Shown here: piece by piece, positions 1-64,000 of the stretch
How the letters are laid out: every line of letters begins with the position of its first letter
Numbering within the stretch: position 1 is the first letter of the stretch
DNA from: a virus
Reading direction: 5' to 3' (one strand)
IMG/VR virus record: IMGVR_UViG_3300045988_144476
DNA: 64,000 bases
Made by a program: the position numbers and the translations under genes
The notes under the pieces: generated by a model
Told to the model about the DNA's origin: nothing
The model's database searches: none
The model's input: only the letters and a program-made list of their open reading frames with translations

Positions 1-2
1 CA

Positions 3-644
3 TGCGATACAGCACGCAATAACTTTATCAGCAAAGTTCCTGAATCTGTGTTGAATACCTTTAAAGCCGATACATTTGCTAAAGTTTATACACATATGCT
101 GATGAATGCAACATCATACACTATAGTTGAAAGTACTATAAAAGGTGTAAAGCTGAAAAAGGTACCATATGATGTTTTTAACCCAGATTGTTATTCAGAA
201 TCAATCGAGGGTGTAAACTGGAAACTTTCACACGCTGTCGTAAACTTGTTTGACAGTACAACACCTAAAGCGATAAAACAGGAAGCATTTAAACCGTTTA
301 TCACAATTTTAAATGAAATGTTTGGCAGTACTACACTGAGAAAAGATGTATATAAGCCAATAAATTTCAATCAAATTGCGTTACAGTTATGGGCTGAATA
401 TGCACAGTCTCTTAAAGACGGCAATGATAAAATTACATCAGGTGTTAGTTTTAAATTAAAAAACAATGAAAAATCATTGTACACTTTAGCACTCGTGGGT
501 ATGACTCATTTACATATCACCGAACTTGCTACTAATGCTGAGAGCAAAAAAGAGGACGAGCTGAAAAAATGGGCCGATGAATTTGCTGAGAGTTTAAAAG
601 CCACTAAAGAAAAAGTATCTGGCAAGGAAGAAAAAACAAAATAA
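3..644 (+). CDS. hypothetical protein, probably 5'-truncated by the window edge
   Basis: Frame is open from nt 3 and there is no RBS before the first GTG/TTG at 48/51. Stop at 642-644, followed by a terminator. Confidence 0.55.
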   Translation, partial: CDTARNNFISKVPESVLNTFKADTFAKVYTHMLMNATSYTIVESTIKGVKLKKVPYDVFNPDCYSESIEGVNWKLSHAVVNLFDSTTPKAIKQEAFKPFITILNEMFGSTTLRKDVYKPINFNQIALQLWAEYAQSLKDGNDKITSGVSFKLKNNEKSLYTLALVGMTHLHITELATNAESKKEDELKKWADEFAESLKATKEKVSGKEEKTK

Positions 645-660
645 AATATCTATCTGGTGA

Positions 661-689
661 AAAAAGAGTCTGTAAAGGCTCTTTTTTTA
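661..689 (+). terminator. rho-independent terminator
   Basis: Stem aaaaagagtc/ggctcttttt with loop tgtaaa, then a T-run. Confidence 0.7.
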
Positions 690-727
690 TTGGATAAATT
701 TAATTCAGAAAAAAGGGGTATAAAAAT

Positions 728-1444
728 ATGAAAACAACTGAATACAAGAACACAAGAAAACATCCACGTACACTTTATAAACCGCTTAAAATTGCATCAA
801 CTTTCACCAGTATTGATAAATTTCAAATTCCATCCGGTGCAATTTATGGACGTATTACACCTAACATGTATATTTACATCTCTGATTTTGACCAATTCAA
901 AACAGAATGTCCTAAATATACAATGTACATCCTTGACATGCGTTCGGATAAACGTTTCAGACGTACATCATTAACACCTAACAACTTTGCTTATAAAGCT
1001 ATTTTAGCATTCATTAAAGCTAATAACTTAACAGGTGTATGCAGTAAATACTATCATGAAAATCGTAAATATTACGATAAAAACGGTAACGTTACAGGCG
1101 CACCACGCGAACGCCTTATTCCACAACCACAATCACGTTGTTATAGACAATCTATGGTTGACGGTAAAGGTTACGACATCAGTTGGGAAGAAAATATACT
1201 GGACAAAAATCCAGACGGTACACCATATAAAGGTATAGAGTCTCAATGTGATATTCAGTTCAATGAGTTCGAAGGTATTGATTACAGACTCACAAAAGAT
1301 GCTATATACGACTATGCTGATACAAAATATAAAGATGGCATGAAAGTAGACCAGACTAAAATTCGTCCTGAAAAATCTGGTAAAAATAATAAAATTAAAG
1401 TTCGCATACATCATGGTAATACTATAATCAATAAAGAATTCTAA
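728..1444 (+). CDS. hypothetical protein (238 aa)
   Basis: RBS aagggg upstream; long ORF; terminator downstream. Confidence 0.7.
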   Translation: MKTTEYKNTRKHPRTLYKPLKIASTFTSIDKFQIPSGAIYGRITPNMYIYISDFDQFKTECPKYTMYILDMRSDKRFRRTSLTPNNFAYKAILAFIKANNLTGVCSKYYHENRKYYDKNGNVTGAPRERLIPQPQSRCYRQSMVDGKGYDISWEENILDKNPDGTPYKGIESQCDIQFNEFEGIDYRLTKDAIYDYADTKYKDGMKVDQTKIRPEKSGKNNKIKVRIHHGNTIINKEF

Positions 1445-1449
1445 AACCA

Positions 1450-1477
1450 AAGCACCTTTAAATAGGTGCTTTTTTTT
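1450..1477 (+). terminator. rho-independent terminator
   Basis: Stem aagcacct/aggtgctt with a 6-nt loop, then T7. Confidence 0.8.
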
Positions 1478-1552
1478 ATGCCCTTTTATCTTATTTAAGG
1501 AGGTGATAAAATGTGTATCAGATAACTGATACCAGAAAAGAGGATCTCAAAT

Positions 1553-1750
1553 ATGAAATACAGGGTAACTATTAATAATTATTATACCGTACTTCAAAAA
1601 TCTGGAGAAATAACAAGTGTAGTTTTACGACATTTCCCCGACAAAGATATAGCTGAAAAATTTGCAGCTATTCATGTTGATAATTGTACATCAACAACTG
1701 TCAGTGAAGTATCAGATTCAGATGCGGTGGATAAAATTATCTATCCGTAA
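1553..1750 (+). CDS. hypothetical protein (65 aa)
   Basis: ORF with gagga RBS about 10 nt upstream; terminator downstream. Confidence 0.55.
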   Translation: MKYRVTINNYYTVLQKSGEITSVVLRHFPDKDIAEKFAAIHVDNCTSTTVSEVSDSDAVDKIIYP

Positions 1751-1789
1751 CTTTCAACAACAACTTTACATTTCCCAAAAACACATTAA

Positions 1790-1815
1790 GAAGCCCAACT
1801 CCAGGGCTTCTTTTT
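1790..1815 (+). terminator. rho-independent terminator
   Basis: Stem gaagccc/gggcttc with a 7-nt loop, then T5. Confidence 0.75.
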
Positions 1816-1846
1816 GTGTACAAAAAATACCACAACCACACATTAC

Positions 1847-1922
1847 AGTCCTGTTGTTGCGAGAAACAACCAAATTACCGGTTTACCCCTTACCGGTTGC
1901 AAGGTCAAACCTTGACAGGACT
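1847..1922 (+). ncRNA. 76-nt cloverleaf-like structured element, not a canonical tRNA
   Basis: A closing 7-bp stem agtcctg/caggact encloses three hairpins: ttgtt/aacaa, accggt/accggt and aaggt/acctt. It lacks the GG D-loop and the TTC T-loop. Confidence 0.35.
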
Positions 1923-2081
1923 ATTCGCAGTAGTCACGCACTGCATAACAAAAAACACTATTAATGAAGTAGAGGAAGAACTTGACAATCTAAGACAGCA
2001 CCACAAAAAGTCTCTCCAGAGTGACTACGAGTTGGTGTACTCTTGCTAAAAACAACAATTGATTAATCGGAGGAAAATAAT

Positions 2082-2588
2082 ATGAAAACAAATAAAAATA
2101 AATTAAAGGCAAATAAATCCGCAGCTTACAATTCCATTAACGTAATGAAATCATTCATGGATAATCTCCATGAAGTTCCAGATTTCATGACAAAAGAAAT
2201 CCATAACATTGAGGATTTCATGTACGAAAGTACAGAAGATGAGTGTCACTTATCATTTGTAGACTTAATGAAATATCTCCGTTTCGTCTATACCAGACTC
2301 ACAAAATGGTCTGATAAAGTCGCATTCATCACAGTATTAACCTGTGGGAAATTTACCGACAGCATCCTTCCATTCTATATGCCTGGCACTGCAAAATGCT
2401 TACGTAACTACAAATATGTAGAGCGTAAACTCAAAAGACACGAACCTATCACGCTCAGAGTTGCTTATGGAGCTGATGGGTTCTTTTATGAAGATGGACA
2501 TTTCGAAGCAACTATTGATTTCTTTAATTGTAAAGAAGTCACATATTCTTATACAGATGAAACTGGTGAACATACCGGAAGATACTAA
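2082..2588 (+). CDS. hypothetical protein (168 aa)
   Basis: RBS ggagg upstream; long ORF. Confidence 0.7.
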   Translation: MKTNKNKLKANKSAAYNSINVMKSFMDNLHEVPDFMTKEIHNIEDFMYESTEDECHLSFVDLMKYLRFVYTRLTKWSDKVAFITVLTCGKFTDSILPFYMPGTAKCLRNYKYVERKLKRHEPITLRVAYGADGFFYEDGHFEATIDFFNCKEVTYSYTDETGEHTGRY

Positions 2589-2618
2589 TTAATATATACA
2601 TATATAAGGAGAATAATA

Positions 2619-3026
2619 ATGATTAAATACAATACCATTAACCGTAACTTCAAAACTTTTGATGACTTTATCAGTTATCATTTTGATAGGCTTTCAGCTC
2701 ACACATTATATCAGACACTTACAAAAGATCCACCCATGGCTAAACAGCTTTTTAGCAATATTGTTTATGTTAGTCTGTATAATATCTATACAGATAACAA
2801 TATATGTGATGCAGACCTTAATACATTTGAAAATGTTCTTAAATTTGTATTCGGTGATGAATATGTTATAGAAGAAGAGGTTCACACAAAGATTATAGAA
2901 ACTGCATACTGTTTACGCTTTGGTTATAACGCTGTTAATCTTGAATGGCTCAAGAATAACGCTTATAAATGGTTTAACAAACATATGATATCACTTAATA
3001 CATTCCTTGATATTGCAAGACTTTAA
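2619..3026 (+). CDS. hypothetical protein (135 aa)
   Basis: RBS aaggag upstream. Confidence 0.7.
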   Translation: MIKYNTINRNFKTFDDFISYHFDRLSAHTLYQTLTKDPPMAKQLFSNIVYVSLYNIYTDNNICDADLNTFENVLKFVFGDEYVIEEEVHTKIIETAYCLRFGYNAVNLEWLKNNAYKWFNKHMISLNTFLDIARL

Positions 3027-3053
3027 TAATATAACTAAATATCTATAACAAAT

Positions 3054-3128
3054 GCGATCCTAAAAATCCTATAAAATCATATTACTTGCCGATTTGAAAC
3101 TTGGGTTTTGAAATAGGATCGCTTTTTT
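3054..3128 (+). terminator. long structured hairpin with T-run (terminator-like or small structured RNA)
   Basis: Outer stem gcgatcct/aggatcgc encloses an inner stem tttgaaac/gttttgaaa, followed by T6. Confidence 0.45.
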
Positions 3129-3184
3129 GTACCTACCCACCCCCATTAAAGTGGAAACTACGGAAATAAAAGTAAAGAGAGGAA

Positions 3185-3586
3185 ATGGAAATGAATATGA
3201 AAAATATAATTAAAACAATCACAGCACTTACACTTGTATCTTTTACGACTCTGGCATCATGTCAGCCTGCATCCGCAGCTACGGAAACAATTCCACCAAC
3301 AATATCCAACTCATTAAATAAAACCTTCTATCCGCTCACCGGAATCGTCACCTCAGTAACTCCAGATGATTCCGACACATGTTCCGAAGTAATTACATTT
3401 ACTTGTTCCAACGGAAACATGTTCAGTTTCACAGCACCAACAACAGACTGTTGGGAAGAAGCTGACCTTGTATCATGCATCATGAATAACAAGGGAACTG
3501 AAACTGTTTATGATGATGAAGTAATCACATCTATGTATTCCGGATCCACAGACCAGTTAGAAGCACAGTTTGATTACACAAAATAA
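3185..3586 (+). CDS. putative secreted protein or lipoprotein (133 aa)
   Basis: N-terminal hydrophobic signal ending LASC (lipobox-like); RBS agagagg. The start could be one of three nearby ATGs. Confidence 0.6.
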   Translation: MEMNMKNIIKTITALTLVSFTTLASCQPASAATETIPPTISNSLNKTFYPLTGIVTSVTPDDSDTCSEVITFTCSNGNMFSFTAPTTDCWEEADLVSCIMNNKGTETVYDDEVITSMYSGSTDQLEAQFDYTK

Positions 3587-3587
3587 T

Positions 3588-3601
3588 AATGTTTTAATCA
3601 A
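3588..3601 (+). repeat. intergenic motif copy AATGTTTTAATCAA
   Basis: Exact variant between a stop codon and the next RBS. Confidence 0.9.
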
Positions 3602-3617
3602 TGAAAGGAGATAAAAT

Positions 3618-3848
3618 ATGAAAGGCAAAATCATTCTTGGACTCACAGCATTCACATTACTTGCCGGAATCATCGGCACGATTGACATTAACACTTACAA
3701 CGGAATTCATTCCGTTACCGGTTATGCAGCGAACAATAAAATCATTGCTGACAATGGAAATACTTACTCTGCTTCGAATCTCGAAGGTAAAGTAAAAGTA
3801 ACTTTAGATAATAACGGAAGCGTTATTGAAATCACATCACAGAATTAG
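3618..3848 (+). CDS. small secreted or membrane-anchored protein (76 aa)
   Basis: N-terminal transmembrane/signal segment; RBS aaggag. Confidence 0.6.
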   Translation: MKGKIILGLTAFTLLAGIIGTIDINTYNGIHSVTGYAANNKIIADNGNTYSASNLEGKVKVTLDNNGSVIEITSQN

Positions 3849-3862
3849 AGAGGGAAATAACT

Positions 3863-4159
3863 ATGACAATCGATCCAAAAGAAATCAAAGAAAGAAAAGC
3901 AATTGATAAAAAGGTTGCAGAAGTTGAACCATTTTTTCCACTTGTTGAAAAGGAAGATGATGTAGCAGTTATTCATATGAAACATGCAATTGCAAACCTG
4001 TACTATAATTTGTTAAAAGAAATCTTTCCTCATACAGTAGCAATGTATGAAGATGAAATCATTACCACAGTAGGTCACAATGGAATGCATTATCTATATC
4101 TCACAGGCAAAATTGATTACTGTGGTTGTCCAAATGGTCACAGATTATTCATTATCTAA
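3863..4159 (+). CDS. hypothetical protein (98 aa)
   Basis: RBS gagaggg upstream. Confidence 0.65.
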   Translation: MTIDPKEIKERKAIDKKVAEVEPFFPLVEKEDDVAVIHMKHAIANLYYNLLKEIFPHTVAMYEDEIITTVGHNGMHYLYLTGKIDYCGCPNGHRLFII

Positions 4160-4175
4160 GGAAGGAGCAAAGCAA

Positions 4176-4481
4176 ATGGTATCAAATGAACTACAAATCA
4201 AAAACCTTAATAAGGACATCAACGGAATGTTACATCTTCTTGCTGAACTCAAGGCAAATCCAGAAACAGAGAAATCATTCTTCACAAGAGAAAAGTGTGA
4301 GACAGAGCTTGCTAAAGCTTATCACAGGAAGCTTGAACTTATGTATCCCAAGGCAGAAACTTTATACATGTCCTGTATAAAAGAAGCTACATCTGCCAAA
4401 GGAATCGAATTAATGGTTAAGTACAATCTCATTGAATCTTGTGCAGTGGCAGAAGATGGAGAGAAACTATATGCATTATAG
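4176..4481 (+). CDS. hypothetical protein (101 aa)
   Basis: The internal ATG at 4176 is preceded by aaggag. The longer track ORF from 4080 overlaps the previous gene. Confidence 0.6.
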   Translation: MVSNELQIKNLNKDINGMLHLLAELKANPETEKSFFTREKCETELAKAYHRKLELMYPKAETLYMSCIKEATSAKGIELMVKYNLIESCAVAEDGEKLYAL

Positions 4482-4498
4482 GGAAAGGAGTATGGACT

Positions 4499-4657
4499 AT
4501 GAAACTGTGGGAACGCAAAGCAAGATCAATTATGAAAGGATTTTTGTTTAGCGAGACAAAAATTAATTCTATTATTAATTACGCAAACGAAGATCCAAAA
4601 GCAAACAATGAGTTGAAATTATATAAAGCAACTCACAAGGCAAGACAATGTTTATAA
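4499..4657 (+). CDS. hypothetical protein (52 aa)
   Basis: The ATG at 4499 is preceded by aaaggag. The track start at 4439 lies inside the previous gene. Confidence 0.45.
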   Translation: MKLWERKARSIMKGFLFSETKINSIINYANEDPKANNELKLYKATHKARQCL

Positions 4658-4737
4658 TCATTACAATAGATATATAAACAATTATACAACTGAATATGGA
4701 AAATAAAATAAATAATTAAAGAAAGAGGTATGATATT

Positions 4738-5796
4738 ATGTTAAGTATTAAAAATGTAAACGAGGAACTTGTAAACGGAGTTGTATCTGGAAATACAGTA
4801 ATCAATACAGATAGATTCGGGTATAAAATGGCATACGACACAGTAATGGCGAATTATAAAGAAATAGAAGGGAAAAAGTTTGTATCAATTCCATTGGACC
4901 TTCTGGAAATTGACGAAAGCTATCAGAGATTATTCTGTATCAATATGTCAAAGATAGATGATCTTGTGAAGAATTTTAACATGAATAAATGTGATCCAAT
5001 TCTTGTCGCTCCACATCCAGAAACATCTACATTTGCAGTAATCGATGGAACTCATAGAGTATTAGCATTTGAAATTATGAACAAGGGAAGCATTTGTGCA
5101 ACAATTGCCGAGGGACTTTCTGATAATCCAGAAGAAAGAAGTAAAGAAGAAGCTGAGATATTCTGCGGACAGGGAATTAACGTTGACCGTATGGCCCCAA
5201 CTCATAAACATAGAGCTTATGTAAAGATGGGTATAAAGAAATATGTAATTCTAGATGAATGTATGAAGGGAAGAAAACTCCTCCTTAATGTTCATGAATT
5301 AAAGAATCTTGACAAAGAAAAACAAGACGAATTAATTTCAGATGGATGGAGAGTGCTTTCTGGATATACAGCATTACTTGCTGCTGCTGCTCATTCAAAA
5401 GGTAAAGAAATGGTAACAACAATTTTTGATATTATTGAAAAATCAGGATGGCATTCAGCAACCAATGGATATGGAACTAATATAATCCGTCCAGTATCAG
5501 CAATCCTTAATATGCATGATTTTGATCCAGCAGTAACACAGGCAATTATTAATATCTTTAGCACAATGGAACCAGATCTGTTCATGTCCAAAGCACATGC
5601 AGCTTATCCAGGACGCAAGGAAAAAGAAAGACTTACAATGTGGCTTGAAAAAGCAGTAGCAAAGAAACTTGGAGTAGAACCAATCTATACTGGTGGAGAT
5701 ATGAGAAAGGTAGCTTCGAAATACAATGGAGCTAAAAGAAATGCTTCAGCATCTAACAAAACAACTCCATTCCCGGAAACAGGAACAGAAAAATAA
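4738..5796 (+). CDS. ParB N-terminal (ParB/Srx) domain protein, nuclease- or partition-like
   Basis: Motifs IDESYQR and VIDGTHRV are typical of the ParB/sulfiredoxin fold; RBS aagagg. Confidence 0.75.
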   Translation: MLSIKNVNEELVNGVVSGNTVINTDRFGYKMAYDTVMANYKEIEGKKFVSIPLDLLEIDESYQRLFCINMSKIDDLVKNFNMNKCDPILVAPHPETSTFAVIDGTHRVLAFEIMNKGSICATIAEGLSDNPEERSKEEAEIFCGQGINVDRMAPTHKHRAYVKMGIKKYVILDECMKGRKLLLNVHELKNLDKEKQDELISDGWRVLSGYTALLAAAAHSKGKEMVTTIFDIIEKSGWHSATNGYGTNIIRPVSAILNMHDFDPAVTQAIINIFSTMEPDLFMSKAHAAYPGRKEKERLTMWLEKAVAKKLGVEPIYTGGDMRKVASKYNGAKRNASASNKTTPFPETGTEK

Positions 5797-5799
5797 AAT

Positions 5800-5813
5800 A
5801 ATGATTTAATCAA
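5800..5813 (+). repeat. intergenic motif copy AATGATTTAATCAA
   Basis: Exact copy directly after the stop codon of the ParB-like gene. Confidence 0.9.
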
Positions 5814-5830
5814 AATTATAATAAAAATAC

Positions 5831-5859
5831 TTGATTTTTAAATAAGCAAGTGTTATATT
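5831..5859 (+). promoter_or_regulatory. sigma70-like promoter
   Basis: TTGATT, 17-nt spacer, TATATT, with a TGn extended -10. It is bracketed by two motif copies. Confidence 0.55.
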
Positions 5860-5872
5860 ATGATTATAAACT

Positions 5873-5886
5873 AATGTTTTAATCAA
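5873..5886 (+). repeat. intergenic motif copy AATGTTTTAATCAA
   Basis: Exact variant 14 nt downstream of the predicted -10. Confidence 0.9.
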
Positions 5887-6024
5887 CAGAAATAATAAGG
5901 TAAATACATCTATAAAGATGTTATTTATATAGCAACAAGCATTTACTATTAACCAAAGGCAAATCAGTTTTTGACTTGCTACCAAAATCTGATAAACCTA
6001 AACCCTCAACCCTTACAAATACAT

Positions 6025-6100
6025 CCTGTATCATGATCCACTTGAACGGTATAACCTCAAGTCGAAGGTACGTTTTTCTAAATATGGAAATTGATACAGG
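6025..6100 (+). ncRNA. 76-nt structured element
   Basis: A 9-bp closing stem cctgtatca/tgatacagg encloses the hairpin acttga/tcaagt. No ORF is present. Confidence 0.3.
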
Positions 6101-6234
6101 GTGTCATATAGTTATATAATTCAGACCTATATATAAGCGTGACAATATATGGAAGTCGTTTACCATTCTGGCGGTGTGAAACCTAGAACCGCCAACTCCT
6201 TCCAAATATGGATTTGAATTATGTAACTATAAAT

Positions 6235-6248
6235 AATGTTTTAATGAA
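6235..6248 (+). repeat. intergenic motif copy, degenerate (AATGTTTTAATGAA)
   Basis: One mismatch; sits just before an RBS. Confidence 0.7.
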
Positions 6249-6261
6249 AAGGGGAAAAGTT

Positions 6262-6342
6262 ATGAACGAAAAAAAGAAAAGGAAAGTCATCTCTTGGGAT
6301 GAGATTAAAGAAAAATTCAAAAGGGAAAGGAAAGAGCAATGA
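6262..6342 (+). CDS. possible 26-aa basic peptide
   Basis: RBS aagggg; ATGA overlap with the next gene. Below the ORF-track length cutoff. Confidence 0.3.
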   Translation: MNEKKKRKVISWDEIKEKFKRERKEQ

Positions 6343-6560
6343 CAGAGATAAAAAAGTATGACAAAGAAAAGGATATTATTGCTTATAACGGAGTAATCGT
6401 TGTCTCATGCTTTAAAGAAAGAAACGAAATGCAGACAGAGTTTGACGAAATAATTGAGGCATGGAAAAAACAAAGAGATAAAGAAAGAAAAGAGCATTGG
6501 AACAACTTAAGAAAAAGAAAAGGCATATTTTCATTATTCAGAAGAAAGAAGGCAGCTTAA
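6339..6560 (+). CDS. hypothetical protein (73 aa)
   Basis: ORF in a co-directional array. Confidence 0.55.
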   Translation: MTEIKKYDKEKDIIAYNGVIVVSCFKERNEMQTEFDEIIEAWKKQRDKERKEHWNNLRKRKGIFSLFRRKKAA

Positions 6561-7151
6561 ATGAAATTTATTGATAAATATAAAGAAGAACACCAAGGCG
6601 GAATTATTGGTGATATTACATGCATAAAATGTCCATCTGATTTTGGATATGAACCCGATCGAAATTGTACTTGTGGTACGGATGATGAAGCATGTCATAG
6701 ATGCTGGAATAAGGAAATGCCTGAACCTAAATTAGAACCAGCTAATGCAAATGATTTCCCAGGATTCGAAATTAATGATGTAGTACAGTTGAGAAGTGGA
6801 AGATTATGTATCGTTCTTCCAAATAATAAGTCAAAGGATAATAAAAGTATATGCTATACAAATAAAAAACCCAGTACAGAAGATATTATTGGCTCGGGAA
6901 TAACCTGCTTAACTCATTGCATCGATTATATAGGATATATATGTGAAAGAAATTGCCTCAATGATGTTGTTAAATTATGGAGAGCAACTCCTGAAAATGC
7001 GTTATCATTGATAGGCTATTTCTTTAACAAAAAAGAAATTCCAGATCACATCAAACCTATTTGGGTAGAGCCTACAGTACCTACAGCAAAGAAGATGACA
7101 CTCAAGGAAATTGAAAAAGAACTTGGTTATTCAATAGAAATTATTTCATAA
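6561..7151 (+). CDS. hypothetical Cys-rich protein (196 aa)
   Basis: Abuts the previous stop codon; the N-terminus carries C/H clusters. Confidence 0.65.
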   Translation: MKFIDKYKEEHQGGIIGDITCIKCPSDFGYEPDRNCTCGTDDEACHRCWNKEMPEPKLEPANANDFPGFEINDVVQLRSGRLCIVLPNNKSKDNKSICYTNKKPSTEDIIGSGITCLTHCIDYIGYICERNCLNDVVKLWRATPENALSLIGYFFNKKEIPDHIKPIWVEPTVPTAKKMTLKEIEKELGYSIEIIS

Positions 7152-7174
7152 ATAGAAAGTGAGGGAAATGAATC

Positions 7175-7465
7175 ATGAGTGCATATAAGCAGTTTATTAC
7201 CAGACATTTTGAAAGCACTAATACATTTGTAACTCAGTTTTTCAAGGAAATTAATTCTCTCCCGGAAGTCGGAGATTTATTCGAAGGTAAAAGAGTGTTG
7301 GCTGTCACACCAATTTCAATGGATTGTGAACAGTTTTCAGATGATCATCATAATTATGAATTATATGAACTCGAATGTGGCGAGTATGAAAACAAATATA
7401 ATGAGAACGGGGAAGATGAAACTACAACAGAAAGAGTATGCGTAAGAAAAGAAAATGAATTATGA
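7175..7465 (+). CDS. hypothetical protein (96 aa)
   Basis: RBS gtgaggg upstream. Confidence 0.6.
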   Translation: MSAYKQFITRHFESTNTFVTQFFKEINSLPEVGDLFEGKRVLAVTPISMDCEQFSDDHHNYELYELECGEYENKYNENGEDETTTERVCVRKENEL

Positions 7466-8373
7466 TAAAAAATAATAAAAATCAGCCAGTAAAAGGCTAT
7501 AAAGTATTCAACCCAGATTGGACATGCCTGGGATTTCAGTATGAAGTAGGGAAGACATATGAAGAAGATGTAACACCAAAATGTTGCAACAAAGGATTTC
7601 ATTTCTGCAAAGAATTGAAGGACTGCTTCAGTTATTATTCATTTGATCCTGACAACAAAGTTGCAAAGGTTATTGCATTAGGTGAAATTGATGAAAAATT
7701 AGATGATAGCAAATGTTGCACCAACAAGATTCAGATTGTTGAAGAAATCAGTTGGGAAGATGTTTTGAGAATGGTTAACCTTGGAGAAGGAAATGCAGGT
7801 TTTTGCAACGGCGGTAACTATAATACTGGTGACAGAAATACTGGTGACTATAATACTGGTTGCAAAAATACTGGTAACTATAACACTGGTGATTGGAACA
7901 CTGGTAGCTGTAATGCTGGTAATTGGAATACTGGTTACAGAAATACTGGTGACTATAATACTGGTAATTGGAACACTGGTAGCTGTAATACTGGTAATTG
8001 GAACACTGGTGACTATAATATTATAGATGCATCTTCTGGATGCTTCTGTACAGAACATCAAAAGATCCTTATTTTCGATAAATTGTCTAACTGGACCATA
8101 AAAGACTGGTTTAGCAGTGATGCAAGATATATTCTTGATAGTATTCCAAATAATATTGTTGAGTGGATCTATGAATCAGATATGACAGATATAGAAAAAG
8201 AAAAGAATCCAACGTACAAAACAACTGGTGGTTATTTAAAGATTCTTGATAAATCAGAAGCAGCGCAGGTCTGGTGGGATGGATTAGATACTACAGACAA
8301 AAACATTATTAAATCAATTCCAAATTTTGATGCAGGAAAATTTCAAAAATGTACAGGTATTAAGGTTGATTAA
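7462..8373 (+). CDS. protein with about 13 tandem 5-residue NTGxx repeats
   Basis: The central run is GNYNTGDRNTGDYNTGCKNTG and so on. A Cys-containing N-terminal domain carries KGFHFC. Confidence 0.7.
   Translation: MIKNNKNQPVKGYKVFNPDWTCLGFQYEVGKTYEEDVTPKCCNKGFHFCKELKDCFSYYSFDPDNKVAKVIALGEIDEKLDDSKCCTNKIQIVEEISWEDVLRMVNLGEGNAGFCNGGNYNTGDRNTGDYNTGCKNTGNYNTGDWNTGSCNAGNWNTGYRNTGDYNTGNWNTGSCNTGNWNTGDYNIIDASSGCFCTEHQKILIFDKLSNWTIKDWFSSDARYILDSIPNNIVEWIYESDMTDIEKEKNPTYKTTGGYLKILDKSEAAQVWWDGLDTTDKNIIKSIPNFDAGKFQKCTGIKVD
7810..8018 (+). repeat. tandem 15/30-nt coding repeat (aatactggtgactat-like)
   Basis: Visible DNA periodicity that opens spurious ORFs in other frames and on the other strand. 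Confidence 0.85.
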
Positions 8374-8387
8374 AAGGAAAATGAATT

Positions 8388-8669
8388 ATGAAAATATTTA
8401 CAGGAACTATCACAGAAACCAATTCACGTAAAGTTGCTGTCATTGCAGAAACAAAAGAAGAAGCCGATGCAATCCTCTCAGATCTTTATCTCAACGGAGA
8501 TATTGATGAACTTGATTATGATGATTACGATGGATGGGATTCAGAAATCAATGATGAAGTAGATATTGATAGCAGAGAACTTGATGAAATTGAGATTTAT
8601 GATGAAGAAGGAAATAAATATGAAAAAGATGATTTACCAGAAAAATATTTCGACTCTGAGGAGGTATGA
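8388..8669 (+). CDS. acidic hypothetical protein (93 aa)
   Basis: ORF rich in D and E. Confidence 0.6.
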   Translation: MKIFTGTITETNSRKVAVIAETKEEADAILSDLYLNGDIDELDYDDYDGWDSEINDEVDIDSRELDEIEIYDEEGNKYEKDDLPEKYFDSEEV

Positions 8670-8675
8670 TGAATT

Positions 8676-9305
8676 ATGACTAACATTCCTACATTCCTTG
8701 GTTGTGCTCCGGCAGATGCAAGCCAAATCATTCCATATACAGAGAAATTTGATGTTCTGTATGATGATGGCGGTGAGATGAAACTTATTACAAAAGAAAC
8801 TTATTCAACAGAAGCAGATGAGGATATGCCAGCATTTAAATACAAGTACGTGCTTAATTGTATGGATATGAAAGCATTTGGAACACAAGAGAAATTAATT
8901 GTTATCCAATGTTTAATGTGTCCATTACCTGAATATGTAAATAAGAAAACATTAAAAGAAATAACTGATGACATAGATTTTTACTTTTCAGATGCAACCA
9001 GTTCTAGAGCATTACCAAATATGGGAGATGAATATATCAACTATGATGAGGTTCCGGAAGATGAAAACGGAAATCGCTGGTATGTTTACCATTATCATCT
9101 TACTGACAATAAAGATTTTGTCCAGGTGTTAAATGTAGCAGCTACAATATTTGATGATGTAAATGTTTTCCGAGGATGGAGAATGGACCGAGTATGGAAT
9201 CGGATTGGAAGTACCGGATGGGATTCACTCAGACACTTACTTCTTGGAGAGGACTGGATAAAGAAATCAATAAACAGAATATTAGAAAGCGAGGCAAATA
9301 AATAA
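8676..9305 (+). CDS. hypothetical protein (209 aa)
   Basis: RBS gaggagg upstream. Confidence 0.65.
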   Translation: MTNIPTFLGCAPADASQIIPYTEKFDVLYDDGGEMKLITKETYSTEADEDMPAFKYKYVLNCMDMKAFGTQEKLIVIQCLMCPLPEYVNKKTLKEITDDIDFYFSDATSSRALPNMGDEYINYDEVPEDENGNRWYVYHYHLTDNKDFVQVLNVAATIFDDVNVFRGWRMDRVWNRIGSTGWDSLRHLLLGEDWIKKSINRILESEANK

Positions 9306-9306
9306 A

Positions 9307-9624
9307 ATGACAAATCCAAAAGAATACAATTTTTCAGATTATAAACTTTTATTTTACAGAGGTAAATACCAGTGTGGTTTAGGAACTGCATTATATGCAT
9401 TTCTCAGCGATGGACAACCATACGGAAGTATTTCTGTAAATCTAGGAGTAAAACTTCCAAAAAATCAGATCTTCATGGATGTGAACAATGCATGTAATCT
9501 TTGTAATCAGATGGAAAAGGATGGATTACTTGAAAGAACTGGTTTGGCAAAGCAGAGTGGATATTGTATTTATCCGGCTGCAAGAATTACAGAGAAGTTG
9601 GAAAAGATTTTAAACGAGCTGTAA
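9307..9624 (+). CDS. hypothetical protein (105 aa)
   Basis: Start is coupled to the previous stop codon. Confidence 0.6.
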   Translation: MTNPKEYNFSDYKLLFYRGKYQCGLGTALYAFLSDGQPYGSISVNLGVKLPKNQIFMDVNNACNLCNQMEKDGLLERTGLAKQSGYCIYPAARITEKLEKILNEL

Positions 9625-9626
9625 AT

Positions 9627-9640
9627 AGTGAATTAATCAA
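9627..9640 (+). repeat. intergenic motif copy, variant (AGTGAATTAATCAA)
   Basis: Sits directly after a stop codon. Confidence 0.7.
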
Positions 9641-9685
9641 ATAATAATAAAAAGACAAGGTATAAGACGAAAGGATGTTGATGAA

Positions 9686-9883
9686 ATGCGAGATAGAAGC
9701 ATCAAAGCAGTGAGATCTAAGAATATTGCAAGGAAATTAAGAATGGAAGGATTTAAAATCATTCGAAAGGAACCGAATATCAGATTTCCGGAACAAGATG
9801 TATATATCTTTGAAGCTACACCGGAACTTGTGATCAGATTGAGAGAATTAGTTGAAGACAGGGAAAGGTGGAAGAAAAAATAA
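9686..9883 (+). CDS. small basic hypothetical protein (65 aa)
   Basis: RBS aaagga upstream. Confidence 0.55.
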   Translation: MRDRSIKAVRSKNIARKLRMEGFKIIRKEPNIRFPEQDVYIFEATPELVIRLRELVEDRERWKKK

Positions 9884-9884
9884 T

Positions 9885-10730
9885 ATGATAGACGAGGTTT
9901 TAGACATGGGAAGGACATTTATCAACATTGATGAAGAGTTAATTAAAGAAATGGACAAGGCTGGCATTAAAAACGGAAAGATAATGATGTTGTATGGAAA
10001 AATATTATCATTATCTCAGAATGACCAGAATGCATGTATGGCAAGTAATAAATATTTTGCCAATGTATTATGTACCGAACCAAGAAATATACAAAGGTAT
10101 ATAAAAGAATTAAAAGATTTAGGATTCATAAAAACATACGAAGAAAATGATTCCTCACAGTATGCTTTTACGGTCGCCAGGTTTATATATCCGCAATGGA
10201 AAGTTGTGAATGGCAAATTATGTCATGATGGTACGACAGATATGTCACAAGGGAACGAAAATATGTACACCACCCCACGACAAATGATGTCGAATCCCAT
10301 GACAGATAATGTCGAAAGACACGACAATTTATGTCGAGAAGTACGACAAGATCGCCATCCAAATAACAGAGAGAACAGAGAGAAAAGAATAGATAAGAAT
10401 AACGTTCCGCTTCGCTGCACTGATAGTCGCTTCGCTCCTGGTGTCGCTAACGCTCCAGGCTCCGCTGACGCTACGCAATCTAATATGAGAGAAAGGTTTA
10501 ATTACTTTAAGTCTCTTGATTATGATGCAGTTATACCTAGTGAAGAATTACCTAGGATTGTAGCTATCTCTTATGCAGAGCTTGATCTAGATATTTATGA
10601 TTCTATTGATTCTCGTAGAGAAAAACTTATTAAGGATTTTACCAGTGGATATTATAAGGCAAAAAATAAAGATAATATTATTGCATTAATTGATGCAGTT
10701 ATTGCTGGTGAGATTGTAGAAAGGAAGTAA
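9885..10730 (+). CDS. HTH/winged-helix-like protein, candidate replication organiser or regulator
   Basis: The segment NIQRYIKELKDLGFIKT looks like a helix-turn-helix. The start was moved to the ATG at 9885 to avoid overlap. DNA repeats lie inside the gene. Confidence 0.5.
   Translation: MIDEVLDMGRTFINIDEELIKEMDKAGIKNGKIMMLYGKILSLSQNDQNACMASNKYFANVLCTEPRNIQRYIKELKDLGFIKTYEENDSSQYAFTVARFIYPQWKVVNGKLCHDGTTDMSQGNENMYTTPRQMMSNPMTDNVERHDNLCREVRQDRHPNNRENREKRIDKNNVPLRCTDSRFAPGVANAPGSADATQSNMRERFNYFKSLDYDAVIPSEELPRIVAISYAELDLDIYDSIDSRREKLIKDFTSGYYKAKNKDNIIALIDAVIAGEIVERK
10277..10475. repeat. iteron-like repeat cluster inside a CDS
   Basis: ACGACAA occurs at 10277, 10321 and 10343. Its partner ATGTCGA (CGACA is the reverse complement of TGTCG) occurs at 10287, 10309 and 10331. 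Four CGCT-N1-2-CGCT units follow at 10408-10475. Confidence 0.6.
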
Positions 10731-10735
10731 TTATT

Positions 10736-11032
10736 ATGGCCTGTTATTGTTGTGACGATTGTCATGATGCAAAACATAACGGAGGTAAATGTAATAAATT
10801 TCAATATGAATGTCCGTTTGATATCCTTGAGGCTTTTGATGAGGTTGATATTAAAATTATAAGAAAAATAATAGATAATATTAATATTCAAATAGACAAT
10901 TTGAAGGCCATAGATAAGAATCATGGTGTTATGGAAGAAGATATAGAAGCTTTAAGATCTGCTTTATCTAATCTTGAAGAACGAATAAGTATTGACTTGC
11001 AAAAAGAATGGAACGAAATAAATGAAGATTAA
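10736..11032 (+). CDS. Cys-rich hypothetical protein (98 aa)
   Basis: RBS aaagga upstream. Confidence 0.6.
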   Translation: MACYCCDDCHDAKHNGGKCNKFQYECPFDILEAFDEVDIKIIRKIIDNINIQIDNLKAIDKNHGVMEEDIEALRSALSNLEERISIDLQKEWNEINED

Positions 11033-11174
11033 ACTTCTTATATTAATTATTGCTTTTCCGGTTGGATTCTTTCTGATCGGAAGGCACTATTCTAAGGCAG
11101 ATAGATTATTGATCGTATTCACTATGTGGTTTGCGACTTGTATTGTTGAAAGAAATATTCAGAACTTTATGTAA
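11022..11174 (+). CDS. small two-TM membrane protein (50 aa)
   Basis: Unlisted ORF MKIKLLILIIAFPVGFFLIG... that fills an otherwise empty 150-nt gap. Confidence 0.4.
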   Translation: MKIKLLILIIAFPVGFFLIGRHYSKADRLLIVFTMWFATCIVERNIQNFM

Positions 11175-11188
11175 AGGAGTATTAAATA

Positions 11189-11413
11189 ATGACAATTGAA
11201 AAGCCGTATCAGAGAGTAAGAGATATTGAAGCTTTATCAGATCATCTTATCGAGATAGTAGAAGATAACGATGAGAGATTTTCTTTTGAATGGGGATCCT
11301 GTGGAATCAATAAAGCTAAGATGAAAATCTTTGATAAAGAAAATAAAGTTGGCTACATTGTTAAGATTGAACCTATTATTTATGATGATAATGGAGAACC
11401 GGTCAATATTTAG
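11189..11413 (+). CDS. hypothetical protein (74 aa)
   Basis: RBS aaggag upstream. Confidence 0.6.
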   Translation: MTIEKPYQRVRDIEALSDHLIEIVEDNDERFSFEWGSCGINKAKMKIFDKENKVGYIVKIEPIIYDDNGEPVNI

Positions 11414-11429
11414 AAAGGAAGGAGCTGTA

Positions 11430-11717
11430 ATGACAATTGGTGATATCTATGTAAACAAATTAAATAACTCAGATATTATTCAGATTGATAGTTTTGCTTC
11501 TCATATGAATAATTTGAGAGAAAATTCTATTATAATCTACAGAAATATCGAAAGGCATAATGAGTACGAAATTGGTAGTTGTCCTAGTAATAATGGATAC
11601 GGATCGCAAGAAGAGATTGAAAATAAGTACAAATTACTGATTTCCGCAAGAAAATTGAAAAACTATTCTGACTGGAATGAGATTTTTGAACTGGCTGAGG
11701 GAAAGAAAGGAAGTTGA
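11430..11717 (+). CDS. hypothetical protein (95 aa)
   Basis: The ATG at 11430 is preceded by ggaaggag. Confidence 0.6.
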   Translation: MTIGDIYVNKLNNSDIIQIDSFASHMNNLRENSIIIYRNIERHNEYEIGSCPSNNGYGSQEEIENKYKLLISARKLKNYSDWNEIFELAEGKKGS

Positions 11718-12157
11718 TTATGGATATCAATAATTTAACAAAAAAGCAGGCGATTGCAGAACATCGTAAGATGTGGAACTGGATCGCAGATAGATTAGAG
11801 GAACATCATCCTGGTTATGATGTCTATATGTATAAAAGGGAATATATGGAAGAAAACTTTCCAAATAATAATATTAGACACTATTGTTTTTGTTGCCAGT
11901 ATGCTGTGCAAGAAAATGATGGTGATGGTTATACTAATTATTGTATTAATTGTCCATTGGTTTGGGGTACGGAGGCTGATACAGATGACTTCTTTTGTGA
12001 GCAAGGCAATTACGATATTCCAATTGAAGATTTATCTTTGTTTGAATCTAATAAAAAATATGGATTATGGTCTTATGCACAGAGATTAACAGAAAATCAT
12101 TGTTACGATAAAGCTGCTAAGGTTGCAAGGCAGATAGCAAATTTACCAGAAAGGTAG
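11714..12157 (+). CDS. Cys-rich hypothetical protein (147 aa)
   Basis: 4-nt overlap with the upstream gene. Confidence 0.6.
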   Translation: MIMDINNLTKKQAIAEHRKMWNWIADRLEEHHPGYDVYMYKREYMEENFPNNNIRHYCFCCQYAVQENDGDGYTNYCINCPLVWGTEADTDDFFCEQGNYDIPIEDLSLFESNKKYGLWSYAQRLTENHCYDKAAKVARQIANLPER

Positions 12158-12163
12158 GTTAAC

Positions 12164-12544
12164 ATGACAAGAGCAGAATTTGATCAGATGATGAAAAGAA
12201 ACTTTAAACATTTTAATGTTCCGAAAGATAGTTATGGGGGTTTACTTTTATGGATTCCAAAGTATAAAGAATTTCTTTCAATGCATTTTGGTGACGGAAC
12301 CAATGCATATGATCTTGAAGAAGGATGCGAGGATTACATTTATTATACTCAGTTCGATTTGGAAGATCCATTTGAGGCTGGAGATGAAGAATTAACTCTT
12401 GAAGAAACTGATGGAGGCCAGATGGATATTTTGAATGCAGATGTATATAACAATGATATAAGTAAAGTGATTCCGGATTTACTTTTGTTTATTTATGATG
12501 AATTTATAGAAGTAATTCCGATTCAGTTTTATAGTGTTGAATAA
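12164..12544 (+). CDS. hypothetical protein (126 aa)
   Basis: RBS aaaggtagg upstream. Confidence 0.6.
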   Translation: MTRAEFDQMMKRNFKHFNVPKDSYGGLLLWIPKYKEFLSMHFGDGTNAYDLEEGCEDYIYYTQFDLEDPFEAGDEELTLEETDGGQMDILNADVYNNDISKVIPDLLLFIYDEFIEVIPIQFYSVE

Positions 12545-12545
12545 T

Positions 12546-12559
12546 AATGATTTAATCAA
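12546..12559 (+). repeat. intergenic motif copy AATGATTTAATCAA
   Basis: Exact copy immediately after a stop codon. Confidence 0.9.
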
Positions 12560-12576
12560 ACGGATGGAAAATAATT

Positions 12577-12873
12577 ATGAAAAATACAACAGTATCATTA
12601 AGAATTTATGAAAACGTAAAGAAATATTTTGAAAAGAATAATATGCCGTATGATGTACAGGAAATTATTCCAGACAAAAGTCCATTTAACGACTATCTCT
12701 TCATTGTGATTGCAAAACATAGAGAATATTCAGAAATTAAAAAAGCATATGGTGGTGGTCCATGGGTCGTATGGAGCAGCTGGAATGAAAGCACGCAGTG
12801 CTTAAATCATGGTCACTTTGACATAGTGGATTATGACAAGGCATATGCACTTGCGATGGATTTGAGAGCGTAA
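12577..12873 (+). CDS. hypothetical protein (98 aa)
   Basis: ORF in a co-directional array. Confidence 0.6.
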   Translation: MKNTTVSLRIYENVKKYFEKNNMPYDVQEIIPDKSPFNDYLFIVIAKHREYSEIKKAYGGGPWVVWSSWNESTQCLNHGHFDIVDYDKAYALAMDLRA

Positions 12874-12917
12874 GAGTTAGATTTAAGCTAGTAATCTAGG
12901 TAAAGGAGTGAGTGAGA

Positions 12918-13373
12918 ATGTGGAAGTTGGAGAGTTATATAAAAGAAGATAGGATCCCTTATATAACAAAAACAGAAATTTGTGATGAAAAGGTTATTGT
13001 AAATACTCCAAAAAAAGTATTTAGCATGTTTAATACATATTTTAGTCTTGGACTAAGATCGGAAGAATATGTGTACATGGTTTCAATGGATACAAAGTGT
13101 AATGTTATTGGAATATTCGAAGTATCACATGGATGTATTAATCGGTCAATTCTAAGTCCAAGAGAAATTTTTATGAAAGCTTTGTTATCTGGGGCAGCTT
13201 CGATTATATTAGCACATAATCATCCAAGCGGAGATTGTTCTCCTTCACAAATGGACCGTGATTGTTGTTATAGAATACATAAAGCCGGAAAAATGTTAGG
13301 TATTGAACTAGCAGACTTTCTTGTAATAAGCGAAAAAACATACTGTTCTTTTAAAGAACAAGCATATTTGTGA
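12918..13373 (+). CDS. RadC-like JAB/MPN domain protein
   Basis: JAMM-type motif HNHPSGDCSPSQMD. Confidence 0.8.
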   Translation: MWKLESYIKEDRIPYITKTEICDEKVIVNTPKKVFSMFNTYFSLGLRSEEYVYMVSMDTKCNVIGIFEVSHGCINRSILSPREIFMKALLSGAASIILAHNHPSGDCSPSQMDRDCCYRIHKAGKMLGIELADFLVISEKTYCSFKEQAYL

Positions 13374-13383
13374 GGTGAGTGAG

Positions 13384-13581
13384 ATGAAGGTACTTGTAAC
13401 TGTAACAGAAACTTATACGCATACATATTTGGTAGAAGCTGAATCACAGGAAGATGCTATAAGATATGCAGAAGATAAAGGATTGGATTGTGATGTATTT
13501 AATGATTATTGTGAAACAGAATATGAAGCAAGATTACCTGAAGGAGAAGATCTTAGCATATATGAATTTGTGGAGGGATAA
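13384..13581 (+). CDS. hypothetical protein (65 aa)
   Basis: The ATG at 13384 lies 7 nt after gaggtg. Confidence 0.55.
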   Translation: MKVLVTVTETYTHTYLVEAESQEDAIRYAEDKGLDCDVFNDYCETEYEARLPEGEDLSIYEFVEG

Positions 13582-13583
13582 GA

Positions 13584-13772
13584 ATGTGGAACGAACTTTA
13601 TGATATTACACCTAATGAATTGAGTCAGATTATGGAGCTGTGTAGACACAGTGAGTGGATTTGTACAAGGTTTGAACCAAAAGAAACATTATATATTCTT
13701 TTTCTAAAAGTAGACGAAAATGATAATGTAATTGATAAAAGATCATTTGACTTTTTAAAATATAAATATTGA
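13584..13772 (+). CDS. hypothetical protein (62 aa)
   Basis: RBS ggaggg upstream. Confidence 0.55.
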   Translation: MWNELYDITPNELSQIMELCRHSEWICTRFEPKETLYILFLKVDENDNVIDKRSFDFLKYKY

Positions 13773-13781
13773 GGTGATCAT

Positions 13782-14474
13782 ATGGCAGTAGATATCAGAG
13801 AGAAGATCCAGAAGCTCTTAGCATTATCAAAATCATCAAATGAGCATGAAGCTTATGCAGCATTAATGAAAGCAAGGGAATTGATTGCTAAGAACAAGCT
13901 TGATGAGAGAGAGTTTCAAAAGAAAGAAGAGAAGCAAGTGATTAAAACCATGAGCATTCAAGGATTGTCATTTAGCATGAGAAGAGATCCTTGGGTTCAA
14001 TATCTTGCTCAGGTTGTTTCTGAGAACTATTGTTGTAAAACTTTCTTTGAGATGAAAAAGCGAACAAGATATGTAAATTTCTCTGGTCTTTCAGAAGATG
14101 TAGACATTTGTACTGATGTATTCAGATATGCATTGGAGTGTGCTAGATCTGGAATTGAGAAAGAGAAAAGAAAGTATTATAAATCATCAACAAAAGAAAA
14201 AACACTTATATCAGATAGTTATGGCTGTGGTTTTGTGAAAGGGCTTAATGAAGCATTCATTAAACAGAATCAAGAAAATGAAAGAGATTGGGGATTAATA
14301 TTAAAATGCCCTAAAGAAGTAAGTGATTTCATTGATAATATCACAGAAACGGTTAATACAAAGTGTAAAAAAGATGTTGATGAATCAATATTTAATACCG
14401 GTTACGTTGAAGGCAAACAATTTACAACAAGAAAACAGTTAGGCGAAGAGAATGTCAAGATAGAAAGAAGTTAA
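13782..14474 (+). CDS. DUF2786-like protein
   Basis: The N-terminus KIQKLLALSKSSNEHEAYAALMKARELI matches my recollection of the DUF2786 signature. Confidence 0.6.
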   Translation: MAVDIREKIQKLLALSKSSNEHEAYAALMKARELIAKNKLDEREFQKKEEKQVIKTMSIQGLSFSMRRDPWVQYLAQVVSENYCCKTFFEMKKRTRYVNFSGLSEDVDICTDVFRYALECARSGIEKEKRKYYKSSTKEKTLISDSYGCGFVKGLNEAFIKQNQENERDWGLILKCPKEVSDFIDNITETVNTKCKKDVDESIFNTGYVEGKQFTTRKQLGEENVKIERS

Positions 14475-14479
14475 ATAAT

Positions 14480-14662
14480 ATGACACATTGCTATATATGT
14501 GATAAATCAGACATAACCAATCCAAATGTAAAAGTAACATATCATGGAAAAAGAAATGGTAAGAGGGTCCAAAAAACTATAAGGATTTGTGGCAGCTGTG
14601 GATCCTGGATGACAGATGAGGAAATAAGAGAGCAGGTTAGAGAATGGGAAGGATGGGATTAA
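14480..14662 (+). CDS. small zinc-ribbon protein (60 aa)
   Basis: CxxC...CxxC pattern. Confidence 0.55.
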   Translation: MTHCYICDKSDITNPNVKVTYHGKRNGKRVQKTIRICGSCGSWMTDEEIREQVREWEGWD

Positions 14663-14663
14663 T

Positions 14664-15038
14664 ATGCAGATAATTAATCATGGGAGTATTATAGTGCCGC
14701 CAAATGCAAAGAGTTTACTTGTAACCATTTTAGATGTAGTAGGTTTTGAGTTTGTAGATGATAATATTTTAGTTGATGAAATACAAGCTACCGTAGAAAT
14801 TAACGAAGATGGAGATATTGAAGAGAAATTAAGAAAAGTAGTAGATGCATTTACTGCATTGGATATTTATATCAATGTAAGCGTTAATTATTATGGTGAT
14901 TACGAAGGCAGATATATTGTAAGTGACGGAGATTTAATTGATTTAGATAAAACGGAAGTAGCCATTATGGATTCTAATGATGATGATTTAATCAAAGAAC
15001 TTGAGAACAGAGGATACAAAGTAACAAAAGAAGAGTAA
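14664..15038 (+). CDS. acidic hypothetical protein (124 aa)
   Basis: RBS ggaagg upstream. Confidence 0.6.
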   Translation: MQIINHGSIIVPPNAKSLLVTILDVVGFEFVDDNILVDEIQATVEINEDGDIEEKLRKVVDAFTALDIYINVSVNYYGDYEGRYIVSDGDLIDLDKTEVAIMDSNDDDLIKELENRGYKVTKEE

Positions 15039-15069
15039 ATAATAAATTAAACAAAAGGAGATTGATATT

Positions 15070-15327
15070 ATGAAACAGATTATAAAATTTATAGATACAG
15101 ATGTTGATGGTTGCGGCACAAACATAGAAATAATGATTCAAATTAAAGGTAAACATGAAATAACAAATGGGGTTATTCGAAGAACATCAAATGTTATTGA
15201 AAAATATAAAAAAGATAATAAAGGAGAATGGGATACTGATAGCATTATCAGTACAGCATGTGAACATTTAAAAACAGAAGGTTATACATGCTGCTATATC
15301 GCAGAAGATGCAACAATTGAATTTTAA
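15070..15327 (+). CDS. hypothetical protein (85 aa)
   Basis: RBS aaaggag upstream. Confidence 0.6.
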   Translation: MKQIIKFIDTDVDGCGTNIEIMIQIKGKHEITNGVIRRTSNVIEKYKKDNKGEWDTDSIISTACEHLKTEGYTCCYIAEDATIEF

Positions 15328-15359
15328 ATCAAAGATTTATTATAAAGGAGATTGATATT

Positions 15360-16343
15360 ATGATGACAAATTTAACTGGAGAAAGACGCACAAGTACAGT
15401 AACACATGTAGAATCCATGTTTGATGCAAGAGATACAAGAAAAAATCCGTGGGATGGACTTGGAAAAGAAATTAAAGGAGCAGTCACATCAAAGGATGCA
15501 ATTAAATTGGCTGGCCTTGATTGGAATGTAGTATCAAGAGTTGTAGTTGACAAGACAACAGGAATTGAAATTCCAAACTGGAAGGCAAACGTAAGAGATA
15601 TTGATGATAGTGTACTTGGTATGGTTTCAGGAAGATATCAGATTGTTCAGAATGAAGAAGCATTTGCTTTTACTGATTCTCTTCTTGGTGAAGGAGTTAC
15701 ATATGAAACGGCTGGTTCTCTTAACGGAGGTAAAAGAGTTTGGATGTTAGCTAGACTTGAAGGAAGAGATCTTGCCGGTGAAAAGATTGATCCGTATCTG
15801 GTATTTACAAACAGCCATGATGGAAAAGGATCTGTAAGAGTAGCAATGACTCCGATCAGAGTATGGTGTAGCAACACACTTAACTTAGCATTAAGAAAAG
15901 CACAGAGACAGTGGAGTTGTACTCATACTGGAGATATTGGTGGCAAGCTTGAAGATGCAAGATTAACTATTATGAATTCAGAAAAATATCTTGGTGCTCT
16001 TAAAGATGAATTTGAAACATTGAAGATGCATAAAATCAGCAAAGATAAAATGTTTGATTTTACAAAGGAACTTCTTCCAATCGATGCTGTAAAAGACACG
16101 GCTGTTAAGGTGAGAAGAATTACTGAGGAAAGAGAACTTCTCATGAATTGTTGGGATGCGCCAGATTTGCAGCAGACAGAAAATAGCTTATTCAAGTTTG
16201 TAAATGCTGTATCTGATTTCTCAACACATAAACCAGCTAAGAGAAATACAAAAACTGGTCAGGAAAATAGATTTTATAGTGTAGTCAATGGAGATACATT
16301 GATTGATAAAGCTTATCAGATTGCTCAGAGGGAGTTGATTTAA
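15360..16343 (+). CDS. DUF932 (phage/plasmid-like) family protein
   Basis: NPWDGLG...AGLDWNV...GRYQIVQNEEAF...ETAGSLNGGKRVW fits the DUF932 pattern as I recall it. Confidence 0.75.
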   Translation: MMTNLTGERRTSTVTHVESMFDARDTRKNPWDGLGKEIKGAVTSKDAIKLAGLDWNVVSRVVVDKTTGIEIPNWKANVRDIDDSVLGMVSGRYQIVQNEEAFAFTDSLLGEGVTYETAGSLNGGKRVWMLARLEGRDLAGEKIDPYLVFTNSHDGKGSVRVAMTPIRVWCSNTLNLALRKAQRQWSCTHTGDIGGKLEDARLTIMNSEKYLGALKDEFETLKMHKISKDKMFDFTKELLPIDAVKDTAVKVRRITEERELLMNCWDAPDLQQTENSLFKFVNAVSDFSTHKPAKRNTKTGQENRFYSVVNGDTLIDKAYQIAQRELI

Positions 16344-16598
16344 ATGGAAATAAGTTTATATTTAGTAACATTTAGACCAACATTTACTCAGTTTCTTTGT
16401 AATGTAAATAACAAAAAAGATGCTATTGACGCAGCGATGAAAGCAAACATAGAAATGGGTAATGTTGATGGGATGAAAAATAAAGACAACTATCAAGTAG
16501 AAATTGTCGGATGGGATTTGTTAAAAGAAATCCTAAGAAGAGATTATTGCTATGGAACTATTAATAACACAGTTGTATTTGATGGGCGATCAATATGA
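16344..16598 (+). CDS. hypothetical protein (84 aa)
   Basis: Abuts the previous stop codon. Confidence 0.55.
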   Translation: MEISLYLVTFRPTFTQFLCNVNNKKDAIDAAMKANIEMGNVDGMKNKDNYQVEIVGWDLLKEILRRDYCYGTINNTVVFDGRSI

Positions 16599-16762
16599 AG
16601 GTATTTGATAATAAAGGAAACACAATGGAAATTCAGCAGACTCCGGACCAGAAGTGGTTCGGGTTCTGTGAACAGACAAATGAATATACACCAGCTTTTA
16701 TGAGTCTGAAGAATCTTATGAGAATGATTAAAGAGAAAGGATTTGAGGTAGAAGATGTTTGA
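16595..16762 (+). CDS. hypothetical protein (55 aa), not in the ORF track
   Basis: ATGA overlap upstream and an 8-nt overlap downstream; fills a gap. Confidence 0.4.
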   Translation: MKVFDNKGNTMEIQQTPDQKWFGFCEQTNEYTPAFMSLKNLMRMIKEKGFEVEDV

Positions 16763-17333
16763 TTTAGAAGGTAAATATGTAAGGGTAAATAATTATGAAG
16801 AACTTGATTGTTTGTTTGAATATGCAAATAAACATGGATGGAAATGGGGAAATGATGGAAAGGAATTAGATGCTTCATTGTTTAGAGATGTAAAAAAATA
16901 TCCATTCTCAATTTATTTCAAAAATAATAAAAAAGTGCGTTGGGATTACTCTAGTAATAGTAATACAGATTTTAAAGATATTGAAAAGTATCTTAAGCCT
17001 GAAAAAGAAATTGAAAAAGAAATGACAGCAAGAGAATTTCTTAAGAGTTTTGTAGATATACGTAGTTGCGGAGGGCGCAGATGTACAGAATGTGTATTAA
17101 GCAAAAGGAACAGTAAGTGTGAGCTTAGTTTGTGTGATATGAATAACTGGAAAGAAAACATCGACGAATTACTCGAAATTGTGGCATCAGGCAGAACTAC
17201 GGTTTTATCATCAGAAGAGAAAGCAATTGAAAATATTGAGAAGTTAATTCATGAGAAAGATTACATTAAAATGACAGACGAAATTAAGGATTCATTAAAA
17301 TTGGCGATTGAAAAATTAAAAGAGGTGAAGTAG
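16755..17333 (+). CDS. hypothetical protein (192 aa)
   Basis: ORF in a co-directional array. Confidence 0.6.
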   Translation: MFDLEGKYVRVNNYEELDCLFEYANKHGWKWGNDGKELDASLFRDVKKYPFSIYFKNNKKVRWDYSSNSNTDFKDIEKYLKPEKEIEKEMTAREFLKSFVDIRSCGGRRCTECVLSKRNSKCELSLCDMNNWKENIDELLEIVASGRTTVLSSEEKAIENIEKLIHEKDYIKMTDEIKDSLKLAIEKLKEVK

Positions 17334-17570
17334 ATGCGCTTAATTGATGCGGATGCAATGAATGAAGAGTTATTTTACAAGCAAGTTGGAGGAAAAGACA
17401 GTTTAATTACGGCAGAAAGTGCGTTTAAAATGATTGATGCGCAGCCGATCGCCTATGATGTGGAAGCAGTTGTGGAGCAGTTGGACACATACATAACAAA
17501 ACTGGTCGGAAGAAATTCCGCACTATACCAGACAGTTATGCAGATCGTGAAAGGCGGTGGAGTTGAATGA
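17334..17570 (+). CDS. hypothetical protein (78 aa)
   Basis: RBS agaggtg upstream. Confidence 0.6.
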   Translation: MRLIDADAMNEELFYKQVGGKDSLITAESAFKMIDAQPIAYDVEAVVEQLDTYITKLVGRNSALYQTVMQIVKGGGVE

Positions 17571-17842
17571 ATAAATCAGTATTAGTGATGGATACACCAA
17601 GAACATGTATGAGATGCCCTTTTGGCTTGATCAGTGGCGATTATTTCTTTTGCATTATTACAATAGACAAAGACGGTGCTGCTAGGCAAATTAGAGATGA
17701 TTTATATGGGGTTAAAAAACAAGATTGGTGTCCATTGAAGCCATTACCGGAGAAAATGACCGAAGTAGCTCAAACAGATCACTGGGACAGCATAAAAGCA
17801 GGTTGGAATGCTTGTATTAATAAGATTACAGGAAAATCATGA
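17567..17842 (+). CDS. hypothetical protein (91 aa)
   Basis: 4-nt overlap with the upstream gene. Confidence 0.6.
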   Translation: MNKSVLVMDTPRTCMRCPFGLISGDYFFCIITIDKDGAARQIRDDLYGVKKQDWCPLKPLPEKMTEVAQTDHWDSIKAGWNACINKITGKS

Positions 17843-17886
17843 AAAAGCTGAGTTGTGAACACATGATTTCGTATAGGAGGTGAAAT

Positions 17887-18162
17887 ATGAGTTTTACTAT
17901 AACATTCCCAGTAGATATTGGAACATTTGTAATTACAGATACAAGTGTTGATTTAAATAATCCGAATAATTTAAAAGGAAACTTAGGAAGTATATCATGT
18001 TATCAATGTGTTGATGACAAAGAAGATGATTTTATTGTTATGGTATCTGGATATAAAGATTCTTGGTGTGGTGAATATTTGCTTAGTAAATTAAAAATTG
18101 CTACAGACAAACAAGTTAAAGAATACGAAATGTTAATGGGGGATAAAGCAAATGGATATTGA
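17887..18162 (+). CDS. hypothetical protein (91 aa)
   Basis: RBS aggaggtg upstream. Confidence 0.6.
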   Translation: MSFTITFPVDIGTFVITDTSVDLNNPNNLKGNLGSISCYQCVDDKEDDFIVMVSGYKDSWCGEYLLSKLKIATDKQVKEYEMLMGDKANGY

Positions 18163-18191
18163 TGAAATTACAGAAGGAAGAGATGAAGTAG

Positions 18192-18413
18192 ATGATAAAA
18201 ATTAGCAAAATTGCCTTTGAAGCATTAAGAGATACGGACGGAAATGTTTCAAGAAAACCAGCGGAATGGTGGAGAAGAAATAAGTTGGCATGTATTTGGT
18301 GCATATTGTGTATACTGGCAGAGATTCCAATAACAATATTAAGATTTGTACTTATGACAATTTGTTTTATTCCACATAAAATTTATGAGCATTTAGAAGA
18401 TATGTCTTTTTAA
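18192..18413 (+). CDS. small membrane protein (73 aa)
   Basis: Hydrophobic C-terminal half. Confidence 0.5.
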   Translation: MIKISKIAFEALRDTDGNVSRKPAEWWRRNKLACIWCILCILAEIPITILRFVLMTICFIPHKIYEHLEDMSF

Positions 18414-18425
18414 GAGGTGAAATAG

Positions 18426-18887
18426 ATGGAGAGATTAACAGAAAGATACAAAGATCCTATTGCGAACACAGTTTTAATCAAGGAATGTGGGGATAAACTT
18501 TGCAAAAATATTTGTGACGATATTGAATATGATTGTAGCAAATGTGGATTAGAGAAAGCTCTTGAAAAACTTGCTGATTATGAGGATCTAGAAGAATGTG
18601 GCTTGCTTATGAGATTACCGTGTAAGGTTGGAGATGATGTGTATATCATTCCAAGTCCAACTGTTTACAGATTAAATATTATTAATGGTTATGAGAAGCT
18701 CAATAAAATATGCCATCAGCATGTTGGGACTATTGTGATTACTGCTGGACATTGGTACGCGACAAGTCGTGAAGAATATGGCGTTTACAATGAAAAAGTT
18801 CTTAATGATATTGCTTTTGGAACGACATGGTTTCTCACCCGTGAAGAAGCTGAGAAGAAGTTGGAGGAGATGAAAAATGAAATTTAA
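18426..18887 (+). CDS. hypothetical protein (153 aa)
   Basis: RBS agaggtg upstream. Confidence 0.65.
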   Translation: MERLTERYKDPIANTVLIKECGDKLCKNICDDIEYDCSKCGLEKALEKLADYEDLEECGLLMRLPCKVGDDVYIIPSPTVYRLNIINGYEKLNKICHQHVGTIVITAGHWYATSREEYGVYNEKVLNDIAFGTTWFLTREEAEKKLEEMKNEI

Positions 18888-18904
18888 TTTTAAGGAGGCA
18901 CAAA

Positions 18905-19114
18905 ATGGGAAGAAACATTTATTTTACGGATAGAGAATTAAGCATGGTAAGAGACTATGTGTTTGAAGCAACTGATATTTTAGGCAATGCTTCTGATACA
19001 GCAAAACAAGTAGACGAAGACATGGAGAATGGTCTTGGCTCTGCTTTGCGAAAATTATACAAAGGTTGTATTGGAGAATCAAAATACGCAAAGTATAAAA
19101 CCAAACGAGGATAA
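18905..19114 (+). CDS. hypothetical protein (69 aa)
   Basis: RBS aaggagg upstream. Confidence 0.6.
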   Translation: MGRNIYFTDRELSMVRDYVFEATDILGNASDTAKQVDEDMENGLGSALRKLYKGCIGESKYAKYKTKRG

Positions 19115-19158
19115 AATATTATTAATCCGATAGAGAAGAAGTTAGAGGAGATAATATC

Positions 19159-19569
19159 ATGTTAAAAGAAGAATTAACATTTGAAAGAAAAACAGCAGCA
19201 GTAATTACAGTAGACTTTTCTGCACCTAAAATTGAAGGATACGCAATGGCTTGGTTAAAACTTTGCAATAATGCAAGGGAGTATAAGAGCATTATCTGGA
19301 AGATTAAGAATGATTCAAGTAATGAAGTTTATGTTTGGTGTAATCCGGATCGTAAAGATGAAGTTATAGAATTTCTTACAGGTATTGTGGAATTTTATGA
19401 AGGAGACAAGATTACTCCAATAGGCAAAGTAATTGATGTGTCCGAAGAAGTAATCGGTGTTCCTGTTTATGAATATAAAACCACTTGCGACTCAGATGAT
19501 GAACAATGGTATGAGGATATTGATCATGCTATTTCAAATTGGGCAGCAATACAAGAAGTTTTTGATTAA
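19159..19569 (+). CDS. hypothetical protein (136 aa)
   Basis: RBS agaggag upstream. Confidence 0.65.
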   Translation: MLKEELTFERKTAAVITVDFSAPKIEGYAMAWLKLCNNAREYKSIIWKIKNDSSNEVYVWCNPDRKDEVIEFLTGIVEFYEGDKITPIGKVIDVSEEVIGVPVYEYKTTCDSDDEQWYEDIDHAISNWAAIQEVFD

Positions 19570-19586
19570 GGAAGGTGATATATATC

Positions 19587-19892
19587 ATGAAGAAAATTAT
19601 TAATGGTAAAAAATATGATACAGATACAGCAAAGGAAATCGGTTACTGGAACAATGGACATTTTCGTAATGATTTTTATTATGCTGAAGAAACTTTATAT
19701 AAAAAGAAAACTGGAGAGTTTTTCTTATATTGTGAAGGTGGGGCGGCTAGTAATTATAGTCACAAAGAAGGAAATGTGATGATAGGTGGCTGGGAATTAA
19801 AATCAATTACAGAAGATGAAGCTAAGAAATGGGCCGAAGATCATTTAACTGTGGAAGAATATGAAGGAATATTTGGAAAGGTGGAAGAGTGA
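19587..19892 (+). CDS. hypothetical protein (101 aa)
   Basis: The ATG at 19587 lies about 9 nt after gaaggtg. Confidence 0.6.
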   Translation: MKKIINGKKYDTDTAKEIGYWNNGHFRNDFYYAEETLYKKKTGEFFLYCEGGAASNYSHKEGNVMIGGWELKSITEDEAKKWAEDHLTVEEYEGIFGKVEE

Positions 19893-20260
19893 AATTTAAT
19901 GAAAAATGTAAAATTCGATTACTTAGAGATTTTTCGAGAGATGACTTGAGAATGGGTGATGTTTTTATTGTTTATAAATATCGAAATTTTGCTGATAACA
20001 TTACATATCTTAATCCGAAAACATATCTTAAGTTTAATCCAAAAGATGTAAAGGAACTTTCAGACAATGCAAAAGAATACGTTTTTAAAATATTTATTTC
20101 AGATAAATATGTCGGAAAAATGTCTGTTATAGCTGATTCGGTAGAGGATGCTTATAACACTATGCTAGAGATAATCAGACATAGATCATATAAAGCATTT
20201 CCGGAATTAGATATTGAATATAGTGTTCAAATAATTGAAGATGGAGATGATAAAGAATGA
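19889..20260 (+). CDS. hypothetical protein (123 aa), GTG start
   Basis: 4-nt overlap; no in-frame ATG nearby. Confidence 0.5.
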   Translation: MKFNEKCKIRLLRDFSRDDLRMGDVFIVYKYRNFADNITYLNPKTYLKFNPKDVKELSDNAKEYVFKIFISDKYVGKMSVIADSVEDAYNTMLEIIRHRSYKAFPELDIEYSVQIIEDGDDKE

Positions 20261-20538
20261 CATTAAAAGAATTATTTAAACAAGGAAAGCTTCATATTGG
20301 TGTAAGCGAAATAAAACAATTTTCAGCAGTTAATATTGGATTTATGAATAATGGAAAAGAAGATGAAACGCAGCTTGATGTTACACATAATATTCTAACA
20401 AAGTATGGACAGGAAGAGTTAAATGAATTATTTGAATGGTTTGCAAAAGAATGTAAAGTGCCAAAAGATTCTGTTACATATTGTGAAGTCGTAGCTACTG
20501 CAAATACATATAAAGAATTAATTGAAATGGGATATTGA
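20257..20538 (+). CDS. hypothetical protein (93 aa)
   Basis: 4-nt overlap with the upstream gene. Confidence 0.6.
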   Translation: MTLKELFKQGKLHIGVSEIKQFSAVNIGFMNNGKEDETQLDVTHNILTKYGQEELNELFEWFAKECKVPKDSVTYCEVVATANTYKELIEMGY

Positions 20539-20547
20539 GGTGATATT

Positions 20548-20949
20548 ATGGGATCATGTTATTGGGTTAAATTAAAAGTTAAATTAAATAACAAAGCGAA
20601 AGCAATTAAGGCTTTACAGGATAAAATATCCAGAGCTAAGGAAGAAAATGTAGATTATGGATTAACATCATATGTAAAACACAAAAATTATAATTTAAAT
20701 AATTTTGATGATTTAATCAAAATATTTCTCTGTGAACATCAAGGTGATTTTGAGGTTGAGACTGTAGAAAATGGATTTACAAAGTATTCTTCTGGATTTG
20801 ATGCTTCTTATGGATGGGAAAGCCTAATGATTGAGATGTTTAAAGAGATTTCTCCATATCTGGAAGACAGATCAAAATTATATATTAATTGTGATGATGG
20901 ATGGTACGAATTTGTTGTAGCAAATGGAAAATGGTATCAAACACATTGA
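20548..20949 (+). CDS. hypothetical protein (133 aa)
   Basis: RBS gaggtg upstream. Confidence 0.65.
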   Translation: MGSCYWVKLKVKLNNKAKAIKALQDKISRAKEENVDYGLTSYVKHKNYNLNNFDDLIKIFLCEHQGDFEVETVENGFTKYSSGFDASYGWESLMIEMFKEISPYLEDRSKLYINCDDGWYEFVVANGKWYQTH

Positions 20950-20958
20950 GGTGATTAA

Positions 20959-22239
20959 ATGAAAGATTACTTGTTAGAGAAGTTCTTTGAAACAAAACGA
21001 TGGGAAGCAGCAATTGAAACAGGAGTTATCAAAGGAATTAATAAATCTGAGTTAAGAAGATTATGTAGTCCGGAATACAGATTAGCATTATTAAATGCGA
21101 TCATTACTGATAATTACGAAATAGCCCCTCCTCATCAAGCATTGATTCCAAAAGGGAATGGAGAATTTAGAACAGTTTATGTTAATGAAGGAATGGACCG
21201 GATCTTCTTATCAATTGTAAATGATATGTTATTTGAACTTGATCATGATTCTATTCATCCTGCTTGTAAGAGTTATCAGAAAGGAATTGGATGTGGTAAG
21301 GTTGTTCAAGAAGTTGTAAGATGGATCGAAAATACTGACAGACAAGATATTGGATTCAAGGCAGATCTAAGTAAATATTTTGATTCAGTTCCAATTGAAT
21401 TTATTGATAAAGAGTTTGATCGGATTGAAAATAAATTTGGAAAATCAAAGATTATTAATGTGTTGCGAAAATATTATCATTGTGATTTATGTTTTGATCC
21501 GGATGGAAATCTTATTGAACATTATCAGAGTCTTAAACAGGGTTGTGCAATTGGTTCATGGCTTGCAGATCGTGTGTTATATCATATTGACGAACGATTA
21601 GATAGTTTATGTTCGACATGGGGAACAAGAGGAACATATATAAGATATTCTGATGATATATTATTAATTTCTCGGGAATATGAAAAAGGAATGGAAATCC
21701 TTAAAGAAGAACTTGAGAAAATGAATATGAAATTAAATCCAAAGAAAGTAGAACTACTTGATAAAGATCGATGGTTTAAATTCCTCGGATTTATGATCAA
21801 GGGTGATCAGATTACATTATCCAAAAGCAGAGTGAAAGATTTTCAGAAAGAAATTGAATCTCGGACCATTAAAAAGAGAAATACAACCAAGACAAAAGCA
21901 ATAAATAGTGTAAACAGATACCTATATAAAGGTGATGGAAAATATTCTTGGGCGACATCAGTACTTCCAATCATCAATGTACAGAAAGATGTTGATACGT
22001 TGAATGAATTTGTTATGGATTGTATTAGAGCTGCAGAAACAGGGAAAAAGAAAATTGGTGGTCTTGGGTGTGTGATCGATAAAGAAAATTATACAATTCT
22101 TCGAGGAACTGGAAGAAATGTAAAAGCAAATAAAATAAAAACAGAAAAAGATATTGAAGGATATAAGAGTATCCGGTGTATGCAGAATGCATTGAATTAC
22201 AGCAGGCCGTTGTATGATACTTTGGTGAGGGAGATGTGA
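20959..22239 (+). CDS. reverse transcriptase (group II intron-like / unclassified prokaryotic RT)
   Basis: RT motifs in order: IPKGNGEFRTVYV, KADLSKYFDSV, LKQGCAIGSWLAD, YIRYSDDILLIS (YSDD at 21646-21657), LNPKKVELL and FKFLGFMI. A C-terminal extension of about 140 aa follows. Confidence 0.85.
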   Translation: MKDYLLEKFFETKRWEAAIETGVIKGINKSELRRLCSPEYRLALLNAIITDNYEIAPPHQALIPKGNGEFRTVYVNEGMDRIFLSIVNDMLFELDHDSIHPACKSYQKGIGCGKVVQEVVRWIENTDRQDIGFKADLSKYFDSVPIEFIDKEFDRIENKFGKSKIINVLRKYYHCDLCFDPDGNLIEHYQSLKQGCAIGSWLADRVLYHIDERLDSLCSTWGTRGTYIRYSDDILLISREYEKGMEILKEELEKMNMKLNPKKVELLDKDRWFKFLGFMIKGDQITLSKSRVKDFQKEIESRTIKKRNTTKTKAINSVNRYLYKGDGKYSWATSVLPIINVQKDVDTLNEFVMDCIRAAETGKKKIGGLGCVIDKENYTILRGTGRNVKANKIKTEKDIEGYKSIRCMQNALNYSRPLYDTLVREM

Positions 22240-22241
22240 TT

Positions 22242-22604
22242 ATGTATATTGTACCAAGGATAGAAGTAAGAGAAGCAGAAGATATTATTGATTTTGCTAC
22301 GACAATGGATTCAGATATGAATCTATACTTTGAAGAAAAGAAAACGTTGTTAGAAGATATACCAAGAGGTGAGAATCCCGGAACTGCATATTATTCGTTT
22401 TATCCAGCGGTAATAAATCCTAAGCTGTTTTATGCGTATATTTTGGCAATTAAGTATTTTCAAGATGGTACATGTCAATGGAAATTATGTTTAACATCTA
22501 GGGAAAATAAAAAGTGCCATATGACATTAGGAATTATGAGAGGAACTGAAGAAGAAGCGAAAGAACGACTTGCAACAATTCTTACTTCTGGAAGTATTAG
22601 ATGA
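22242..22604 (+). CDS. hypothetical protein (120 aa) immediately downstream of the RT
   Basis: The ATG at 22242 lies 8 nt after ggtgagggag. The GTG at 22236 overlaps the RT stop codon. Confidence 0.6.
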   Translation: MYIVPRIEVREAEDIIDFATTMDSDMNLYFEEKKTLLEDIPRGENPGTAYYSFYPAVINPKLFYAYILAIKYFQDGTCQWKLCLTSRENKKCHMTLGIMRGTEEEAKERLATILTSGSIR

Positions 22605-22620
22605 GAATTGAGGTGTAATT

Positions 22621-23202
22621 ATGGGCTGGACTTCTTATCATGCAGAATTCTACAAAAACGGAACTGTTGATCGGAAAAAAGAAATTGATAAACTTTGGAC
22701 TCAGGCAGAATGTAAAAAATATCCAGAGTTAAATGTATTGAAATCAAGAATGGTTGGTTCTACATATTATGCAGCAATTGAAGAAAAAGAGAAAGGTGTC
22801 GTTAAGAATGTATTCGCTGTAGTTGTATTAACATCTATAAATATGAAAGATTATTTTAATTTTTCATATAAAGAGATGGATGAATCGGTTGGACCATATT
22901 GTTATGATTGTCCAAAAGGAATTCTTGATTTGCTAACAGAAACGGATAATGAATATGCAATAAATTGGAGAAACAAGTGTAGAGAAAATCTTCAGAAGAA
23001 AAAAGAAAAATTAACAAAAGGAACGTTGCCGGTTGGAAGTATTATTAAGGTCAAAAAATATAATGGTGAGTACGTAATATTACAAAAAATGTCACCAATG
23101 TATCAATTCAGGAGAGCCTGGTGGTATTGTGCAGAATCTAATACATATTATCCACTCAATCATATACCAGATGAATTTGAAATTATTAAGAAGGGAGCTT
23201 AA
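22621..23202 (+). CDS. hypothetical protein (193 aa)
   Basis: RBS gaggtg upstream. Confidence 0.65.
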   Translation: MGWTSYHAEFYKNGTVDRKKEIDKLWTQAECKKYPELNVLKSRMVGSTYYAAIEEKEKGVVKNVFAVVVLTSINMKDYFNFSYKEMDESVGPYCYDCPKGILDLLTETDNEYAINWRNKCRENLQKKKEKLTKGTLPVGSIIKVKKYNGEYVILQKMSPMYQFRRAWWYCAESNTYYPLNHIPDEFEIIKKGA

Positions 23203-23204
23203 TT

Positions 23205-23822
23205 ATGAAGTTAAATGAAAAAATTATAGAAGCCATTGAAAACAATGGATTTTGTTGTAGTGCAGTTGTGGAACAGGATAATGGATTTTATATTGAACTT
23301 TATCAAGACACGCCTGCAGGAGAAGATTGGCATGTAACAATCTGGTTTAATGGAAGTGACAATGAATTTATAAATTCATTCAGAAAGTATGCCGAAGATT
23401 TTGATGTTGATGAAGAAGCAGAAATTTGGATTAAATCAAGAGGTGAGCATGGAGTCCCAAGCAGCATCAGCCTATTAGTTAAAGATGCTGAATGGAAAAA
23501 AGAAAAGCTTGGATTGTTACTTAAAGATCTTGAAGATATTGAACACGCAAATTTTAACGAAGGACTACTCACATTGATTATCTTGGACAATATAGATTGT
23601 GATGAGCCAGCTTCAGTATTTATGATTCCATTGATAAAACAAATAGAAGTAGAAAATCTTGCCAAAACAATTCATGCAACAAGTACAGATAAAATTGAAG
23701 ATGAATTTGAAGATTTATTAAGAGAAAAGAGAATTAAACATGAGTGGATCGGTCGTATATATGATGCTAACAGAGAAAAAGATTGGATTGACGATAAGAT
23801 CTCAAGAGTAATTGTAGGATAA
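23205..23822 (+). CDS. hypothetical protein (205 aa)
   Basis: RBS aagggag upstream. Confidence 0.65.
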   Translation: MKLNEKIIEAIENNGFCCSAVVEQDNGFYIELYQDTPAGEDWHVTIWFNGSDNEFINSFRKYAEDFDVDEEAEIWIKSRGEHGVPSSISLLVKDAEWKKEKLGLLLKDLEDIEHANFNEGLLTLIILDNIDCDEPASVFMIPLIKQIEVENLAKTIHATSTDKIEDEFEDLLREKRIKHEWIGRIYDANREKDWIDDKISRVIVG

Positions 23823-23849
23823 TGATGAATTAAGCAAAGGAATGATAAA

Positions 23850-23936
23850 ATGGCATTTAAGATAGTAATTGGATGGTTTGTATTTATGTATGGAACTGCA
23901 TTGATTATGATTATAAAAGAAAGGAAAGAGATGTAA
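23850..23936 (+). CDS. possible 28-aa single-TM peptide
   Basis: Sequence MAFKIVIGWFVFMYGTALIMIIKERKEM; its stop codon overlaps the next ATG. Confidence 0.35.
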   Translation: MAFKIVIGWFVFMYGTALIMIIKERKEM

Positions 23937-24157
23937 TGCCTGAAAATATTTGGTTATATGGATTTGATGGTTTTGAAGGAACCAAAACAGTGGGTTTTGT
24001 AATTGCAAAATCATCAACAGAAGCGGTTGATAAAGTTTGGGATATGTATAATGACTTTGCAACTGATTATAATTTGTCAGATCTTGTGGTATGGAAACCA
24101 GAAGAAGATGATAACTATAGAGAAGATTATCCTAGTGTGATGGAAATTGTTTATTAG
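23936..24157 (+). CDS. hypothetical protein (73 aa)
   Basis: The internal ATG is preceded by aaggaaagag. Confidence 0.55.
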   Translation: MPENIWLYGFDGFEGTKTVGFVIAKSSTEAVDKVWDMYNDFATDYNLSDLVVWKPEEDDNYREDYPSVMEIVY

Positions 24158-24165
24158 TTATAATT

Positions 24166-24179
24166 AATGTTTTAATCAA
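24166..24179 (+). repeat. intergenic motif copy AATGTTTTAATCAA
   Basis: Exact variant after a stop codon. Confidence 0.9.
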
Positions 24180-24240
24180 ACCACAATTAAATAATATGCA
24201 TGAACACACATGAAATATACAATATCAATGAACTTTAATT

Positions 24241-24304
24241 AAGCTGCTTTAATACCAGCAGAGAGCCTGGTTTATCACCAGGCTTACTGCTGGTACAGCA
24301 GCTT
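24241..24304 (+). ncRNA. GC-rich three-tier hairpin (element A1)
   Basis: Three stacked stems: aagctgct/agcagctt, taccagcag/ctgctggta and agcctggt/accaggct, about 25 bp in total. Confidence 0.5.
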
Positions 24305-24305
24305 C

Positions 24306-24326
24306 ATATGAAACTGTTAAAGAAAT
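24306..24326 (+). repeat. conserved 21-nt box, copy 1 (ATATGAAACTGTTAAAGAAAT)
   Basis: Follows hairpin A1 directly. Confidence 0.8.
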
Positions 24327-24398
24327 GTGTAGAATTGATTGAGTGTATTAGAACCGGAGTATAACGGAAGATAAATGAGATATATTTTGTTCAAGGCT

Positions 24399-24459
24399 AG
24401 ATCCGTTCACTGGATCTGAACTGAAGATAATATCTTCAGAAAGATCCAGGAATGGATCT
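24399..24459 (+). ncRNA. three consecutive hairpins (element A2)
   Basis: agatcc/ggatct, then ctgaagat/atcttcag, then agatcc/ggatct. The first and third hairpins have identical arms. Confidence 0.45.
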
Positions 24460-24464
24460 CCACC

Positions 24465-24485
24465 ATATGAGACTTTTATAGAAAT
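24465..24485 (+). repeat. conserved 21-nt box, copy 2 (ATATGAGACTTTTATAGAAAT)
   Basis: Lies 5 nt after element A2. Confidence 0.8.
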
Positions 24486-24557
24486 ATACCGGATATATGA
24501 GTTTATCTAAAAAAAATATGTAGAATAACATTTATTAACAAGGTAATTAAATTCAAT

Positions 24558-24623
24558 AGAAGGCGATAGATCAGCGAGGCTGCCCGGATTATCTTCCTGG
24601 CTGCCCGCTTTCCATACGCCTCT
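24558..24623 (+). ncRNA. GC-rich element A3 with a direct repeat
   Basis: Closing stem agaaggcg/cgcctct. GGCTGCCCG is repeated at 24578 and 24599. Confidence 0.4.
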
Positions 24624-24624
24624 G

Positions 24625-24645
24625 ATATGAAACAGTTTAAGAAAT
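24625..24645 (+). repeat. conserved 21-nt box, copy 3 (ATATGAAACAGTTTAAGAAAT)
   Basis: Coincides with the ORF-track start at 24627, which has no RBS. Confidence 0.8.
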
Positions 24646-24695
24646 ATTCCAAGATTACTGAGCTAATATATAATTTTACAAAGGAGATAGATGAA

Positions 24696-25199
24696 ATGAT
24701 TGAAAGAGAAGAAATGATGACTTATTATGATAACCTTATGGATTGGGTAGAAAGAGGACATGCGTTTAGGATTGATTTAAAGACAAAATCAATGCAGTTA
24801 CTTTCAAATGAAAAATGTATTGAGAATGGAGATTGGTTTCCTGATGCTGATCTGATTCATATTAATGGAATTTGTGATGAAGAAGACAAAACGAAATTCT
24901 GTTTGGACATTATTGAAGAGCTTTACCATAATTACAAATATTCAACTCCAACAGAGAAGAGTGAACGATATAAACAGAGAAATTATTTTAAAGCTTTATC
25001 TCCAGATGAAATGACTGATGAAGAATTAGTTAACGGTGAAGACAGAAATGTTGCAAAAGCAAAACTTGAAGGATTTATTCTTTGTGCTTCATTGGCCGGT
25101 TATCTTACTTGGGATGAAAAGAAAATGGGCAAATGGTTTTATCAGGGAAAAGATAAGGATCTTGTGATTTTAAGAGAATGGGTGGAGGTAAGAAGTTAA
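24696..25199 (+). CDS. hypothetical protein (167 aa; alternative start at 24627)
   Basis: The ATG at 24696 lies 9 nt after aaggag. The upstream ATG at 24627 lies in the conserved box and lacks an RBS. Confidence 0.6.
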   Translation: MIEREEMMTYYDNLMDWVERGHAFRIDLKTKSMQLLSNEKCIENGDWFPDADLIHINGICDEEDKTKFCLDIIEELYHNYKYSTPTEKSERYKQRNYFKALSPDEMTDEELVNGEDRNVAKAKLEGFILCASLAGYLTWDEKKMGKWFYQGKDKDLVILREWVEVRS

Positions 25200-25202
25200 A
25201 TA

Positions 25203-25559
25203 ATGAAAAAGGAATTGAAGAATTATATATTCAAAACTACAACTACAATGAAAGAATACAATAATAAGAAATGGTATATTAATTCAGATGTAATTCCTGA
25301 ATTTCAGGTTCAAGCAACTTCTATTAATGAAGCGTTATTGAAATATAAAGATTATGTATATAAAGAAGGTATTATTAACATATCTGATAATGCATTAAAG
25401 ACTAAACAGAAAATGTATATTGATACGGTTGATGGTGTAAAACAAGTTGGATATGTAATTACCGGACAGACTGAAATTCTATGTGAAAATTACAAATGGA
25501 TCAAACAATATATTGATTTATGGGTAAAAATACTTACTGTTGTTGATACGGAATTTTAA
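25203..25559 (+). CDS. hypothetical protein (118 aa)
   Basis: RBS ggagg upstream. Confidence 0.65.
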   Translation: MKKELKNYIFKTTTTMKEYNNKKWYINSDVIPEFQVQATSINEALLKYKDYVYKEGIINISDNALKTKQKMYIDTVDGVKQVGYVITGQTEILCENYKWIKQYIDLWVKILTVVDTEF

Positions 25560-25580
25560 TATAAAGGAGAGATAAATAAT

Positions 25581-26765
25581 ATGAATAACTGGAATTATTT
25601 TGATAGCCCAGAATTATATAAAAAAGTAGAAATTCTTTTAAATGATGGTTCTGTTAGACAGGATATGATGATAAAAGGCAAGTATGATACCAATGAATGG
25701 CGTAACTATACAAATCATAGTGTAACAGCTTGGAGATATATTGAAGAGTCTAATAATAAAGAATTAATTAAAAAGGAGAATAAAACAATGATGAAAAACA
25801 CAAGAGAAAACAGAGTAGCAACAATGCAGTCAGCAGGAATTGACACAAAGAAATATTTTAGTATCAATCTTCCAGAAGGACTTAAACCAGGATCAGTGAT
25901 TTCATTAGTTATTGATGAAAATGGTAATCCTGCAATTGCTACAGAAACAGAAGAAAAAACAACTAAAAAGATAATTGATCCTGAACTTGAACAGTATAAT
26001 AGTATTATAAGTCAGATTGAGAATGGTTATGTAAGAAATTCTAAATTACATAGAAGATGGGTAATGGCACAGATGTTCAGAATGCTTAATTCTTCACTTG
26101 GATATAATGAGTGTTTGAAACGTAGATATGATTATAAGTATCAGTTTAATATGCTGATTGATGAACTGAATGCTCTTGGACATTTACAGAGGGAAGATCC
26201 TGAAGAGTTTAAAGACAGATTAAGTTTCTTCAATAAAGATGTGGTTATTGCTTTATGTAATGATTATTATGAAAAATTAAAGAAAGTAGTAGATAGTCTT
26301 CCAGAAAAGAAATGCGAAGGCAAACCGTATGTAAGAATTAGTGGAAATAATATTTTTATTGATGATTTAAATGATAAATTATATATTCCAATTTTAAACA
26401 GTATTATAGGTATTCAATATTGTACTTCTTATGAAGCACTTAGCAACTTATTAAAGAATTTTGTAAGGCTTTTTGTAAATAGATATACACTTCCTTACAA
26501 CACAAGTAAATGTGCAGCATGGGTAGATGCTTATAAAGGAGCTGGAGCTTATTATACAATGATGAACATGGTTAAATTTCATAATTGTTTTATTACTAAT
26601 AATACTACCGGAGAAGTTTACATAGGAATGAAAGCAGTTGGATATCTTAAAACGTTAAATGTTGTTCATGAGGGTTATGGATACAGAATGTTTGCCGAAA
26701 TGAATAGAATGATTGAAGAAAATCATTTTGATTTTAATGGAAGAATGAGAGAAATTTATTCTTAA
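25581..26765 (+). CDS. hypothetical protein (394 aa)
   Basis: RBS aaaggagag upstream. Confidence 0.7.
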   Translation: MNNWNYFDSPELYKKVEILLNDGSVRQDMMIKGKYDTNEWRNYTNHSVTAWRYIEESNNKELIKKENKTMMKNTRENRVATMQSAGIDTKKYFSINLPEGLKPGSVISLVIDENGNPAIATETEEKTTKKIIDPELEQYNSIISQIENGYVRNSKLHRRWVMAQMFRMLNSSLGYNECLKRRYDYKYQFNMLIDELNALGHLQREDPEEFKDRLSFFNKDVVIALCNDYYEKLKKVVDSLPEKKCEGKPYVRISGNNIFIDDLNDKLYIPILNSIIGIQYCTSYEALSNLLKNFVRLFVNRYTLPYNTSKCAAWVDAYKGAGAYYTMMNMVKFHNCFITNNTTGEVYIGMKAVGYLKTLNVVHEGYGYRMFAEMNRMIEENHFDFNGRMREIYS

Positions 26766-26835
26766 AACTTTCATAATGCATAATTAATACGAAAGCAAAT
26801 ATATATTGCAATTTCCATAAGGTATATTAATTTAA

Positions 26836-26906
26836 TTAATCAGGCTATGTATGATGACATCTAGGAGGCGCATCGCCTCCATATGTCATCTCCAGAGCCT
26901 GATTAA
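26836..26906 (+). ncRNA. GC-rich three-tier hairpin (element B1)
   Basis: Three stacked stems: ttaatcaggct/agcctgattaa, atgacat/atgtcat and ggaggcg/cgcctcc (3-nt loop). Confidence 0.5.
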
Positions 26907-26926
26907 TATGAAACATTTATAGAATT
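26906..26926 (+). repeat. conserved 21-nt box, copy 4 (ATATGAAACATTTATAGAATT)
   Basis: Follows hairpin B1 directly. Confidence 0.8.
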
Positions 26927-27050
26927 ATATACGAATATACAGAATGGAAATAATTACCAGAATTTCCAGAAATTACATGTTATTCCGATTTATCGGATAG
27001 TGTATAATGGTATTATATACCAAAAACGAAAATATGTTCGATTTTTTATA

Positions 27051-27079
27051 TTGAAAATGTTTTTGTAATATGGTATAAC
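27051..27079 (+). promoter_or_regulatory. sigma70-like promoter
   Basis: TTGAAA, 17-nt spacer, TATAAC, with a TGn extended -10. It lies 50 nt upstream of the CDS at 27129. Confidence 0.5.
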
Positions 27080-27128
27080 AATATTAATTTAAGCAAACAC
27101 ATGTTCGAAAAATCGGGAGGAATGCAGC

Positions 27129-27398
27129 ATGAGAAAAAAGACAACATTCGTGGTAATAACCAAAAGTAATAGAGTAAAGGAAATCGTGTCTTTGGAAAGT
27201 CAAGATGATGCAATAAGTTATGTTGAAGAGAAATATTTATATTACATAAAAACGGTTCCAAGATATGATTATAAAAACTCGTTTATTAAAGATGATCGAA
27301 GTCTTGCAGTTGTATCAGCTGGAATATTTAGTGTAAAGATTATGATCTATCAGGGAAATGTTCAAAAGATAATGTCTGGATGGAAAGACAAGAAATAA
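27129..27398 (+). CDS. hypothetical protein (89 aa)
   Basis: RBS gggagg upstream. Confidence 0.6.
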   Translation: MRKKTTFVVITKSNRVKEIVSLESQDDAISYVEEKYLYYIKTVPRYDYKNSFIKDDRSLAVVSAGIFSVKIMIYQGNVQKIMSGWKDKK

Positions 27399-27410
27399 GT
27401 TGATATTAGA

Positions 27411-27443
27411 AGATCAGTACTAATTGGTACTGGTCTTTTTTTA
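27411..27443 (+). terminator. rho-independent terminator
   Basis: 10-bp stem agatcagtac/gtactggtct, then T7. Confidence 0.8.
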
Positions 27444-27466
27444 TTACAGAAAAGGAGTTTGATAAC

Positions 27467-28135
27467 ATGATGGAAAGAGAAGTAATAGTTTCAATTAAAG
27501 ATTGTGAGAAAATTACAGGATTACATTTTACATTAAATCATCAGGGTAAGATGAAAGGTATGCAGAGCTTATCAACTAGCTGCACATGTAATGAACATTG
27601 TAAAAGCAGATCAAAAAATACATCAACGGTATGCTCTCATTGTTATGCTCAGAGACAAATGAAAATATATAAAAATCTTGAAAAGTGTTTGATCAAGAAT
27701 ACGAAGATTCTTACAGAACAGGTTATCTCAAAAGAAAATTTGCCAATTATTAATGCGTTATATTTTAGACTTGAAGCATTTGGAGATTTAAATAATACAA
27801 CACAAGTAATTAATTATTTTAATTTATGTAAAAAGAATCCGGATGTCAAATTTGGATTATGGAGTAAAAATTTATGGTTGATTGAAGCTGCAATTAATGA
27901 TGGAAATTCCAAACCCAAAAACTTGCAGATCATTTATAGTATTCCTTTTCTAAATGATCGAAATGATAATATTTTTATTTTATATCCTTTTGTTGATAAG
28001 ATTTTTACAGTATTTGAAAAAAATTTTATTAAGAAAAATGATATAGAAATTAATTGTGGGGCTAAGAGCTGCTTATGTTGTGGAAAATGTTATAAGAAAA
28101 ACAAAGTAAAGTATATAAACGAGCGTCTTAAATAA
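27467..28135 (+). CDS. Cys-rich (metal-binding?) hypothetical protein (222 aa)
   Basis: Cys clusters STSCTCNEHC, VCSHCY and CLCCGKC; RBS aaaggag. Confidence 0.65.
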   Translation: MMEREVIVSIKDCEKITGLHFTLNHQGKMKGMQSLSTSCTCNEHCKSRSKNTSTVCSHCYAQRQMKIYKNLEKCLIKNTKILTEQVISKENLPIINALYFRLEAFGDLNNTTQVINYFNLCKKNPDVKFGLWSKNLWLIEAAINDGNSKPKNLQIIYSIPFLNDRNDNIFILYPFVDKIFTVFEKNFIKKNDIEINCGAKSCLCCGKCYKKNKVKYINERLK

Positions 28136-28147
28136 TGATTTAATCAA
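28134..28147 (+). repeat. intergenic motif copy AATGATTTAATCAA
   Basis: Exact copy overlapping a stop codon. Confidence 0.9.
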
Positions 28148-28184
28148 ATACATTGTATTGCAATCAGAAAGGATGTATTGTATA

Positions 28185-28754
28185 ATGAAAACAGCAAAAG
28201 GATATAAATTATTTAGAATATTGAAATCACAGCCAGGTAAATTATTTCCACTTTATGTTTATGCAACAGAAGAAATCCCTATTGGAGAATGGCTTAAAGC
28301 TAAAGAAGGACAAAAGACAGAAAATGGAAAGGTTAAAAGTAAACTTGGACCATTAAGATTTAGACCTGGGTTTCATATTAATGATATAGCTCCATATGTT
28401 TCTCATATTGGAAAGAAGGTAAATGGAAAGATTTGCTTTATGAGGCCGGATACAGTATGGGCTGAAGTTGAATATTGTATTGATCATGATTATTGTGATG
28501 AGGCAAAACAAAATGGTTATTGGAATGATATATTTTATCCGGTAAGAGCTGATCTTGATTATATTCCTATGAATGGATTTTATCGGTATAAAACAAATCC
28601 TACAATGACTGGAGAATGGATTATTGCCGGTGAGATGAAAGTATTGAGGATTTTGAGTGATATAGAAGTGAAAGAGATTTGTGATGAAGTTGGATCTGCT
28701 TATCTTCCAAGAGAACATGAAATTGATTTAAGAGAATATGGTTTTGCTGCGTAA
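28185..28754 (+). CDS. hypothetical protein (189 aa)
   Basis: The ATG at 28185 follows aaagga. The track TTG start at 28158 is less likely. Confidence 0.6.
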   Translation: MKTAKGYKLFRILKSQPGKLFPLYVYATEEIPIGEWLKAKEGQKTENGKVKSKLGPLRFRPGFHINDIAPYVSHIGKKVNGKICFMRPDTVWAEVEYCIDHDYCDEAKQNGYWNDIFYPVRADLDYIPMNGFYRYKTNPTMTGEWIIAGEMKVLRILSDIEVKEICDEVGSAYLPREHEIDLREYGFAA

Positions 28755-28854
28755 TATAATGAAGAACGACAAATGGAGATTATAGATTTTATTTAATACC
28801 GGAGAAGGAATTTACGCAGCATGACAATGAAATAATAGTTTTGAGGTGAAAAAT

Positions 28855-29034
28855 ATGAAGCAATTATATATTGTTGTAGATATTCCAAGATATCCAGAGG
28901 ATAATCCATCTTATAAATATGTTGTAAGAGCAAATGATTATAAAGAAGCAATTGAAATAGTGAAAAGAAAAACTGGACGAGAATCATGGGAGTTTGATGC
29001 GGATTTAGCGGAAAATGATGAAGTGTGGGAGTAG
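28855..29034 (+). CDS. hypothetical protein (59 aa)
   Basis: ATG lies 7 nt after gaggtg. Confidence 0.55.
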   Translation: MKQLYIVVDIPRYPEDNPSYKYVVRANDYKEAIEIVKRKTGRESWEFDADLAENDEVWE

Positions 29035-29042
29035 ATGATTTT

Positions 29043-29306
29043 ATGGAACATGTGAATATATTTGAGACAAAAACAGATGAAGAACTGTTAACATTGTATG
29101 ATCAGTTTCTTGAAGCAGAGAAATGTGGTAGATTTTTCGATGGTAATGAACTTGGAAAAATTAAAAGAGAGTATAAAACTGATTTTGGTGCAAATACAGT
29201 ATTAATGCTACAAATAGAACTGACACATACCATAGCGGATAGATGGTACAAAAATAATTCAAAATGTACCGGAATGTGTTGCATGGAAAATATTGATGAA
29301 ATTTGA
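29043..29306 (+). CDS. hypothetical protein (87 aa)
   Basis: The internal ATG follows gggag. Confidence 0.55.
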   Translation: MEHVNIFETKTDEELLTLYDQFLEAEKCGRFFDGNELGKIKREYKTDFGANTVLMLQIELTHTIADRWYKNNSKCTGMCCMENIDEI

Positions 29307-29325
29307 CTTTTGATGGAGAAATTAT

Positions 29326-29478
29326 ATGTATGATAGAAATGAAATCAAACGGATAATCGATGAATCAGTATTTATGGCAAAGTATACTTGTATGATAAAA
29401 GATGATCATAAAAGAGAAACTATTGCAATTGAAGAAGTGAAAACACGATTGTATGACGCATTTGGAATCGAGGAATAA
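29326..29478 (+). CDS. hypothetical protein (50 aa), not in the ORF track
   Basis: RBS ggaga lies 6 nt upstream; fills a gap. Confidence 0.45.
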   Translation: MYDRNEIKRIIDESVFMAKYTCMIKDDHKRETIAIEEVKTRLYDAFGIEE

Positions 29479-29481
29479 AAT

Positions 29482-29670
29482 ATGACAGAGCAAGAGAAAA
29501 CAATATTAAAATATTTAGAAGAATCGTATTCCGGTGCAAAAATAATGCACGATGAAGAGTGTATGATCAGGATTGCAAGAGCTATGGATGCATTCAAAAC
29601 AGATCCTAATGTTGATGTAACGGAATATTTTACACAGAAATTTTTGAACGAGATTTATTCATTAAACTAA
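29482..29670 (+). CDS. hypothetical protein (62 aa)
   Basis: RBS gaggaa upstream. Confidence 0.55.
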   Translation: MTEQEKTILKYLEESYSGAKIMHDEECMIRIARAMDAFKTDPNVDVTEYFTQKFLNEIYSLN

Positions 29671-29683
29671 AGGTGGTTACAGT

Positions 29684-29908
29684 ATGCAAAATCCATATAA
29701 TTCAATGTCAAATGGTGATCTTTATATAATTTATAAAGATTATTTTCATTCAAAAGAGACTGGAAATAGATGTGAAAGTTTTGTACCATACGCAAAAGAA
29801 ATCAAAGAAAACATTGGTGGTGATTATACGCTGCGAGAAGGGATAGAAGAAGCTAAAAAAGATTTCTTTGAAGAAGTATGCAGAAGATTTTTTGAAAATA
29901 TGAGATGA
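29684..29908 (+). CDS. hypothetical protein (74 aa)
   Basis: RBS aaaggtgg upstream. Confidence 0.6.
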   Translation: MQNPYNSMSNGDLYIIYKDYFHSKETGNRCESFVPYAKEIKENIGGDYTLREGIEEAKKDFFEEVCRRFFENMR

Positions 29909-29932
29909 TTAAAATAAAAGGAGCGTGATTAA

Positions 29933-30145
29933 ATGGCAGGAAGAAGAGATTGGTATAATATTTCAACGTTTGTTTGCCCAGAGTGCGGTACGGAAATGCC
30001 GATTCCGAGATGGCATGGACATAGAAGAGAGAAAGGACATATTAAAGATTTATATTGTCCGAAATGTAAAAAGACACAGAAATTTAAGGAATTTAATAAT
30101 AAACAGTTTTATAAGACACTTGATGGTGAATTAATTAGTGCGTGA
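29933..30145 (+). CDS. zinc-ribbon protein (70 aa)
   Basis: CPECG...CPKCKK pattern; RBS aaggag lies 8 nt upstream. Confidence 0.6.
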   Translation: MAGRRDWYNISTFVCPECGTEMPIPRWHGHRREKGHIKDLYCPKCKKTQKFKEFNNKQFYKTLDGELISA

Positions 30146-30159
30146 GGAGGTAGGGAAAT

Positions 30160-31143
30160 ATGAGTTTTGTCAAAAAGAAGATCTGGTATACATGTGAAGA
30201 AGATCATAAATCTTTTCCTATTACGGAAGATTCTTTGCTACGATATAAAATAAATACACCGAAGGATATTTCGAAAGAAGGAAAAATTCTTATTGAAAAT
30301 TATCTTGGTGGAGTACATACAAGGTGGATATGTAGACCTTTCAATCCAGAAACTGATAAGAAGCCTGAACCCAATTATTATGTCCCGTTAAATCGTACAA
30401 TATCAAATAGAATCAAGGCAAAAATAGATCAGATGACTGAAGAAGAAAGGCAAAAAAATAATTGTTTTGCATGTTGTACAGAAGGTGAAGCAGCAGATGA
30501 TTTTCTAGAATATGTTAAAGAACAAGAAGAGTACTTTGCTAAAGAAAAATATATGTCATGTTATACTCCTCGTTCGACTTATGATAAAAAAGATTACAAT
30601 TTAGAAGAAAGGATATATGCCTGTGCTCTTGGAGTAAGAGAGTCTTGTGATAGAAATCATGTAACTTTACCTATGTGTGGCACACCGGCATTTAATGAAC
30701 TTGAAGAAATAATCAAAGATTACGATCCAAGATATCTTCATCCTAAGACAGATGATGATAGGTATAGCAAACTCTATAGAGATGCAAAGAAAGAAGCAAT
30801 AGCGAAAGGCAAAGATCCACAGAAAATTGATGTCATTCAGGAATATCAGAAAGATCGGAAACCGCAGACATCATTATCACCGGAAATGATTAGCAGGTTT
30901 GATAGAATGAGTGATTCTACATTAGCAATGTGGTGTAATTTCAGTAAGAACTGGGCTTGGGTAGTACCATGTTTATTCTTGTGCTTGTTCGTTAATAAGG
31001 GACTTATATCTGCAATTGTACTTATTGTATTAATGATTGCTGGCGAAGTTTATTCTTCAATGGTAAATGAATATGTCTCTGTGATTATTCCATGGTATAA
31101 GAAATCAGGACAGATGATGGAAAAGAGGATATTGAAAAAATGA
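30160..31143 (+). CDS. hypothetical protein with a C-terminal TM region (327 aa)
   Basis: RBS gaggagg; hydrophobic C-terminus. Confidence 0.65.
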   Translation: MSFVKKKIWYTCEEDHKSFPITEDSLLRYKINTPKDISKEGKILIENYLGGVHTRWICRPFNPETDKKPEPNYYVPLNRTISNRIKAKIDQMTEEERQKNNCFACCTEGEAADDFLEYVKEQEEYFAKEKYMSCYTPRSTYDKKDYNLEERIYACALGVRESCDRNHVTLPMCGTPAFNELEEIIKDYDPRYLHPKTDDDRYSKLYRDAKKEAIAKGKDPQKIDVIQEYQKDRKPQTSLSPEMISRFDRMSDSTLAMWCNFSKNWAWVVPCLFLCLFVNKGLISAIVLIVLMIAGEVYSSMVNEYVSVIIPWYKKSGQMMEKRILKK

Positions 31144-32120
31144 ATGGAAGATTAGAACATGAATTACAGACAAATGAACGTACAAAAAAATTATTAAAAG
31201 AATTGCCTGATTATGTTACATCATATTATATGCATATTCAATCTTCAAAAAGTGCTAATACTTGTTATACATATGTTAATACAGTAAAAAGATTTATGGA
31301 ATATATTGGAAATATGAATATTAATAATGTAACAGAAGATACTGTGCAAAAGTTCTTAGAATCTATTAAGTATATAAACAATAATGGAAAACTGCATAGA
31401 TCTTCAGTATCATATACAAAATTATCATGCAGTTCGCTTAGTTCATTTTTCTTATTTCTATATCGAAAGGGAATTATAGATAATAATCCAATGGAATTTA
31501 TTGAAATGCCAATAAGAAAGGATTCTGTAAAAAGAGTTTTTTTCTCAATGGATGATCTTCGTAGCCTTTTATTTACTGTAACAGATTCAAATAGAGGTAC
31601 ATATACATGGTTATTAAGAGATTATACAATTTTATATTTATTTATGGTTACAGGAATGAGAAAGACTGCATTAAGTGAAATAAACGTAGAAGATCTTGAT
31701 TTAAATAACAATATATTAAAAATTATTGACAAGCGAGATAAAGAACATATTTATATTCTTCCGGACGATGTAAAGAAAGTTCTTGCTAAATGGTTAGTAT
31801 ATAGACGTAGATATATGAATGAACAGAATTTTGAAATAGATGCATTATTTATTTCAAAAAAGCATAATAGATTAAGTCCTAATGCAATATATAAAACTGT
31901 AAGATATTATACTGAAAAAGCTTTTGGTAAAGCATACAGCCCTCATAAATTAAGAGCGGCTTTTGTCTCACTATATTATGAAGAAACACATGATATTGAA
32001 GCAGTAAGAGACGCTGTAGGACATGCTGATACACAAACAACCAGTCGATATATTGTTAAAAATAATAATCCAAGAAAAGAGGCAGCCAAGTTTATTTCAA
32101 ATGGTATACGAGGGAAATAA
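31140..32120 (+). CDS. tyrosine recombinase / integrase
   Basis: Catalytic signature in order: GMRKTAL (Arg), HKLRAAF (HxxR) and GHADTQTTSRY (His and Tyr). Confidence 0.85.
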   Translation: MNGRLEHELQTNERTKKLLKELPDYVTSYYMHIQSSKSANTCYTYVNTVKRFMEYIGNMNINNVTEDTVQKFLESIKYINNNGKLHRSSVSYTKLSCSSLSSFFLFLYRKGIIDNNPMEFIEMPIRKDSVKRVFFSMDDLRSLLFTVTDSNRGTYTWLLRDYTILYLFMVTGMRKTALSEINVEDLDLNNNILKIIDKRDKEHIYILPDDVKKVLAKWLVYRRRYMNEQNFEIDALFISKKHNRLSPNAIYKTVRYYTEKAFGKAYSPHKLRAAFVSLYYEETHDIEAVRDAVGHADTQTTSRYIVKNNNPRKEAAKFISNGIRGK

Positions 32121-32134
32121 TGAATCAGTAAGCT

Positions 32135-32148
32135 GATGAATTAATCAA
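32135..32148 (+). repeat. intergenic motif copy, variant (GATGAATTAATCAA)
   Basis: Lies between the integrase stop codon and a promoter. Confidence 0.75.
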
Positions 32149-32161
32149 ATAGTTGTTTCTC

Positions 32162-32190
32162 TTGACTTTTAAAAATATTACGTATATAAT
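32162..32190 (+). promoter_or_regulatory. sigma70-like promoter
   Basis: TTGACT, 17-nt spacer, TATAAT. Confidence 0.65.
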
Positions 32191-32222
32191 TAATCCATCA
32201 TAAGAAAGAGGTGACATTTAAA

Positions 32223-33479
32223 ATGTTAGTAGAAAGGTCAATAGTTGAGAAATATTTAAGAAGAGAATTTAATAAGCTCATTGTTTCTAATGTTAATCCT
32301 GTGGTTTTAATTAAATATGCTGAAAATAAATATAATATGAGAGGTGAAGATTTTTCTGATTATTATTCTGGAAGACTCTCTTTAGATCATGCAACAGAAT
32401 TTGAGCTTTATGTTATGGTTGATTCTCTACAAACGTATATGTCATCTATGGATAAACTTCCAAAATGGTTTACGAAAAGAGAAATAGATAACTTTAGTGT
32501 TACAAAATTCTCAAAAGAAAAACTTATTGAGTTTCCAATAACATTTGATATGTGCCAAATTGAAGATGATCAATGGGTTGGAAGAATTAATACGGATATG
32601 ATCAATAAATTGAGAATGGCTGCATTAATTAACTATAATGTTGATACTCAGAGAACTATGCAAAAAGTAATTAGGCATGGAAACACATTTTATCAAATTA
32701 AAGTTAATAAAAATGCAGTTAATGCTATCAAAGATGATTTTAAAGAAGGAACATATATTCCAAATACAATCACATTAAATATTTCACCTTCTGATGAAAA
32801 GGCAGATTTTTATTATGATAATAAAAATCATGAATTAGTAATCAATGATATTAGTGCTTTTGATATTATTGACGGATACCATAGATATTTGGCAATAGCC
32901 CAAGAGAAACTTGAGAATTCTGATTTTGATTATCCAATGGAATTACGAATTACAAATTTTGATATTGATAAAGCACAGAGATTTATTTTCCAGGAAGATC
33001 AGAAGACTAAGATGAAAAAAACGGATTCTGATTCTTATAATAATGCTTCGCCTCAAAACACAGTAGTTAATAGGCTCAATACAAATAGTGATTCAAATAT
33101 CAGAGGAATGATATCCCGTAATGATGGACTGATTAACTTTGGTGTTTTAGCGGATGCTATTAAAGCTATATATATTAGCAATTGTAATAAAAAAGATGAA
33201 AGAATCAAGGTAATCAATGTAACTAAAGAGCTTATTGAAGATTTTAATTTATTAACAGAAACAGATTTGTCATTTTTAAAAAGAAAATATACAAATGCTG
33301 ATATTTGTATAATACTTACATTATTTAAATATTATTCTGGCAAAGATAAATCTGATATGGTTGATACAATAAAATATGTATTAGATCATGTAGACGATTT
33401 TAACAGAACAATGTTTTATGGAAGAATGACAGTAAGGTCGCAAAATATAATTATAAAAAAGGCTATGGAAAGGAGTTAA
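32223..33479 (+). CDS. DGQHR/DndB-like (ParB superfamily) protein
   Basis: IIDGYHRYLAI (DGYHR at 32871-32885), followed by QRFIFQEDQ. The start was set to the ATG at 32223, 11 nt after aagagg. Confidence 0.65.
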   Translation: MLVERSIVEKYLRREFNKLIVSNVNPVVLIKYAENKYNMRGEDFSDYYSGRLSLDHATEFELYVMVDSLQTYMSSMDKLPKWFTKREIDNFSVTKFSKEKLIEFPITFDMCQIEDDQWVGRINTDMINKLRMAALINYNVDTQRTMQKVIRHGNTFYQIKVNKNAVNAIKDDFKEGTYIPNTITLNISPSDEKADFYYDNKNHELVINDISAFDIIDGYHRYLAIAQEKLENSDFDYPMELRITNFDIDKAQRFIFQEDQKTKMKKTDSDSYNNASPQNTVVNRLNTNSDSNIRGMISRNDGLINFGVLADAIKAIYISNCNKKDERIKVINVTKELIEDFNLLTETDLSFLKRKYTNADICIILTLFKYYSGKDKSDMVDTIKYVLDHVDDFNRTMFYGRMTVRSQNIIIKKAMERS

Positions 33480-33482
33480 AAT

Positions 33483-34421
33483 ATGTATAACGAACAGCAA
33501 AAGTCAAGATATTTAAAATTCCTTGAAAAAAATGAATCCGGTTCTGTTAATATGTATGAGTCGTGGCTATTTGTCAAAACTGAAAATTTTGAAATCAAGC
33601 TAAATAAGGATGTATATGATTTTACATTTGAAGAAATAATTTATATGTATAAAATGTTAAATTTTAGAAATATTAATACACTTTCTACTATAAATGTAAT
33701 GCTAAATCAATATACTAAATGGGCTATATCAGAAGGTTTAGTAAAGATTAATCAGAATGTTCCAGGATTAATGACCAGATATAATCTTGAAGAATGCATA
33801 AATAAAGCATTATTACAACTTAAAATTCTTTCACGCAAAGACATACTTGATATTGTTAATGAACTACAAAATCCAAGAGATCAGTTTATGATTTTAGGTG
33901 TATTTGAGTTCGGAAGAGGTCCTAATTTTTGCGATATAGCATTAACGGGATTAGATTCTATTGATTATAAAGATCAGACAATGAAGCTTTATAGTGGACG
34001 CATAGTAAAGGTGTCAGATAAACTAATAAATTATGCATATTCTGCTTCTGAAGCAGATGAGTATTTTAAGGAGGTAAACGGATGTTTAAGACACTATACT
34101 CTTTATGACAATGGAACCATAATTAAAAGTATATCAGATACTAATGATACAGAAAGGTTTTCTACCAATGCTTACAGAAGTGTTGCATATAATTTACGTG
34201 ATGTAGATCCGAATTTATCTATAAAGAATATAATTGAATCTGGAAAAATTCAGTTTATTAAAGACGATATGGAAAGATTAGGCATTGATGATTTAGAAGA
34301 GTATTTTTCTTCTCCTAAAAGTGCGGATAGAACAGAACGGATAGCAAGAATAGAAAATCAGTTTATGTGCTCTAAAATTATTGTCAAGAGATTTATAAAA
34401 ACATATGGTGATTGTTTTTGA
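33483..34421 (+). CDS. recombinase-like protein without a visible catalytic tetrad (312 aa)
   Basis: The layout resembles an integrase (SAM-like N-terminus plus a core), but I cannot find HxxR or a terminal Tyr motif. RBS aaaggag. Confidence 0.55.
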   Translation: MYNEQQKSRYLKFLEKNESGSVNMYESWLFVKTENFEIKLNKDVYDFTFEEIIYMYKMLNFRNINTLSTINVMLNQYTKWAISEGLVKINQNVPGLMTRYNLEECINKALLQLKILSRKDILDIVNELQNPRDQFMILGVFEFGRGPNFCDIALTGLDSIDYKDQTMKLYSGRIVKVSDKLINYAYSASEADEYFKEVNGCLRHYTLYDNGTIIKSISDTNDTERFSTNAYRSVAYNLRDVDPNLSIKNIIESGKIQFIKDDMERLGIDDLEEYFSSPKSADRTERIARIENQFMCSKIIVKRFIKTYGDCF

Positions 34422-34431
34422 TCACCATATG
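34402..34431 (+). terminator. perfect 11-bp hairpin overlapping a stop codon (terminator-like)
   Basis: Stem catatggtgat/atcaccatatg with loop tgtttttg; only a short T-run follows. Confidence 0.5.
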
Positions 34432-34446
34432 TTTAAAAAGATATAT

Positions 34447-34460
34447 AATGATTTAATCAA
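34447..34460 (+). repeat. intergenic motif copy AATGATTTAATCAA
   Basis: Exact copy just before an RBS. Confidence 0.9.
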
Positions 34461-34474
34461 AAGGAGAGAATAAA

Positions 34475-34756
34475 ATGGGAAGTGTAAAGAAAATTGAAAA
34501 AATTCTTGAGGAAGCGATTGAAGGAGAAACAAAGATGTCTCTATCAGTTTCTTTAAATGATGATTTTAATAGTCATATGATTTTAAATGCAGATGAAATT
34601 GAAATCATTAACGGAAATTTATTACAAATAAGTACCGATTATACAGAATGCTCGTTAAATTTAAATAATGCAAGTATTAATACATATAAAGAGCTGGATA
34701 ATGAAATAGTTGATATTGTGTTTGATAATTTAGTGGTATCATTGGGTATTCTGTAA
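34475..34756 (+). CDS. hypothetical protein (93 aa)
   Basis: RBS aaaggagag upstream. Confidence 0.6.
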   Translation: MGSVKKIEKILEEAIEGETKMSLSVSLNDDFNSHMILNADEIEIINGNLLQISTDYTECSLNLNNASINTYKELDNEIVDIVFDNLVVSLGIL

Positions 34757-34757
34757 T

Positions 34758-34771
34758 GATGAATTAATCAA
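34758..34771 (+). repeat. intergenic motif copy, variant (GATGAATTAATCAA)
   Basis: Lies between a stop codon and an RBS. Confidence 0.75.
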
Positions 34772-34784
34772 TAAGGAGAAAGAA

Positions 34785-37700
34785 ATGAATAAGACTATAA
34801 GAATTAAAGAATTAGTAAGAATGTTAAATATGTATTGTGATGCATATTACAACAGAAATGAAAGTATTATCTCAGATAAGGAGTTTGATAAATTATATGA
34901 TGAATTATTAGACTTGGAAAAGGAAACTGGGATTATATTAAGTAATTCCCCAACGCAGCACGTTGGATATGAAGTTAAGAGCGAACTGCAGAAGGTAAAA
35001 CATAGCCATCTTATGATGTCTTTGGATAAGACTAAAGATGTTAATGAATTAATTAAATTTATTGGGAACCATGAATGTGTGCTGATGAATAAGATGGATG
35101 GGTGTTTTATTGGAGACACTAGAATTACCATGGCAAATTATAAAACAAAGAAAATCAAAGATATTAAAATAGGAGATGAAGTATTGTCGTATGATTTAAA
35201 TGGAAAAATATGTACGTCAAAAGTTAAAAATATATATAATAATGGACTCAAAACATTTGATGAGTGGGTCGATTTACAATTGTATGATTATTTATTAAAA
35301 TCAAATAAATATCATGTTACATGTACAAAAAATCATAAAATTTATACACCAAATGGATATAAAGAAGCCGGTAATTTAAATGTGGGAGATTATGTTTATG
35401 TGCATAATAAAAAAATATCACAAGATCAATCAGATATTTTATTAGGAATTTTATTAGGAGATGGTTGGTTTGTAAATAGATCAAAATTAAAAGAAAAATC
35501 TCTTAAAAATAAATTAGAAATTCATTATTCTAAAACAAAGTCAAAACATTATGATGATTTAATATATCAATTACAAAAGAAGTTTATTACATTCAATTCA
35601 ACAATATCATATAGAACTTCTGGATATTCAAGTAAAGAAAATAATATGGTTAATTTAAATTTGGGAGTAATTGATGTACCAGATTATTTCTGTAACTCTA
35701 AAAATCATTTAAGATGTGGTTTTACTTTTACTGAAGAGATATGCAAACATTTATCACCATTAGCTCTTGCAATGTTTTATTTGGATGATGGAAGTAAAAT
35801 ACAATGTCAAAATGATGGTTTTGACGTTTATAATGTAAAAAATACATGTTTATTACATACGAATAGACATAAAAAAGAAAGTGTAAAAATTTTAAGTGAT
35901 TATTTAAAATCTATTGGTGTATCAAATAATATAAGATTTGAAAAATGTTTAAAAAATTATGATTTTGGTGATGGATATATTATATATATTGATGCAGAAG
36001 GTACAGAAGTATTTTTTGATATGATTGCTAAATATATTCCAAAAGAATTCCGGAAGATTAAATTAGGATTAAAGGATAAATGGCAAAATTGCGAATGTTT
36101 TAATTTCGAAGATGACGATAGTAATTATTCATTAATAGAAACTCAAATTACAAATATCAAAAATGGATTTAGAAGAAGTCCATCACAATCACATATAACT
36201 AGAAAAACTGCGTATGATTTAGAAATTGAAAATACACATTGTTATTTTGCAAATGGATTTGCTGTTCATAATTGTACAATGCTTTTAACATATGAAAATG
36301 GAGAATTAATTCAAGCTGAAACGAGGGGAAATGCTACAGTTGGTGAACTTGTCACCCATAATGCGAAAGTGTTTGAAAATATTCCGCTTCATATTGATTA
36401 CTCTGGTTATCTTGAAGTTGAAGGTGAAGCAATCATTACATATAATGATTTTGACAATATTAACGATACAATCAAAGATCCGGATAAAAAATATAAGAAT
36501 CCGCGAAATCTTGCGGCAGGATCTGTACGGCAGCTTAATAGTGAAATTGCAAAAGGAAGACATCTTAAGTTTATTCTATGGAAAGTTCCAACTGGGATGA
36601 ATCATATTAATAGCTTTAAAGAAAGACTCGAAAATGCAAGAGAAGTAGGATTTGACATTGTTCCTTTTGTAACTGTAGATTCAGCAGAAGATATAAATGG
36701 AGCAATTGATGGGTTGAAGAATGTAGCTAAGAATTTGTCTTATCCTATCGATGGCATGGTAATCACTTATGAAGATATTGATTATGGTTTATCTCTTGGC
36801 GTAACGGATAAATTTCCAAGGCATTCATTTGCATTTAAATTTTATGATGAGGAATACGAAACTACACTGCAGGATGTTGAATGGACCATTGGAAAAAGTG
36901 GACAACTTACACCAACCGCAGTATTTGAACCGGTAGAAATCGATGGAACAGAAGTATCCAGAGCGAGCCTTCATAATGTAAGTATTTTTAAAGCATTTGA
37001 TATGCATGTTGGAGATACTATTATGGTGTATAAAGCCAACCAGATAATACCGCAAATTAAAGAGAATTTATCAAAGGGAAGTAATACCGGTACAAAATTA
37101 AGTATTCCACAGAAATGTCCGTATTGTGGAGAACCTACTATAGTTGTTAAAGAAAATGATTCTGAAGTATTAATGTGTTTGAATGCTCAATGCCAGGGTA
37201 AGTTGCTTGGTGAATTATGTGCTTTTGTAGGAAAAAAAGCTCATGATATTAAAGGGTTATCAGAAGCTACACTATCTCTTATGATTCATACAGGAATGGT
37301 ACATTCTCCAATTGATTTGTATCATCTGGAAGATAAGAGAAAGGAATTAACTTATTTTCCAAAAATGGGATCTAAAAAAGTAGATAATATCCTTAAAGCA
37401 ATTGAAGAAAGTAGAAATACTACTTTAGAGAAATTTATTGTAGGACTTAATATTCCTTTGATTGGAAGTCGTGCTGCAAAAGATATTGCTAAACATGAAG
37501 AGATAAGAACAAAAGAAGCGAAATTAGTTAAACCTATTAATACATTTATAGTAGATGCAGCAGAAAATTATGATTTCACACATATTGAAGGATTAGGTAT
37601 AGAAAGAAATAATTCTATTCATAACTATTTTAAAGAAAATTATGATTATGTTTGCGCTATGGCATCATTATTTAAATTTCCTGAGATGAATTTAGAAACA

Positions 37701-37952
37701 GAAAACATTTCTACTTCAACATCTTTAGAAGGAAAAAAATTCTGTATTACAGGGAAATTACAGAAATTTGCAAATCGTGATGCTCTTGTAGCTGATATTG
37801 AAGCAAAAGGAGGTAAAGTTGTGTCCGGAGTAACTAAGGCAACAGATTATCTTATTACAAATGATAAGACAAGTGGATCCAGTAAGAATAAAAAAGCTGC
37901 TGAATTAAGTATTCCTATTATTAGCGAAGAAGAATATATTAATTTATCATAA
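34785..37952 (+). CDS. ligA: NAD-dependent DNA ligase (LigA) interrupted by an intein
   Basis: Adenylation motif KMDG, with TRGN..VGE after the insert. Also an OB fold, a Zn finger CPYCG...C..C, HhH repeats, and a C-terminal BRCT-like GKKFCITG. The exteins total about 665 aa. Confidence 0.9.
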   Translation: MNKTIRIKELVRMLNMYCDAYYNRNESIISDKEFDKLYDELLDLEKETGIILSNSPTQHVGYEVKSELQKVKHSHLMMSLDKTKDVNELIKFIGNHECVLMNKMDGCFIGDTRITMANYKTKKIKDIKIGDEVLSYDLNGKICTSKVKNIYNNGLKTFDEWVDLQLYDYLLKSNKYHVTCTKNHKIYTPNGYKEAGNLNVGDYVYVHNKKISQDQSDILLGILLGDGWFVNRSKLKEKSLKNKLEIHYSKTKSKHYDDLIYQLQKKFITFNSTISYRTSGYSSKENNMVNLNLGVIDVPDYFCNSKNHLRCGFTFTEEICKHLSPLALAMFYLDDGSKIQCQNDGFDVYNVKNTCLLHTNRHKKESVKILSDYLKSIGVSNNIRFEKCLKNYDFGDGYIIYIDAEGTEVFFDMIAKYIPKEFRKIKLGLKDKWQNCECFNFEDDDSNYSLIETQITNIKNGFRRSPSQSHITRKTAYDLEIENTHCYFANGFAVHNCTMLLTYENGELIQAETRGNATVGELVTHNAKVFENIPLHIDYSGYLEVEGEAIITYNDFDNINDTIKDPDKKYKNPRNLAAGSVRQLNSEIAKGRHLKFILWKVPTGMNHINSFKERLENAREVGFDIVPFVTVDSAEDINGAIDGLKNVAKNLSYPIDGMVITYEDIDYGLSLGVTDKFPRHSFAFKFYDEEYETTLQDVEWTIGKSGQLTPTAVFEPVEIDGTEVSRASLHNVSIFKAFDMHVGDTIMVYKANQIIPQIKENLSKGSNTGTKLSIPQKCPYCGEPTIVVKENDSEVLMCLNAQCQGKLLGELCAFVGKKAHDIKGLSEATLSLMIHTGMVHSPIDLYHLEDKRKELTYFPKMGSKKVDNILKAIEESRNTTLEKFIVGLNIPLIGSRAAKDIAKHEEIRTKEAKLVKPINTFIVDAAENYDFTHIEGLGIERNNSIHNYFKENYDYVCAMASLFKFPEMNLETENISTSTSLEGKKFCITGKLQKFANRDALVADIEAKGGKVVSGVTKATDYLITNDKTSGSSKNKKAAELSIPIISEEEYINLS
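35103..36272 (+). mobile_element. 390-aa intein with a LAGLIDADG homing-endonuclease domain
   Basis: Starts with Cys (CFIGDTRI) immediately after KMDG. Block B is TKNH. Two LAGLIDADG motifs are present: LLGILLGDGWF and LAMFYLDDGS. It ends ...FAVHN, followed by the +1 Cys. Confidence 0.85.
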
Positions 37953-37964
37953 TGTTTTAATCAA
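37951..37964 (+). repeat. intergenic motif copy AATGTTTTAATCAA
   Basis: Exact variant overlapping the ligA stop codon. Confidence 0.9.
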
Positions 37965-37971
37965 AAAGATA

Positions 37972-38000
37972 TTGACATACGAAGAAATGTGTGATATAGT
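37972..38000 (+). promoter_or_regulatory. sigma70-like promoter
   Basis: TTGACA, 17-nt spacer, TATAGT, with a TGn extended -10. It is bracketed by two motif copies. Confidence 0.65.
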
Positions 38001-38019
38001 AACATCAACAAATGCAAAT

Positions 38020-38033
38020 AAAGTTTTAATCAA
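38020..38033 (+). repeat. intergenic motif copy, variant (AAAGTTTTAATCAA)
   Basis: Lies downstream of the promoter and before an RBS. Confidence 0.7.
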
Positions 38034-38046
38034 AAGGAAATAAAAA

Positions 38047-38766
38047 TTGAAAAAGAAGAAAAAGCAATATTACATTGCAAATCATAAAGATACCAAGTTT
38101 TTATGTTCAACAAATATAGATATATCTTCAATTACACATGAATTTGACAAAGCGATGATTTTTCAGAATGCAACTAGGCCAGGTCAAATCATAAGGATGC
38201 TACCTAAAGCAGTGCAAAAATATGGTCCTTTTGAAATTCATGTTGTTAAAGATATTTCGCAGCCTGATCTATTAACAGCAGAAGATATAACTAAAATTTT
38301 AAGTGAAAATAAAACTAGTGTTGATTTGCAAGAGAAAACAGAAGTAAAAGTAGAATGTAAAAAAGAATTTGATTTTCAAGAAATAAAAGATGAGTTGAAT
38401 TCTTTTGCACCAAAACTCAAATCTATGCTTGATCAGCAGGAAATGTTGAAACTTGAATTATCTAATATTGATCTTGAAATATCAGATATTCTTCATTATA
38501 TAGAATTTCATAGATTTTCAGCATGTGAAGGATATAAACTTGCTAAAATGATACAGGTTGCTAGTGATAAAAGGAGAGAAATAAAAAAACAGCTGGAAGT
38601 AATAAATATATTTAAAACGAGTACCTGCACATCAATATCATCAGGACATCTTATAAATAAAATTGATAATGTAGATGATAAAATATATAGACCAAGAATT
38701 CTTAATAATTTATTTGAGAATGGAAAGAATAAAGAAAGAGAAAATATTAAAGTTAATTATAATTAA
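38047..38766 (+). CDS. hypothetical coiled-coil protein (239 aa), TTG start
   Basis: The ORF follows aaagga. The start codon is uncertain. Confidence 0.5.
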   Translation: MKKKKKQYYIANHKDTKFLCSTNIDISSITHEFDKAMIFQNATRPGQIIRMLPKAVQKYGPFEIHVVKDISQPDLLTAEDITKILSENKTSVDLQEKTEVKVECKKEFDFQEIKDELNSFAPKLKSMLDQQEMLKLELSNIDLEISDILHYIEFHRFSACEGYKLAKMIQVASDKRREIKKQLEVINIFKTSTCTSISSGHLINKIDNVDDKIYRPRILNNLFENGKNKERENIKVNYN

Positions 38767-38778
38767 TGATTTAATCAA
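38765..38778 (+). repeat. intergenic motif copy AATGATTTAATCAA
   Basis: Exact copy overlapping a stop codon. Confidence 0.9.
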
Positions 38779-38792
38779 AAGGAGAGACAGAA

Positions 38793-40865
38793 ATGAATTT
38801 TAACGATTTTAACAAAGCAATCACAGATCATTTTGAAGAAATGACAAAAGATGTCAAAAGAGTATTTGAAGTTGAATTTGATTATGAGGAAATGAATAAT
38901 CTTTATCTTGATTCTTTTCCGTCAGGCACAAATGAAATTTATCGAAAGAGAAGAGAATATGATTGTAGTTGTTGTAGACATTTTATTCGTGATATTGGTA
39001 ATGCAGTAGTAATTAAAGATGGAAAACTTCATACAATCTGGGAATTGGATATTGATGATAAAGTTTATTCTGTAGTAGCAAAAGCTCTCGATCAGTATAT
39101 TCGAGAGAAAGCAATTAAAGGTGTATATCTCAGAAAAGAAAAAAGAATTGGAACCGCTATTAGCAGAGAAATACTTCCAACTGGTGAAATTCATAAATAT
39201 GATCATTTCTATATTGATCTTCCGAAAATTTGCATTTATGAGGAAAGATATAGTTCTACTTTAGATGGAGAAAAAGGGAAATTTAGAGATACAAGAAATG
39301 TGTTTAAAAGATCGCTTGATGAAATTGATCCGGAAGCTGTTGATACAGTTCTTGAATTGATTGGACAGAATTCATTATACAAAGGATCTGAATGGAAAGC
39401 AGTTCTGCAGGAATTCAAGAAATATCAGAAAGAATACAAGAAACTTACAGATATAGAAAAAGAACTTTGGACCTGGGAAAAATCAATTGACATTGGAATG
39501 ACAGTTGGTCGAATTAGAAATCACAGTATGGGAACATTACTTGTTAACCTGTCTGAAGGAATGGAACTTGATACTGCGGTAAAGAAATACGAACAGATTG
39601 TAGCTCCTGCAAATTATAAGAGGCCAAAGGCAATCTTTACTAAGAAGATGCTTGAGGATGCAAAGAAAACAATTTCCGAACTTGGTTATATGGATTCTCT
39701 TCAGAGAAGATTTGCAACTCTTGATGATATTACAGTAAATAACATTCTATTCTCTAATAAAGATGCTACTAAGAGAATTTCTGGTGCAGATGATCTATTT
39801 GGAGAGATGGAAAAAGATGTTGCAATCAATCCGAAAAAGTTCTCTAAGGTAGAAGAAATTAGTGTAAGAGACTTTATTAATAATGTTCTTCCTACAGCAA
39901 AAGAACTCGAAGTGTTCTTAGAGAACAAACATGAGAAAAACATGGTATCACTCATTGCTCCGGAAAATAAAGAAGCGAAATCAATGTTCAAGTGGAATAA
40001 TTCATTCTCATGGGCTTATACAGGTAATATTACTGATTCTGATATTAGAGAAAATGTAAAGGCTGCAGGTGGATCTGTAACAGGTGTACTTAGATTTTCT
40101 ATTCAGTGGAATGATGGTGGAAGAGATAATTCAGATCTTGATGCACATTGTATTGAGCCAAACGGAACAGAAATTTATTATGCTACTTATAAAAAACCAA
40201 GAATGACAGATATGGGCGGTCAGCTTGATATTGATATTATGGAACCATTTTCACAGTGTAAAGCATCAAATGGAGTAGCAGTAGAGAACATTACATATGC
40301 TACAAAATCAAGAATGAAACCTGGTACATATAAATTCTTTGTAAATCAGTATTGTTCAAGAGGATCTAAAGGCTTTAAAGCAGAGATTGAAGCAGATGGC
40401 GAAGTTCATTCTTATAAATATGATAAGCCGGTACGTAGAAACGTTCAGGTCGCTGAAGTTATTATGGATGAAAATGGTAACTTCAAGATTGTTGATAAAC
40501 TCGATGGAAATAGTGCGATGACAAGTAAAGATGTATGGAAAGTTAAAACAAACCAGTTTATGCCGGTATCTGTTGTATGCTATTCTCCAAACTATTGGGA
40601 CGAACAGAAGGGAATTGGACATCAGCATTTGTTCTTTATGCTTAAAGATTGTGTGAATCCGGAAGAGCCGAATGGATATTACAATGAATTCTTAAAACCG
40701 GAACTTGAGCAGCATAAGAGAGTATTTGAAGCTCTCGGAGCTAAAGCACATGTAAAAGATGTAGATGATCAGCTTTCTGGTATTGGATTTAGCCTTACTA
40801 AGAGAAATGATTTGATTGTTAAAGTCAAAGGTGCAACTGAAAGGGTATTGAAGATTAAATTTTAA
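38793..40865 (+). CDS. large hypothetical protein (690 aa)
   Basis: Conserved-looking N-terminus (FPSGTNEIYRKRREYDCSCCRHFIRDIGN). The C-terminal region (LRFSIQWNDGGRDNSDLDAHCIEPNG...LDIDI...VENITY) suggests a beta-sandwich. No family was assigned. Confidence 0.7.
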   Translation: MNFNDFNKAITDHFEEMTKDVKRVFEVEFDYEEMNNLYLDSFPSGTNEIYRKRREYDCSCCRHFIRDIGNAVVIKDGKLHTIWELDIDDKVYSVVAKALDQYIREKAIKGVYLRKEKRIGTAISREILPTGEIHKYDHFYIDLPKICIYEERYSSTLDGEKGKFRDTRNVFKRSLDEIDPEAVDTVLELIGQNSLYKGSEWKAVLQEFKKYQKEYKKLTDIEKELWTWEKSIDIGMTVGRIRNHSMGTLLVNLSEGMELDTAVKKYEQIVAPANYKRPKAIFTKKMLEDAKKTISELGYMDSLQRRFATLDDITVNNILFSNKDATKRISGADDLFGEMEKDVAINPKKFSKVEEISVRDFINNVLPTAKELEVFLENKHEKNMVSLIAPENKEAKSMFKWNNSFSWAYTGNITDSDIRENVKAAGGSVTGVLRFSIQWNDGGRDNSDLDAHCIEPNGTEIYYATYKKPRMTDMGGQLDIDIMEPFSQCKASNGVAVENITYATKSRMKPGTYKFFVNQYCSRGSKGFKAEIEADGEVHSYKYDKPVRRNVQVAEVIMDENGNFKIVDKLDGNSAMTSKDVWKVKTNQFMPVSVVCYSPNYWDEQKGIGHQHLFFMLKDCVNPEEPNGYYNEFLKPELEQHKRVFEALGAKAHVKDVDDQLSGIGFSLTKRNDLIVKVKGATERVLKIKF

Positions 40866-40880
40866 TCTTTAATAATAAAT

Positions 40881-40894
40881 AATGATTTAATCAA
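40881..40894 (+). repeat. intergenic motif copy AATGATTTAATCAA
   Basis: Exact copy before an RBS. Confidence 0.9.
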
Positions 40895-40907
40895 AAGGAG
40901 TAGAAAA

Positions 40908-41285
40908 ATGGAATTAACAAACGTATTTGAAAGGGCAGCTATGAATAAGTACAGATTTCCTTATAAGGGACAGATTTCTGTAGAAGATCTTTGGGATCTA
41001 TCTCTTCCAGGACTTGATTCTGTATTCAAACAGCTTAACAAGCTGAAAAAGGTAAATGAAGAAGAAAGTCTTCTTGAAGTAAAATCTGCAGAAGATGTAG
41101 AAGTAGAAGATAAGATTGCTATTGTGAAATTTATTGTTAAATATAAACAGGACGCAGCACTTGCAAGACTTACCGAAAAAGAAAATAAAGAATACAATCA
41201 GAAAATTATGGCTATTATTGAAAAGAAACAGGATCAGGCACTTGAAAATATGTCTGTAGAAGAACTTCAGAAACATTTAAGATAA
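40908..41285 (+). CDS. hypothetical coiled-coil protein (125 aa)
   Basis: RBS aaaggag upstream. Confidence 0.6.
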   Translation: MELTNVFERAAMNKYRFPYKGQISVEDLWDLSLPGLDSVFKQLNKLKKVNEEESLLEVKSAEDVEVEDKIAIVKFIVKYKQDAALARLTEKENKEYNQKIMAIIEKKQDQALENMSVEELQKHLR

Positions 41286-41302
41286 ATAAAGGAGAGAAAC
41301 AA

Positions 41303-43927
41303 ATGAACGGATTAAGTAGTAAAGAAGTTTCTCAGAGTAGGGCTTTACATGGGAGCAATAAGCTCCCTGAGCCTAAAATGAAGAAATGGTATCATTTTGC
41401 AAAGGAAGCATTAACAGAGTCAATTACAATGATTCTTATTGCAATTGCAGTATTTCAGATAATTCTTGGAGTTATTGGCGTAGCAGAAATTTCTGAACCA
41501 ATTATGATTCTTGTGGTACTTTCAATTGTAACAGGAATTGCAATTAAAACAGGTCTTGGTGTACAGAAATCAGCGGCAGAATTAAAAGCGAAAACATCTC
41601 TTAGGTACTGTGATGTAATTCGAGATGGAAAATTACAGACAATTAATAAAGATGATCTTGTAGTTGGTGATATTGTAATCATTAGAACTGGTCAGGAAAT
41701 ATTCGCTGATGGATATATTGTTGAAGGAAAAATTTCTGTAAACAATGCAGCTATTAATGGAGAATCAAAGGAATGCAAAAAGACTCCGATTGATGGATAT
41801 AAACATGTAAAAACTACATCAACAGATGCATATACAAATCAGAACTGCTTATTTGCCGGTACAACTGTAATGTCTGGAGAAGGTAAGATGATTGTAACGG
41901 AAGTTGGTGTTAATACAGTAAATGGTGATACTCTTGTAAAGATGCAGACACTTGAAGCACCTAAAACAGCACTTGATATTGCTCTTGATAATCTGTGTGA
42001 TTTTATTTCTAAATGGGGAACAATTGCAGCAGTATTAGCATTTGTGATCATGACAGTTTCTGGAATTATGCAGGCCGGTGGTATGTCGCAGTATTTCAAT
42101 GGAGGTATTCTTGAAAATATCCAGAAGATTGCTACTAATTTCTCAATTGCATTGACTATTATTGTTGCAGCTGTTCCGGAAGGATTACCGCTTATTGTAA
42201 AACTGGTAACGAAACAGAATGTAAGTACAATGGAAAAATTTAATATCCTTGCTAAGAATCCAGGAAAAATTCCTGAGCTTGCATATGTAAATCTTATTTG
42301 TACTGATAAAACAGGGACGCTTACAACAGGTATTATGACACCAAAAGTAATGGTGAATGGTGCTTGCGAAGATATTATGAATGATAAAGATTCTGTTGCT
42401 GCAGGTCTTATTAAGAATAATGTATGTTTAAATAATAGTGCTGATTATGATGCTGACGGAAATATTACTGGTGGTAACTCAATTGATCGAGCAGTATTAG
42501 GATTATATTCAAAGGGAGATTGTAGAATCGTTAAAGAATCATTTGCAGTAAAAAACAGACTTCCTTTTAGTAGCGAGAATAAGTATTCTGCTATAGAAGT
42601 TGCTAGTTTAACAGCTGATGCACAGATGACTTTATATAAAGGTGCTCCTGAAAAACTTATTCAGAGATGTTCTTACTACATTGCAAACAGTGGAGAAGTA
42701 AAACAGTTTACAGATTCTGATAGAAAAGCAATGGAAAGTTATATTAAAGGACTTACAGAAAAAGCAATGAGATGTATTGCTCTTACAATGTCTGATTTCT
42801 TTAAGGAAGACGAACTTCCGAAAGATATGACATTACTTGGAGTAATCGGTGTTGTTGATCCACTTAGAGAAGAAGTTCCAGATGCTGTAAAGACTGCAAA
42901 TAAAGCGGGGATCCAGGTAATTGAAATTACTGGTGATTGTCTTGAAACAGCAAAAGCAGTAGCAGCAGAAGCTGGTATTTATCATCCTTGGGATAAGGCA
43001 ATTACAAATGATGAATTTGAAGCTATGTCAGATAACGAAGTAAAAGAAATCATTCCTAAATTAAGAGTTATTTCCAGATGTTCACCTAATACAAAACTTA
43101 GGTTAGTAACTCTTGCTCAGGAAATTGGAATGTCTGTTGCTATGACAGGCGATGGTGTTAATGATTCCCCAGCATTAAAAAAAGCTGATGTAGGATTTGG
43201 AATGGAATCTGGATCTGATGTTGCGAAAGAAGCAAGTGATATTATTCTTACAGATAATAACTTTGCATCAACTGTAAAAGCAACGGAACTTGGTAGAACA
43301 TTTATGCACAATATTATGATGTTCCTTGAGTTTCAGCTGCCAATTAACATTTCATTACTTATCTTAAGTATGATTTATCCGGTAATTTCTGGTGGAGCTG
43401 CATTACTTGCATCGGTACAGATTCTAATTGTGAATATTATCATGGACTCTCTCAACTCACTGAGTTTTGGTGGCGAGCCTCCAAAAGCGGAATATATGAA
43501 AGAGAAACCAATTAAAAAGGGATCTGGATTATTTATTCGTGGTGCTAAAAAGAGAATTGCTTTATCAACAATCGTATTTATTGTTTTGTTTGGTGCGATT
43601 ACATATGGTCCAATTGCGGCAATATTTGCTACACCAGAACTGGCTATTACAGCAAGATTTGCATTACTTTGTTTTATGGCTGTATTTAATGGATTTACAA
43701 TTAGAACGGAAAGCATAAATCTTTTCAATGGCCTTGGTAAGAATAAAGCTTTTTCAGTAATTGCTGTTGGAATTATAGCTATGACATTGTTTTTATGTAA
43801 TATTGCAGGAAGTCTTGTGCAGACAACACCTCTTGATTTAAGACATTGGATTACGGTAATTGTTGTGGCATTTATGATTGTACCGGTTGATATTATTAGA
43901 AAAGGAATTAAAAAGATTAAAAAATAA
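41303..43927 (+). CDS. P-type ATPase, type II (Ca2+-ATPase-like) cation pump
   Basis: An N-terminal cation-ATPase-N-like segment, then NGES, PEGLP, the phosphorylation site CTDKTGTLT, and the hinge TGDGVNDSPALKKADVG. Multiple TM helices. Confidence 0.9.
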   Translation: MNGLSSKEVSQSRALHGSNKLPEPKMKKWYHFAKEALTESITMILIAIAVFQIILGVIGVAEISEPIMILVVLSIVTGIAIKTGLGVQKSAAELKAKTSLRYCDVIRDGKLQTINKDDLVVGDIVIIRTGQEIFADGYIVEGKISVNNAAINGESKECKKTPIDGYKHVKTTSTDAYTNQNCLFAGTTVMSGEGKMIVTEVGVNTVNGDTLVKMQTLEAPKTALDIALDNLCDFISKWGTIAAVLAFVIMTVSGIMQAGGMSQYFNGGILENIQKIATNFSIALTIIVAAVPEGLPLIVKLVTKQNVSTMEKFNILAKNPGKIPELAYVNLICTDKTGTLTTGIMTPKVMVNGACEDIMNDKDSVAAGLIKNNVCLNNSADYDADGNITGGNSIDRAVLGLYSKGDCRIVKESFAVKNRLPFSSENKYSAIEVASLTADAQMTLYKGAPEKLIQRCSYYIANSGEVKQFTDSDRKAMESYIKGLTEKAMRCIALTMSDFFKEDELPKDMTLLGVIGVVDPLREEVPDAVKTANKAGIQVIEITGDCLETAKAVAAEAGIYHPWDKAITNDEFEAMSDNEVKEIIPKLRVISRCSPNTKLRLVTLAQEIGMSVAMTGDGVNDSPALKKADVGFGMESGSDVAKEASDIILTDNNFASTVKATELGRTFMHNIMMFLEFQLPINISLLILSMIYPVISGGAALLASVQILIVNIIMDSLNSLSFGGEPPKAEYMKEKPIKKGSGLFIRGAKKRIALSTIVFIVLFGAITYGPIAAIFATPELAITARFALLCFMAVFNGFTIRTESINLFNGLGKNKAFSVIAVGIIAMTLFLCNIAGSLVQTTPLDLRHWITVIVVAFMIVPVDIIRKGIKKIKK

Positions 43928-43940
43928 AGGAGAATTTAAA

Positions 43941-44726
43941 ATGGGACTGTTTAATAAACTTTTTGGAGCTAAAGAGAAATCAGATTCAGTAGTTACGCAG
44001 CAGCCGTTTACAGGAGTAAAAGAAAATACTCCTGTGAACACCTTAAATTCATCTGCGGCTGTAATCGATATGTCAAAATCAAAAGAAAATCTGAATACTG
44101 TTCTGATTGATATGTCAAAGGGAAGCAAAATTGATATGACAAAACATGTTGCCAGAGTAGCACTTGCAATGGATTATTCCGGATCTATGGATCGTTTATT
44201 TGCTAACGGATCTGTACAGAAAACAATTTCAAGATTACTTCCTATTGCTCTTAAATTCGATGATAATGGTGAGCTTGAATCTTGGTTATTCTCTACCGAT
44301 TACAAACGTCTTGATACTGTTACAGAAAATAATTTCGAAAATTATGTCAAAAGAGTAATGCAGAGATCTGGAATGTATATGGGAGGCACATATTATGAAC
44401 CGGTTTTAAGCGATATGGTTAATTATTATAAAAACATTGAACCAAGCGAAATTCCAGCATTTATAATTTTTATTACTGATGGAGAGAACATGGATAAGAG
44501 TAATACAAATCGTATTATTCGAGAGCTATCTGAGTATAATATTTTTGTTCAGTTTATTGGAATCGGAAATGAAGATTTTGATTATTTGAAATCACTTGAT
44601 AAGCTTGAAGGAAGAAAGCATGACAATACTGGATTTACAGCTGTAAAAGATATGAATAAACTTGATGACCAGCAGCTTTATACGGAAATTCTTCGTCAGT
44701 ATAAAGACTGGTTAAATAAGAAATAA
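43941..44726 (+). CDS. vWA domain protein of the TerF-C-terminal/TerY type
   Basis: MIDAS motif DYSGSM, followed by FITDGEN, VQFIGIG and DNTGF..V....L.D.QLY, as in ter-cluster vWA proteins. The ATG at 43941 follows aaggag. Confidence 0.85.
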   Translation: MGLFNKLFGAKEKSDSVVTQQPFTGVKENTPVNTLNSSAAVIDMSKSKENLNTVLIDMSKGSKIDMTKHVARVALAMDYSGSMDRLFANGSVQKTISRLLPIALKFDDNGELESWLFSTDYKRLDTVTENNFENYVKRVMQRSGMYMGGTYYEPVLSDMVNYYKNIEPSEIPAFIIFITDGENMDKSNTNRIIRELSEYNIFVQFIGIGNEDFDYLKSLDKLEGRKHDNTGFTAVKDMNKLDDQQLYTEILRQYKDWLNKK

Positions 44727-44777
44727 ATTGAAATGCATATAGTATATTGTTAAATAATTGTAAAAGGAGAATGAATA

Positions 44778-45416
44778 ATGGCAGTAATTAATATGAGCAA
44801 GAATCAGAAGATTAGTATGACAAAGGAAGATGGATCCGCAGTAAAAACTTTCTTTATTGGGGTTAATTGGGAAGAAAATAGATATGCAGGAGAGTCTGAT
44901 ATTGACTTTGATATTAATGGATTCATTACAAATTCTGATAGAAAAGTAATCTTTCCACAAGATGTCATTAATTATGCTACATATGGAAATGGATCTGATT
45001 ATCCTTGGATTGAGTATTCTGGAGATAATAGAACCGGTGATGATGCAGAAGGAATTACATTTAATGGAAAACATTTTGATGAATATTTTATTATTCATGA
45101 TGATACTTTCCCTACTGATCGAACTGATTTTACTATCTGCCTTACAATTTTCAGAGCTATTCAGAGAAAACAGAATTTTGGTATGGTTAGAAATGCTACG
45201 ATGACTATTTGTGATTATGATAATCCGAATGGAGATAAGTATGAGTTTGATCTTTCTGAGGATGAAAATTTTGAAAATCTGAATGCAGTTGAAATGGGTA
45301 GACTGTATAAATACGGAAATGGATTTAAGTTTCAGGCTCTTGGTACCGGTTATATGGGTGGAATGACAGAGCTGTTTAAAAACTTTGGACTTGATATTGA
45401 TGAAGGGAGAGATTAA
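44778..45416 (+). CDS. TerD-family (Ca2+-binding stress) protein
   Basis: GVNW...DIDFD...GDNRTGDDAEG...FGMV...YEFDLSED...GRLYKYGNGFKFQALGTGYMGG aligns along its whole length with the TerD sequences I recall. Confidence 0.85.
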   Translation: MAVINMSKNQKISMTKEDGSAVKTFFIGVNWEENRYAGESDIDFDINGFITNSDRKVIFPQDVINYATYGNGSDYPWIEYSGDNRTGDDAEGITFNGKHFDEYFIIHDDTFPTDRTDFTICLTIFRAIQRKQNFGMVRNATMTICDYDNPNGDKYEFDLSEDENFENLNAVEMGRLYKYGNGFKFQALGTGYMGGMTELFKNFGLDIDEGRD

Positions 45417-45419
45417 TTT

Positions 45420-46166
45420 ATGAATCTTACAGCAGGCGCAGTAATTGTTATTGCAGCGATTGTAATTGTTGGTATTTTAATCTTTTGTACTAAATCAGGA
45501 AAGCGTGTCAGACTTAGAATGTCTGGCACTGCTGATGAAGTAATTTCAAAAGATGCATCTACTCCAGAAGGAGCAAAAGCATATTATAATGTTGCAATCG
45601 AAAAGAAACAGAATGATTATAATACTGCTAATAATCTTTTAAAACAGATTGAAGGTAAAAAGGCAGGATTTGAAGATCAGCTTCATCAGTTGCAGAAAAA
45701 TAGATTTGATTGTGTAGAAAAACTTAATCAATGTATTGATTCAAATAATGATGATGGAGCAAAGCTTTATATTAAAGAGCAGCAGAATATTGATGATAAA
45801 GTAAAAACTTTAAAAGCGGCAATTAAGGATCTTGAGAAAAATGAACAACTTCAGAAAGAAACTGTTGAATCATTAGAAGCAGAGTTAAATGATCTTAAGG
45901 CCGAAAAAGACAATGCTATCTTTACTTTATCAACAGCGCAGGTTACACAGTCTCTTCAGGCAAACCCAGGAACATCTTCTAATGAAGAAGATAAAATGCT
46001 TGAAAAAGTTCGTGATGGGATTCAGAAAAAGAAAGAAGAAGCTGATGGAAATAGAATTATGTATGAGAATTCTACATATGTACAGAAGCAGCGTCTTGAA
46101 AAGAAAATGAAAGATGATGAAGTTGATAGAAAATTACAGGAGCTTAAAGCGAAGAAAGGAAAATAA
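45420..46166 (+). CDS. membrane-anchored coiled-coil protein, PspA/IM30- or TelA-like (uncertain)
   Basis: An N-terminal TM helix is followed by about 200 aa of heptad-rich sequence whose layout resembles PspA. Confidence 0.55.
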   Translation: MNLTAGAVIVIAAIVIVGILIFCTKSGKRVRLRMSGTADEVISKDASTPEGAKAYYNVAIEKKQNDYNTANNLLKQIEGKKAGFEDQLHQLQKNRFDCVEKLNQCIDSNNDDGAKLYIKEQQNIDDKVKTLKAAIKDLEKNEQLQKETVESLEAELNDLKAEKDNAIFTLSTAQVTQSLQANPGTSSNEEDKMLEKVRDGIQKKKEEADGNRIMYENSTYVQKQRLEKKMKDDEVDRKLQELKAKKGK

Positions 46167-46167
46167 T

Positions 46168-46251
46168 ATGATTGTTATTAGAATATGGGTATTTCTTTTG
46201 GTTATGCTTATGGCTTTTGTAGTTGGATTTGTTATAGGGAGGATTGAATAA
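46168..46251 (+). CDS. possible 27-aa single-TM peptide
   Basis: Sequence MIVIRIWVFLLVMLMAFVVGFVIGRIE; its stop codon overlaps the next ATG. Confidence 0.35.
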   Translation: MIVIRIWVFLLVMLMAFVVGFVIGRIE

Positions 46252-46688
46252 TGGTTGATATTAAGAAATTGAAAATTGATGATGTTTTAATTAATAAAAT
46301 TAATAAAGATAAAAAACGTGTAAAGTTTATTGCGTCAAATTATATTATTGTAGAGGATTGCAAAAATGGAAAACCTGCAATTATGCTAAAAGAGTGTTTT
46401 ACATTATATACAAAATGTCAAAAATATATTTGGACGGATTGGGAAGAATGCATGTTGTATTTTAATGATCCGTTTGATCGATGTGGTGATTGTATAACTA
46501 GAATTAAATGTAGAGTACGTAGTAATGGAAAAAGAATTCAGGTTAGATCTGGAGCTTTATCTGCAATAGCTTCTTGCAATGAAGATTGTGGAGACAAATT
46601 TAATTTTGATAAAGGAGTAGAAATAGCAGGTAAGAGATTAATTTTAAAATGGTTATCAAATAGACTTGAAGCAGAAGTAAGAGGATAA
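46251..46688 (+). CDS. hypothetical Cys-rich protein (145 aa)
   Basis: ORF in a co-directional array. Confidence 0.6.
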   Translation: MVDIKKLKIDDVLINKINKDKKRVKFIASNYIIVEDCKNGKPAIMLKECFTLYTKCQKYIWTDWEECMLYFNDPFDRCGDCITRIKCRVRSNGKRIQVRSGALSAIASCNEDCGDKFNFDKGVEIAGKRLILKWLSNRLEAEVRG

Positions 46689-46692
46689 TATT

Positions 46693-47088
46693 ATGAAACC
46701 TATTATTAATCCATGGATCATGTATGTTATTGGGTTAGTCAATAATATAAGTTTTATATTTGCAGTAGTTATATTTTTTTTATTAAGTGCAATAATTATA
46801 GTTGCAGCAACTGGGTTTGTTAAGTTTGTTGAAAATTATGATAATTTTGATGAATTTTTAGAGGATAATCATACTGCGGTTAAATGGTTTAAAAAAGGAT
46901 GTATAAGTTTAATTATCGCAGGAATAGTAATGATTTTGATACCGTCTGAGAAAACATTGTATTCTATGGTCGTTCTTGAGAATGTAACTCCTAACAATAT
47001 TGAAATTGCAGGTAATACAGGAAAAGATGTTATTGATTATTTATTTGATAAAATTGATCAAATGAATGACGAAGAGGAAGATAAATAA
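46693..47088 (+). CDS. membrane protein (131 aa, about 2 TM)
   Basis: Two hydrophobic segments and an acidic C-terminus. Confidence 0.6.
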   Translation: MKPIINPWIMYVIGLVNNISFIFAVVIFFLLSAIIIVAATGFVKFVENYDNFDEFLEDNHTAVKWFKKGCISLIIAGIVMILIPSEKTLYSMVVLENVTPNNIEIAGNTGKDVIDYLFDKIDQMNDEEEDK

Positions 47089-47468
47089 TGCAAAAAGGAT
47101 TTATACGAAAAGAAATTATTCCTATCAGCGAAGTGGAAAACGCTGTAAAAGATGTAATGTTTTGTAAAAATAAGCGAGATTCTTATGTTAATATTCGTGG
47201 AGATATTATTAAGGGAAACAGTCAACGCTTTCAGACATTTTTTACAAAAGGATTAAAATGTTCATGTTGTGGAATAGAGGGAAAATATTTTGCAAAAGAA
47301 AAAGATCCGAATGCAGCAAGATATCATTTAAATTTATATGCCATTGATGATGACGGAGAAGAAGTATTGATGACAAAAGAACATATTATTCCGTTATATA
47401 AAGGCGGGGAAAATGATGTGATCAATTTTCAGACTATGTGTGAAAAATGTAATAAAAGGAATCCATAA
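47088..47468 (+). CDS. HNH endonuclease
   Basis: CSCCG...KEHIIPLYKGGENDVINFQTMCEKCN matches the HNH/Zn motif. Confidence 0.75.
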   Translation: MQKGFIRKEIIPISEVENAVKDVMFCKNKRDSYVNIRGDIIKGNSQRFQTFFTKGLKCSCCGIEGKYFAKEKDPNAARYHLNLYAIDDDGEEVLMTKEHIIPLYKGGENDVINFQTMCEKCNKRNP

Positions 47469-47470
47469 AT

Positions 47471-47484
47471 AATGTTTTAATCAA
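47471..47484 (+). repeat. intergenic motif copy AATGTTTTAATCAA
   Basis: Exact variant after a stop codon and before a promoter. Confidence 0.9.
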
Positions 47485-47499
47485 TATGTGAAAAAAGTG

Positions 47500-47528
47500 T
47501 TGACATTTGAAATGAAGTGTGGTATAAT
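47500..47528 (+). promoter_or_regulatory. sigma70-like promoter
   Basis: TTGACA, 17-nt spacer, TATAAT, with a TGn extended -10. Confidence 0.7.
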
Positions 47529-47546
47529 ACATACATAGTCAAGAGA

Positions 47547-47585
47547 GGGAATGCGGAACTGTGAAAGCAGTTCCACTAAATTCCC
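47547..47585 (+). ncRNA. two-tier GC-rich hairpin in the tRNA-Gln leader
   Basis: Stems gggaat/attccc and ggaactg/cagttcc. Confidence 0.45.
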
Positions 47586-47592
47586 AGTAACT

Positions 47593-47606
47593 AATGATTT
47601 AATCAA
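47593..47606 (+). repeat. intergenic motif copy AATGATTTAATCAA
   Basis: Exact copy between the leader hairpin and the tRNA. Confidence 0.9.
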
Positions 47607-47619
47607 TTAGACACAATAA

Positions 47620-47693
47620 TGGGCATTCGCCAAGCGGTAAGGCTCAGCACTTTGACTGCTGCATTTTCGTTGGTTCGAATCCAACATGCCCAG
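47620..47693 (+). tRNA. tRNA-Gln (anticodon TTG)
   Basis: Manual cloverleaf: acceptor tgggcat/atgccca, D-arm CGCCAAGCGGTAAGGC, anticodon loop cTTTGac, T-arm gttggTTCGAATccaac. No encoded CCA. Confidence 0.85.
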
Positions 47694-47719
47694 CTTATTA
47701 AAAACAAAGGAGAGAAAAA

Positions 47720-48826
47720 ATGAAAGTAGTACAGATTGATGATACATTTAGAATTTATGGTGATGATCTTAAGAGTTTTGATAAGTTACCGGCGCAGACT
47801 TATTCAGTAAGATTCTCAAAGAATTCTGGATGGTATCTTGAAAAACATGCTGATATAGAGATCAAAGAATCTAAAATCTATGGCGTACATATGGAAAAAG
47901 TAAACAAGGTTTTAAATGCTTTTAATGAGTTTAACAAGAATCTTGGAATTATACTTTCCGGAAATAAAGGAATTGGAAAATCATTATTTGCTAAAGAATT
48001 AAGTATTCAGGCAATTGGATACGGAATTCCTGTAATTATTGTTGATACTTATATCCCTGGAATTGCTGATTATCTTGAAAGTATTAGACAAGAAGTAGTA
48101 ATATTGTTTGATGAATTTGATAAAACATTTGGCGGTGTAAAAGCACCAGATGGAATGGCAGATCCTCAAACTGAATTGCTTACATTATTTGATGGTTTGA
48201 GTACAGGTAAGAAGTGTTTTGTAATTACATGTAATAATATGAGGAGCTTAAATGAATTCCTTATAAATAGACCTGGTAGATTTCATTATCATTTTAGATT
48301 TGAATATCCTACAGCTGAAGAGATTACAGAATATCTTCATGATAAACTGAATGAAAAATACTATGATCAGATTGCAGCAGTTATAAGTTTTGCTAATAAA
48401 GTTAATCTGAATTATGATTGCTTAAAAGCGATTGCTTATGAATTAAATCATGGAGATGAATTTAAAGAAGCGATTAAAGATCTAAATATTATCAATGTAA
48501 ATGATATTAACTATGTCGTTACATTATACTTAAAAGATGGAAGACATGCAAATGTAACACGTTCGGTTGATATGTTTGATAAGTCTGGAGAATTTAGTTG
48601 TGATAATTTTTATATTGGAAATACTTATGTAGAAGCATCTTGTAAAATTATGGATGTTACATATGATAAGAAAAGATATGTTGATATTGTCAATGGAGAA
48701 TTTGTTTCGCTTAAACCATCATATTATGATGATGACGATGACAGTAAAAAAGAAGTTGAGAAAATGGAAGCAGATTATATGACTTTTGTTAGAGAAACAG
48801 ATAAGAATATTCATTATATGGTGTAG
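47720..48826 (+). CDS. classical AAA+ ATPase
   Basis: Walker A GNKGIGKS, Walker B ILFDEFD, and the second region of homology NRPGRFHYHF. Confidence 0.8.
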   Translation: MKVVQIDDTFRIYGDDLKSFDKLPAQTYSVRFSKNSGWYLEKHADIEIKESKIYGVHMEKVNKVLNAFNEFNKNLGIILSGNKGIGKSLFAKELSIQAIGYGIPVIIVDTYIPGIADYLESIRQEVVILFDEFDKTFGGVKAPDGMADPQTELLTLFDGLSTGKKCFVITCNNMRSLNEFLINRPGRFHYHFRFEYPTAEEITEYLHDKLNEKYYDQIAAVISFANKVNLNYDCLKAIAYELNHGDEFKEAIKDLNIINVNDINYVVTLYLKDGRHANVTRSVDMFDKSGEFSCDNFYIGNTYVEASCKIMDVTYDKKRYVDIVNGEFVSLKPSYYDDDDDSKKEVEKMEADYMTFVRETDKNIHYMV

Positions 48827-48882
48827 TATAATGTATAATTAATAAAAACAACAATTAAAGTTTATATAAAAGGAGAAAAATT

Positions 48883-49524
48883 ATGACAACAGAAAAAATG
48901 ACAGTACATAAGGCATTGGCTGAGATTAAGGTTATGGATAATCGAATTAATTCTGCAATTTATAGTGGTGTTTATTGTTTAGCAAATAAACATTCCAATG
49001 AAAAAGTAAAGGGAATTGCAGTTGAAGATTATAAAAAGGTAATGCAGGGTTATTATGACAAAACTAATGATTTAATTAAACGTAATGAAGCTATTAAAAA
49101 GGCAGTAGTTCTTTCTAATGCTATAACAAAGGTAAAGATTGGAGAGAATGAATACACTGTAGCTGAAGCAATTTGGATGAAGAATCATGGCATTGATAAT
49201 AAAGATGAGCTTCTTGTAAAATTACAGCAGCAGTACAACAAAGCTCAGGCAGAGATTCTTAAGAATAACGGAGAAGAACTTGATAAGAGAGCTGAACAGT
49301 ATGTAATTGGTATTTATGGTTCAAAAGAAGGAAAGGCTGACACAGAAGCTTTTGAAAAGACTAAAAAGGAATTCATTAAAGCAAATCAGTATGAACTTCT
49401 GGATCCGATTGGAATTCTTAAAGTGATTGAAGATCTTGAAAAAGAGATTGATACATTCAAAGCAGAAGTAGATGCAGCACTTTCTACAAGTAATGCGATC
49501 ACTGAGATCGAAGTAACTTATTAA
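48883..49524 (+). CDS. hypothetical coiled-coil protein (213 aa)
   Basis: RBS aaaggag upstream. Confidence 0.65.
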   Translation: MTTEKMTVHKALAEIKVMDNRINSAIYSGVYCLANKHSNEKVKGIAVEDYKKVMQGYYDKTNDLIKRNEAIKKAVVLSNAITKVKIGENEYTVAEAIWMKNHGIDNKDELLVKLQQQYNKAQAEILKNNGEELDKRAEQYVIGIYGSKEGKADTEAFEKTKKEFIKANQYELLDPIGILKVIEDLEKEIDTFKAEVDAALSTSNAITEIEVTY

Positions 49525-50009
49525 TCTTAATGATTGATAGTTAACTATAAATATTCACTGTTTACTGAAAACTTTAAACTACAACTCATCAGACTTTTTG
49601 CAGATAATAGCCTAATGTAAAATAATAAAGAAAATCTGCTTCTAATAAAACAAAATGGAAAAAGTATACAGTACTTTTTATTGAATAATGGTGCTTACAT
49701 TATTATTAATAAGATGAGTATATGTTTTCAGAATACAAGCATCAGAAATAAACAATATAGGATATCGTAGATACCTGGTTTATAAGAATGCTCGTGGATG
49801 TCTGAGTATACATATAATACGAACTGTAAAGCTTAAAGTTGTAAAGATCAAATAGTAAAACTCAAAATTCAAAGTTTATTTATTAGATCAAAGTTCAAAC
49901 AGTAAATATCAAAGGTAAAAGTTTTATAAAATCCTTGAATTACAGTTTTGTGTATAGTTGTACTTGACACTAAGTATCTGCAAGGCTGGTAAATGGTGAA
50001 TATTCTTAA

Positions 50010-50091
50010 GCGGATATGACGGAATTGGCAGACGTAGGAGACTCAAACTCTCTGGACATAAGTCGTAAGGGTTCAAATCCCTTTATCCGTA
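50010..50091 (+). tRNA. tRNA-Leu (anticodon CAA), type II
   Basis: Acceptor gcggata/tatccgt, 3-bp D-stem, anticodon loop ctCAAac, variable arm gac-ataa-gtc, T-arm aagggTTCAAATccctt. Confidence 0.8.
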
Positions 50092-50425
50092 TCAGGCTGA
50101 TATATTATAAAGTAAATACGCTGAAGGCCAAGGTGTATTGAACATGATAATTAGACCTGAAGGTTATAACCTATAAGCACTTCACGGCTTTGAGCGTGAA
50201 CCGTTAATAAACTAATGATTCGAATAACTGGAATTGTTAAACTGGAGCCTGTTGATTTTGGAGAACACAGTGTATTGGCTGAATGGTTTGGATACACAAA
50301 AACATTTATATAGATGGATCTATCATGACGAGGATGGGTAGAGGCGAGGTAAGCTATATGTGATGTAAGTAGCTGTGTAGTTATGATTGATCAAAATGGA
50401 TTTCTTTCTTAAGTTACTTTCTTAA

Positions 50426-50527
50426 GATTTCTGTAGTGAGGTAAGTGATTAGCTAAATCAGTAGGTGAACGAAGCGGTAAATTGAAAGATATTTATGGCA
50501 TTGTGGTTGTGGGTAGCTACAGAAATC
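50426..50527 (+). ncRNA. structured domain closed by an 11-bp long-range helix, abutting tRNA-Met
   Basis: gatttctgtag (50426-50436) pairs with ctacagaaatc (50517-50527). An inner hairpin is tgatt/aatca. Confidence 0.35.
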
Positions 50528-50531
50528 AAAA

Positions 50532-50605
50532 GGGAACTTAGTTCAGTTGGTTAGAGCAACCGGCTCATAACCGGTAAGTCCTGGGTTCGAATCCCAGAGT
50601 TCCCA
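50532..50605 (+). tRNA. tRNA with CAT anticodon (elongator Met or Ile2)
   Basis: Acceptor gggaact/agttccc, D-arm GTTCAGTTGGTTAGAGC, anticodon loop ctCATaa, T-arm ctgggTTCGAATcccag. Confidence 0.85.
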
Positions 50606-50607
50606 TT

Positions 50608-50640
50608 CTCCTTATTGTAGATAATAAGGAGATTTAATTT
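50608..50640 (+). terminator. hairpin terminator after tRNA-Met
   Basis: 9-bp stem ctccttatt/aataaggag followed by atttaattt. Confidence 0.55.
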
Positions 50641-50672
50641 CCTTTCTTGTGATGTTTTAACGAGTTACAAAG

Positions 50673-50748
50673 TGATATGTAGTTTAACTGGCAAAACAAT
50701 CTGATTAGCGAATCAGATAGATTATTGGTTCGACTCCGATCATATCAC
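50673..50748 (+). tRNA. tRNA-like gene with an aberrant 20-nt anticodon arm (isotype undetermined, possibly a pseudo- or decoy tRNA)
   Basis: Canonical acceptor (tgatatg/catatca), D-arm (gttt/aaac, loop aactggca) and T-arm (attggTTCGACTccgat). The anticodon arm, however, is atctgat-tagcga-atcagat: 7 bp plus a 6-nt loop. An extra G at 50672 can pair with C at 50748, which resembles the His G-1:C73 pair. Confidence 0.45.
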
Positions 50749-51025
50749 ATCAGGAGCTACAATCCTTAAATTATTCTAGATCCAAAACAAATTGGTGTGA
50801 GTAATTTTAAATATGTGTGACTTTCTAAGGCTTAAAGGTTTCAAGAGAAAATCAGCCGTTGCAGTGAGGTCGATAAACTGATGGCGAGTGGGAACCAGAC
50901 CAGTGACATTTTGAGATTGTTTCGAAAGAGAAACGTACTGTTTTAGAGAAAATGTAGGGAATTGAGCGGCTTCAAAGAACACATAATCCTGGTGTACTGC
51001 AGACATTCAGGTAGGATCCTTAAGG

Positions 51026-51112
51026 TGGCATGTAAGCTTTTACAAAAGATATAGTATCTGTAAGAGATGGTCTTGAGTTTAAAAACTGTCGGTTCGATTC
51101 CGGCCATGTCAA
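51026..51112 (+). ncRNA. 87-nt tRNA-like element (type II-like) with non-canonical D and anticodon arms
   Basis: Acceptor tggcatg/catgtca with a G3:U70 wobble, T-arm gtcggTTCGATTccggc, and variable-arm hairpin agtt-taaa-aact. The D region lacks GG, and the best anticodon stem leaves a 5-nt loop. Confidence 0.3.
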
Positions 51113-51157
51113 TTTGCAATGGAAACATTGTAAAATAATATTAAAGGAGAAAGTTAA

Positions 51158-51532
51158 ATGATAGCAAATGTATTAGCAGAATTAAGAACTGGTGATATTG
51201 TTCTTTCTACAAAGGGCAGTTATGGAATGGTTCTTAGAGGAACTCCAAGTGGAGATATTGTTAAATGGTATGTAAATAGTAAAGGAAAGTGTATTGATAA
51301 ATTCAGAAGCTTGAATATGATCAATTCTGATTTTACTTTTAGATTTGATGAAGAAAACAGAATTGTAAAAGTTTGGAGAACAAAAGATAAACATTATCTT
51401 GGTGATAAAGCAGTTACAAAATATACTGTTGCAGATAGTTTTGAACTTATCTATGAAGATAAAGTAAAAGAAGTAACAATGGATGAAGTTGAAGAAAAGT
51501 TTGGCTGTAAAGTCAAAATTAAAAATAGTTAA
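51158..51532 (+). CDS. hypothetical protein (124 aa)
   Basis: RBS aaaggag upstream. Confidence 0.6.
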   Translation: MIANVLAELRTGDIVLSTKGSYGMVLRGTPSGDIVKWYVNSKGKCIDKFRSLNMINSDFTFRFDEENRIVKVWRTKDKHYLGDKAVTKYTVADSFELIYEDKVKEVTMDEVEEKFGCKVKIKNS

Positions 51533-51536
51533 AACT

Positions 51537-51550
51537 AATGAATTAATCAA
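51537..51550 (+). repeat. intergenic motif copy, variant (AATGAATTAATCAA)
   Basis: Lies after a stop codon. Confidence 0.8.
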
Positions 51551-51652
51551 ATACATGAGAAAAGAGAAATAATTATTGAAGCACTGTAACATAGCAGTGC
51601 AAAGTTGTCAGAGTGACAAACATTATTCTGCTTCGGAAAGTGAGGTGGAATA

Positions 51653-52570
51653 ATGGAACATAAGAAATTTATGGATATTCAAAGATTGAAAGAAGGATTT
51701 GCAGATGGATTTCGTCCTGGAGATGAGATCGTAGTGCAGGAAAAGTTTGATGGGAGCTGTGCTTCTTGTAGATATGATGTAGAAACAGGTAAGTTAGTAG
51801 CTTTTTCAAGAAGACAAATCCTTGATCCTCTCAGTAATACACTAAGTGGTTTCTATAACTATATACAGTCTTTGAATGCAGATGAATTTAAGGATTATCC
51901 AGACTATGTAGTATTTGGAGAATGGTCTGGAGCAAGAAATGCAATTATTTATTATCCTGAAAATACTAAAAAATGGTATGTGTTCGATATTTATGATGTA
52001 AGTAAACAAGGATATTTACCACAGTCTGAAGTAAAGAGATTTGCTGAGGAACATGGATTGGATTACATCAATACATATTATATTGGACCATTTATCAGTT
52101 GGGAACATGTCATGAGCTTTATGGGTACTTCAGCATATGGAGATACGCAGGAAGGTATTGTTGTAAAGAATCAGACAAGACTTAATGATCCTAATTCAAG
52201 ATTACCATTTGTAGTAAAAATCGTTGGCGAAAAGTTTCATGAGATTGCAAAAACAAATCACGTAAGAAAAGTTGCTGATCCTCAAAAATTACAGGAAAGA
52301 GCAGTTGCACAAGAATTAACCGAGTCTATTGTTACAAGACGAAGAGTTGAAAAAGAATTATATAAGATGCGTGATGAAGGCATTATTCCAGCTGACTGGT
52401 GTGAGCAAGACATGAAGACAGTCGCAAGAGAATTGCCTAGTAGAATATATCATGATTGTGTAAAAGAAGAACCGGAAACAGTAACCGAAATCGGACAATA
52501 TTTTGGAAAGTTTTGTTCTTCAACTGCAATGCGATATGCACGTAACATCATTCTGGGAGATCCGGCCTGA
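51653..52570 (+). CDS. ATP-dependent RNA ligase-family nucleotidyltransferase (Rnl-like)
   Basis: Motif I QEKFDGS, motif III VFGEWSG, motif IV EGIVVKN, motif V VKIVGEKF. Confidence 0.75.
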   Translation: MEHKKFMDIQRLKEGFADGFRPGDEIVVQEKFDGSCASCRYDVETGKLVAFSRRQILDPLSNTLSGFYNYIQSLNADEFKDYPDYVVFGEWSGARNAIIYYPENTKKWYVFDIYDVSKQGYLPQSEVKRFAEEHGLDYINTYYIGPFISWEHVMSFMGTSAYGDTQEGIVVKNQTRLNDPNSRLPFVVKIVGEKFHEIAKTNHVRKVADPQKLQERAVAQELTESIVTRRRVEKELYKMRDEGIIPADWCEQDMKTVARELPSRIYHDCVKEEPETVTEIGQYFGKFCSSTAMRYARNIILGDPA

Positions 52571-52606
52571 TTATTGAGATATAAGAAGAAAGGAGGACTT
52601 GAATGA

Positions 52607-52822
52607 GTGGGACAATTAAAGAGTATAGAATGCAGCAGTTGCCATAACATGTATATGTATGATGATTCAGAAACATTTTTTGATGATCATGGATATGGTT
52701 ATTCTACAAAATTAGTGAAATGCAAATGCTGCGGAAAGATAAATATTGTTCGGTATTATCAAGATCGAGCAATGAAATTAAATAATGACAGTAGATTTTA
52801 TGATTACAGGAGAAATAAATAA
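52607..52822 (+). CDS. zinc-ribbon protein (71 aa), GTG start
   Basis: CSSCHN...CKCCGK pattern; aggagg lies 10 nt upstream. Confidence 0.5.
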   Translation: MGQLKSIECSSCHNMYMYDDSETFFDDHGYGYSTKLVKCKCCGKINIVRYYQDRAMKLNNDSRFYDYRRNK

Positions 52823-54039
52823 TGGCAAAAGTAAAAGAAAAAAAAGCTTTAGAGAAGAAAAATTGGACACAGAGTTTTATTCTTGTTGGTAAAGCGTGTG
52901 TTAATGATTATACATTTAAAATTGATGAAAGATCCAATAAGAGTGATTGGATTTACAATATGATCAATCTTGATGTTGATTGTGGTGAGAAATACGGAAA
53001 AGTTCGTTGTGAATTAATGGGTGGTTATGGACTTGAAAGAGATAATTGTCCAATTTGGGTTCATGGTAAAGACGAAAATGGACGTGATGATTTTAAAAAT
53101 ACTTATCAGATTGCATTTGAAGATAGATTTAACGAAGAGTATTTAGAAGATATTGGTAGTCTCTGTTTCTTATATGCTGGCATTGAAAGAGATGTCAAAG
53201 AAGAAGTGGCAGAATATAAATTTCTTCATGCTTATGATTATATTAAATATTTATCTGAACATCTCGAAAATGGAATGGAGATTAGAGTAACTGGTCAGCT
53301 GCGTTATTCAGTATATAATGGCAATGTACAGGTCAAAAAAGAGATTTCCAAAATCTATTTTAAGAGAGAAAAAGATGATTATGGTGCAACATTTAAACAG
53401 ACAATTCTTATTAATAAGGATTCTGTAGGAAAAGCAGATAAAGATAAATGTATTTTCCCTGTTACTGGATTTGTACTTGAGAAGTTTAAAGAATATAACG
53501 GAAATGATCTTACTGAAGGTGGAGCAGTCAAAGGTGGAAAATTTGTTCCTTTGAGAAAAATGTTTGAGTATGAATTCTCTCCGGAGGTTGAACCTGAAGC
53601 ACTTAAGAGAGCACTTAATCTTATGTTTAAGGTTAAAAAGGGTTATAACCAGGTTACATATGAAGGTGTATTTGTTGAAGGTGGGGCAGTTATTAAGACT
53701 ACTTATGATGATCTTACCGATGAGATTAAAGAGCTTGTTGATGCAAACATCTATACATTAGAAGAAGCTCTTGCTACTTGTACTGAAAACACCGGGAAAG
53801 AAAGACGAATGATTCTGAGAAAACCGATTATTGAATTGGTGGGCGAAGAAGGATCTAAAGTTGCTCAGGTACGTAAAATTGAAAATATTTATTCTGACGA
53901 AGATTTTATGCTGGATTATCTGATTGCTCATGAAGAGGAAGAATATGAGGAAGATCCGGAGATTGAAGCTACTGAGAGAACAGAAGAGGCTGCAGATGAA
54001 GTAGCAGATCTGTCATGGATGGAAAATCTTGGTGTCTAA
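52822..54039 (+). CDS. hypothetical protein with an acidic C-terminal tail, possibly an ssDNA-binding protein
   Basis: 405 aa located in the replication module. The tail EEEYEEDPEIEATERTEEAADEVADLSW is SSB-like. The function is inferred only. Confidence 0.6.
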   Translation: MAKVKEKKALEKKNWTQSFILVGKACVNDYTFKIDERSNKSDWIYNMINLDVDCGEKYGKVRCELMGGYGLERDNCPIWVHGKDENGRDDFKNTYQIAFEDRFNEEYLEDIGSLCFLYAGIERDVKEEVAEYKFLHAYDYIKYLSEHLENGMEIRVTGQLRYSVYNGNVQVKKEISKIYFKREKDDYGATFKQTILINKDSVGKADKDKCIFPVTGFVLEKFKEYNGNDLTEGGAVKGGKFVPLRKMFEYEFSPEVEPEALKRALNLMFKVKKGYNQVTYEGVFVEGGAVIKTTYDDLTDEIKELVDANIYTLEEALATCTENTGKERRMILRKPIIELVGEEGSKVAQVRKIENIYSDEDFMLDYLIAHEEEEYEEDPEIEATERTEEAADEVADLSWMENLGV

Positions 54040-54044
54040 TAGAT

Positions 54045-54058
54045 AATTCTTTAATCAA
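54045..54058 (+). repeat. intergenic motif copy, variant (AATTCTTTAATCAA)
   Basis: Lies after a stop codon. Confidence 0.65.
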
Positions 54059-54088
54059 TTAATAATAAATTACAGGGAGAATATATAA

Positions 54089-55234
54089 ATGGGATACGGA
54101 AAAAAGAATGTAATTAAAATTGATCCACTTTCATACAATATTGGTCTTATTGGAGAAAGTGGTATTGGAAAGACAACAATTATCAAAGAAATGTGTGAAA
54201 AGCTTGCCGGAGAAGACGGATATATCTTTCTTGAATGTGGGAAAGAAGATGGTGCCGATGGCATCAATGGAATCAATTATCTGAATTGTCCTGAATGGTC
54301 AATGGATTATGATGAATTAACAAACAGTATTGGGTTTGAAGATTTTGTTGATGATGTAGTTGAAAATAAAACAACAGAATATCCGGATTTAAAAACTGTA
54401 GTAATTGATACGTATGATCAGCTTTTGGAAATTTCAAAACCAGAAGTAATCAGAATGCATAATTCTGAAAACCCAGATAAGCCAGTAAAATCTATTAAAG
54501 CAGCTTTTGGTGGATATATGGCTGGAGAAGATAAAGCTACAGAAATTGTGTTAGATAAATTATGGGAGCTGAAAACTGTTGGTGTACATTTCATTATCAT
54601 CGGACATGTCAAACAGCGTCAACAGGATGATGTAGTTACCGGACAGACATACACTTCACTGACTACAAATATGTCAATGAGAGATTTTAATGCAATTAAA
54701 ACAAAACTTCATTTTCTTGGGGTTGCTTCTATTGATAGAGAAATTGTTCAAGAAAAAACAGGAAAGACAAAAAAGGAAAAAGGTAAAGATGTAAACATAA
54801 TGAAGGGCGTTATTACAAAAGAGAGTAGAAAAATTACTTTCCGTGATGATTCCTATTCGATTGATTCTAAATCACGTTTTGCTGATATTGTTCCGGAGAT
54901 TCCTTTTGATGTTGATGAATTAATCAAAGCTCTTACAGATGCAATTAAAACAGAAGCTTCTAAAGGTTCTAAATCTATTTCGGATCTTGAAAAAGAGCAG
55001 AAAGCTTCTGAGGCTGAACGCATGAGACATATTGCAGAAGTAGAAGCTGCAAATAAAGTAAAAAAGGAACTTGATGAGATTAACTCTAAAATCAAAGAAT
55101 TCTGTACAGTTAATAAATCTAAACCGGCAGCACTGAAACCACTAATCGAAGCTGCAAAAGCATGTGGACTTAAAAATCCAATGGCAGCAGAAGATGTTGA
55201 GACAGCGAAGAAAATCCTTTCTGCGGTTGCATAA
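54089..55234 (+). CDS. AAA_24/Sak4-like RecA-fold ATPase
   Basis: Walker A GESGIGKTT and Walker B VVIDTYDQ; located in a phage replication/recombination context. Confidence 0.75.
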   Translation: MGYGKKNVIKIDPLSYNIGLIGESGIGKTTIIKEMCEKLAGEDGYIFLECGKEDGADGINGINYLNCPEWSMDYDELTNSIGFEDFVDDVVENKTTEYPDLKTVVIDTYDQLLEISKPEVIRMHNSENPDKPVKSIKAAFGGYMAGEDKATEIVLDKLWELKTVGVHFIIIGHVKQRQQDDVVTGQTYTSLTTNMSMRDFNAIKTKLHFLGVASIDREIVQEKTGKTKKEKGKDVNIMKGVITKESRKITFRDDSYSIDSKSRFADIVPEIPFDVDELIKALTDAIKTEASKGSKSISDLEKEQKASEAERMRHIAEVEAANKVKKELDEINSKIKEFCTVNKSKPAALKPLIEAAKACGLKNPMAAEDVETAKKILSAVA

Positions 55235-55294
55235 ATATAATTCCCAGGGCTTAATGCTCTGGGAAAACTTCTAAGGATTGGAGTAAAAGAAAAA

Positions 55295-55804
55295 ATGGCT
55301 AAAAAGATGACTAGAAGTAAAGTTAAGAAAGATAAGACACCAAAAGAAGATGAGATTTTTTCTAGGAAAGACGCTGAGTTTCGTGCGATGTGTGCTTGGA
55401 TTGAAAGAGAGTTATTTAATTATAATGGGACAGATCAGCATTTACATACGAAAGCTTGTTTAAGATTGCAAGGTCTTAGAAAAGGTCAGAATATAGCAAA
55501 TAATAAACATGATAAGTATGGTAATTATTCTGTAGAATGTGTATTCAATACATTTAAGGCCAATAAACTTATTATTCAAAATGCAATCAAAGGAAAAGAT
55601 TTTACAGATGAATATAAAAAAATGGCTTATATATGTGCAATCATTGAAGTAAGAATCAATGAGATGTACCTCAGAATGAAAAATGCAGAACTCAGTAAGC
55701 AGAAACAGGAGTCTATTGATACTAAGGCACAAGATAATGATACAGCAGAATATAAAAGACAGACAGATGAAAGCACTAATTCTGTATTCGAGGATATTTG
55801 GTAA
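55295..55804 (+). CDS. hypothetical protein (169 aa)
   Basis: ORF upstream of the helicase gene. Confidence 0.6.
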   Translation: MAKKMTRSKVKKDKTPKEDEIFSRKDAEFRAMCAWIERELFNYNGTDQHLHTKACLRLQGLRKGQNIANNKHDKYGNYSVECVFNTFKANKLIIQNAIKGKDFTDEYKKMAYICAIIEVRINEMYLRMKNAELSKQKQESIDTKAQDNDTAEYKRQTDESTNSVFEDIW

Positions 55805-57331
55805 TTGGCTGCGACTGCTAATGGCACAAAAGTACGCAGTGGTGCGGATAAAAAGGTCGCTTCAGCATTTGAAAAGGAATGCATAGAGACACTAAAACAA
55901 GTAAACGAATATAAACTTATTGCAGAAGCAAATGCTGTTACTTCTATATATAAGGATGCGGATCTTATTAGAGAAACATCTTTAAAATTGGAAGATATAA
56001 CAAATAATGCTTGGAGAGTTTATTTCTCTATAGCAAATGACATTATTAATGTTGAAAAGAAAAATACACTTGATGAAATAACAATCAACATGTATTTATC
56101 AAAGCATTCTAAATTGAGTAAGAAATATGATGAATATGGTGGATTTGAAAAAATCAGCAATGCTATTGAATATATTCAGATCGACAACTTTGAATCTTAT
56201 GTAAGTGAGATAAAAAAATGGAATGCGGTAATGCGGCTTGTTAAACTTGGATTCCCTGTAAAAGATAACCTGAGTAAATATGTCGATGCTAAAGCAGAAG
56301 ATATTTACAATGAACTGGAAGCATTACTTAATCATACATTTATTAATGTCGAAACAGAAGTAAAAACATATAATGCTTGTGATGGTATTTATGATTTGAT
56401 TGATGAACTTAATAGTGGTAGCCAAGTAGGAATGCCTTTAGATCATGCAAATATTCTTAATAAAGAAATTGGTGGTATCAATTTTAATGGCAATATTTAT
56501 GGGTTAGGAGCTAATTCTGGTGTTGGTAAATCAACAACAGCAATTAATTACTTAATGCCTTCTGTTCTTCATCATAATGAAAAAATGGTCATGATGATCA
56601 ATGAGGAAGATCAGAATAAGGTTAAAAAAGAATTACTGATATGGGTGGCTAATAATGTATTCAGAGGAGATATTCATAAATATCAGCTTCGTGACGGTAA
56701 TTTTAGTCCGGAAATGATGGAAGTATTAAAAAAAGCTGCTGATTATTTGGAGAAGTTAAAAGAACGAAGGAATATTACAATTATTCCGTTTGAAAAATAC
56801 ACAGTTAAAGCAGCTATTAAGATAATTAAAAAATATTCTTCTATGGGTGTAAGGCTGTTCGTTCTCGATACTTTGAAAGAGTCTGCAGATTCAAGAAATA
56901 TTGATACTTGGAAATCAATGGAACGAGATATGGTTGATTTATATGACGTTGTAAAGCCAGCAGCTAAGAATGTAGCTCTATTTGTTACATATCAGCTTGG
57001 TAAAGCTTCTGTTAAATTAAGATATCTTACCAATAATGAAATTGGACAGGCAAAAAATATCCTTGATGTATTTAGTGTAAATTTGATGATGCGAAAACCA
57101 TTTGAGGATGAATTCCCTGGTGGATCGCATGAAATCAAAGCATATAAACTTAGTAAGAATAAAAATACAAAGGTTCCTTATATTTTGGATAGAAATAAGC
57201 ATTATATGATTACATTTATTACAAAAAATAGATTTGGTGCTACGGATCAATTCCAGATTATATCTGAATATGATTTAAGTACAAACATACATGAAGACGT
57301 TGCAATTTGTAATATAGCACAAGATTTTTAG
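55805..57331 (+). CDS. DnaB-like replicative helicase, TTG start
   Basis: Walker A GANSGVGKST, Walker B-like FVLDTLK, RecA-fold C-terminal domain. Confidence 0.75.
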   Translation: MAATANGTKVRSGADKKVASAFEKECIETLKQVNEYKLIAEANAVTSIYKDADLIRETSLKLEDITNNAWRVYFSIANDIINVEKKNTLDEITINMYLSKHSKLSKKYDEYGGFEKISNAIEYIQIDNFESYVSEIKKWNAVMRLVKLGFPVKDNLSKYVDAKAEDIYNELEALLNHTFINVETEVKTYNACDGIYDLIDELNSGSQVGMPLDHANILNKEIGGINFNGNIYGLGANSGVGKSTTAINYLMPSVLHHNEKMVMMINEEDQNKVKKELLIWVANNVFRGDIHKYQLRDGNFSPEMMEVLKKAADYLEKLKERRNITIIPFEKYTVKAAIKIIKKYSSMGVRLFVLDTLKESADSRNIDTWKSMERDMVDLYDVVKPAAKNVALFVTYQLGKASVKLRYLTNNEIGQAKNILDVFSVNLMMRKPFEDEFPGGSHEIKAYKLSKNKNTKVPYILDRNKHYMITFITKNRFGATDQFQIISEYDLSTNIHEDVAICNIAQDF

Positions 57332-57346
57332 GCAGGTAAAATATGA

Positions 57347-58420
57347 ATGACTGCTTTGGAACTGAAAAACTATATATATAAGAATGGAAAGATACCATTT
57401 GTTTTAGAATCAATCGGCTGTGGGAATATAATATATCATGAGAAAAAAGATTATTATAGCTGCTCAAATGCAGTTGGAGGTGATTGTAATAATCCTGCAG
57501 CCATTAATATAAAAAATGATTCTTATTTAAATTATAGGAATTATACCAGAAATGTATCTTATGATGATGGTCAGGATATTATTTCATTGGTTGAATACAA
57601 TAAGAACTGTGATTTTGTTGAAGCAATGAAATATTTACATGGATTATTTGGAATTGCTTATTCGTATGAGAAGAAGATTGAAAAACCAAAAGATGATTCA
57701 TGGTTTATATTTTCTAAATATGCTACACGAAGACGGAAGCAGTCAAAAGAGTTTAATCCTATGGATGAAGGTATATTAACTGATTTTGTACCTTATATTC
57801 ATATTAATCTATTTAAAGAAGGGATCATTAAAAAAACCATTAAAAAGTTTGAATTAGGTTATTCGTATAGATGGAAAAGAACAATATTTCCTATTCGATA
57901 TTGGCTTGACGGAACCTTGATGGGGTATAACGCAAGAAGCTCAGTTGAAAACTGTGAGGAGTTTGGAATTCCAAAATACTTCATTACTCCAGGATTGCGT
58001 AAAGAAATAAATTTATATGGACTATGGCAGAACTATAAGGATATTCAAAAGGCTGGATATGTTACAGTGTTTGAAGCTGAGAAATCAGTATTAAAACGAG
58101 ATAGTTTGAATGATCCTACTGGTGTTGCTCTTGAAGGGCATTTTATGTCAGAAGAACAGGTCAGGATTATTTTAGGAACCGGTGTAAAAGAAGTAATCAT
58201 TGCTATGGATAAAGATGTTCCAATTGAAGAAGTTTGGAATATGTGTGAAAAATTCTATGGTATGAGAAAGGTTAGTTATATTTATGATGAATATAATGTG
58301 CTTGGTCCGAAAGATTCTCCTGCTGATGCTAAAAATAAAGTATATAAGATTTTATTTAAATATAGAAGAAAATATGATGCTAAAAAGCATTATGAGTATT
58401 TGAAGAGATTAAAAAAGTAA
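57347..58420 (+). CDS. DNA primase (TOPRIM, DnaG-like)
   Basis: TOPRIM motifs VFEAEKS and IAMDKD. Confidence 0.75.
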   Translation: MTALELKNYIYKNGKIPFVLESIGCGNIIYHEKKDYYSCSNAVGGDCNNPAAINIKNDSYLNYRNYTRNVSYDDGQDIISLVEYNKNCDFVEAMKYLHGLFGIAYSYEKKIEKPKDDSWFIFSKYATRRRKQSKEFNPMDEGILTDFVPYIHINLFKEGIIKKTIKKFELGYSYRWKRTIFPIRYWLDGTLMGYNARSSVENCEEFGIPKYFITPGLRKEINLYGLWQNYKDIQKAGYVTVFEAEKSVLKRDSLNDPTGVALEGHFMSEEQVRIILGTGVKEVIIAMDKDVPIEEVWNMCEKFYGMRKVSYIYDEYNVLGPKDSPADAKNKVYKILFKYRRKYDAKKHYEYLKRLKK

Positions 58421-59605
58421 TTGAGAGTTAGTTATGAAGATTTAAAAAAGTTGTGCGAGGCACTTGGAACAGATAGGTTAAATTCATGGAGTAGAGTTAA
58501 CTGTGTACATAATAGTTTATATGAATATTTGCTTAAATATATTTTACATATAAAAGAAGATCGTGATGATTCTATTTATAAAGTAACTGGTGGAATTAGT
58601 CATGATATTATGGAACGGTTTTATACTCATGAATTAGACTATGATAAGATGGCAGAAGAATTCGATGATGGTTGGATGACTGCATTTGATATTGCCGAAC
58701 TTAAATTTGTAAGAGGTGATGGAAAAAGAAACCAAAGTATTGCTGATAAGTATTATTATGATCTGAAAAATTTCTTCGAGACACATGAAGTAATTACTGA
58801 ACCAATTGATATTGAACAGTTCGTTACTGTAAAAGTTGGCGATGAATATTATCAAGGCTATATTGATGCTTTAATCAGTCATGAAGATGGTAGTTATACA
58901 ATACTAGATTGGAAGACATCGAGTATATACAAGGGAGATAAAGCCAAAAATGAGTGTGGTCAATTAGTCATGTATTCTCTAGCTTTACATCAAAAAGGAA
59001 TTCCATTCGATAAAATTAAGATTGCATGGAACTTTCTTAAATATCAATGTGTAACTGTACAATCTAAAAAGGGAGTTAAAAAAGTCAGAGAGATTGAACG
59101 ATGTACTCTTGGAGAGAAGTTGCAGGCTAATGCTAAGATGTGGCTTAAAGAATTTGGTTACACTGAAGATCAGGTATTTGAATATCTTGATAAGCTGGCC
59201 CAGACAAATGATATCAAAGTTCTACCGGAAGAAGTTCAGGAAAAATATGAATTTCATGATTGTTATGTATATGTAGAGCTTACTCAGGAACTAATTGATT
59301 ATTGGACAAACTTTATTATTGATACCATGAAGGAGATCCGTAGTAAAGAAGCTCAGTATGAAGAATTAAAAGAAGCAGGTAAGTATGAAGAGGCTGATAA
59401 ACTCTGGTGGGAAGATGAAGAATCAGTAAAGAAGCAGAGTTATTATTTATCAAATCTTTGTGGGTACTCTCCTAATTTACACAAACCATATAAAGCATAT
59501 TTGGAAGCATTAGATGCAAAAAAGAATGGTGACATTTTGGGAACCAAGAAGAAGTCTGATGAAGAATATGCAATTGATGATTTAGGATGGCTTAATAATC
59601 TGTAA
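58421..59605 (+). CDS. PD-(D/E)xK nuclease (RecB/Cas4-like exonuclease), TTG start
   Basis: Motif GYIDALI...YTILDWKTS. Confidence 0.7.
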   Translation: MRVSYEDLKKLCEALGTDRLNSWSRVNCVHNSLYEYLLKYILHIKEDRDDSIYKVTGGISHDIMERFYTHELDYDKMAEEFDDGWMTAFDIAELKFVRGDGKRNQSIADKYYYDLKNFFETHEVITEPIDIEQFVTVKVGDEYYQGYIDALISHEDGSYTILDWKTSSIYKGDKAKNECGQLVMYSLALHQKGIPFDKIKIAWNFLKYQCVTVQSKKGVKKVREIERCTLGEKLQANAKMWLKEFGYTEDQVFEYLDKLAQTNDIKVLPEEVQEKYEFHDCYVYVELTQELIDYWTNFIIDTMKEIRSKEAQYEELKEAGKYEEADKLWWEDEESVKKQSYYLSNLCGYSPNLHKPYKAYLEALDAKKNGDILGTKKKSDEEYAIDDLGWLNNL

Positions 59606-59618
59606 ATAGGAGAAAGAA

Positions 59619-62600
59619 ATGGGAAACAGAAATTATACTATTTATCATCTTCATTCTGATTTGTCAAATGGTGTTACTAATATAGATAGCGTTACAAAAT
59701 ATTTTGAATATATCAATCGTGCTAAAGAACTTGGAATGAAAGCTTTAGGCTTCAGCGAGCATGGATGCTTACTTGAGTGGGTACATAAAAAAAATAAAAT
59801 AGAAGCTGCTGGAATGAAATATATTCATGCAGAAGAATTTTATATTACAGAAAAATTATACCATGATCCAGAGATTACAGAAGAAATCTACAAATCACTA
59901 GAGGCTGATGACGAAGAGCAAACACGAGAGAATATCGAAGAATACATTGAAAAAAATAAATTTCAGGTTAGAGATAATTACCATTGTGTTTTGATTGCCA
60001 AGAACCAAGCTGGTGTAGAAGAATTAAATAGACTTTCATCACTTGCATTTAAAAGAGATGGACATTTTTATTATAATCCTAGAATTACATTAGATGAACT
60101 TATTAGTACGTCTGATAATATTTTGATTACAACAGCTTGTCTTGGTGGAATTTTAGCTAGTGAAAACAAATCAGCACAAGAAAAATTCCTTAAATTTTTA
60201 ATTGATAATAAAGATAGATGCTATCTTGAAATACAACATCATATGGATGATAAGCAAATTCAATATAATAAATATCTTGCAAAGATATCAAAAAAATATG
60301 GAATTCCGCTTATCGCTGGAACTGACACCCATTGTTTAAATGAAAAGCATTCTTTGGGACGTAGTATTTTGCAGCAATCAAAGAAAATTTCGTTCCCTGA
60401 AGAGGCTAAATTTGATTTATTACTTAAAACATATAAAGAATTAGTTGAAGCTTTTCGCAGACAAAATGCTTTACCAGAAGAAGTTTATTTGGAAGCAATT
60501 GAAGAAACGAATAGAATGGCCGATAGGATAGAAACATTTGTATTGGATTATACAAAAAAATATCCTAAATTATACGAAGACTCCTTGGGTACATTAAAAC
60601 AAAAGATTGTTGAAGGTATAAAAAATAGAGGAGTATATAAATATCCTAATTATGACGAATATAAGAAGAGAGTTGCTTATGAGTTAAAAACGTATATTCA
60701 TAATCAGGCTATTGACTTTGTATTACTCGAAGAGGATTATAAAACAGCATTAAAAAAACAGGGTGTTGAATTTGGATATTCAAGAGGATCTGTTTCTGGT
60801 AGTGAAATTGCATATCTTCTTGGTATTACAGAAGTTGACAGTATTAAATTTGGATTAAATTTTGAAAGATTTATGAATACAGAGCGTGTGTCTTTAGCTG
60901 ATGTTGATACCGACTGGTATAAAGAAGACCGTTGGAAAGTACGAGAATATTTATTCAAAAAAGAAGGACTACATTGTTGTAATATTATTACTTTTAATAC
61001 TATTAAAATGCGTGGAGCAATTAAAGATGTTGGTAGAGCTTTAGGAATGACACCAGAACAAACACAGGCTATATGTAATACGGTTCAAGAAGAAGATAAA
61101 AAAGAATTTGTTCCAGATCATATACGTAAGCAGTATCAAAAATTATTTGAGTATGTTGATATTGTAGTTGGCACAATTACATCTCTAGGAAGACATGCAG
61201 CAGGCCTTGTTGTTGCGCCACATGATATAGATTCAAAATTTGGCACCTTGTATATTTCTTCTGATGATAAACCTATATCACAGATTAATATGAAAGAAAT
61301 TGATTCTCTTAACTACGTAAAGCTTGATGTTTTAGGACTTGATTGTGTAGGGCTTATTTATAAGACATGTAAAGCTGCAGGTATTGATTTCTTGACACCA
61401 GACAATATGGACTTCGATGATATCGAAGTCTGGAAAGACATTGCAAATGATACAACTTTAATCTTCCAGTTCGAGTCGGATTTTGCTGGTAATTACTTAA
61501 AAGATATACTTCGAGACTCAACTATTGAAAAAATTAAAGAAAAGAATAACAATTTCTCATACATTGACTTAATGTCAATGGCAAATGGTGCTATACGTCC
61601 TGCCGGAAATTCATATAGAAATGAATTATCACAAGGTGTTTATCGTGATAATGGGCATCCAGCTTTGAATGAATTCTTGGCACCTACACTTGGATACTTA
61701 GTATACCAAGAACAGATCATAGCCTTTTTGCATCAGTTTTGTGGATTTACAATGGGTGAAGCTGATGTTGTACGAAGACATTTTTCTAAAAAGACAGGTA
61801 CAGAACATGATATTCCGGTTATAAAGAATGGTGGCTATTTACTTGATGCTGATGGTAATAGAACAAGTGATCATTATATTGATGGATTTATTAAGACCAT
61901 GAACAGTAAATATGGTGTTTCACAAGAGGAAAGTGAAGAGCTTATTATTAATTTTCTCAAAGTTATTATAGACGCAAGTGATTATCTCTTTTCTCAGAAC
62001 CATGCTGACCCATACAGTTTTTTAGGTTTTGCTTGTGGATATCTAAGACATTATTATCCTCTGGAAACTTTTACAGAAGCATTAAACATATATGCATCTG
62101 ATGCCGAAAAAAGTGCAAAGATTAAAGATTATATTGCTAGTAAAGGATATGAAATAAAACCTATTAAGTTTGGTCGTTCTGGTGCCGAATATATGTGTGA
62201 TAAGAAAAATAAAGTCATATATCAGGGAATAGGCAGCATTAAATATTGCAATAATCAGATTGCAGATGAGTTGCTTGAATTAGCAAAGAATAATCGTTAT
62301 AAAACTTTTGTTGATTTATTGTTCGATATCCATAATAAGACAACTCTAAATTCTAAGCAGCTTACAATTCTTATGGGATTAAACTTTTTCTCTGAATTTG
62401 GTAACAATAAATATCTTATGCAGATATCAGATCTTTACGATAAATTTGCTACATGCAAGATTATTAGTAAAAAGAAGATGGAAGATTTAGGATTATCAGA
62501 ATATCTCATGAAGAAATATTCGAATAAAGAAACAGCTTCTCAGTATAGAGAACTTGACAATATAGGTCTAATCACTGAATTATCATCCAGACTTGAAGAT

Positions 62601-62948
62601 AAATCAATGTCAGTTGTTGACCAGGTTAAATTTGAAAAAGAGTATTTGCAGTATGTAGTATATACAAATCCAAAGGTTAATAAGAGTTTTTATATTGTGA
62701 CAGAATATAAGACGTTCAAAGAAGTTCGAAAACCTTATTGTACACTACATAATATCAAAACTGGTGAAGATGTAAAAACCAGAGTAACGAGTGTAAAAGT
62801 ATATCAGGATAATCCTTTTGGAGAATATTCAATTCTTAAGGTTGATCATTTTGATCAGAAATATAAAAAGAAATGTGTAAATGGAACATGGCAAGAAACA
62901 GATGAATTAGAAGATATTTTAAATGATTATGAGGTTATAAAGAAATGA
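59619..62948 (+). CDS. dnaE: DNA polymerase III alpha subunit (DnaE-type, with PHP domain)
   Basis: PHP motifs HLHSD and FSEHG, polymerase core GRHAAGLVV, and VKLDVLGLD. Confidence 0.9.
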   Translation: MGNRNYTIYHLHSDLSNGVTNIDSVTKYFEYINRAKELGMKALGFSEHGCLLEWVHKKNKIEAAGMKYIHAEEFYITEKLYHDPEITEEIYKSLEADDEEQTRENIEEYIEKNKFQVRDNYHCVLIAKNQAGVEELNRLSSLAFKRDGHFYYNPRITLDELISTSDNILITTACLGGILASENKSAQEKFLKFLIDNKDRCYLEIQHHMDDKQIQYNKYLAKISKKYGIPLIAGTDTHCLNEKHSLGRSILQQSKKISFPEEAKFDLLLKTYKELVEAFRRQNALPEEVYLEAIEETNRMADRIETFVLDYTKKYPKLYEDSLGTLKQKIVEGIKNRGVYKYPNYDEYKKRVAYELKTYIHNQAIDFVLLEEDYKTALKKQGVEFGYSRGSVSGSEIAYLLGITEVDSIKFGLNFERFMNTERVSLADVDTDWYKEDRWKVREYLFKKEGLHCCNIITFNTIKMRGAIKDVGRALGMTPEQTQAICNTVQEEDKKEFVPDHIRKQYQKLFEYVDIVVGTITSLGRHAAGLVVAPHDIDSKFGTLYISSDDKPISQINMKEIDSLNYVKLDVLGLDCVGLIYKTCKAAGIDFLTPDNMDFDDIEVWKDIANDTTLIFQFESDFAGNYLKDILRDSTIEKIKEKNNNFSYIDLMSMANGAIRPAGNSYRNELSQGVYRDNGHPALNEFLAPTLGYLVYQEQIIAFLHQFCGFTMGEADVVRRHFSKKTGTEHDIPVIKNGGYLLDADGNRTSDHYIDGFIKTMNSKYGVSQEESEELIINFLKVIIDASDYLFSQNHADPYSFLGFACGYLRHYYPLETFTEALNIYASDAEKSAKIKDYIASKGYEIKPIKFGRSGAEYMCDKKNKVIYQGIGSIKYCNNQIADELLELAKNNRYKTFVDLLFDIHNKTTLNSKQLTILMGLNFFSEFGNNKYLMQISDLYDKFATCKIISKKKMEDLGLSEYLMKKYSNKETASQYRELDNIGLITELSSRLEDKSMSVVDQVKFEKEYLQYVVYTNPKVNKSFYIVTEYKTFKEVRKPYCTLHNIKTGEDVKTRVTSVKVYQDNPFGEYSILKVDHFDQKYKKKCVNGTWQETDELEDILNDYEVIKK

Positions 62949-64000
62949 AAGAAACTAAAAATACCGTTGAATTTGAAGGAAGAGTAGAAAAGTGCATATA
63001 TAATAAATCTGATTCTGATTGGGCTATTTATGCTATGAATGTTGATCCTGAGAAGTATCCAAATATTAAACAAAATAAATATGAAAATGTTTCTATTTGT
63101 GGAGAAATCGCTGATCTTAGCTTATCACGGCCGTATGTAATTACGGCTGTGGAGCAGGATAGTAAATATGGACCAACTTATAAAGTTCAAAAAATGCATA
63201 TCATTAAGCCTAAAACAGGAGAAGAAGTGTATACCTTTTTACGAGAAGTGTTAACTGAGAATCAGGCAGCAGAATTATATAGAGAATATCCTAATATTAT
63301 TGAACTTGTTGAACAAGAAAGAGATAATGAGGTCGACACATCAAGATTAAAGGGCATTGGTGAAAAAACACTTTGGAAGATTATTGATAAAATCAATACT
63401 AATATAATATTGTTTGATTTGGTTACTGAATTTGGTGGTATTTTATCATTAAAAATATTGAAAAAACTTTATGATGAATATTGTTCTGTAGAAGCAATTA
63501 GAAGAAATCTTCGTAAAGAACCATATAAATGTCTTACTAGGATTTCTGGTATTGGTTTTATTAAAGCTGATGCTATGTTGTTACAACTTGAAAAAGAGAA
63601 ACGTATTGATTTTGGATATGATCTTAGAACAAGTCCTCAAAGATGTAGTGCTTGCATGGAATATTATCTTCTGGAGAATCAGAACGAAGGTAATACTAAG
63701 ATGGATTTAAGAGATTTACGGAAGATGGTTATGCAATATGTTCCTGCTTGTGCTCATCATTATGTAGATTGCCTTAAGAAATGTGACTTCTATTATGATA
63801 AAGAGACTTTTGATGTTGCATTAAGAGAAACATATAATACTGAAAAGTATATTGCTGAAAAAATTGCTAATGCTAATAATAATCCTCGTATTTGGAATAT
63901 TAATTGGAAATCATATCAGAGTAAAGGTGAATATCCTTTAACGGATGAACAGCTTAGTGCCCTTAGATGTATTTGCAATAATAATATTATGATTCTTAAT
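62945..64000 (+). CDS. RecD-like SF1 helicase, N-terminal part (3'-truncated at the window edge)
   Basis: The frame is open from the ATG at 62945 (ATGA overlap) to nt 64000. HhH-like segments GIGEKTLWKI and ISGIGFIKAD, then LTDEQLSAL ahead of the expected Walker A. Not in the ORF track. Confidence 0.6.
   Translation, partial: MKETKNTVEFEGRVEKCIYNKSDSDWAIYAMNVDPEKYPNIKQNKYENVSICGEIADLSLSRPYVITAVEQDSKYGPTYKVQKMHIIKPKTGEEVYTFLREVLTENQAAELYREYPNIIELVEQERDNEVDTSRLKGIGEKTLWKIIDKINTNIILFDLVTEFGGILSLKILKKLYDEYCSVEAIRRNLRKEPYKCLTRISGIGFIKADAMLLQLEKEKRIDFGYDLRTSPQRCSACMEYYLLENQNEGNTKMDLRDLRKMVMQYVPACAHHYVDCLKKCDFYYDKETFDVALRETYNTEKYIAEKIANANNNPRIWNINWKSYQSKGEYPLTDEQLSALRCICNNNIMILN

Follow-up and report, generated by a model that had tools for sequence, protein, structure and literature searches.

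An oriented intergenic box in an SPβ-like phage of Lachnospiraceae and its probable MrpR/SroF-type repressor

Introduction

What reads a short AT-rich sequence that recurs between the genes of a phage and keeps pointing the same way? The sequence is AATGWTTTAATCAA, and the window in which it recurs (the whole stretch of DNA analysed, 64,000 nt, IMG/VR record IMGVR_UViG_3300045988_144476) comes from an SPβ-like temperate phage of Lachnospiraceae with a genome of ~163.5 kb, of which 82 kb were examined. The original prediction proposed a dyad for a dimeric regulator, with a -10-like promoter, an RNA processing site and a multi-frame stop module as alternatives.

Two known systems bear on the question. 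In SPβ, the monomeric protein MrpR binds the dispersed 15-bp SPBRE, as established by ChAP-seq (10 peaks), EMSA and reporter fusions, and the published work places these sites in 'promoter regions' (PMC10516654). SroF, known from phi3T, encircles an asymmetric AT-rich 26-bp box as a monomer, and multiple specific variants of SroF-type repressors exist (bioRxiv 10.1101/2025.11.27.690993). We give a probability of roughly 80% to the reading that the phage's own MrpR/SroF-type master repressor recognises the window motif as its box, the equivalent of the SPBRE or SroF box.

Results

The window holds 12 exact copies of AATGWTTTAATCAA, all on the + strand, where the expected number is 0; none was found in 100 dinucleotide-preserving shuffles. 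The copies come in two variants:

A-variant exact copies, + strand: 5800, 12546, 28134, 34447, 38765, 40881, 47593
T-variant exact copies, + strand: 3588, 5873, 24166, 37951, 47471

All 12 lie where they had been reported, and the variants listed at 6235, 9627, 32135, 34758, 38020, 51537 and 54045 were recovered, as were in-CDS copies at 14982, 20707 and 54914, which do encode DDLIK or DELIK. An information-content profile extends the conserved block beyond 14 nt to about 19-20 nt, of the form (A)AAT-AATGWTTTAATCAA-A. Scanning both strands of the window with a 20-nt PWM at a cut-off of at least 12 bits gave 21 matches on + and none on -, where a Markov model predicts 0.4. Eighteen of the 21 are intergenic and three are in CDS; intergenic DNA amounts to 7,369 nt (11.5% of the window), and the box density there is roughly 46-fold that of CDS. 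The repeated motif is confirmed as real, strand-specific and intergenic. Its original range of 3588-54058 was too narrow, as further copies were found beyond it and beyond the window. The boxes and neighbouring promoters are:

3588..3601, +, box, 24.4 bits; upstream stop 1 nt before, next ATG 16 nt after; junction class, no promoter near
5800..5813, +, box, 27.2 bits; 3 nt past the stop of a ParB-like gene, 17 nt before the -35 of the 5831-5859 promoter
5831..5859, +, sigma-A-like promoter TTGATT-17-TATATT (TG), flanked by boxes 5800 and 5873
5873..5886, +, box, 25.7 bits; 13 nt past the -10 of the 5831 promoter, in the early transcribed region
6235..6248, +, box variant AATGTTTTAATGAA, 23.8 bits; followed directly by AAGGGG, then ATG
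9627..9640, +, box variant AGTGAATTAATCAA, 18.9 bits; stop codon 2 nt before
12546..12559, +, box, 25.7 bits; stop/RBS junction
24166..24179, +, box, 26.3 bits; 8 nt past a stop, in a 538-nt intergenic region (5' edge)
28134..28147, +, box, 28.0 bits; overlaps a stop codon, 10 nt before the -35 of the 28158-28186 promoter
28158..28186, +, sigma-A-like promoter TTGCAA-17-TATAAT
32135..32148, +, weaker box variant GATGAATTAATCAA, 13 bits; 13 nt before the -35 of the yopQ/repressor operon promoter
32162..32190, +, sigma-A-like promoter TTGACT-17-TATAAT, ahead of the yopQ-like and repressor genes
34447..34460, +, box, 25.0 bits; between a terminator-like hairpin and the RBS of a small acidic ORF
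37951..37964, +, box, 24.0 bits; overlaps the ligase stop codon, 7 nt before the -35 of the 37972-38000 promoter
37972..38000, +, sigma-A-like promoter TTGACA-17-TATAGT (TG); kept in relative L025, where the flanking boxes are swapped
38020..38033, +, box variant AAAGTTTTAATCAA, 22.8 bits; 19 nt past the -10, RBS directly after
38765..38778, +, box, 26.2 bits; overlaps a stop codon and abuts AAGGAG of a 690-aa gene
40881..40894, +, box, 28.0 bits; abuts AAGGAG
47471..47484, +, box, 26.7 bits; 2 nt past a stop, 15 nt before the -35 of the 47500-47528 promoter
47500..47528, +, consensus sigma-A-like promoter TTGACA-17-TATAAT (TG), 12/12 matches
47593..47606, +, box, 26.5 bits; 13 nt before tRNA-Gln (47620-47694)
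49066..49079, +, in-CDS copy AATGATTTAATTAA, 20.3 bits; encodes NDLIK, functional role uncertain
51537..51550, +, box variant AATGAATTAATCAA, 23.5 bits; 4 nt past a stop, ahead of an RNA-ligase/replication block
54045..54058, +, weak variant AATTCTTTAATCAA, 10.7 bits; ahead of a Sak4-like gene, membership of the box set uncertain

The pairs 5800/5873, 37951/38020 and 47471/47593 do bracket promoters, as first described. A spacing of 3-15 nt before the RBS had also been proposed, but many copies end 0-3 nt ahead of it instead. In long intergenic regions the box lies at -2 to +8 nt relative to the upstream stop codon, and for about half of the strong boxes no promoter could be detected in the vicinity. 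The box at 32135 is a possible autoregulation site of the repressor operon.

In the window the single orientation of the motif holds without exception, and the flanking DNA tells us what it follows. Four further + copies lie within the 10 kb downstream of the window, while three - strand copies and one + strand copy lie upstream. Over the 82 kb, all but one of the 22 + strand copies are found among + strand genes, the exception being L071 8245, in a divergent region; the three - strand copies are located at the - strand gene block upstream of the window, where the layout of box, TTGACA promoter, box and RBS is repeated on the - strand. Motif orientation thus follows transcription, not the DNA strand. 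This strict co-orientation marks the site as functionally asymmetric. The perfect 5-1-5 dyad holds for the A-variant only: neither the T-variants (5 of the 12 exact copies) nor the AATT variants keep it, and no dyad is common to the motifs found in related lineages. The argument from dyad to dimer is accordingly not supported, all the more as the family of the candidate regulator has been shown by experiment to bind an asymmetric box as a monomer, while the idea of a site for a sequence-specific DNA-binding regulator is supported.

The proposed trans-acting factor and its neighbours are:

31140..32120, +, YopP-like tyrosine recombinase; R / HxxR / H / Y catalytic set intact
32223..33479, +, YopQ homologue, E 2e-14 against SPβ YopQ
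33483..34421, +, MrpR/SroF-like protein of 312 aa with integrase fold, proposed as the trans-acting repressor
34402..34434, +, terminator-like hairpin with T-run closing the repressor gene; yopR of SPβ is followed by one too

The product of 33483-34421 matches Pfam MrpR_N_CB (E 1e-14), PDB 9rd5 (SroF-phi3T, E 1.8e-10) and PDB 8a0a/8bj6/8bjv (E ~1e-8; 8a0a and 8bj6 are MrpR/YopR), and BLASTP gives 3e-11 against SPβ YopR and 3e-14 against phi3T SroF. It has a tyrosine-recombinase fold with a degenerate active site; the HxxR box and His III, both kept by the neighbouring integrases, are lacking. The gene order yopP-yopQ-yopR-terminator is conserved around it, and the replication module of the phage is yorG-to-yorL-like. 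An HTH_36 protein is encoded at 9906-10730. No arbitrium AimR was recognised in the window, nor was a recognisable Sar; a putative Sar analogue is without sequence similarity.

The original prediction suggested asking whether the motif tracks a regulator gene among related phages. The window motif is absent from 58 relatives. At orthologous junctions these have a motif of their own, and the promoter hexamers next to it are conserved; in L025 the box at 40881 is the only window-type (W) box retained, within a 92%-identical block. Across 33 loci, motif type corresponds one-to-one to repressor cluster, a comparison that comprises only 4-5 independent lineages, each repressor cluster being also a phage lineage. 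Specifically, T3 is the only type at the 27 loci of cluster 0 and T22 the only one in cluster 1, while L025 has T25 and the window W. Among syntenic proteins the repressor has diverged furthest (37% identity, versus 87% and 72% for neighbours); from one motif lineage to another, the YopQ-like and YopP-like proteins have diverged as well, to 43-53% identity. For a repressor pair at 77% identity the motifs are near-variants, and the positions aligned to the DNA-reading residues of SroF differ between lineages. Since relatives are integrated in Lachnospiraceae and Ruminococcus chromosomes, the phage group is temperate.

The boxes of SPβ and phi3T share the layout of the window motif: they are co-oriented and adjoin an RBS or lie just upstream of a -35. 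In SPβ all 10 intergenic boxes are co-oriented with the downstream gene; those at yopM, yopV and yonX abut the RBS, and at aimR a box precedes the -35 by 6 nt. The early region of phi3T has 23 + and 3 - boxes, all co-oriented, several of them abutting an RBS or -35.

Discussion

The resemblance to the SPBRE/MrpR and SroF systems extends to a homologous repressor with integrase fold, CB domain and degenerate catalytic set, to its place in the yopP-yopQ-yopR order, and to asymmetric AT-rich boxes dispersed through early intergenic regions, at RBSs or just up- or downstream of sigma-A promoters, one copy heading the repressor operon and others the replication block. The box sequence itself is new: only an AAATAAT(A)TG half is common with SPBRE and there is no similarity to the phi3T box. 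Diverged repressors (about 30% identity) accompany unrelated boxes. With about 25 boxes in 82 kb the density resembles that of the phi3T early region, whereas the entire SPβ genome has 10, and promoter-less stop/RBS junctions make up a larger share of the box positions. Box binding was demonstrated experimentally for MrpR and SroF; for the 33483-34421 protein, binding to DNA bearing AAATAATGWTTTAATCAAA is predicted.

It is unlikely that the boxes bind another phage factor, such as the YopQ-like protein (32223-33479), the YopP-like recombinase, the HTH_36 protein or a product encoded beyond the examined 82 kb. The strong divergence of the YopQ-like and YopP-like proteins, a weak DndB match (a DndB/ParB-like signal) in the former, the presence of an HTH_36 protein in the window and the fact that covariation does not separate linked genes would all allow this. 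However, in SPβ and phi3T it is MrpR/SroF itself that binds the dispersed box (ChAP-seq, EMSA, crystal structure), and here no protein of the block is more diverged than its homologue, whose predicted DNA-reading positions vary with motif type.

A phage-specific promoter, read by a phage sigma factor or a non-canonical RNAP (a YonO homologue), driving middle units and diverged by lineage as in T7, T3 and SP6, is in our judgement quite improbable. Like T7-group RNAP promoters, the motif is a conserved ~20 bp intergenic element in one orientation that follows transcription, spaced about one per 2.5-3 kb, with lineage-specific variants; copies lie directly upstream of RBSs and a tRNA, some follow hairpins (34447), and YonO is encoded by SPβ-like phages and could lie outside the window. 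Yet neither an RNAP nor a sigma factor was found in the window, and YonO serves late genes, which are without SPBRE. With an RBS 0-3 nt after the motif at many sites almost no leader would be left, and the series of box, sigma-A promoter and box would amount to redundant triple promoters, the host-type promoters being flanked by the motif on both sides. The homologous SPβ and phi3T boxes are repressor sites by experiment, and the covarying recognition factor is a repressor homologue. The proposal of a -10-like promoter fares no better: no -10-like hexamer within the motif is paired with a -35 at a spacing of 16-18 nt (8-20% of sites versus a 16% background), and the start site would fall on or inside the RBS.

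An action in mRNA, as endoribonuclease site, translational-regulator site or AU-rich translational enhancer, would suit a motif that is always on the transcribed strand, often abuts the RBS and lies 13 nt ahead of a tRNA, but we consider it very unlikely. Several copies are upstream of promoters; one of them, L071 8348 (-), sits where gene directions diverge and its strand carries no gene further upstream, so no transcript should run through it, which also speaks against the proposed RNA processing site. Many copies follow stops without an RBS downstream (5800, 24166, 47471), a 5-bp stem with a 1-nt loop cannot form a hairpin, concerted lineage-specific replacement speaks against recognition by conserved host ribosomes or RNases, and the homologous boxes are known as DNA sites. 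A comparable case is that of the start-associated sequences (SAS) of Cluster K mycobacteriophages, conserved 13-mers that directly precede many start codons in one orientation. SAS, however, contain the RBS and are known only from gene starts, unlike the many window copies that follow a stop or precede a promoter and have no start codon close by.

A compositional or coding by-product, whether an AT-rich multi-frame stop module or a repeat that arose by chance in AT-rich spacers, could account for TAA-TGA in one frame, TAA in another and the real stop codon often present in the 5' flank, but is effectively refuted by the shuffles and the comparative data: no copies are expected by chance, the 19-20 nt block extends well past stop codons, the copies at 5873, 38020 and 47593 are far from stops, beside a tRNA or RBS, the strand flips with gene direction, and relatives show concerted, lineage-specific wholesale replacement.

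Returning to the repressor, we infer that the 33483-34421 protein binds the motif and that the boxes act as operators and roadblocks. By analogy with SroF, one monomer would clamp round each asymmetric AT-rich box of ~20 bp, and in the lysogen the boxes would keep early and replication genes silent in two ways. Boxes just downstream of strong sigma-A-type early promoters, or 5-25 bp upstream of the -35, outside the classical steric-repression position, would be operators; those at promoter-less stop/RBS junctions would be roadblocks, an orientation-dependent, stoperator-like stop to read-through, a role that we extrapolate. The stoperators of Cluster A mycobacteriophages (L5 gp71-type repressor) are similar: they are asymmetric, number more than 20 and occupy short intergenic spaces as well as promoters, their orientation correlates with the direction of transcription, their repressor is monomeric, and their sequence covaries with the repressor/immunity group (PMC9283540, PMC6550527). 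They differ in that the L5-type repressor has an HTH plus a 'stoperator' domain instead of an integrase fold, and in being GC-rich 13-mers, whereas the window boxes are AT-rich and about 20 nt long; the elongation block shown for L5 is only presumed for the latter.

The motif would then be a regulatory signal of a known kind, and what is new is the box sequence and the host group, Lachnospiraceae of the human gut rather than the Bacillus of SPβ and phi3T. Closely related phages that carry different repressor alleles with matching boxes would be heteroimmune.

Form and placement of the motif

The motif is an asymmetric AT-rich box that recurs between early genes and at their promoters; boxes of this kind, about 15-26 bp long, are present in the window and also in SPβ and phi3T. 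The core of the motif, AATGWTTTAATCAA, has 12 exact copies in the window, all on the + strand and all where the original prediction had located them, and not one copy arose in 100 dinucleotide-preserving shuffles, which bears out the claimed over-representation. With up to two mismatches allowed there are 30 matches against 10.9 expected in the window, and this search recovered every variant and in-CDS copy listed earlier. The information-content profile of 15 copies gives a conserved block of about 19-20 nt, (A)AAT-AATGWTTTAATCAA-A, with no upstream partner element at a fixed spacing; the window-type box (W) is written TAAATAATGATTTAATCAAAAG. Using a 20-nt position weight matrix (PWM) and a threshold of at least 12 bits, we find 21 matches on the + strand of the window and 0 on the − strand, for a Markov expectation of 0.4. 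As many as 18 of the 21 are intergenic, in a window with 7,369 nt (11.5%) of intergenic DNA.

In long intergenic regions the motif starts between −2 and +8 nt relative to the preceding stop codon. Other copies have a start codon 13-17 nt past their end, and AAGGAG sets in 0-3 nt after the motif; one copy ends 13 nt upstream of a tRNA-Gln.

The original prediction had interpreted the motif, from a TGATT-N-AATCA dyad, as the site of a dimeric DNA-binding regulator. A DNA-binding regulator is right in kind, but the argument from dyad to dimer is unsupported: the dyad is broken in 5 of the 12 exact copies, no dyad is common to the other lineages, the sites are functionally asymmetric, and repressors of the MrpR/SroF family bind as monomers.

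Genome context and a candidate repressor

Nearly all genes of the window are on the + strand, and its GC content is about 31%. The gene order is that of SPβ. The features used here are:

4738-5796, ParB-like gene
7462-8373, pentapeptide-repeat protein (Pentapeptide_2, E 5e-23), early-gene region
20959-22239, reverse transcriptase (RVT_1, E 2e-23), amid small early genes
31140-32120, yopP (integrase)
32223-33479, yopQ (E 2e-14 against SPβ YopQ)
33483-34421, yopR, the candidate repressor, 312 aa
34402, terminator-like hairpin
34475-34756, ORF of 93 aa, pI 4.05
34785-37952, NAD-dependent DNA ligase, split by an intein with a LAGLIDADG homing-endonuclease domain
38793-40865, 690-aa protein, phrog_1735
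41303-43927, full-length P-type cation-transporting ATPase, 874 aa, early region, inside a block 92% identical to the relative L025
49554-49639, Rfam RAGATH-27 RNA, 89.6 bits (above the gathering score), tRNA-rich intergenic region
50672-50749, tRNA (ARAGORN; Rfam tRNA 45.6 bits) with an apparent 4-base anticodon (agcg) and no amino acid assigned
54089-62948, counterpart of the yorG-to-yorL replication module of SPβ

The window also encodes two tyrosine-recombinase-like proteins, a Sak4-like ATPase, a YorH-family protein (Pfam), a DnaB-like helicase, a primase, an exonuclease and Pol III alpha, the last of which is present on two independently assembled 163.5 kb contigs from human-gut metagenomes. 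The source contigs are ENA ERZ28572843 scaffold_24 and ERZ27229699 k119_150727. Relatives are integrated in chromosomes of Lachnospiraceae, among them Konateibacter massiliensis and Ruminococcus sp. AM36-2AA, which carries the relative L062, and the phage group is therefore temperate. Thus the genome has the SPβ-like set of a MrpR/SroF-type repressor, the yopP-yopQ-yopR-terminator order, the yorG-to-yorL module and temperate relatives. A megablast of 8 kb against phage GenBank records gave no match.

Several of these genes deserve separate mention. Ligase length varies among relatives, which suggests that only some of them have the intein. The 690-aa protein has tblastn matches in 533 phage records, among them Bacillus Bastille-like phages (58% identity) and phages of Salmonella, Klebsiella and Caulobacter, and no match in Pfam and PDB sequence searches. 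Some pentapeptide-repeat proteins are able to act as DNA mimics. The tRNA at 50672-50749, within a phage tRNA cluster (Gln, Leu, Met), could be frameshift-suppressor-like or degenerate. The ParB-like gene (region 4738-6339) is followed by 542 nt of intergenic DNA with three boxes and sigma-70-like promoters at 5831 and 6091, and the two together may be a partition or regulatory hub. This possible hub and the circular permutation of the two 163.5 kb assemblies raise the question of whether the phage is a plasmid prophage or integrates like its relatives.

The gene at 33483-34421 matches Pfam PF22822 (MrpR_N_CB, E 1e-14) and has the layout of the MrpR/SroF family, an N-terminal core-binding domain followed by an integrase-like C-terminal domain. 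Against the PDB (phmmer) its product matches 9rd5 (SroF of phi3T) with E 1.8e-10 and 8a0a, 8bj6 and 8bjv (MrpR/YopR) with E ~1e-8; BLASTP gives E 3e-14 for phi3T SroF and E 3e-11 for SPβ YopR. In the alignment the HxxR box and His III, the second catalytic His, are missing from this protein and its homologues in relatives, and the box-I Arg is variable (R/K/S) among MrpR-like proteins, while the YopP-like integrases encoded alongside still have R, HxxR, H and Y. The protein thus appears to be a repressor without the catalytic residues of a recombinase, a reading of moderate reliability from an alignment at 25-39% identity.

Two members of this family have been characterized. MrpR/YopR, the master repressor of SPβ, has a tyrosine-recombinase fold with 3 of 7 catalytic residues, lacks recombinase activity and is monomeric; its ten ChAP-seq peaks each lie on a previously noted ‘SPβ repeated element’ (SPBRE), and binding and repression were confirmed by EMSA and reporter fusions (passages of PMC10516654). 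Structure 9rd5 is the SroF-DNA complex of phi3T, where one monomer surrounds an asymmetric AT-rich box of 26 bp and reads 24 of the 26 bp, in part via A-tract shape; the same source describes multiple specific repressor/antirepressor pairs across SPβ-like phages (passages of bioRxiv 10.1101/2025.11.27.690993).

Directly 3′ of the repressor gene, and preceded by a box, is the 93-aa ORF. Its equivalents in the relatives L025 and L003 are acidic too (pI 4.2-4.5) and diverge between lineages. In position and composition this ORF is an analogue of Sar, the DNA-mimic antirepressor of phi3T, with no sequence similarity to it (E 0.33). The 394-aa protein at 25581-26765 does not resemble AimR (E 0.05), and neither AimR nor Sar homologues were detected by sequence in the window.

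Orientation of the boxes and their relation to promoters

The 10 kb upstream of the window in the source genome contain a − strand gene block, and there the motif is on the − strand: one copy precedes a TTGACA-17-TATACT promoter, and of the other two the first − strand gene has one directly ahead of its RBS and the gene after it has one in front. The divergent region upstream of the window holds a single + strand copy, and the 10 kb downstream hold four further strong + strand copies. Over 82 kb of the source genome we count 25 sites of at least 17 bits, 22 on the + and 3 on the − strand, and these follow the local direction of transcription, the copy in the divergent region (8245 on L071, source-genome sequence upstream of the window) being ambiguous. 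That orientation follows transcription rules out fixed-strand signals such as replication or packaging signals.

The divergent control region between the − and + gene blocks (L071 8111-9000, ~270-1160 nt upstream of window position 1) has three boxes, two − and one +, of which a pair is inverted around a TTGACA promoter; it also has a GC-richer non-coding stretch of ~600 nt. It may be a lysis-lysogeny switch region or an ncRNA locus.

The strongest intergenic sigma-A-like promoters each start 5-25 nt downstream of a box (5831, 28158, 32162, 37972 and 47500, and two outside the window, of which one is in the downstream extension and the other upstream, on the − strand), and three or four promoters also have a box past the −10, ahead of the RBS or tRNA. 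Of all boxes about half, some 13, are at stop/RBS junctions without a detectable promoter. A weaker variant at 32135 sits ahead of the promoter of the yopQ/repressor operon, much as an SPBRE precedes yopM in SPβ, and this placement suggests that the repressor operon may be autoregulated.

Boxes and repressor change together among relatives

We gathered 58 related viral contigs via the conserved 690-aa protein. The window motif has 0 PWM matches on its own strand in 57 of the 58 loci, and four of the 58 have a single reverse-strand match. Instead, the relatives have their own strand-specific intergenic motif at the equivalent positions. At the junction of the ligase and the next gene, for example, a TTGACA-17-TATAGT promoter is conserved between the window and L025 while both flanking boxes are lineage-specific. 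That many sites were swapped in concert, in genomes otherwise homologous, implies that the phages encode the recognition factor and that it evolves together with the sites.

The repressor homologues of 33 loci form five clusters, which are 32-39% identical to each other except for L024, at 77% to the L022 cluster.

Repressor clusters (at least 90% identity), their loci and their motifs
Cluster 0; 27 loci (L003 group); T3 only, AAATTTAATTAWACA, 5-9 copies each, all +
Cluster 1; L021, L022, L062; T22 only, ACTGTTATTAATAAATTT
Cluster 2; L025; T25, AAAATAATGTAAAATTTGAAA, plus one W-type box
Cluster 3; L024; near-variant of T22, ACTGTAAAATATAAACTT
Cluster 4; window; W

The motif of a further relative, L032, is (T)ATAAATAAATT. 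Across the 33 loci repressor cluster and motif type correspond one-to-one, with four or five independent lineages only and each cluster coinciding with a phage lineage. The near-identity of the L024 and L022 motifs is consistent with the similarity of their repressors. At the positions with which SroF reads DNA (22, 25, 26, 205, 206, 233, 234 and 238) the aligned residues vary between lineages, and L022 and L024 are unlike at 205, 233, 234 and 238, a comparison that is suggestive only because of the alignment at such divergence.

The sole W-type box of L025, the orthologue of 40881, sits in a 7.8 kb block (window 38457-46252, L025 9686-17460) that is 92% identical between flanks of 68-77%; the rest of L025 uses L025-type boxes. 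The block looks recently recombined into L025, where its box is a mismatched ‘orphan’.

Two other repeats were seen in relatives. L003 has a second word distinct from its main box, AAATTAAATTAACTTT, at 4594, 6850, 9249 and 18069, which in three of the four copies (4594, 9249 and 18069) is directly 5′ of the −35 of a sigma-70-like promoter; it could be an UP element or the site of a second regulator. The T7 epsilon-like word TTAACTTT within it is treated as a coincidence, because its position 5′ of the −35 leaves it outside the transcript of that promoter. In the distant relative L045, GTTATCAAAAAAGATAA is repeated in tandem five times at 18-23 bp spacing (13352-13483); with a sixth copy 68 bp upstream, these repeats look like replication-origin iterons unrelated to the dispersed boxes.

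Comparison with SPβ and phi3T

The SPβ boxes that we extracted have the core AATATGTATA and the extended form tAGACAAAtACAAAtAATATGTATAtA. Each of the ten intergenic boxes points the same way as the gene downstream of it, the opposite-strand copy before yonP among them; three are 1-6 nt from an RBS (yopM, yopV and yonX), and the one at aimR is 6 nt 5′ of the −35. In phi3T the published box, read along transcription (…AGAATAAAAATAAAAT…), has 23 copies among the + strand genes of the early region, and the yonP/yonO-like block adds 3 on the − strand, so that 26 of 26 are co-oriented and 0 opposed; several adjoin an RBS or a −35. Boxes that are co-oriented and adjoin an RBS or a sigma-A promoter are thus common to SPβ, phi3T and the window genome. 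The strict co-orientation is derived here from the SPβ and phi3T sequences and is not stated in the passages of PMC10516654 and bioRxiv 10.1101/2025.11.27.690993 that we draw on. MrpR shares 29.5% identity with SroF, and the two boxes are unrelated, the same relationship as among the lineages around the window.

Interpretation and alternative readings

We consider it likely, with a probability of roughly 80%, that the phage's SroF/MrpR-type repressor has the motif as its recognition box, with one monomer predicted by analogy to clamp each asymmetric copy.

Binding of the boxes by another linked phage factor is improbable. The yopP-like and yopQ-like neighbours of the repressor gene have likewise diverged; between window and L025, identity is 43% for YopP-like, 50% for YopQ-like, 72% for the ligase and 87% for the 690-aa protein, and the repressor, at 37%, has diverged further than any other protein of the syntenic block. 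In Pfam scans of the window proteins the sole other repressor-like match was an HTH_36 protein. Despite the presence of a ParB-like gene, the boxes are unlike parS, with its palindromic sites near parAB, and we reject them as parS sites: they spread over >70 kb, are oriented with transcription, and their palindrome is not conserved.

It is very improbable that the motif is a phage-specific promoter. The motif does contain −10-like hexamers, but a TTGACA-like hexamer lies 16-18 nt 5′ of these at 8-20% of sites against a background of 16%; with no enriched −35 partner, the motif itself is therefore no sigma-A-type promoter, and one concealed within it is rejected on the same ground. An RNA polymerase or sigma factor is absent among the window proteins, the RBS is too close at many sites (0-3 nt), and promoter activity would mean redundant triple arrangements around host-type promoters. 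The 690-aa protein was considered as a hidden RNA polymerase and rejected, for it has neither a DxDGD-type signature nor a match in Pfam or among PDB sequences. A class-I activator site was rejected as well, the motif centre lying −49.5 to −59.5 from predicted starts without helical phasing. UP-element activity, a possible side effect for boxes 5′ of a −35, fails to account for the junction copies and the lineage swapping.

A function in RNA has only a slight chance: copies occur 5′ of promoters and one in a divergent region expected to be untranscribed, the motif is unable to form a hairpin, and it is replaced lineage by lineage. That the motif is a by-product of composition or of stop codons has a negligible probability.

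For the repressor-box reading, then, boxes beside early promoters would be operators, whereas promoter-less junction boxes, co-oriented with transcription, would be orientation-dependent roadblocks to read-through, and distinct repressor/box pairs would lead to heteroimmunity. The proposed junction roadblock resembles in function the stoperators of Cluster A mycobacteriophages, which are likewise numerous asymmetric sites in short intergenic spaces with an orientation tied to transcription (PMC9283540). Those are bound by a gp71-type repressor (HTH plus stoperator domain), an unrelated fold; the window candidate has an integrase fold instead, and the resemblance is therefore one of function and not of membership. 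More tentatively, and with some doubt on our part, a DNA-encircling integrase-fold monomer may block elongation, as a stoperator system that arose independently of the mycobacteriophage HTH repressors and is genome-wide in large gut Lachnospiraceae prophages. If true, fast joint replacement of a repressor allele and >25 boxes would create heteroimmune lineages.

A system of this kind is known already, from SPBRE with MrpR and from the SroF box; new here are a different host clade, new specificities and a greater share of junction sites. The integrase-fold master-repressor system, recently described in SPβ-like phages of Bacillus, would thereby reach into Lachnospiraceae of the human gut, in their large temperate phages. 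The five or more new repressor/box specificity pairs could serve as material on how specificity changes in a monomer that reads ~24 bp, and with family-wide co-orientation and many promoter-less junction boxes an elongation block by SroF-type repressors becomes directly testable. In otherwise unannotated gut phage genomes, the boxes would mark the boundaries of early transcription units and the immunity groups.

What the first reader, a model, noticed from the sequence alone, without database searches (positions are those of the whole stretch)
24241..24645. Family of dissimilar GC-rich hairpins, each followed by the same 21-nt box ATATGA[A/G]AC..TT.A.AGAA[A/T]T
Three units lie in this 470-nt non-coding island, and a fourth lies at 26836-26926.
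- Each unit is a GC-rich structured element whose sequence differs between units: A1 is a 25-bp three-tier hairpin, A2 is three hairpins, A3 is a closed domain with direct repeats, and B1 is a three-tier hairpin.
- A near-identical box follows each one within 0-5 nt. The boxes lie at 24306, 24465, 24625 and 26906.
- The box starts with ATG and gives MKLLKKCVELIECIRTGV*, MRLL*, MKQFKKYSK... and MKHL*. None of these has an RBS, in a genome where almost every real gene has GGAG.

A variable hairpin with a constant flank is not a terminator (no T-run) and not a CRISPR array. Possible explanations are processed small RNAs sharing a 3' or 5' module, recombination or homing target sites, hairpin-type promoter or priming signals, or decayed duplicated gene 5' ends.
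Basis: seen in the sequence. Interest (0 to 1): 0.7.

Follow-up and report, generated by a model that had tools for sequence, protein, structure and literature searches.

The report
Phage reverse-transcriptase RNA modules in tandem
The four "hairpin plus box" elements are tandem copies of a ~140-nt structured non-coding RNA that always accompanies a phage reverse transcriptase (group UG27); this RNA class was predicted in 2022, so the window holds a new example, not a new kind of element.

Summary
Four long hairpins are each followed within 0-3 nt by ATATGARACNNTTWWAGAAWT. They occur on the + strand only and nowhere else in the 64 kb.

The context explains them. An ORF 2 kb upstream (20959-22239) is a UG27-group reverse transcriptase (RT). 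The flanking ORFs are its two known companion genes, RTas346 and RTas337. Mestre et al. 2022 predicted an ncRNA with "three long stem-loops" at exactly this position in about 1,450 gut phages.

Comparison with about 90 related loci adds detail:
- **Self-contained modules.** Each hairpin is the arm (P2) of a closed ~140-165-nt module. Two covarying helices, P1 and P1b, clamp it.
- **The box.** It is the conserved 3' side of a large internal loop.
- **The hairpin tip.** It is usually a UAUC, UACC or UAAC tetraloop.
- **Copy number.** It ranges from 1 to 6 per array.
- **Conservation.** The design holds in phages with very different base composition, which probably infect different host phyla.

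Wobble pairs sit in the RNA (+) sense in P1 but in the complementary sense in P2. This suggests the RT copies P2 into a hairpin ssDNA, as retrons do. That step is inferred, not shown.

Verdict: a new member of a known, functionally unsolved kind. Interest is moderate.

The parts
20959..22239 (+). Reverse transcriptase of group UG27 (426 aa) with an intact YSDD catalytic motif
   Evidence: PADLOC RT_UG27 scores E 3.5e-209 and 693 bits over the full length; the next best model, UG26, scores 118 bits. Pfam RVT_1 matches. Y230 S231 D232 D233 are invariant in alignment A1.
24213..24350 (+). ncRNA module A1. P1 is 24214-24220 with 24343-24349; P1b is 24224-24229 with 24334-24339; the P2 hairpin is 24241-24305; the box is 24306-24326.
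   Evidence: The MFE fold of the whole unit (-51.3 kcal/mol) gives P1, P1b and P2. Covariance model R1 scores 97 bits. P2 has z = -8.0.
24354..24367 (+). Small spacer hairpin CCGgagtataaCGG between modules A1 and A2
   Evidence: Its stem changes in a compensatory way between phages: CCGT/ACGG, TCGG/CCGA, CTGG/CCAG.
24369..24508 (+). ncRNA module A2. P1 is 24369-24376 with 24501-24508 (AGATAAAT / GTTTATCT); P1b is 24380-24387 with 24491-24498; P2 is 24395-24464; the box is 24465-24485.
   Evidence: The unit fold is -49.5 kcal/mol. R1 scores 94.7 bits. P1 differs in sequence from that of A1 but stays complementary.
24532..24669 (+). ncRNA module A3. P1 is weaker, 24533-24539 with 24662-24668; P1b is 24542-24548 with 24653-24659; P2 is 24557-24624; the box is 24625-24645. 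It ends 11 nt before the AAAGGAG ribosome-binding site of RTas346.
   Evidence: The unit fold is -38.5 kcal/mol. R1 scores 96.4 bits.
24696..25199 (+). RTas346 (cluster 346), first conserved companion protein of UG27 RTs; function unknown
   Evidence: PADLOC RTas346 scores E 1.6e-46. The AF2 model has pLDDT 88.6 and no PDB fold match. It is 37% identical to the syntenic ORF in L045.
25203..25559 (+). 118-aa ORF between the two companion genes; no family match
   Evidence: No convincing match in PADLOC, NCBIfam, Pfam or PHROGs; the only hit is a sub-threshold NCBIfam one (16 bits against a cut-off of 78).
25581..26765 (+). RTas337 (cluster 337), second conserved companion protein; function unknown
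   Evidence: PADLOC RTas337 scores E 5.1e-96. The AF2 model has pLDDT 73.7 and no PDB fold match at E <= 0.001. It is 30% identical to the syntenic ORF in L045.
26811..26951 (+). ncRNA module B1, downstream of RTas337. P1 is 26811-26818 with 26944-26951 (ATTTCCAT / ATGGAAAT); P1b is 26822-26828 with 26934-26940; P2 is 26837-26905; the box is 26906-26926.
   Evidence: The unit fold is -52.8 kcal/mol. R1 scores 107.7 bits. Related loci have one or more units at the same position after RTas337: L001 15622, L002 14119, L042 11511, and three units in L083.

Best explanation
Each "hairpin + box" is the core of a self-contained, rod-shaped non-coding RNA module of about 140 nt. This RNA is the cognate partner of the phage's UG27 reverse transcriptase (RT).

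**Shown**
- The modules lie in tandem on the coding strand inside the operon RT - array - RTas346 - RTas337 - further unit(s).
- Each module has this layout: P1 (8 bp), then a purine-rich internal loop (AAG opposite NGA), then P1b (5-8 bp), then a large asymmetric internal loop, then P2.
- The 3' side of the large loop is the invariant box, AUAUGAAACnnUUAAAGAAAUGU.
- P2 is a 20-35-bp hairpin of free sequence, usually tipped by UAUC, UACC or UAAC.
- P1, P1b and P2 all covary. The box and the loops do not vary.

**Inferred**
1. The array is transcribed with the operon.
2. Each module folds on its own.
3. The RT, perhaps with RTas346 or RTas337, recognises the conserved loops next to the P1/P1b clamp.
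4. The RT reverse-transcribes the box and P2 into a complementary-sense single-stranded DNA hairpin. In logic this resembles a retron: a1/a2 clamp, conserved recognition region, variable msd hairpin.
5. A phage would therefore make several different hairpin ssDNAs.

**Unknown**
- How synthesis is primed.
- Where synthesis starts and stops.
- What the DNA is for. Anti-defence is a reasonable guess and has not been tested.

**My probabilities**
- About 0.9 that these are UG27-associated ncRNA modules.
- About 0.45 that P2 is the template and the product is a hairpin ssDNA.
For: **Context**
- RT_UG27 scores E 3.5e-209, RTas346 1.6e-46 and RTas337 5.1e-96.
- The catalytic YSDD motif is intact.
- Mestre et al. 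2022 (PMC9226505) describe the same gene trio in 1,447 gut-phage genomes. They predict an ncRNA with three long stem-loops in the intergenic region before the first companion gene (their text writes "cluster 336" there and "cluster 346" elsewhere).

**Specificity**
- Box matches fall 229 on the + strand against 1 on the - strand.
- All 189 covariance-model hits in the 80 loci are on the RT strand. The 43 hits in the further loci are on the gene strand wherever RT or RTas genes are present.
- 43-44 of the 48 exact box stretches in IMG/VR lie in UG27 loci.
- The window holds only these four units.

**Structure**
- P1 duplex energy is -9.97 kcal/mol within a unit and -6.65 between units, p = 2.7e-13.
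- On MAFFT alignment A5, P1 + P1b are 93.4% paired against 69.6% in shuffles. 12 of 14 pairs change on both sides, 0 of 500 shuffles reach this, and slid controls give 31-54%.
- Among orthologues, P2 is 86% paired against 76.7% in shuffles, with 10 of 19 pairs changed on both sides and 0 of 500 shuffles reaching this.
- The junction from the box to P1 is 36-38 nt in 37 of 44 units.
- All four window units fold into P1-P1b-P2 unaided.
- A second phage group with much higher G+C has the same layout and a box variant, 91 on + against 1 on - (helices read by eye). Its RTas genes are syntenic.

**Evidence that cDNA is the product**
- P1 has G.U in the RNA sense 21 times and A.C 4 times.
- P2 has the opposite bias: opposed A.C 25 against G.U 6.
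- Counting G.U pairs in the MFE folds gives 37 in the + sense and 78 in the - sense. Fisher's test against P1 gives p = 2.4e-6.
- The - sense folds better in 39 of 44 and in 19 of 22 hairpins. After strict dereplication it folds better in 16 of 17, with G.U 9 against 25, p = 0.009.
- Unpaired bases in P2 are C-rich and G-poor in the + sense, whereas the conserved loops are G-rich and C-poor (odds ratio 5.9).
- A preprint that cannot be read here (10.64898/2026.09.22.753630) uses "UG27 ncRNA" 11 times, hairpin 33 times, cDNA 24 times and ssDNA 5 times.
Against: - No transcript, cDNA or protein-RNA data are available here. Transcription of the + strand is inferred only from gene orientation.
- The strand asymmetry of P2 is statistical, about 2-4 to 1, not absolute. 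G.U pairs in the + sense also occur in P2. The wobble and loop-composition measures are not independent of each other.
- Selection to keep unpaired G out of the RNA rod could give a similar picture.
- The hairpin representatives are partly related to one another. Strict dereplication leaves only 17.
- The invariance of the box would be explained equally well if it were itself a short template or purely a protein-binding site.
- UG27's nearest characterised relatives are Class 2 UG RTs (UG17/DRT10, UG28/DRT9, UG2/DRT2). They make repetitive DNA from short or circularly read templates, not single hairpin copies.
- Neither companion protein shows a recognisable fold, so they give no mechanistic support.
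Confidence: 0.6

Rival explanations
1. The module is a scaffold, and the short template lies inside the conserved box. The RT would bind P1/P1b/P2 as structural arms and copy only part of the single-stranded box. It might do so repeatedly by slipping between the two GAAA(C/U) motifs 12 nt apart, giving tandem-repeat or homopolymer-like DNA as in DRT10 (UG17) or DRT9 (UG28).
For: - The box is single-stranded and almost invariant in sequence, while everything around it covaries.
- After UG27 and UG26, the best PADLOC matches of the RT are UG17 (86 bits) and Drt9 (73 bits).
- DRT10 makes protein-primed tandem repeats from an ncRNA (abstracts of PMC12632851 and 10.64898/2026.06.29.735271).
- A helix next to a template (P1b/P1) is how telomerase-like enzymes set a template boundary (general knowledge).
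Against: - The GAAAC/GAAAU near-repeat is not kept in the high-G+C phage group, where the box reads AATCAAGAC..TATAGTTAC.
- This model does not explain the complementary-sense wobble and composition bias of P2.
- It does not explain why P2 is long, highly variable and multiplied into up to six different copies.
Confidence: 0.2
2. Rolling-circle reverse transcription, as in DRT2. The P1/P1b clamp would bring the two ends of the ~120-145-nt loop-plus-P2 template together. The RT would then jump from the 5' end back to the 3' end and make concatemers of box + hairpin.
For: - The clamp brings the template ends together.
- UG27 and UG2 are both Class 2 UG RTs (PMC9226505).
- The size of the enclosed region, 120-161 nt, is like the ~120-nt DRT2 template (my recollection of Tang et al. 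and Wilkinson et al. 2024; not checked here).
Against: - No concatemer reading frame exists. The inner length is not preferentially a multiple of 3, and stop-free frames are essentially absent on both strands. A Neo-like gene is therefore excluded.
- I saw no conserved microhomology between the two template ends.
Confidence: 0.1
3. The functional molecule is the RNA alone, or an antisense (- strand) RNA. It could be, for example, a protein sponge, a processing signal or a regulator of RTas346 translation, and it is never reverse-transcribed.
For: - The last module ends 11-30 nt before the ribosome-binding site of RTas346 in many loci, so it is part of the 5' leader.
- The - sense of P2 folds better, which an antisense RNA would also explain.
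Against: - The elements occur essentially only beside this RT, across two very different phage groups.
- P1 has its wobble pairs in the + sense, which argues against an antisense RNA as the only functional form.
- All ORFs of 150 aa or more in the 64 kb are on the + strand.
- Units also lie downstream of RTas337, where they cannot act as a leader for RTas346.
Confidence: 0.08
4. The box is a phage-specific promoter, or the hairpins are transcription terminators or RNase III sites, unrelated to the RT.
For: - A 21-nt conserved box resembles single-subunit RNA-polymerase promoters in size.
- Long imperfect hairpins resemble the T7 RNase III sites (general knowledge).
Against: - No terminator-like sites were found, and sigma-70-like sites are not enriched: 21 against 24 expected.
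- The box lies between covarying helices that span it.
- It is absent from the other 60 kb of the window.
- It is conserved in a phage group with very different composition and translation signals.
- In IMG/VR it is tied to UG27 loci.
Confidence: 0.02

Closest known systems
UG27-associated ncRNA of gut phages (Mestre et al. 2022, NAR 50:6084, PMC9226505)
   Same: It has the same RT group, the same two companion genes (clusters 346 and 337) and the same position, the intergenic region before cluster 346. The paper's description, "three long stem-loops", matches A1-A3. Gut phages carry it, and no defence role is predicted.
   Different: The paper treats the three stem-loops as one ncRNA. Here each stem-loop is an independent module closed by its own P1/P1b. 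Copy number ranges from 1 to 6 per array, and one to three further units lie after cluster 337. A conserved box and tetraloop are also defined here. I could not see their Supplementary Figure S6 or their covariance model, so some of this may already be shown there.
Retron msr-msd ncRNA
   Same: A terminal inverted repeat clamps the RNA (a1/a2, here P1). A conserved region lies next to it. A long hairpin of free sequence follows, and in retrons that hairpin is the part copied into DNA. Wobble statistics here fit a DNA-sense hairpin.
   Different: The RT is not a retron RT: NCBIfam retron_St85 scores 60 bits against a cut-off of 235. The RNA lies downstream of the RT, not upstream. There are several tandem copies. 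The element is phage-encoded, and no effector of a known retron type is present. A 2'-5' branch has not been tested.
DRT2 (UG2) ncRNA, which templates the concatemeric neo gene
   Same: It is a Class 2 UG RT with a structured ncRNA whose template ends are held together by a stem.
   Different: No stop-free concatemer frame exists. The RT scores only 49 bits on the Drt2 model. The ncRNA lies downstream and in several copies.
DRT9 (UG28) and DRT10 (UG17) ncRNAs
   Same: They belong to the nearest characterised RT groups, and each ncRNA carries a conserved single-stranded template.
   Different: The box has no U-tract or clear repeat template. The RT scores 693 bits on UG27 against 73-86 bits on these models. 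The element is phage-borne and is not found in defence islands.
CRISPR array
   Same: A short conserved sequence alternates with variable sequence in tandem, and copy number differs between strains.
   Different: The variable part is itself a hairpin. The period is 145-190 nt. The conserved part is about 60 nt split on both sides of the hairpin. No cas genes are present, and no matches to targets were found.

Membership tests
UG27 RT system of gut phages (Mestre et al. 2022) | RT belongs to group UG27 | tested here: met
   PADLOC RT_UG27 scores E 3.5e-209 and 693 bits, covering residues 1-426 of 426.
UG27 RT system of gut phages (Mestre et al. 2022) | Companion genes cluster 346 and cluster 337 lie next to the RT | tested here: met
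   RTas346 scores E 1.6e-46 at 24696-25199 and RTas337 scores E 5.1e-96 at 25581-26765.
UG27 RT system of gut phages (Mestre et al. 2022) | Encoded in a phage genome | tested here: met
   All ORFs of 150 aa or more in the 64 kb are on one strand. The window carries Pol III alpha, an intein-bearing ligase and tRNAs. Its closest relatives are IMG/VR viral contigs of 100-250 kb.
UG27 RT system of gut phages (Mestre et al. 2022) | Structured ncRNA with long stem-loops in the intergenic region before the first companion gene | tested here: met
   Three modules lie at 24213-24669, directly before RTas346, with covariation support.
UG27 RT system of gut phages (Mestre et al. 2022) | Match to the authors' covariance model | not testable with these tools
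   The model is not in Rfam: there is no hit at the gathering threshold and none at E <= 0.01 in this region. The paper's supplements are not held.
Retron | RT of the retron clade | tested here: not met
   NCBIfam retron_St85_RT scores 60 bits against a cut-off of 235. PADLOC retron RT models score 56 bits or less, against 693 for UG27.
Retron | Inverted repeats (a1/a2) closing the ncRNA, and a long msd hairpin | tested here: met
   P1/P1b covariation and the P2 hairpins are structural analogues.
Retron | Single ncRNA upstream of the RT; branched RNA-DNA (msDNA) product | tested here: not met
   The modules lie downstream of the RT in several copies. The branched product cannot be tested without experiments.
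DRT2 / Neo | Concatenated template gives a stop-free reading frame | tested here: not met
   Concatemers of the clamped region or the whole unit were stop-free in only isolated cases, and the inner length shows no multiple-of-3 preference.
DRT9 / DRT10-type short-template ncRNA | Short single-stranded template with realignment repeats or a homopolymer tract | tested here: inconclusive
   GAAAC and GAAAU lie 12 nt apart in the box of this phage group, but the near-repeat is not kept in the second group. There is no U-tract.
CRISPR array | Direct repeats with unique spacers, cas genes nearby, spacers matching targets | tested here: not met
   No Cas family matches in the flanking ORFs. The variable parts are self-complementary hairpins. 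There are no meaningful matches elsewhere in the window.
Intrinsic terminator | G+C-rich hairpin followed by a T-run | tested here: not met
   0 terminator-like sites in 23800-27300. The box follows each hairpin instead.
Diversity-generating retroelement | Template and variable repeat pair near the RT | tested here: not met
   No long near-identical direct repeats in 15000-32000; the longest family is 38 nt at 66-74% identity. The RT classifies as UG27.
Any Rfam family | Score at or above the gathering threshold | tested here: not met
   There are no hits in the region at the gathering threshold. The best sub-threshold hit is P14 sRNA at 25.6 bits against 45, on the opposite strand.

The most novel reading that the evidence does not exclude
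A phage carries a tandem array of retron-like modules. Its UG27 RT turns them into a set of different hairpin ssDNAs, a "multi-msDNA" repertoire whose stems evolve fast and whose copy number varies between strains. The phage would use these DNAs during infection, for example to titrate or mislead host defence or DNA-metabolism proteins. This would be the first templated hairpin-DNA factory on the phage side of the arms race.
Probability: 0.3. Interest if true: 0.8.

Novelty: new member of a known kind. Interest (0 to 1): 0.45.

Why it matters
UG27 is the one large group of UG/Abi reverse transcriptases found mainly in phages, not in bacterial defence islands. In the literature I could read, its function is unknown. 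Its RNA partner is the key to what it synthesises.

This analysis gives a concrete, testable anatomy:
- independent ~140-nt modules, each closed by P1/P1b;
- an invariant single-stranded box;
- a hairpin arm of free sequence with a conserved tip.

It also gives a sequence-based argument that the arm functions in the complementary (DNA) sense. If that is right, abundant human-gut phages make families of hairpin ssDNAs. That would be of interest for phage counter-defence and for programmable in-vivo ssDNA production.

If a recent preprint on "UG27 ncRNA" already shows this, the finding is a correct rediscovery.

Tried and rejected
1. **Rfam.** No family matched the region at the gathering threshold or at a loose E-value.
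2. **Promoter or terminator.** Nothing is enriched. The box plus 30 nt has no stable fold of its own.
3. **Box pairing with the 5' flank.** A first test with the wrong segments was negative. A position-by-position search showed no covarying partner for the box itself. The real helices, P1 and P1b, lie further out.
4. **Restriction-site decoy.** GATC, CCWGG and GCWGC looked frequent in the stems. However, palindromes are not enriched (256 against 231 expected 4-mers, 49 against 59 6-mers), and these sites are not avoided in the genome.
5. **Guide-target idea.** The hairpin arms have no matches beyond chance elsewhere in the window.
6. **DRT2-like concatemer gene.** No open frame exists.
7. **Strand test from substitutions among close orthologues.** There were too few events: 3 A.C against 1 G.T.
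8. **Companion proteins.**
   - Pfam, PHROGs and NCBIfam found no informative domain, and a PDB sequence search gave no significant match.
   - AF2 models with Foldseek against the PDB gave no match at E <= 0.001.
9. **Phage GenBank records.** There is no similar annotated record, only a 340-nt, 67% match to an unannotated fragment.
10. **The 2026 preprint.** It could not be opened. Only word counts were obtained.
11. **ORF 27467-28135.** It is not a paralogue of RTas346, despite a similar ribosome-binding site and start region.
Full report
**1. Observation**

The region 24158-24695 is non-coding and lies between an ORF ending at 24157 and a gene starting at 24696. It holds three long hairpins, and a fourth lies at 26837-26905.

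- Each hairpin folds far better than shuffled sequence: -32 to -43 kcal/mol, z -3.6 to -8.0.
- Each is followed within 0-3 nt by ATATGARACNNTTWWAGAAWT, at 24306, 24465, 24625 and 26906. No other good copy exists in the 64 kb.
- A2 and A3 are best described as single long imperfect hairpins. For A2 the single hairpin gives -39.1 kcal/mol and three small hairpins give -26.3.
- Rfam has no family for these elements.

**2. Context**

All ORFs of 150 aa or more in the window are on the + strand. The window looks like a large phage: Pol III alpha, an NAD ligase with an intein, a P-type ATPase and tRNAs.

- The ORF at 20959-22239 is a reverse transcriptase (RT) of group UG27 (PADLOC E 3.5e-209, full length).
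- The ORFs flanking the elements are RTas346 (24696-25199) and RTas337 (25581-26765), the two families known to accompany UG27 RTs.
- The RT keeps its YSDD motif.

Mestre et al. 2022 (PMC9226505) found this trio in 1,447 dereplicated gut-phage genomes and saw no enrichment in defence islands. With CMfinder and R-scape they predicted "a putative conserved ncRNA with three long stem-loops" in the intergenic region before the first companion gene. They noted that CRISPR spacers target that region and that experiments are lacking. A1-A3 are an instance of that RNA.

A preprint dated September 2026 mentions "UG27 ncRNA" 11 times, hairpin 33 times, cDNA 24 times and ssDNA 5 times. It could not be opened, so I have only word counts.

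**3. Comparative data**

An alignment of UG27 RTs retrieved 80 viral loci with RT identity of 85-60%.

- *Group 1 (L001-L044, A+T-rich like the window).* Names that sources give to related proteins point to Blautia, Eubacterium and Ruminococcus. The box is found 229 times on the RT strand and once on the other. It occurs in arrays of up to 6 units with a period of 145-190 nt.
- *Group 2 (L045-L080, about 48% G+C by eye, no GGAG-type ribosome-binding sites).* An array of about six hairpins follows the RT directly. Each is followed by the variant (A/T)ATCAAnnnnnTAnAGnnA(T/C)G(C/T), 91 on + against 1 on -. The gene order RT - array - RTas346 - RTas337 - unit is kept.
- *All of IMG/VR.* The exact box occurs in 48 stretches, and 43-44 of them are UG27 loci.
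- *Locus L083.* It has three units after the RT and three more after RTas337. The position of B1 can therefore also hold an array.

**4. Anatomy of a unit**

- A 5' segment (..CAAGGTAT..TTYAAT) lies before each hairpin.
- A 3' segment continues past the box to ..TGAG.
- The tip motif TA[T/C/A]C is present in 37 of 44 representative units.

The 8 nt just upstream of CAAGG pair with the 8 nt that start at the last G of TGAG. The sequences differ from unit to unit but stay complementary. In the window they are AATATAC/GTGTATT, AGATAAAT/GTTTATCT and ATTTCCAT/ATGGAAAT.

- Duplex energy within a unit is -9.97 kcal/mol and between units -6.65, p = 2.7e-13.
- RNAalifold on a plain MAFFT alignment of 13 units recovered this helix (P1) and a second one (P1b, GUAUUU/AAAUAC type).
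- Counted on that alignment, 93.4% of cells pair against 69.6% in shuffles. 12 of 14 pairs change on both sides, 0 of 500 shuffles reach this, and slid controls give 31-54%.
- The hairpin arm P2 covaries among orthologues: 86% paired against 76.7%, 10 of 19 pairs changed on both sides.
- The distance from box start to P1 is 36-38 nt in 37 of 44 units.

Each unit is therefore a closed rod: P1, then an AAG/NGA loop, then P1b, then a large asymmetric loop whose 3' side is the box, then P2. All four window units adopt this fold as their unconstrained MFE. Read by eye, Group 2 units show the same helices, for example GUGCGC/GCGCAC and AGAAU/AUUCU in L045.

A covariance model built from the 13 units finds only the four known units in the window. 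It finds 189 units in the 80 loci, all on the RT strand, plus 43 in further loci.

**5. Which strand is structured**

The result differs between the clamp and the arm.

| Helix | G.U pairs in the + (RNA) sense | A.C oppositions (G.U in the - sense) |
|---|---|---|
| P1 | 21 | 4 |
| P2, symmetric internal loops | 6 | 25 |

- Counting G.U pairs in the MFE folds of P2 gives 24 (+) against 56 (-) in Group 1 and 13 against 22 in Group 2.
- The contrast between P1 and P2 gives Fisher p = 2.4e-6.
- The - sense of P2 is more stable in 39 of 44 and in 19 of 22 hairpins.
- After strict dereplication to 17 unrelated hairpins, it is more stable in 16 of 17, with G.U 9 against 25, p = 0.009.
- Unpaired bases of P2 are C-rich and G-poor in the + sense (C 188, G 62). 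The conserved loops are the reverse (G 249, C 129). The surrounding + strand is also G-rich.

These measures are correlated, and the bias is not absolute, but it is consistent. The simplest reading is that the clamp works as RNA and the arm is shaped by selection on its complement. That complement is what an RT would make from a + strand transcript.

**6. Mechanism proposed**

*Shown:* the modules are discrete structured elements tied to the UG27 RT operon.

*Inferred:*
1. They are transcribed with the operon.
2. The RT, with or without the RTas proteins, recognises the invariant loops held by P1/P1b.
3. It copies the box and P2 into a complementary hairpin ssDNA. This is retron-like logic without retron ancestry.

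*Unknown:* priming, end points and biological role.

**7. Rivals**

- *Short template inside the box, as in DRT9 or DRT10.* This fits the invariance of the box and the RT's relatives. It does not fit the P2 asymmetry, and the near-repeat is lost in Group 2.
- *Rolling-circle copying, as in DRT2.* The clamp geometry allows it, but there is no concatemer reading frame.
- *RNA-only or antisense RNA function.* P1's wobble pairs in the + sense and the tight linkage to the RT argue against it.
- *Promoter, terminator or processing signal.* Not supported.

**8. Other negative results**

- Palindromic or restriction-like words are not enriched in the stems.
- The hairpin arms have no target-like matches in the window.
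- The two companion proteins have no recognisable domain or fold. The AF2 models are confident for RTas346 (pLDDT 88.6) and moderate for RTas337 (73.7).

**9. Verdict**

The element belongs to a kind already predicted in 2022 and apparently under study in 2026, so it is a new member of a known kind. The modular anatomy and the strand asymmetry are concrete leads, and may be new. The biochemical product is still inferred.

**Limits**

- There are no expression data.
- Covariance-model E-values are rough.
- The hairpin representatives are partly related.
- The key preprint and the 2022 supplement could not be read.

Noticed in passing
window 49554-49639 (+): Rfam RAGATH-27 RNA scores 89.6 bits, above its gathering score of 76.1. 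It lies inside a tRNA cluster (Gln 47620-47694, Leu 50010-50091, Met 50532-50605).
   Followed up: no
window 50672-50749 (+): ARAGORN calls a tRNA of undetermined identity with a 4-base anticodon (agcg). Rfam tRNA scores 45.6 bits. It may be a frameshift-suppressor-like or otherwise unusual tRNA.
   Followed up: no
window 34785-37952 (+): An NAD-dependent DNA ligase is interrupted by an intein (Hint/Intein_splicing) that carries a LAGLIDADG homing endonuclease.
   Followed up: no
window 41303-43927 (+): A full-length P-type cation-transporting ATPase (E1-E2 ATPase with Cation_ATPase_N and _C) is encoded in the phage.
   Followed up: no
window 24354-24367 (+): A small hairpin, CCGgagtataaCGG, lies in the spacer between modules A1 and A2. 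Its stem covaries between related phages, so the first spacer may carry an extra conserved element.
   Followed up: partly
L083 5484-5995 and 7451-7954 (IMGVR_UViG_3300045988_123155): This locus has three modules after the RT and three more after RTas337, so both flanks of the companion genes can hold arrays.
   Followed up: partly
L096, L097, L098, L100 (one box match each): Each has a single exact box match in a viral contig, with no RT or RTas gene and no covariance-model hit in the DNA held. They may be chance matches or orphan copies.
   Followed up: partly
window 25581-26765 (RTas337), residues ~15-53: The N-terminal small beta domain of the AF2 model has faint Sm/Hfq/Tudor-like Foldseek matches (probability 0.6-0.8, E about 1). 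This is only a hint of a nucleic-acid-binding barrel.
   Followed up: no
window 24680-24715 and 27451-27486: A 36-nt stretch covering the ribosome-binding site and start region is 83% identical between RTas346 and the ORF at 27467-28135 (Pfam GP88 family). The two proteins are otherwise unrelated.
   Followed up: yes

Follow-up and report, generated by a model that had tools for sequence, protein, structure and literature searches.

Which genes around a phage-borne calcium-type pump belong with it, and what could their products do together? These questions are raised by a window of 64,000 nucleotides (IMG/VR virus record IMGVR_UViG_3300045988_144476). Its phage origin is supported by genes for a DnaE-type polymerase, primase, helicase, exonuclease and LigA together with PHROG matches, and its relatives are IMG/VR contigs of 100-250 kb. 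A preliminary description had proposed one co-directional module at 38047-47088, and all of its ORFs were located as first described, each with an AGGAG-type ribosome-binding site and with intergenic gaps of -1 to 51 nt. The region contains the following features:

37972..38000, + strand: promoter-like site, sigma-70-type, TTGACA-17-TATAGT, TG-extended (consensus match 11/12)
38047..38766, + strand: 239-aa protein, TTG start, variable backbone or cargo (PHROG: phrog_32601, 3e-13)
38793..40865, + strand: DUF8224 protein, 690 aa, phage backbone gene (PHROG: phrog_1735, 1e-262; PF26675 on homologues)
40908..41285, + strand: 125-aa partner of DUF8224 (PHROG: phrog_2018, 6e-36)
41303..43927, + strand: P-type ATPase, predicted PMCA-like (type IIB) single-site calcium pump, 874 aa (Pfam, TIGRFAM, solved relatives, motifs)
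43941..44726, + strand: vWA-TerF-like protein, 261 aa, MIDAS apparently complete (DYSGS, GGT, TDGE; Pfam, MIDAS read by eye)
44778..45416, + strand: TerD-domain protein, divergent subtype with altered acidic loop, 212 aa (Pfam TerD 5e-32)
45420..46166, + strand: PspA/Vipp1 (ESCRT-III-type) protein with N-terminal TM anchor, 248 aa (Pfam, AF2, Foldseek)
46168..46251, + strand: single-pass membrane peptide, 27 aa, accessory gene of the cassette (family HMM)
46251..46688, + strand: 145-aa protein, variable cargo (PHROG: phrog_9910; 26/157 loci)
46693..47088, + strand: 131-aa membrane protein, variable cargo (PHROG: phrog_3878; 21/157 loci, often elsewhere in the locus)
47088..47468, + strand: HNH endonuclease, 126 aa, 3' edge of the inserted region (domain and PHROG searches)
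47500..47694, + strand: boundary, with a 12/12 promoter-like site (47500-47528) followed by tRNA-Gln (47620-47694)
47720..48826, + strand: AAA ATPase, 368 aa, backbone (PHROG: phrog_2376, 5e-107)

The promoter claimed for the block was found at its expected place. Promoter-like sites are overall no commoner than in shuffles (58 versus 62.6 expected), which leaves just two notable ones, this site and that at 47500-47528 with 12/12 matches. In this genome, transcription of the unit likely starts at the putative promoter at 37972-38000, from which the pump and its partners are probably transcribed as well: neither a strong internal promoter nor a terminator was found within the operon, and no promoter lies directly upstream of the pump gene, where the gap is 17 nt. 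At the other end, the two small proteins thought to close the block are present, but the unit probably continues through the HNH gene, which overlaps the 131-aa gene by 1 nt, and probably ends before the second promoter-like site and tRNA-Gln.

The coherent unit is narrower than this block and comprises five genes at 41303-46251, in the order PMCA-type P-type ATPase, TerF-type vWA protein, TerD, TM-anchored PspA/Vipp1-like protein and 27-aa TM peptide. A search of relatives (viral contigs as well as prophage-like ones from Ruminococcus and Blautia) for the same gene order found the pump, TerD and PspA-like genes adjacent in more than 110 distinct relatives with varying flanks. Two independently anchored samples were used for the linkage figures. 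With TerD alone as anchor, the pump, vWA and PspA-like genes are neighbours in all 75 loci whose upstream DNA is long enough, and with the pump alone, 76 of 77 loci carry the TerD and PspA-like genes; since both scans fetch close relatives only, these statistics describe one broad phage group rather than all phages. The carriers are a large group of uncultured gut Clostridia phages. Linkage persists in more distant lineages whose pumps share only 47-49% identity with that of the window. The cassette has two forms, one with the vWA protein and one divergent TerD and the other with three canonical TerDs, and both occur among relatives of this distant lineage (query: L180 pump).

The flanking genes differ among loci, with the cassette on either side of the DUF8224 pair and the HNH gene at varying positions. 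As the cassette stays together while its flanks differ, selection maintains the cassette rather than the neighbourhood. One could still regard the genes as host-captured passengers that merely lie side by side without functional coupling, given that the pump has close chromosomal relatives and that cargo varies in this region, which also contains HNH genes. But adjacency is held in all these variants despite flank turnover, it survives even where pumps share less than 50% identity and where the middle genes have been exchanged, and the catalytic motifs of the pump are all intact. We consider this reading highly improbable. In Ruminococcus and Oscillospiraceae MAGs, chromosomal pumps with 64-67% identity occur singly, surrounded by housekeeping genes. 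The one examined closely has prfB, pgm, dnaB/dnaI and leu/ilv genes as neighbours.

The proposal of a coherent module thus holds for the pump, vWA, TerD and PspA-like genes, but not for the 239-, 690- and 125-aa genes, which are separate from it. Relatives of the 239-aa protein, which has no Pfam match, share only ~34% identity and occur in 25/157 loci. The DUF8224 gene and its 125-aa partner form a backbone pair that 533 phage records (Bastillevirinae, Ackermannviridae, phiCbK-like) carry in the absence of a pump; the two adjoin in TsarBomba and pCD1602_4, and among the relatives of the window the pair may precede the cassette, follow it or stand apart from it. The 145- and 131-aa genes had also been counted as members, but their sporadic occurrence marks them as variable cargo. 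In Bacillus phage TsarBomba, DUF8224, its partner and an AAA ATPase 43% identical to that of the window are contiguous. Here the cassette lies between the DUF8224/125-aa pair and tRNA-Gln/AAA ATPase, and the TsarBomba arrangement therefore indicates an insertion.

The assignment of the 874-aa protein as a P-type ATPase was borne out by Pfam (E1-E2_ATPase 1e-33, Cation_ATPase_C 2e-29, Cation_ATPase_N 1.5e-9) and by its motifs NGES152, PEGLP292, DKTGTLT335 and TGDGVNDSPALKKADVG615. Across 127 distinct pump sequences, DKTGT, PEGLP, the M6 N..D pair and TGDGxND are preserved almost without exception. In the A domain, NGE[ST] stands in place of TGES; because chromosomal relatives have it too, it does not reflect phage-specific decay. 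The best family is the PMCA-type model TIGR01517 (503.8 bits, just under the cut-off of 507.05), and among pumps of solved structure ACA8, SPCA1 and LMCA1 match best (1e-98 to 1e-91). The equivalent of SERCA E771 is a leucine, which implies a single Ca2+ site. Selectivity for Ca2+ rather than Mn2+ and the direction of transport are predicted by homology. Were Mn2+ or some other cation the substrate, the task of the cassette would lie in supplying or detoxifying metal, for instance to metalate exported proteins as has been suggested for TerC proteins, rather than in calcium signalling or membrane repair. The second-best solved relative, SPCA1 (1e-91), is indeed a Ca2+/Mn2+ pump, vWA MIDAS sites bind several divalent cations, and TerC, not detected among the proteins of the block, is a Mn2+-linked exporter in Bacillus. 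We nevertheless judge this very unlikely: the PMCA-type model scores well above the PMR1-type model (399 bits), no Mn2+ or Mg2+ riboswitch was found in the block, and the conserved PspA-like partner would be left unexplained.

Thirteen bases separate the ATPase stop from the ATG of the vWA gene, whose product was correctly recognized as TerF-like (vWA-TerF-like 1e-59, Copine 1e-8; motif DYSGSM78). The TerD homologue was likewise confirmed, with the motif GDNRTGD82 and matches to the structures 3ibz and 2kxt at ~1e-20. TerDs of the window type have an 8-residue insertion and GKH[YF]DE in place of GDGDDE, and since most of the second acidic motif is thus missing, their Ca2+ binding is uncertain. 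The TerDs of the three-TerD form keep the canonical GDNxTGxGDGDDE loop.

The 248-aa protein had been called PspA/TelA-like; the PspA/Vipp1 part of this assignment stands, but there was no signal for TelA. PspA_IM30 matches at 6e-8 (32.9 bits, just under the 33.9-bit cut-off), and the AF2 model has a helix at 5-23 and a hairpin with pLDDT >90. Structure prediction, already suggested in the preliminary description, led to Vipp1/PspA as the top 10 Foldseek matches, followed by CdvB and CHMP. A profile search of PDB sequences with this protein gave no significant match (E ~0.03), and the only isolate-phage relative found is gp247 of Bacillus phage G (30% identity). The 27-aa TM peptide proved to be a real, conserved component: in 75 of 115 distinct loci its gene comes directly after the PspA-like gene, and it has no other position in the loci. 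The family (27-30 aa, consensus MIVLNIGVF...GKRKK; the window copy reaches 29.6 bits with the family HMM) has been kept in both cassette forms, and the peptide is missing from 39/74 vWA-type loci.

Judged from the sequences, there is about an even chance that the five products act together at the host cytoplasmic membrane, coupling calcium extrusion to calcium-sensed membrane stabilisation. The pump, PMCA-like by homology, would export cytoplasmic Ca2+, as its family suggests. TerD, and the vWA protein via its MIDAS, may buffer or sense cytoplasmic Ca2+ as soluble divalent-cation binders, in line with what is known of these domains. The helix-tethered PspA/Vipp1-type protein, whose fold is supported, could assemble into an ESCRT-III-like coat and thereby stabilise damaged membrane or reseal it. 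Size, topology and position of the peptide would fit, speculatively, either a pump regulator of the regulin/KdpF/MgtR kind or a LiaI-like PspA partner. Such a system would hold down Ca2+ in the cytoplasm and preserve the membrane during replication or residence of the phage in the cell, countering ion leaks that arise from DNA injection, superinfecting phages, pore-forming suicide defences of the host or premature holin action.

Prophage-like copies of the cassette occur on a 499-kb contig of Ruminococcus sp. AM36-2AA and on a 3.69-Mb contig, and a Blautia faecis record also carries a relative. These copies on bacterial genome contigs suggest that the phage may be temperate, and the integrase and MrpR-like recombinase genes 4-7 kb upstream in the window fit a host-benefit gene set expressed from a prophage equally well. 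The cassette could then confer tolerance of calcium, metals, bile or antimicrobial peptides in the gut, or alter sporulation-linked calcium handling in spore-forming Clostridia. TerD proteins and the Bacillus pump YloB are tied to calcium and differentiation or sporulation. Lysogenic conversion of this kind would also agree with the host-type promoter and with cargo inserted into a conserved backbone. However, the cassette runs in the same direction as the replication-region genes, is closely packed with them and has neither a terminator of its own nor a promoter directly ahead of the pump, and published phage calcium pumps were highly transcribed in gut samples, which the authors of PMC12880540 read as active infection. 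We regard lysogenic conversion as unlikely.

Equally doubtful is a role in superinfection exclusion, in which the cassette would be an abbreviated Ter system with the pump replacing TerC and the PspA-like protein replacing TelA, and a sub-membrane layer or changed local ion conditions would block DNA entry of competing phages. Classical ter operons give phage inhibition. TerD and a TerF-type vWA protein are both present here, and a possibly temperate phage is a setting rich in exclusion genes. The same role was proposed for the TerD/TerC/TerF/TelA subsets described in jumbo phages in 2021 (PMC7824862). But TerC, TerB, TelA and nucleotide-signal enzymes were not detected among the proteins of the block, no PADLOC defence model matched above noise, and a pump moving Ca2+ out of the cytoplasm would not reduce the external Ca2+ on which injection by Gram-positive phages depends.

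Returning to coupled calcium extrusion and membrane stabilisation, we compared the cassette with known systems. The pump has the domain set, DKTGT, PEGLP, M6 N..D and single predicted ion site in common with LMCA1 (Listeria), YloB (Bacillus) and ACA8 (Arabidopsis), but is ~30% identical to them, has the NGE[ST] motif, lacks a calmodulin-regulated extension and shares its operon with TerD/vWA/PspA-like genes. The predicted helical hairpin and following helices of the PspA-like protein agree with PspA/LiaH/Vipp1 (bacterial ESCRT-III), and a small membrane protein is encoded alongside as in LiaI-LiaH; however, a TM helix replaces the N-terminal amphipathic helix, PspBC/PspF and LiaRS-type regulators are absent, the partners are calcium-related, and a phage encodes the gene. 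The peptide resembles sarcolipin/phospholamban (SERCA), KdpF and MgtR/MgtS as a single-pass peptide of ~30 residues with a basic tail encoded beside a P-type ATPase operon. Its gene, however, follows the PspA-like gene and not the pump, no kinship in sequence is expected, and the likeness is one of resemblance only. With the jumbo-phage Ter subsets (PMC7824862) the cassette shares phage-encoded TerD, TerF-type vWA, a coiled-coil membrane partner and a membrane transporter, but its transporter belongs to the P-type ATPases and its coiled-coil partner is of the PspA/Vipp1 kind, and PRTase/HAD signal enzymes, like TerC, TerB and TelA, were not detected.

The preliminary description knew of no phage system with this combination, a statement that is now partly outdated. 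The parts are individually known, from these Ter subsets and from phage calcium pumps and a terD-pspA pair published in 2025-26, but the fused pump-TerD/vWA-PspA operon was not found in the searchable literature. According to the report on these pumps (Sci Adv 2026, PMC12880540; preprint PMC12363816), Jug and other gut huge phages encode host-derived Ca2+ P-type ATPases, as does the phage studied here; four further phages of 159-197 kb and Bacillota-like pumps are listed, which may include this clade. In the Jug phages (360-402 kb, Bacteroides/Phocaeicola), terD lies beside a pspA-like gene in an operon separate from the pump, whose partner is an upstream 77-91-aa protein. Here, in phages of Clostridia, pump, TerD/vWA, PspA-like protein and 27-30-aa peptide form one unit.

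Five genes inside the ten co-directional open reading frames at 38047-47088 (the block) form a tightly linked, long-lived cassette (41303-46251). They encode a P-type ATPase (the pump, 41303-43927), a vWA protein (43941-44726), a TerD protein (44778-45416), a PspA-like protein (45420-46166) and a 27-aa peptide. We compared the window proteins with 157 viral loci. The TerD gene was present in 154 of these and the pump and PspA-like genes in 153 each; the 690-aa DUF8224 gene (38793-40865) and its 125-aa partner gene (40908-41285) occurred in just 46-47. Counts were lower still for the 239-aa (25 loci), 145-aa (26) and 131-aa (21) genes. Linkage was measured in two independent samples, one anchored on TerD and one on the pump. 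Pump, vWA and PspA-like genes were adjacent in all 75 TerD-retrieved loci with enough upstream sequence, and TerD and PspA-like genes accompanied the pump gene in 76 of 77 pump-retrieved loci, the sole exception being a deletion variant. The search for the same gene order in phage data that the preliminary description had proposed recovered the adjacency of the pump, TerD and PspA-like genes.

The position of the DUF8224 pair varies, 5' of the pump gene in some loci and about 1 kb 3' of the PspA-like gene in others. Phage records with the DUF8224 backbone family number 533 and take in Bastillevirinae, Ackermannviridae and phiCbK-like phages; in none of them does a pump gene adjoin it. In Bacillus phage TsarBomba (L001 9001-12611), the genes for DUF8224 (phrog_1735), the 125-aa partner (phrog_2018) and an AAA ATPase (phrog_2376), the last 43% identical to the product of window gene 47720-48826, are contiguous. 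Therefore, window region 41303-47468 is an insertion into a DUF8224/125-aa/AAA ATPase backbone, and the cassette is cargo. The earlier claim of a coherent module stands for the linked unit and fails for its extent, which is narrower than the block, since the DUF8224 pair belongs to a separate backbone. Cassette neighbours in two relative loci (L030 6847-8268; L180 4617-5645) are a GmrSD_N-like protein, a weak match under the Pfam cut-off, and RlaP, a nucleotidyltransferase of an RNA-repair pathway; they mark the surroundings as a variable cargo zone. The structure model of the DUF8224 protein, built on a shallow alignment of 13 sequences, of which 12 showed 75-88% identity and the other 60%, was unusable (pLDDT 44.9), and no PDB sequence match was found. 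The label 'DNA-directed RNA polymerase' that this protein bears in a few GenBank records found no support.

The cassette occurs in two forms. The first, pump-vWA-TerD-PspA, was seen in 117 loci (76 distinct pump sequences) and the second, pump-TerD-TerD-TerD-PspA, in 43 (36 distinct pump sequences). Their PspA-like proteins, only about 33% identical to each other, have the N-terminal transmembrane helix in common, as well as a TPEGA..YYN motif. Both forms are intermixed in a neighbour-joining tree of the pumps, which indicates that the middle genes have been exchanged while the pump and PspA-like genes were retained. A deep pump lineage, 47-49% identical to the window pump, had the vWA form at the loci sampled. 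When one of its pumps, that of locus L180, served as query, further relatives with both forms appeared, again in phage contexts; an independent capture of the deep lineage is unsupported. Individual clusters at 90% identity contain up to about 1,250 member sequences, and the cassette is probably widespread in gut data.

All open reading frames, start sites, spacings and named motifs of the preliminary description were located where it had placed them, and its assignments of a P-type ATPase, a vWA-TerF-like protein and a TerD protein were upheld by Pfam HMMs. The promoter-like site at 37972-38000 has 11/12 matches and is TG-extended; the next strong plus-strand promoter-like site lies at 47500-47528 (12/12) and is followed by a tRNA-Gln gene (47620-47694). 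Between the two sites, intergenic gaps measure -1 to 51 nt and every gene has an AGGAG-type ribosome-binding site. Because of the tight gaps and the bounding promoter-like sites, a single transcription unit from 38047 to 47468 is plausible. No riboswitch that would name the ion was found upstream of or within the block, and PADLOC defence-system models gave no match above noise.

The 874-aa pump matches the Pfam families E1-E2_ATPase (1e-33), Cation_ATPase_C (2e-29) and Cation_ATPase_N (1.5e-9). Both DKTGTLT335 and TGDGVNDSPALKKADVG615 are present, and DKTGT and the hinge motif TGDGxNDxPAL are kept in 126 of 127 relatives. The A-domain motif reads NGES instead of TGES, a replacement of the Thr that leaves the catalytic Glu in place; NGE[ST] is found in all relatives, phage-borne and chromosomal alike. 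The ion-site residues lie in PEGLP292 (M4 Glu) and VNIIMDSL710 (M6 Asn and Asp), and PEGLP and the M6 N..D are conserved across the 127 pump sequences. In M5, FLEFQLPINISLL, our alignment places Leu at the position of SERCA E771, from which we predict a single ion site, the second being absent. Among all P-type models compared, the best NCBIfam match was PMCA-type TIGR01517 (503.8 bits against a cut-off of 507.05), more than 100 bits ahead of the PMR1-type model and with the SERCA-, Mg- and heavy-metal-type models far behind. Among relatives of solved structure, Arabidopsis ACA8, human SPCA1 and Listeria LMCA1 match best. By family knowledge, the pump would be an ATP-driven Ca2+ exporter.

Chromosomal homologues with 64-67% identity stand without the partner genes at eleven genome loci of Ruminococcus and Oscillospiraceae MAGs; at the single locus examined for neighbours, these are prfB, pgm, dnaB/dnaI and leu/ilv genes. 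Because of these homologues, we regard the pump, judged by its sequence, as being of host type. INPHARED contained no pump homologue above about 32% identity, and the matches up to that level were mostly unannotated 'Listeria/Enterococcus phage' fragments or bacterial contigs. Directly 3' of the pump gene, three-TerD loci have a short open reading frame (33 aa in L186, 9708-9809; 67 aa in L030, 12618-12821), which could encode a second small partner or be there by chance.

The 212-aa protein is a TerD (Pfam 5e-32; PDB 3ibz and 2kxt at about 1e-20). At the position of the canonical GDNxTGxGDGDDE loop it reads GDNRTGDDAEGITFNGKHFDE: TerDs of the window type have an 8-residue insertion, and GKH[YF]DE replaces GDGDDE. 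In the three-TerD form, all TerDs are canonical, with Pfam matches of 1e-68 to 1e-84, and keep the loop. TerD of Klebsiella binds Ca2+, and the cassette TerD may by analogy do the same. The 261-aa protein matches vWA-TerF-like at 1e-59, with a weaker Copine match, and contains DYSGS, GGT and TDGE, which, read by eye, make up an apparently complete MIDAS; as in other members of the family, this site would bind divalent cations. Pfam matches to TerC, TerB or TelA of the Ter system were absent from the ten block proteins.

The preliminary description had called the 248-aa protein PspA/TelA-like. TelA was rejected, as neither Pfam nor NCBIfam supports it. With Pfam PspA_IM30 (PF04012), the protein reaches 6e-8 and 32.9 bits against a gathering score of 33.9, and many of its homologues have a precomputed PF04012 match. 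In a search of PDB sequences with the family profile, matches to Vipp1/PspA were non-significant and mixed with haemagglutinin coiled coils. Since the profile evidence for this family is weak, structure comparison was needed. The AF2 model, proposed earlier as a check, has a mean pLDDT of 76 and consists of a helix (residues 5-23), a hairpin (49-107/111-180, pLDDT >90) and two further helices. In a Foldseek search of the PDB, its ten best matches were Vipp1/PspA, at E values of 1e-4 to 7e-3, with archaeal CdvB and CHMP proteins next in rank. The PspA-like part of the call was thereby supported, and the modelled hairpin and further helices give the protein a predicted ESCRT-III fold. Residues 5-23 form a hydrophobic, transmembrane-type helix in place of the amphipathic helix alpha-0. 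PspA/Vipp1 proteins, as far as family knowledge goes, coat and stabilise stressed membranes.

Bacillus phage G gp247 (L184 3693-6696) is, at 30% identity, the only isolate-phage relative found of the membrane-anchored PspA-like protein. It lies just 3' of an ABC transporter permease and ATPase (gp243, gp245), another transporter-plus-PspA pairing. As a second example of the module it was rejected: the upstream gp246 is not a TerD, and the neighbourhood is that of an ABC transporter. One phage scaffold from human faeces has a distant PspA-like gene; BLAST detected neither TerD nor vWA on it.

The last cassette gene (46168-46251 in the window) belongs to a family of single-pass peptides of 27-30 aa with the consensus MIVLNIGVF...GKRKK. 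Of 115 distinct loci, 75 have it directly 3' of the PspA-like gene (40/41 of the three-TerD form, 35/74 of the vWA form), and none has it at any other site. We speculate that the peptide is a pump regulator or a partner of the PspA-like protein. In the sub-lineage of L177 (10846-11388), L178 and L179, a gene for a LemA-family membrane protein replaces it directly 3' of the PspA-like gene.

The window is phage-like and possibly temperate. All its sizeable genes are on the plus strand, and its GC content is about 31%. Downstream of the block are genes for a DnaE-type polymerase, an exonuclease, a primase, a DnaB-type helicase and a Sak4-like protein, and upstream those for LigA, a reverse transcriptase and two recombinases that suggest a temperate or plasmid-like lifestyle:

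31140-32120 and 33483-34421, plus strand: tyrosine integrase and MrpR-like recombinase, 4-7 kb upstream of the block

By polymerase, Clostridioides phage pCD1602_4, at 47%, comes closest among isolates, together with large Bacillus siphoviruses at about 42%; near-identical DNA was not found among isolate phages. In IMG/VR, the block has its close relatives on contigs of 100-250 kb. Contig 3300045988_167206 is a close mosaic relative (pump 99%, TerD 100%, DUF8224 87%, LigA 70%, 239-aa gene 34%). Relatives were also found on bacterial-assembly contigs. One of these, 499 kb long, is from Ruminococcus sp. AM36-2AA, a second measures 3.69 Mb, and a further relative is in a Blautia faecis record. 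Among records of cultured human-gut strains, AM36-2AA has a pump-bearing cassette, AF25-28AC the DUF8224 gene and Blautia faecis the PspA-like gene. From relatives in human and animal gut assemblies, we infer a gut origin of the phage.

Other features of the window, all on the plus strand, are a gene for a DUF932 protein (15360-16343; 9e-49), a family usually found in conjugative elements and phages; the reverse transcriptase gene (20959-22239; 426 aa, RVT_1 2e-23) in the phage early region; and a RAGATH-27 RNA (49554-49639; 89.6 bits, exceeding the gathering score), followed by a tRNA cluster (50010-50749) that comprises Leu-CAA, Met-CAT and a tRNA whose anticodon was oddly called with four bases. 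The NAD-dependent DNA ligase LigA (34785-37952) is 1055 aa long because of an apparent intein at about residues 105-497, matched by intein N- and C-terminal models; its homologue in L177 is intein-free (653 aa).

Pump, calcium-binding and ESCRT-III-type genes are held together by selection in more than 100 phage variants, a strong genetic hint that the activities of their products are coupled. Domain identity, intact catalytic residues, linkage and family knowledge together suggest that Ca2+ sensing or buffering, membrane stabilisation and extrusion form one unit. This unit would sense or buffer Ca2+ entering via membrane lesions, stabilise the membrane and pump Ca2+ out, benefiting the phage. 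As candidate benefit, we rank highest that the infected cell is protected from leaks and pore-forming host defences, because the cassette is co-directional among replication-region genes and without its own terminator, and because a repair-type protein is joined to a pump. The nearby integrase and the prophage copies keep in play two alternatives that we place below protection of the cell: the cassette could exclude other phages, or it could raise the fitness of the lysogen.

A bolder reading, which we consider rather unlikely, makes the cassette a bacterial-virus equivalent of calcium-triggered membrane repair by ESCRT-III as known from eukaryotes. A lesion would admit Ca2+, to be bound by TerD, acting like a C2 domain, and by the vWA protein, acting like a copine. 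These two would bring the membrane-anchored PspA/ESCRT-III polymer to the site of damage or activate it there; the Ca2+ signal would be cleared by the linked pump, and the pump tuned by the regulin-like micropeptide. Were this correct, calcium-gated prokaryotic ESCRT-III repair would have its first evidence, and phages would deploy it to spare the host from pore-forming defences.

Apart from this reading, the linkage of the cassette genes makes calcium as a bacterial damage signal and the control of PspA/Vipp1 assembly testable, TerD and TerF-vWA proteins, biochemically obscure for decades, gain a concrete context, and the peptide is possibly the first bacterial micropeptide partner of a calcium pump.

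Parts of the cassette are known from phages. Subsets of TerD/TerC/TerF/TelA have been described in jumbo phages, with superinfection exclusion as the proposed role (PMC7824862, 2021). According to PMC12880540, a terD gene adjoins a pspA-like gene in gut phages, and the window pump has all four domains and the phage context described there for a phage Ca2+ P-type ATPase. The papers that could be searched on TerD, PspA, calcium and phage together yielded nothing pertinent besides this work on the huge Jug phages. The novelty claimed earlier therefore does not extend to the parts, already published for phages, and holds for their combination in a single operon: within the searchable literature, no description came up of the five genes as a fixed operon, of its two interchangeable forms or of the micropeptide. 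In the Jug phages, as PMC12880540 presents them, pump and terD/pspA are in separate operons and the pump has a different small partner protein, whereas here one operon unites five genes. With the Ter system (terZABCDEF-type), the cassette has TerD and a TerF/TerY-type vWA protein in common, whereas TerC, TerB and TelA were not detected in the block. With PspA/IM30/Vipp1 it shares the predicted fold, but the cassette protein carries a transmembrane helix and not the amphipathic alpha-0.
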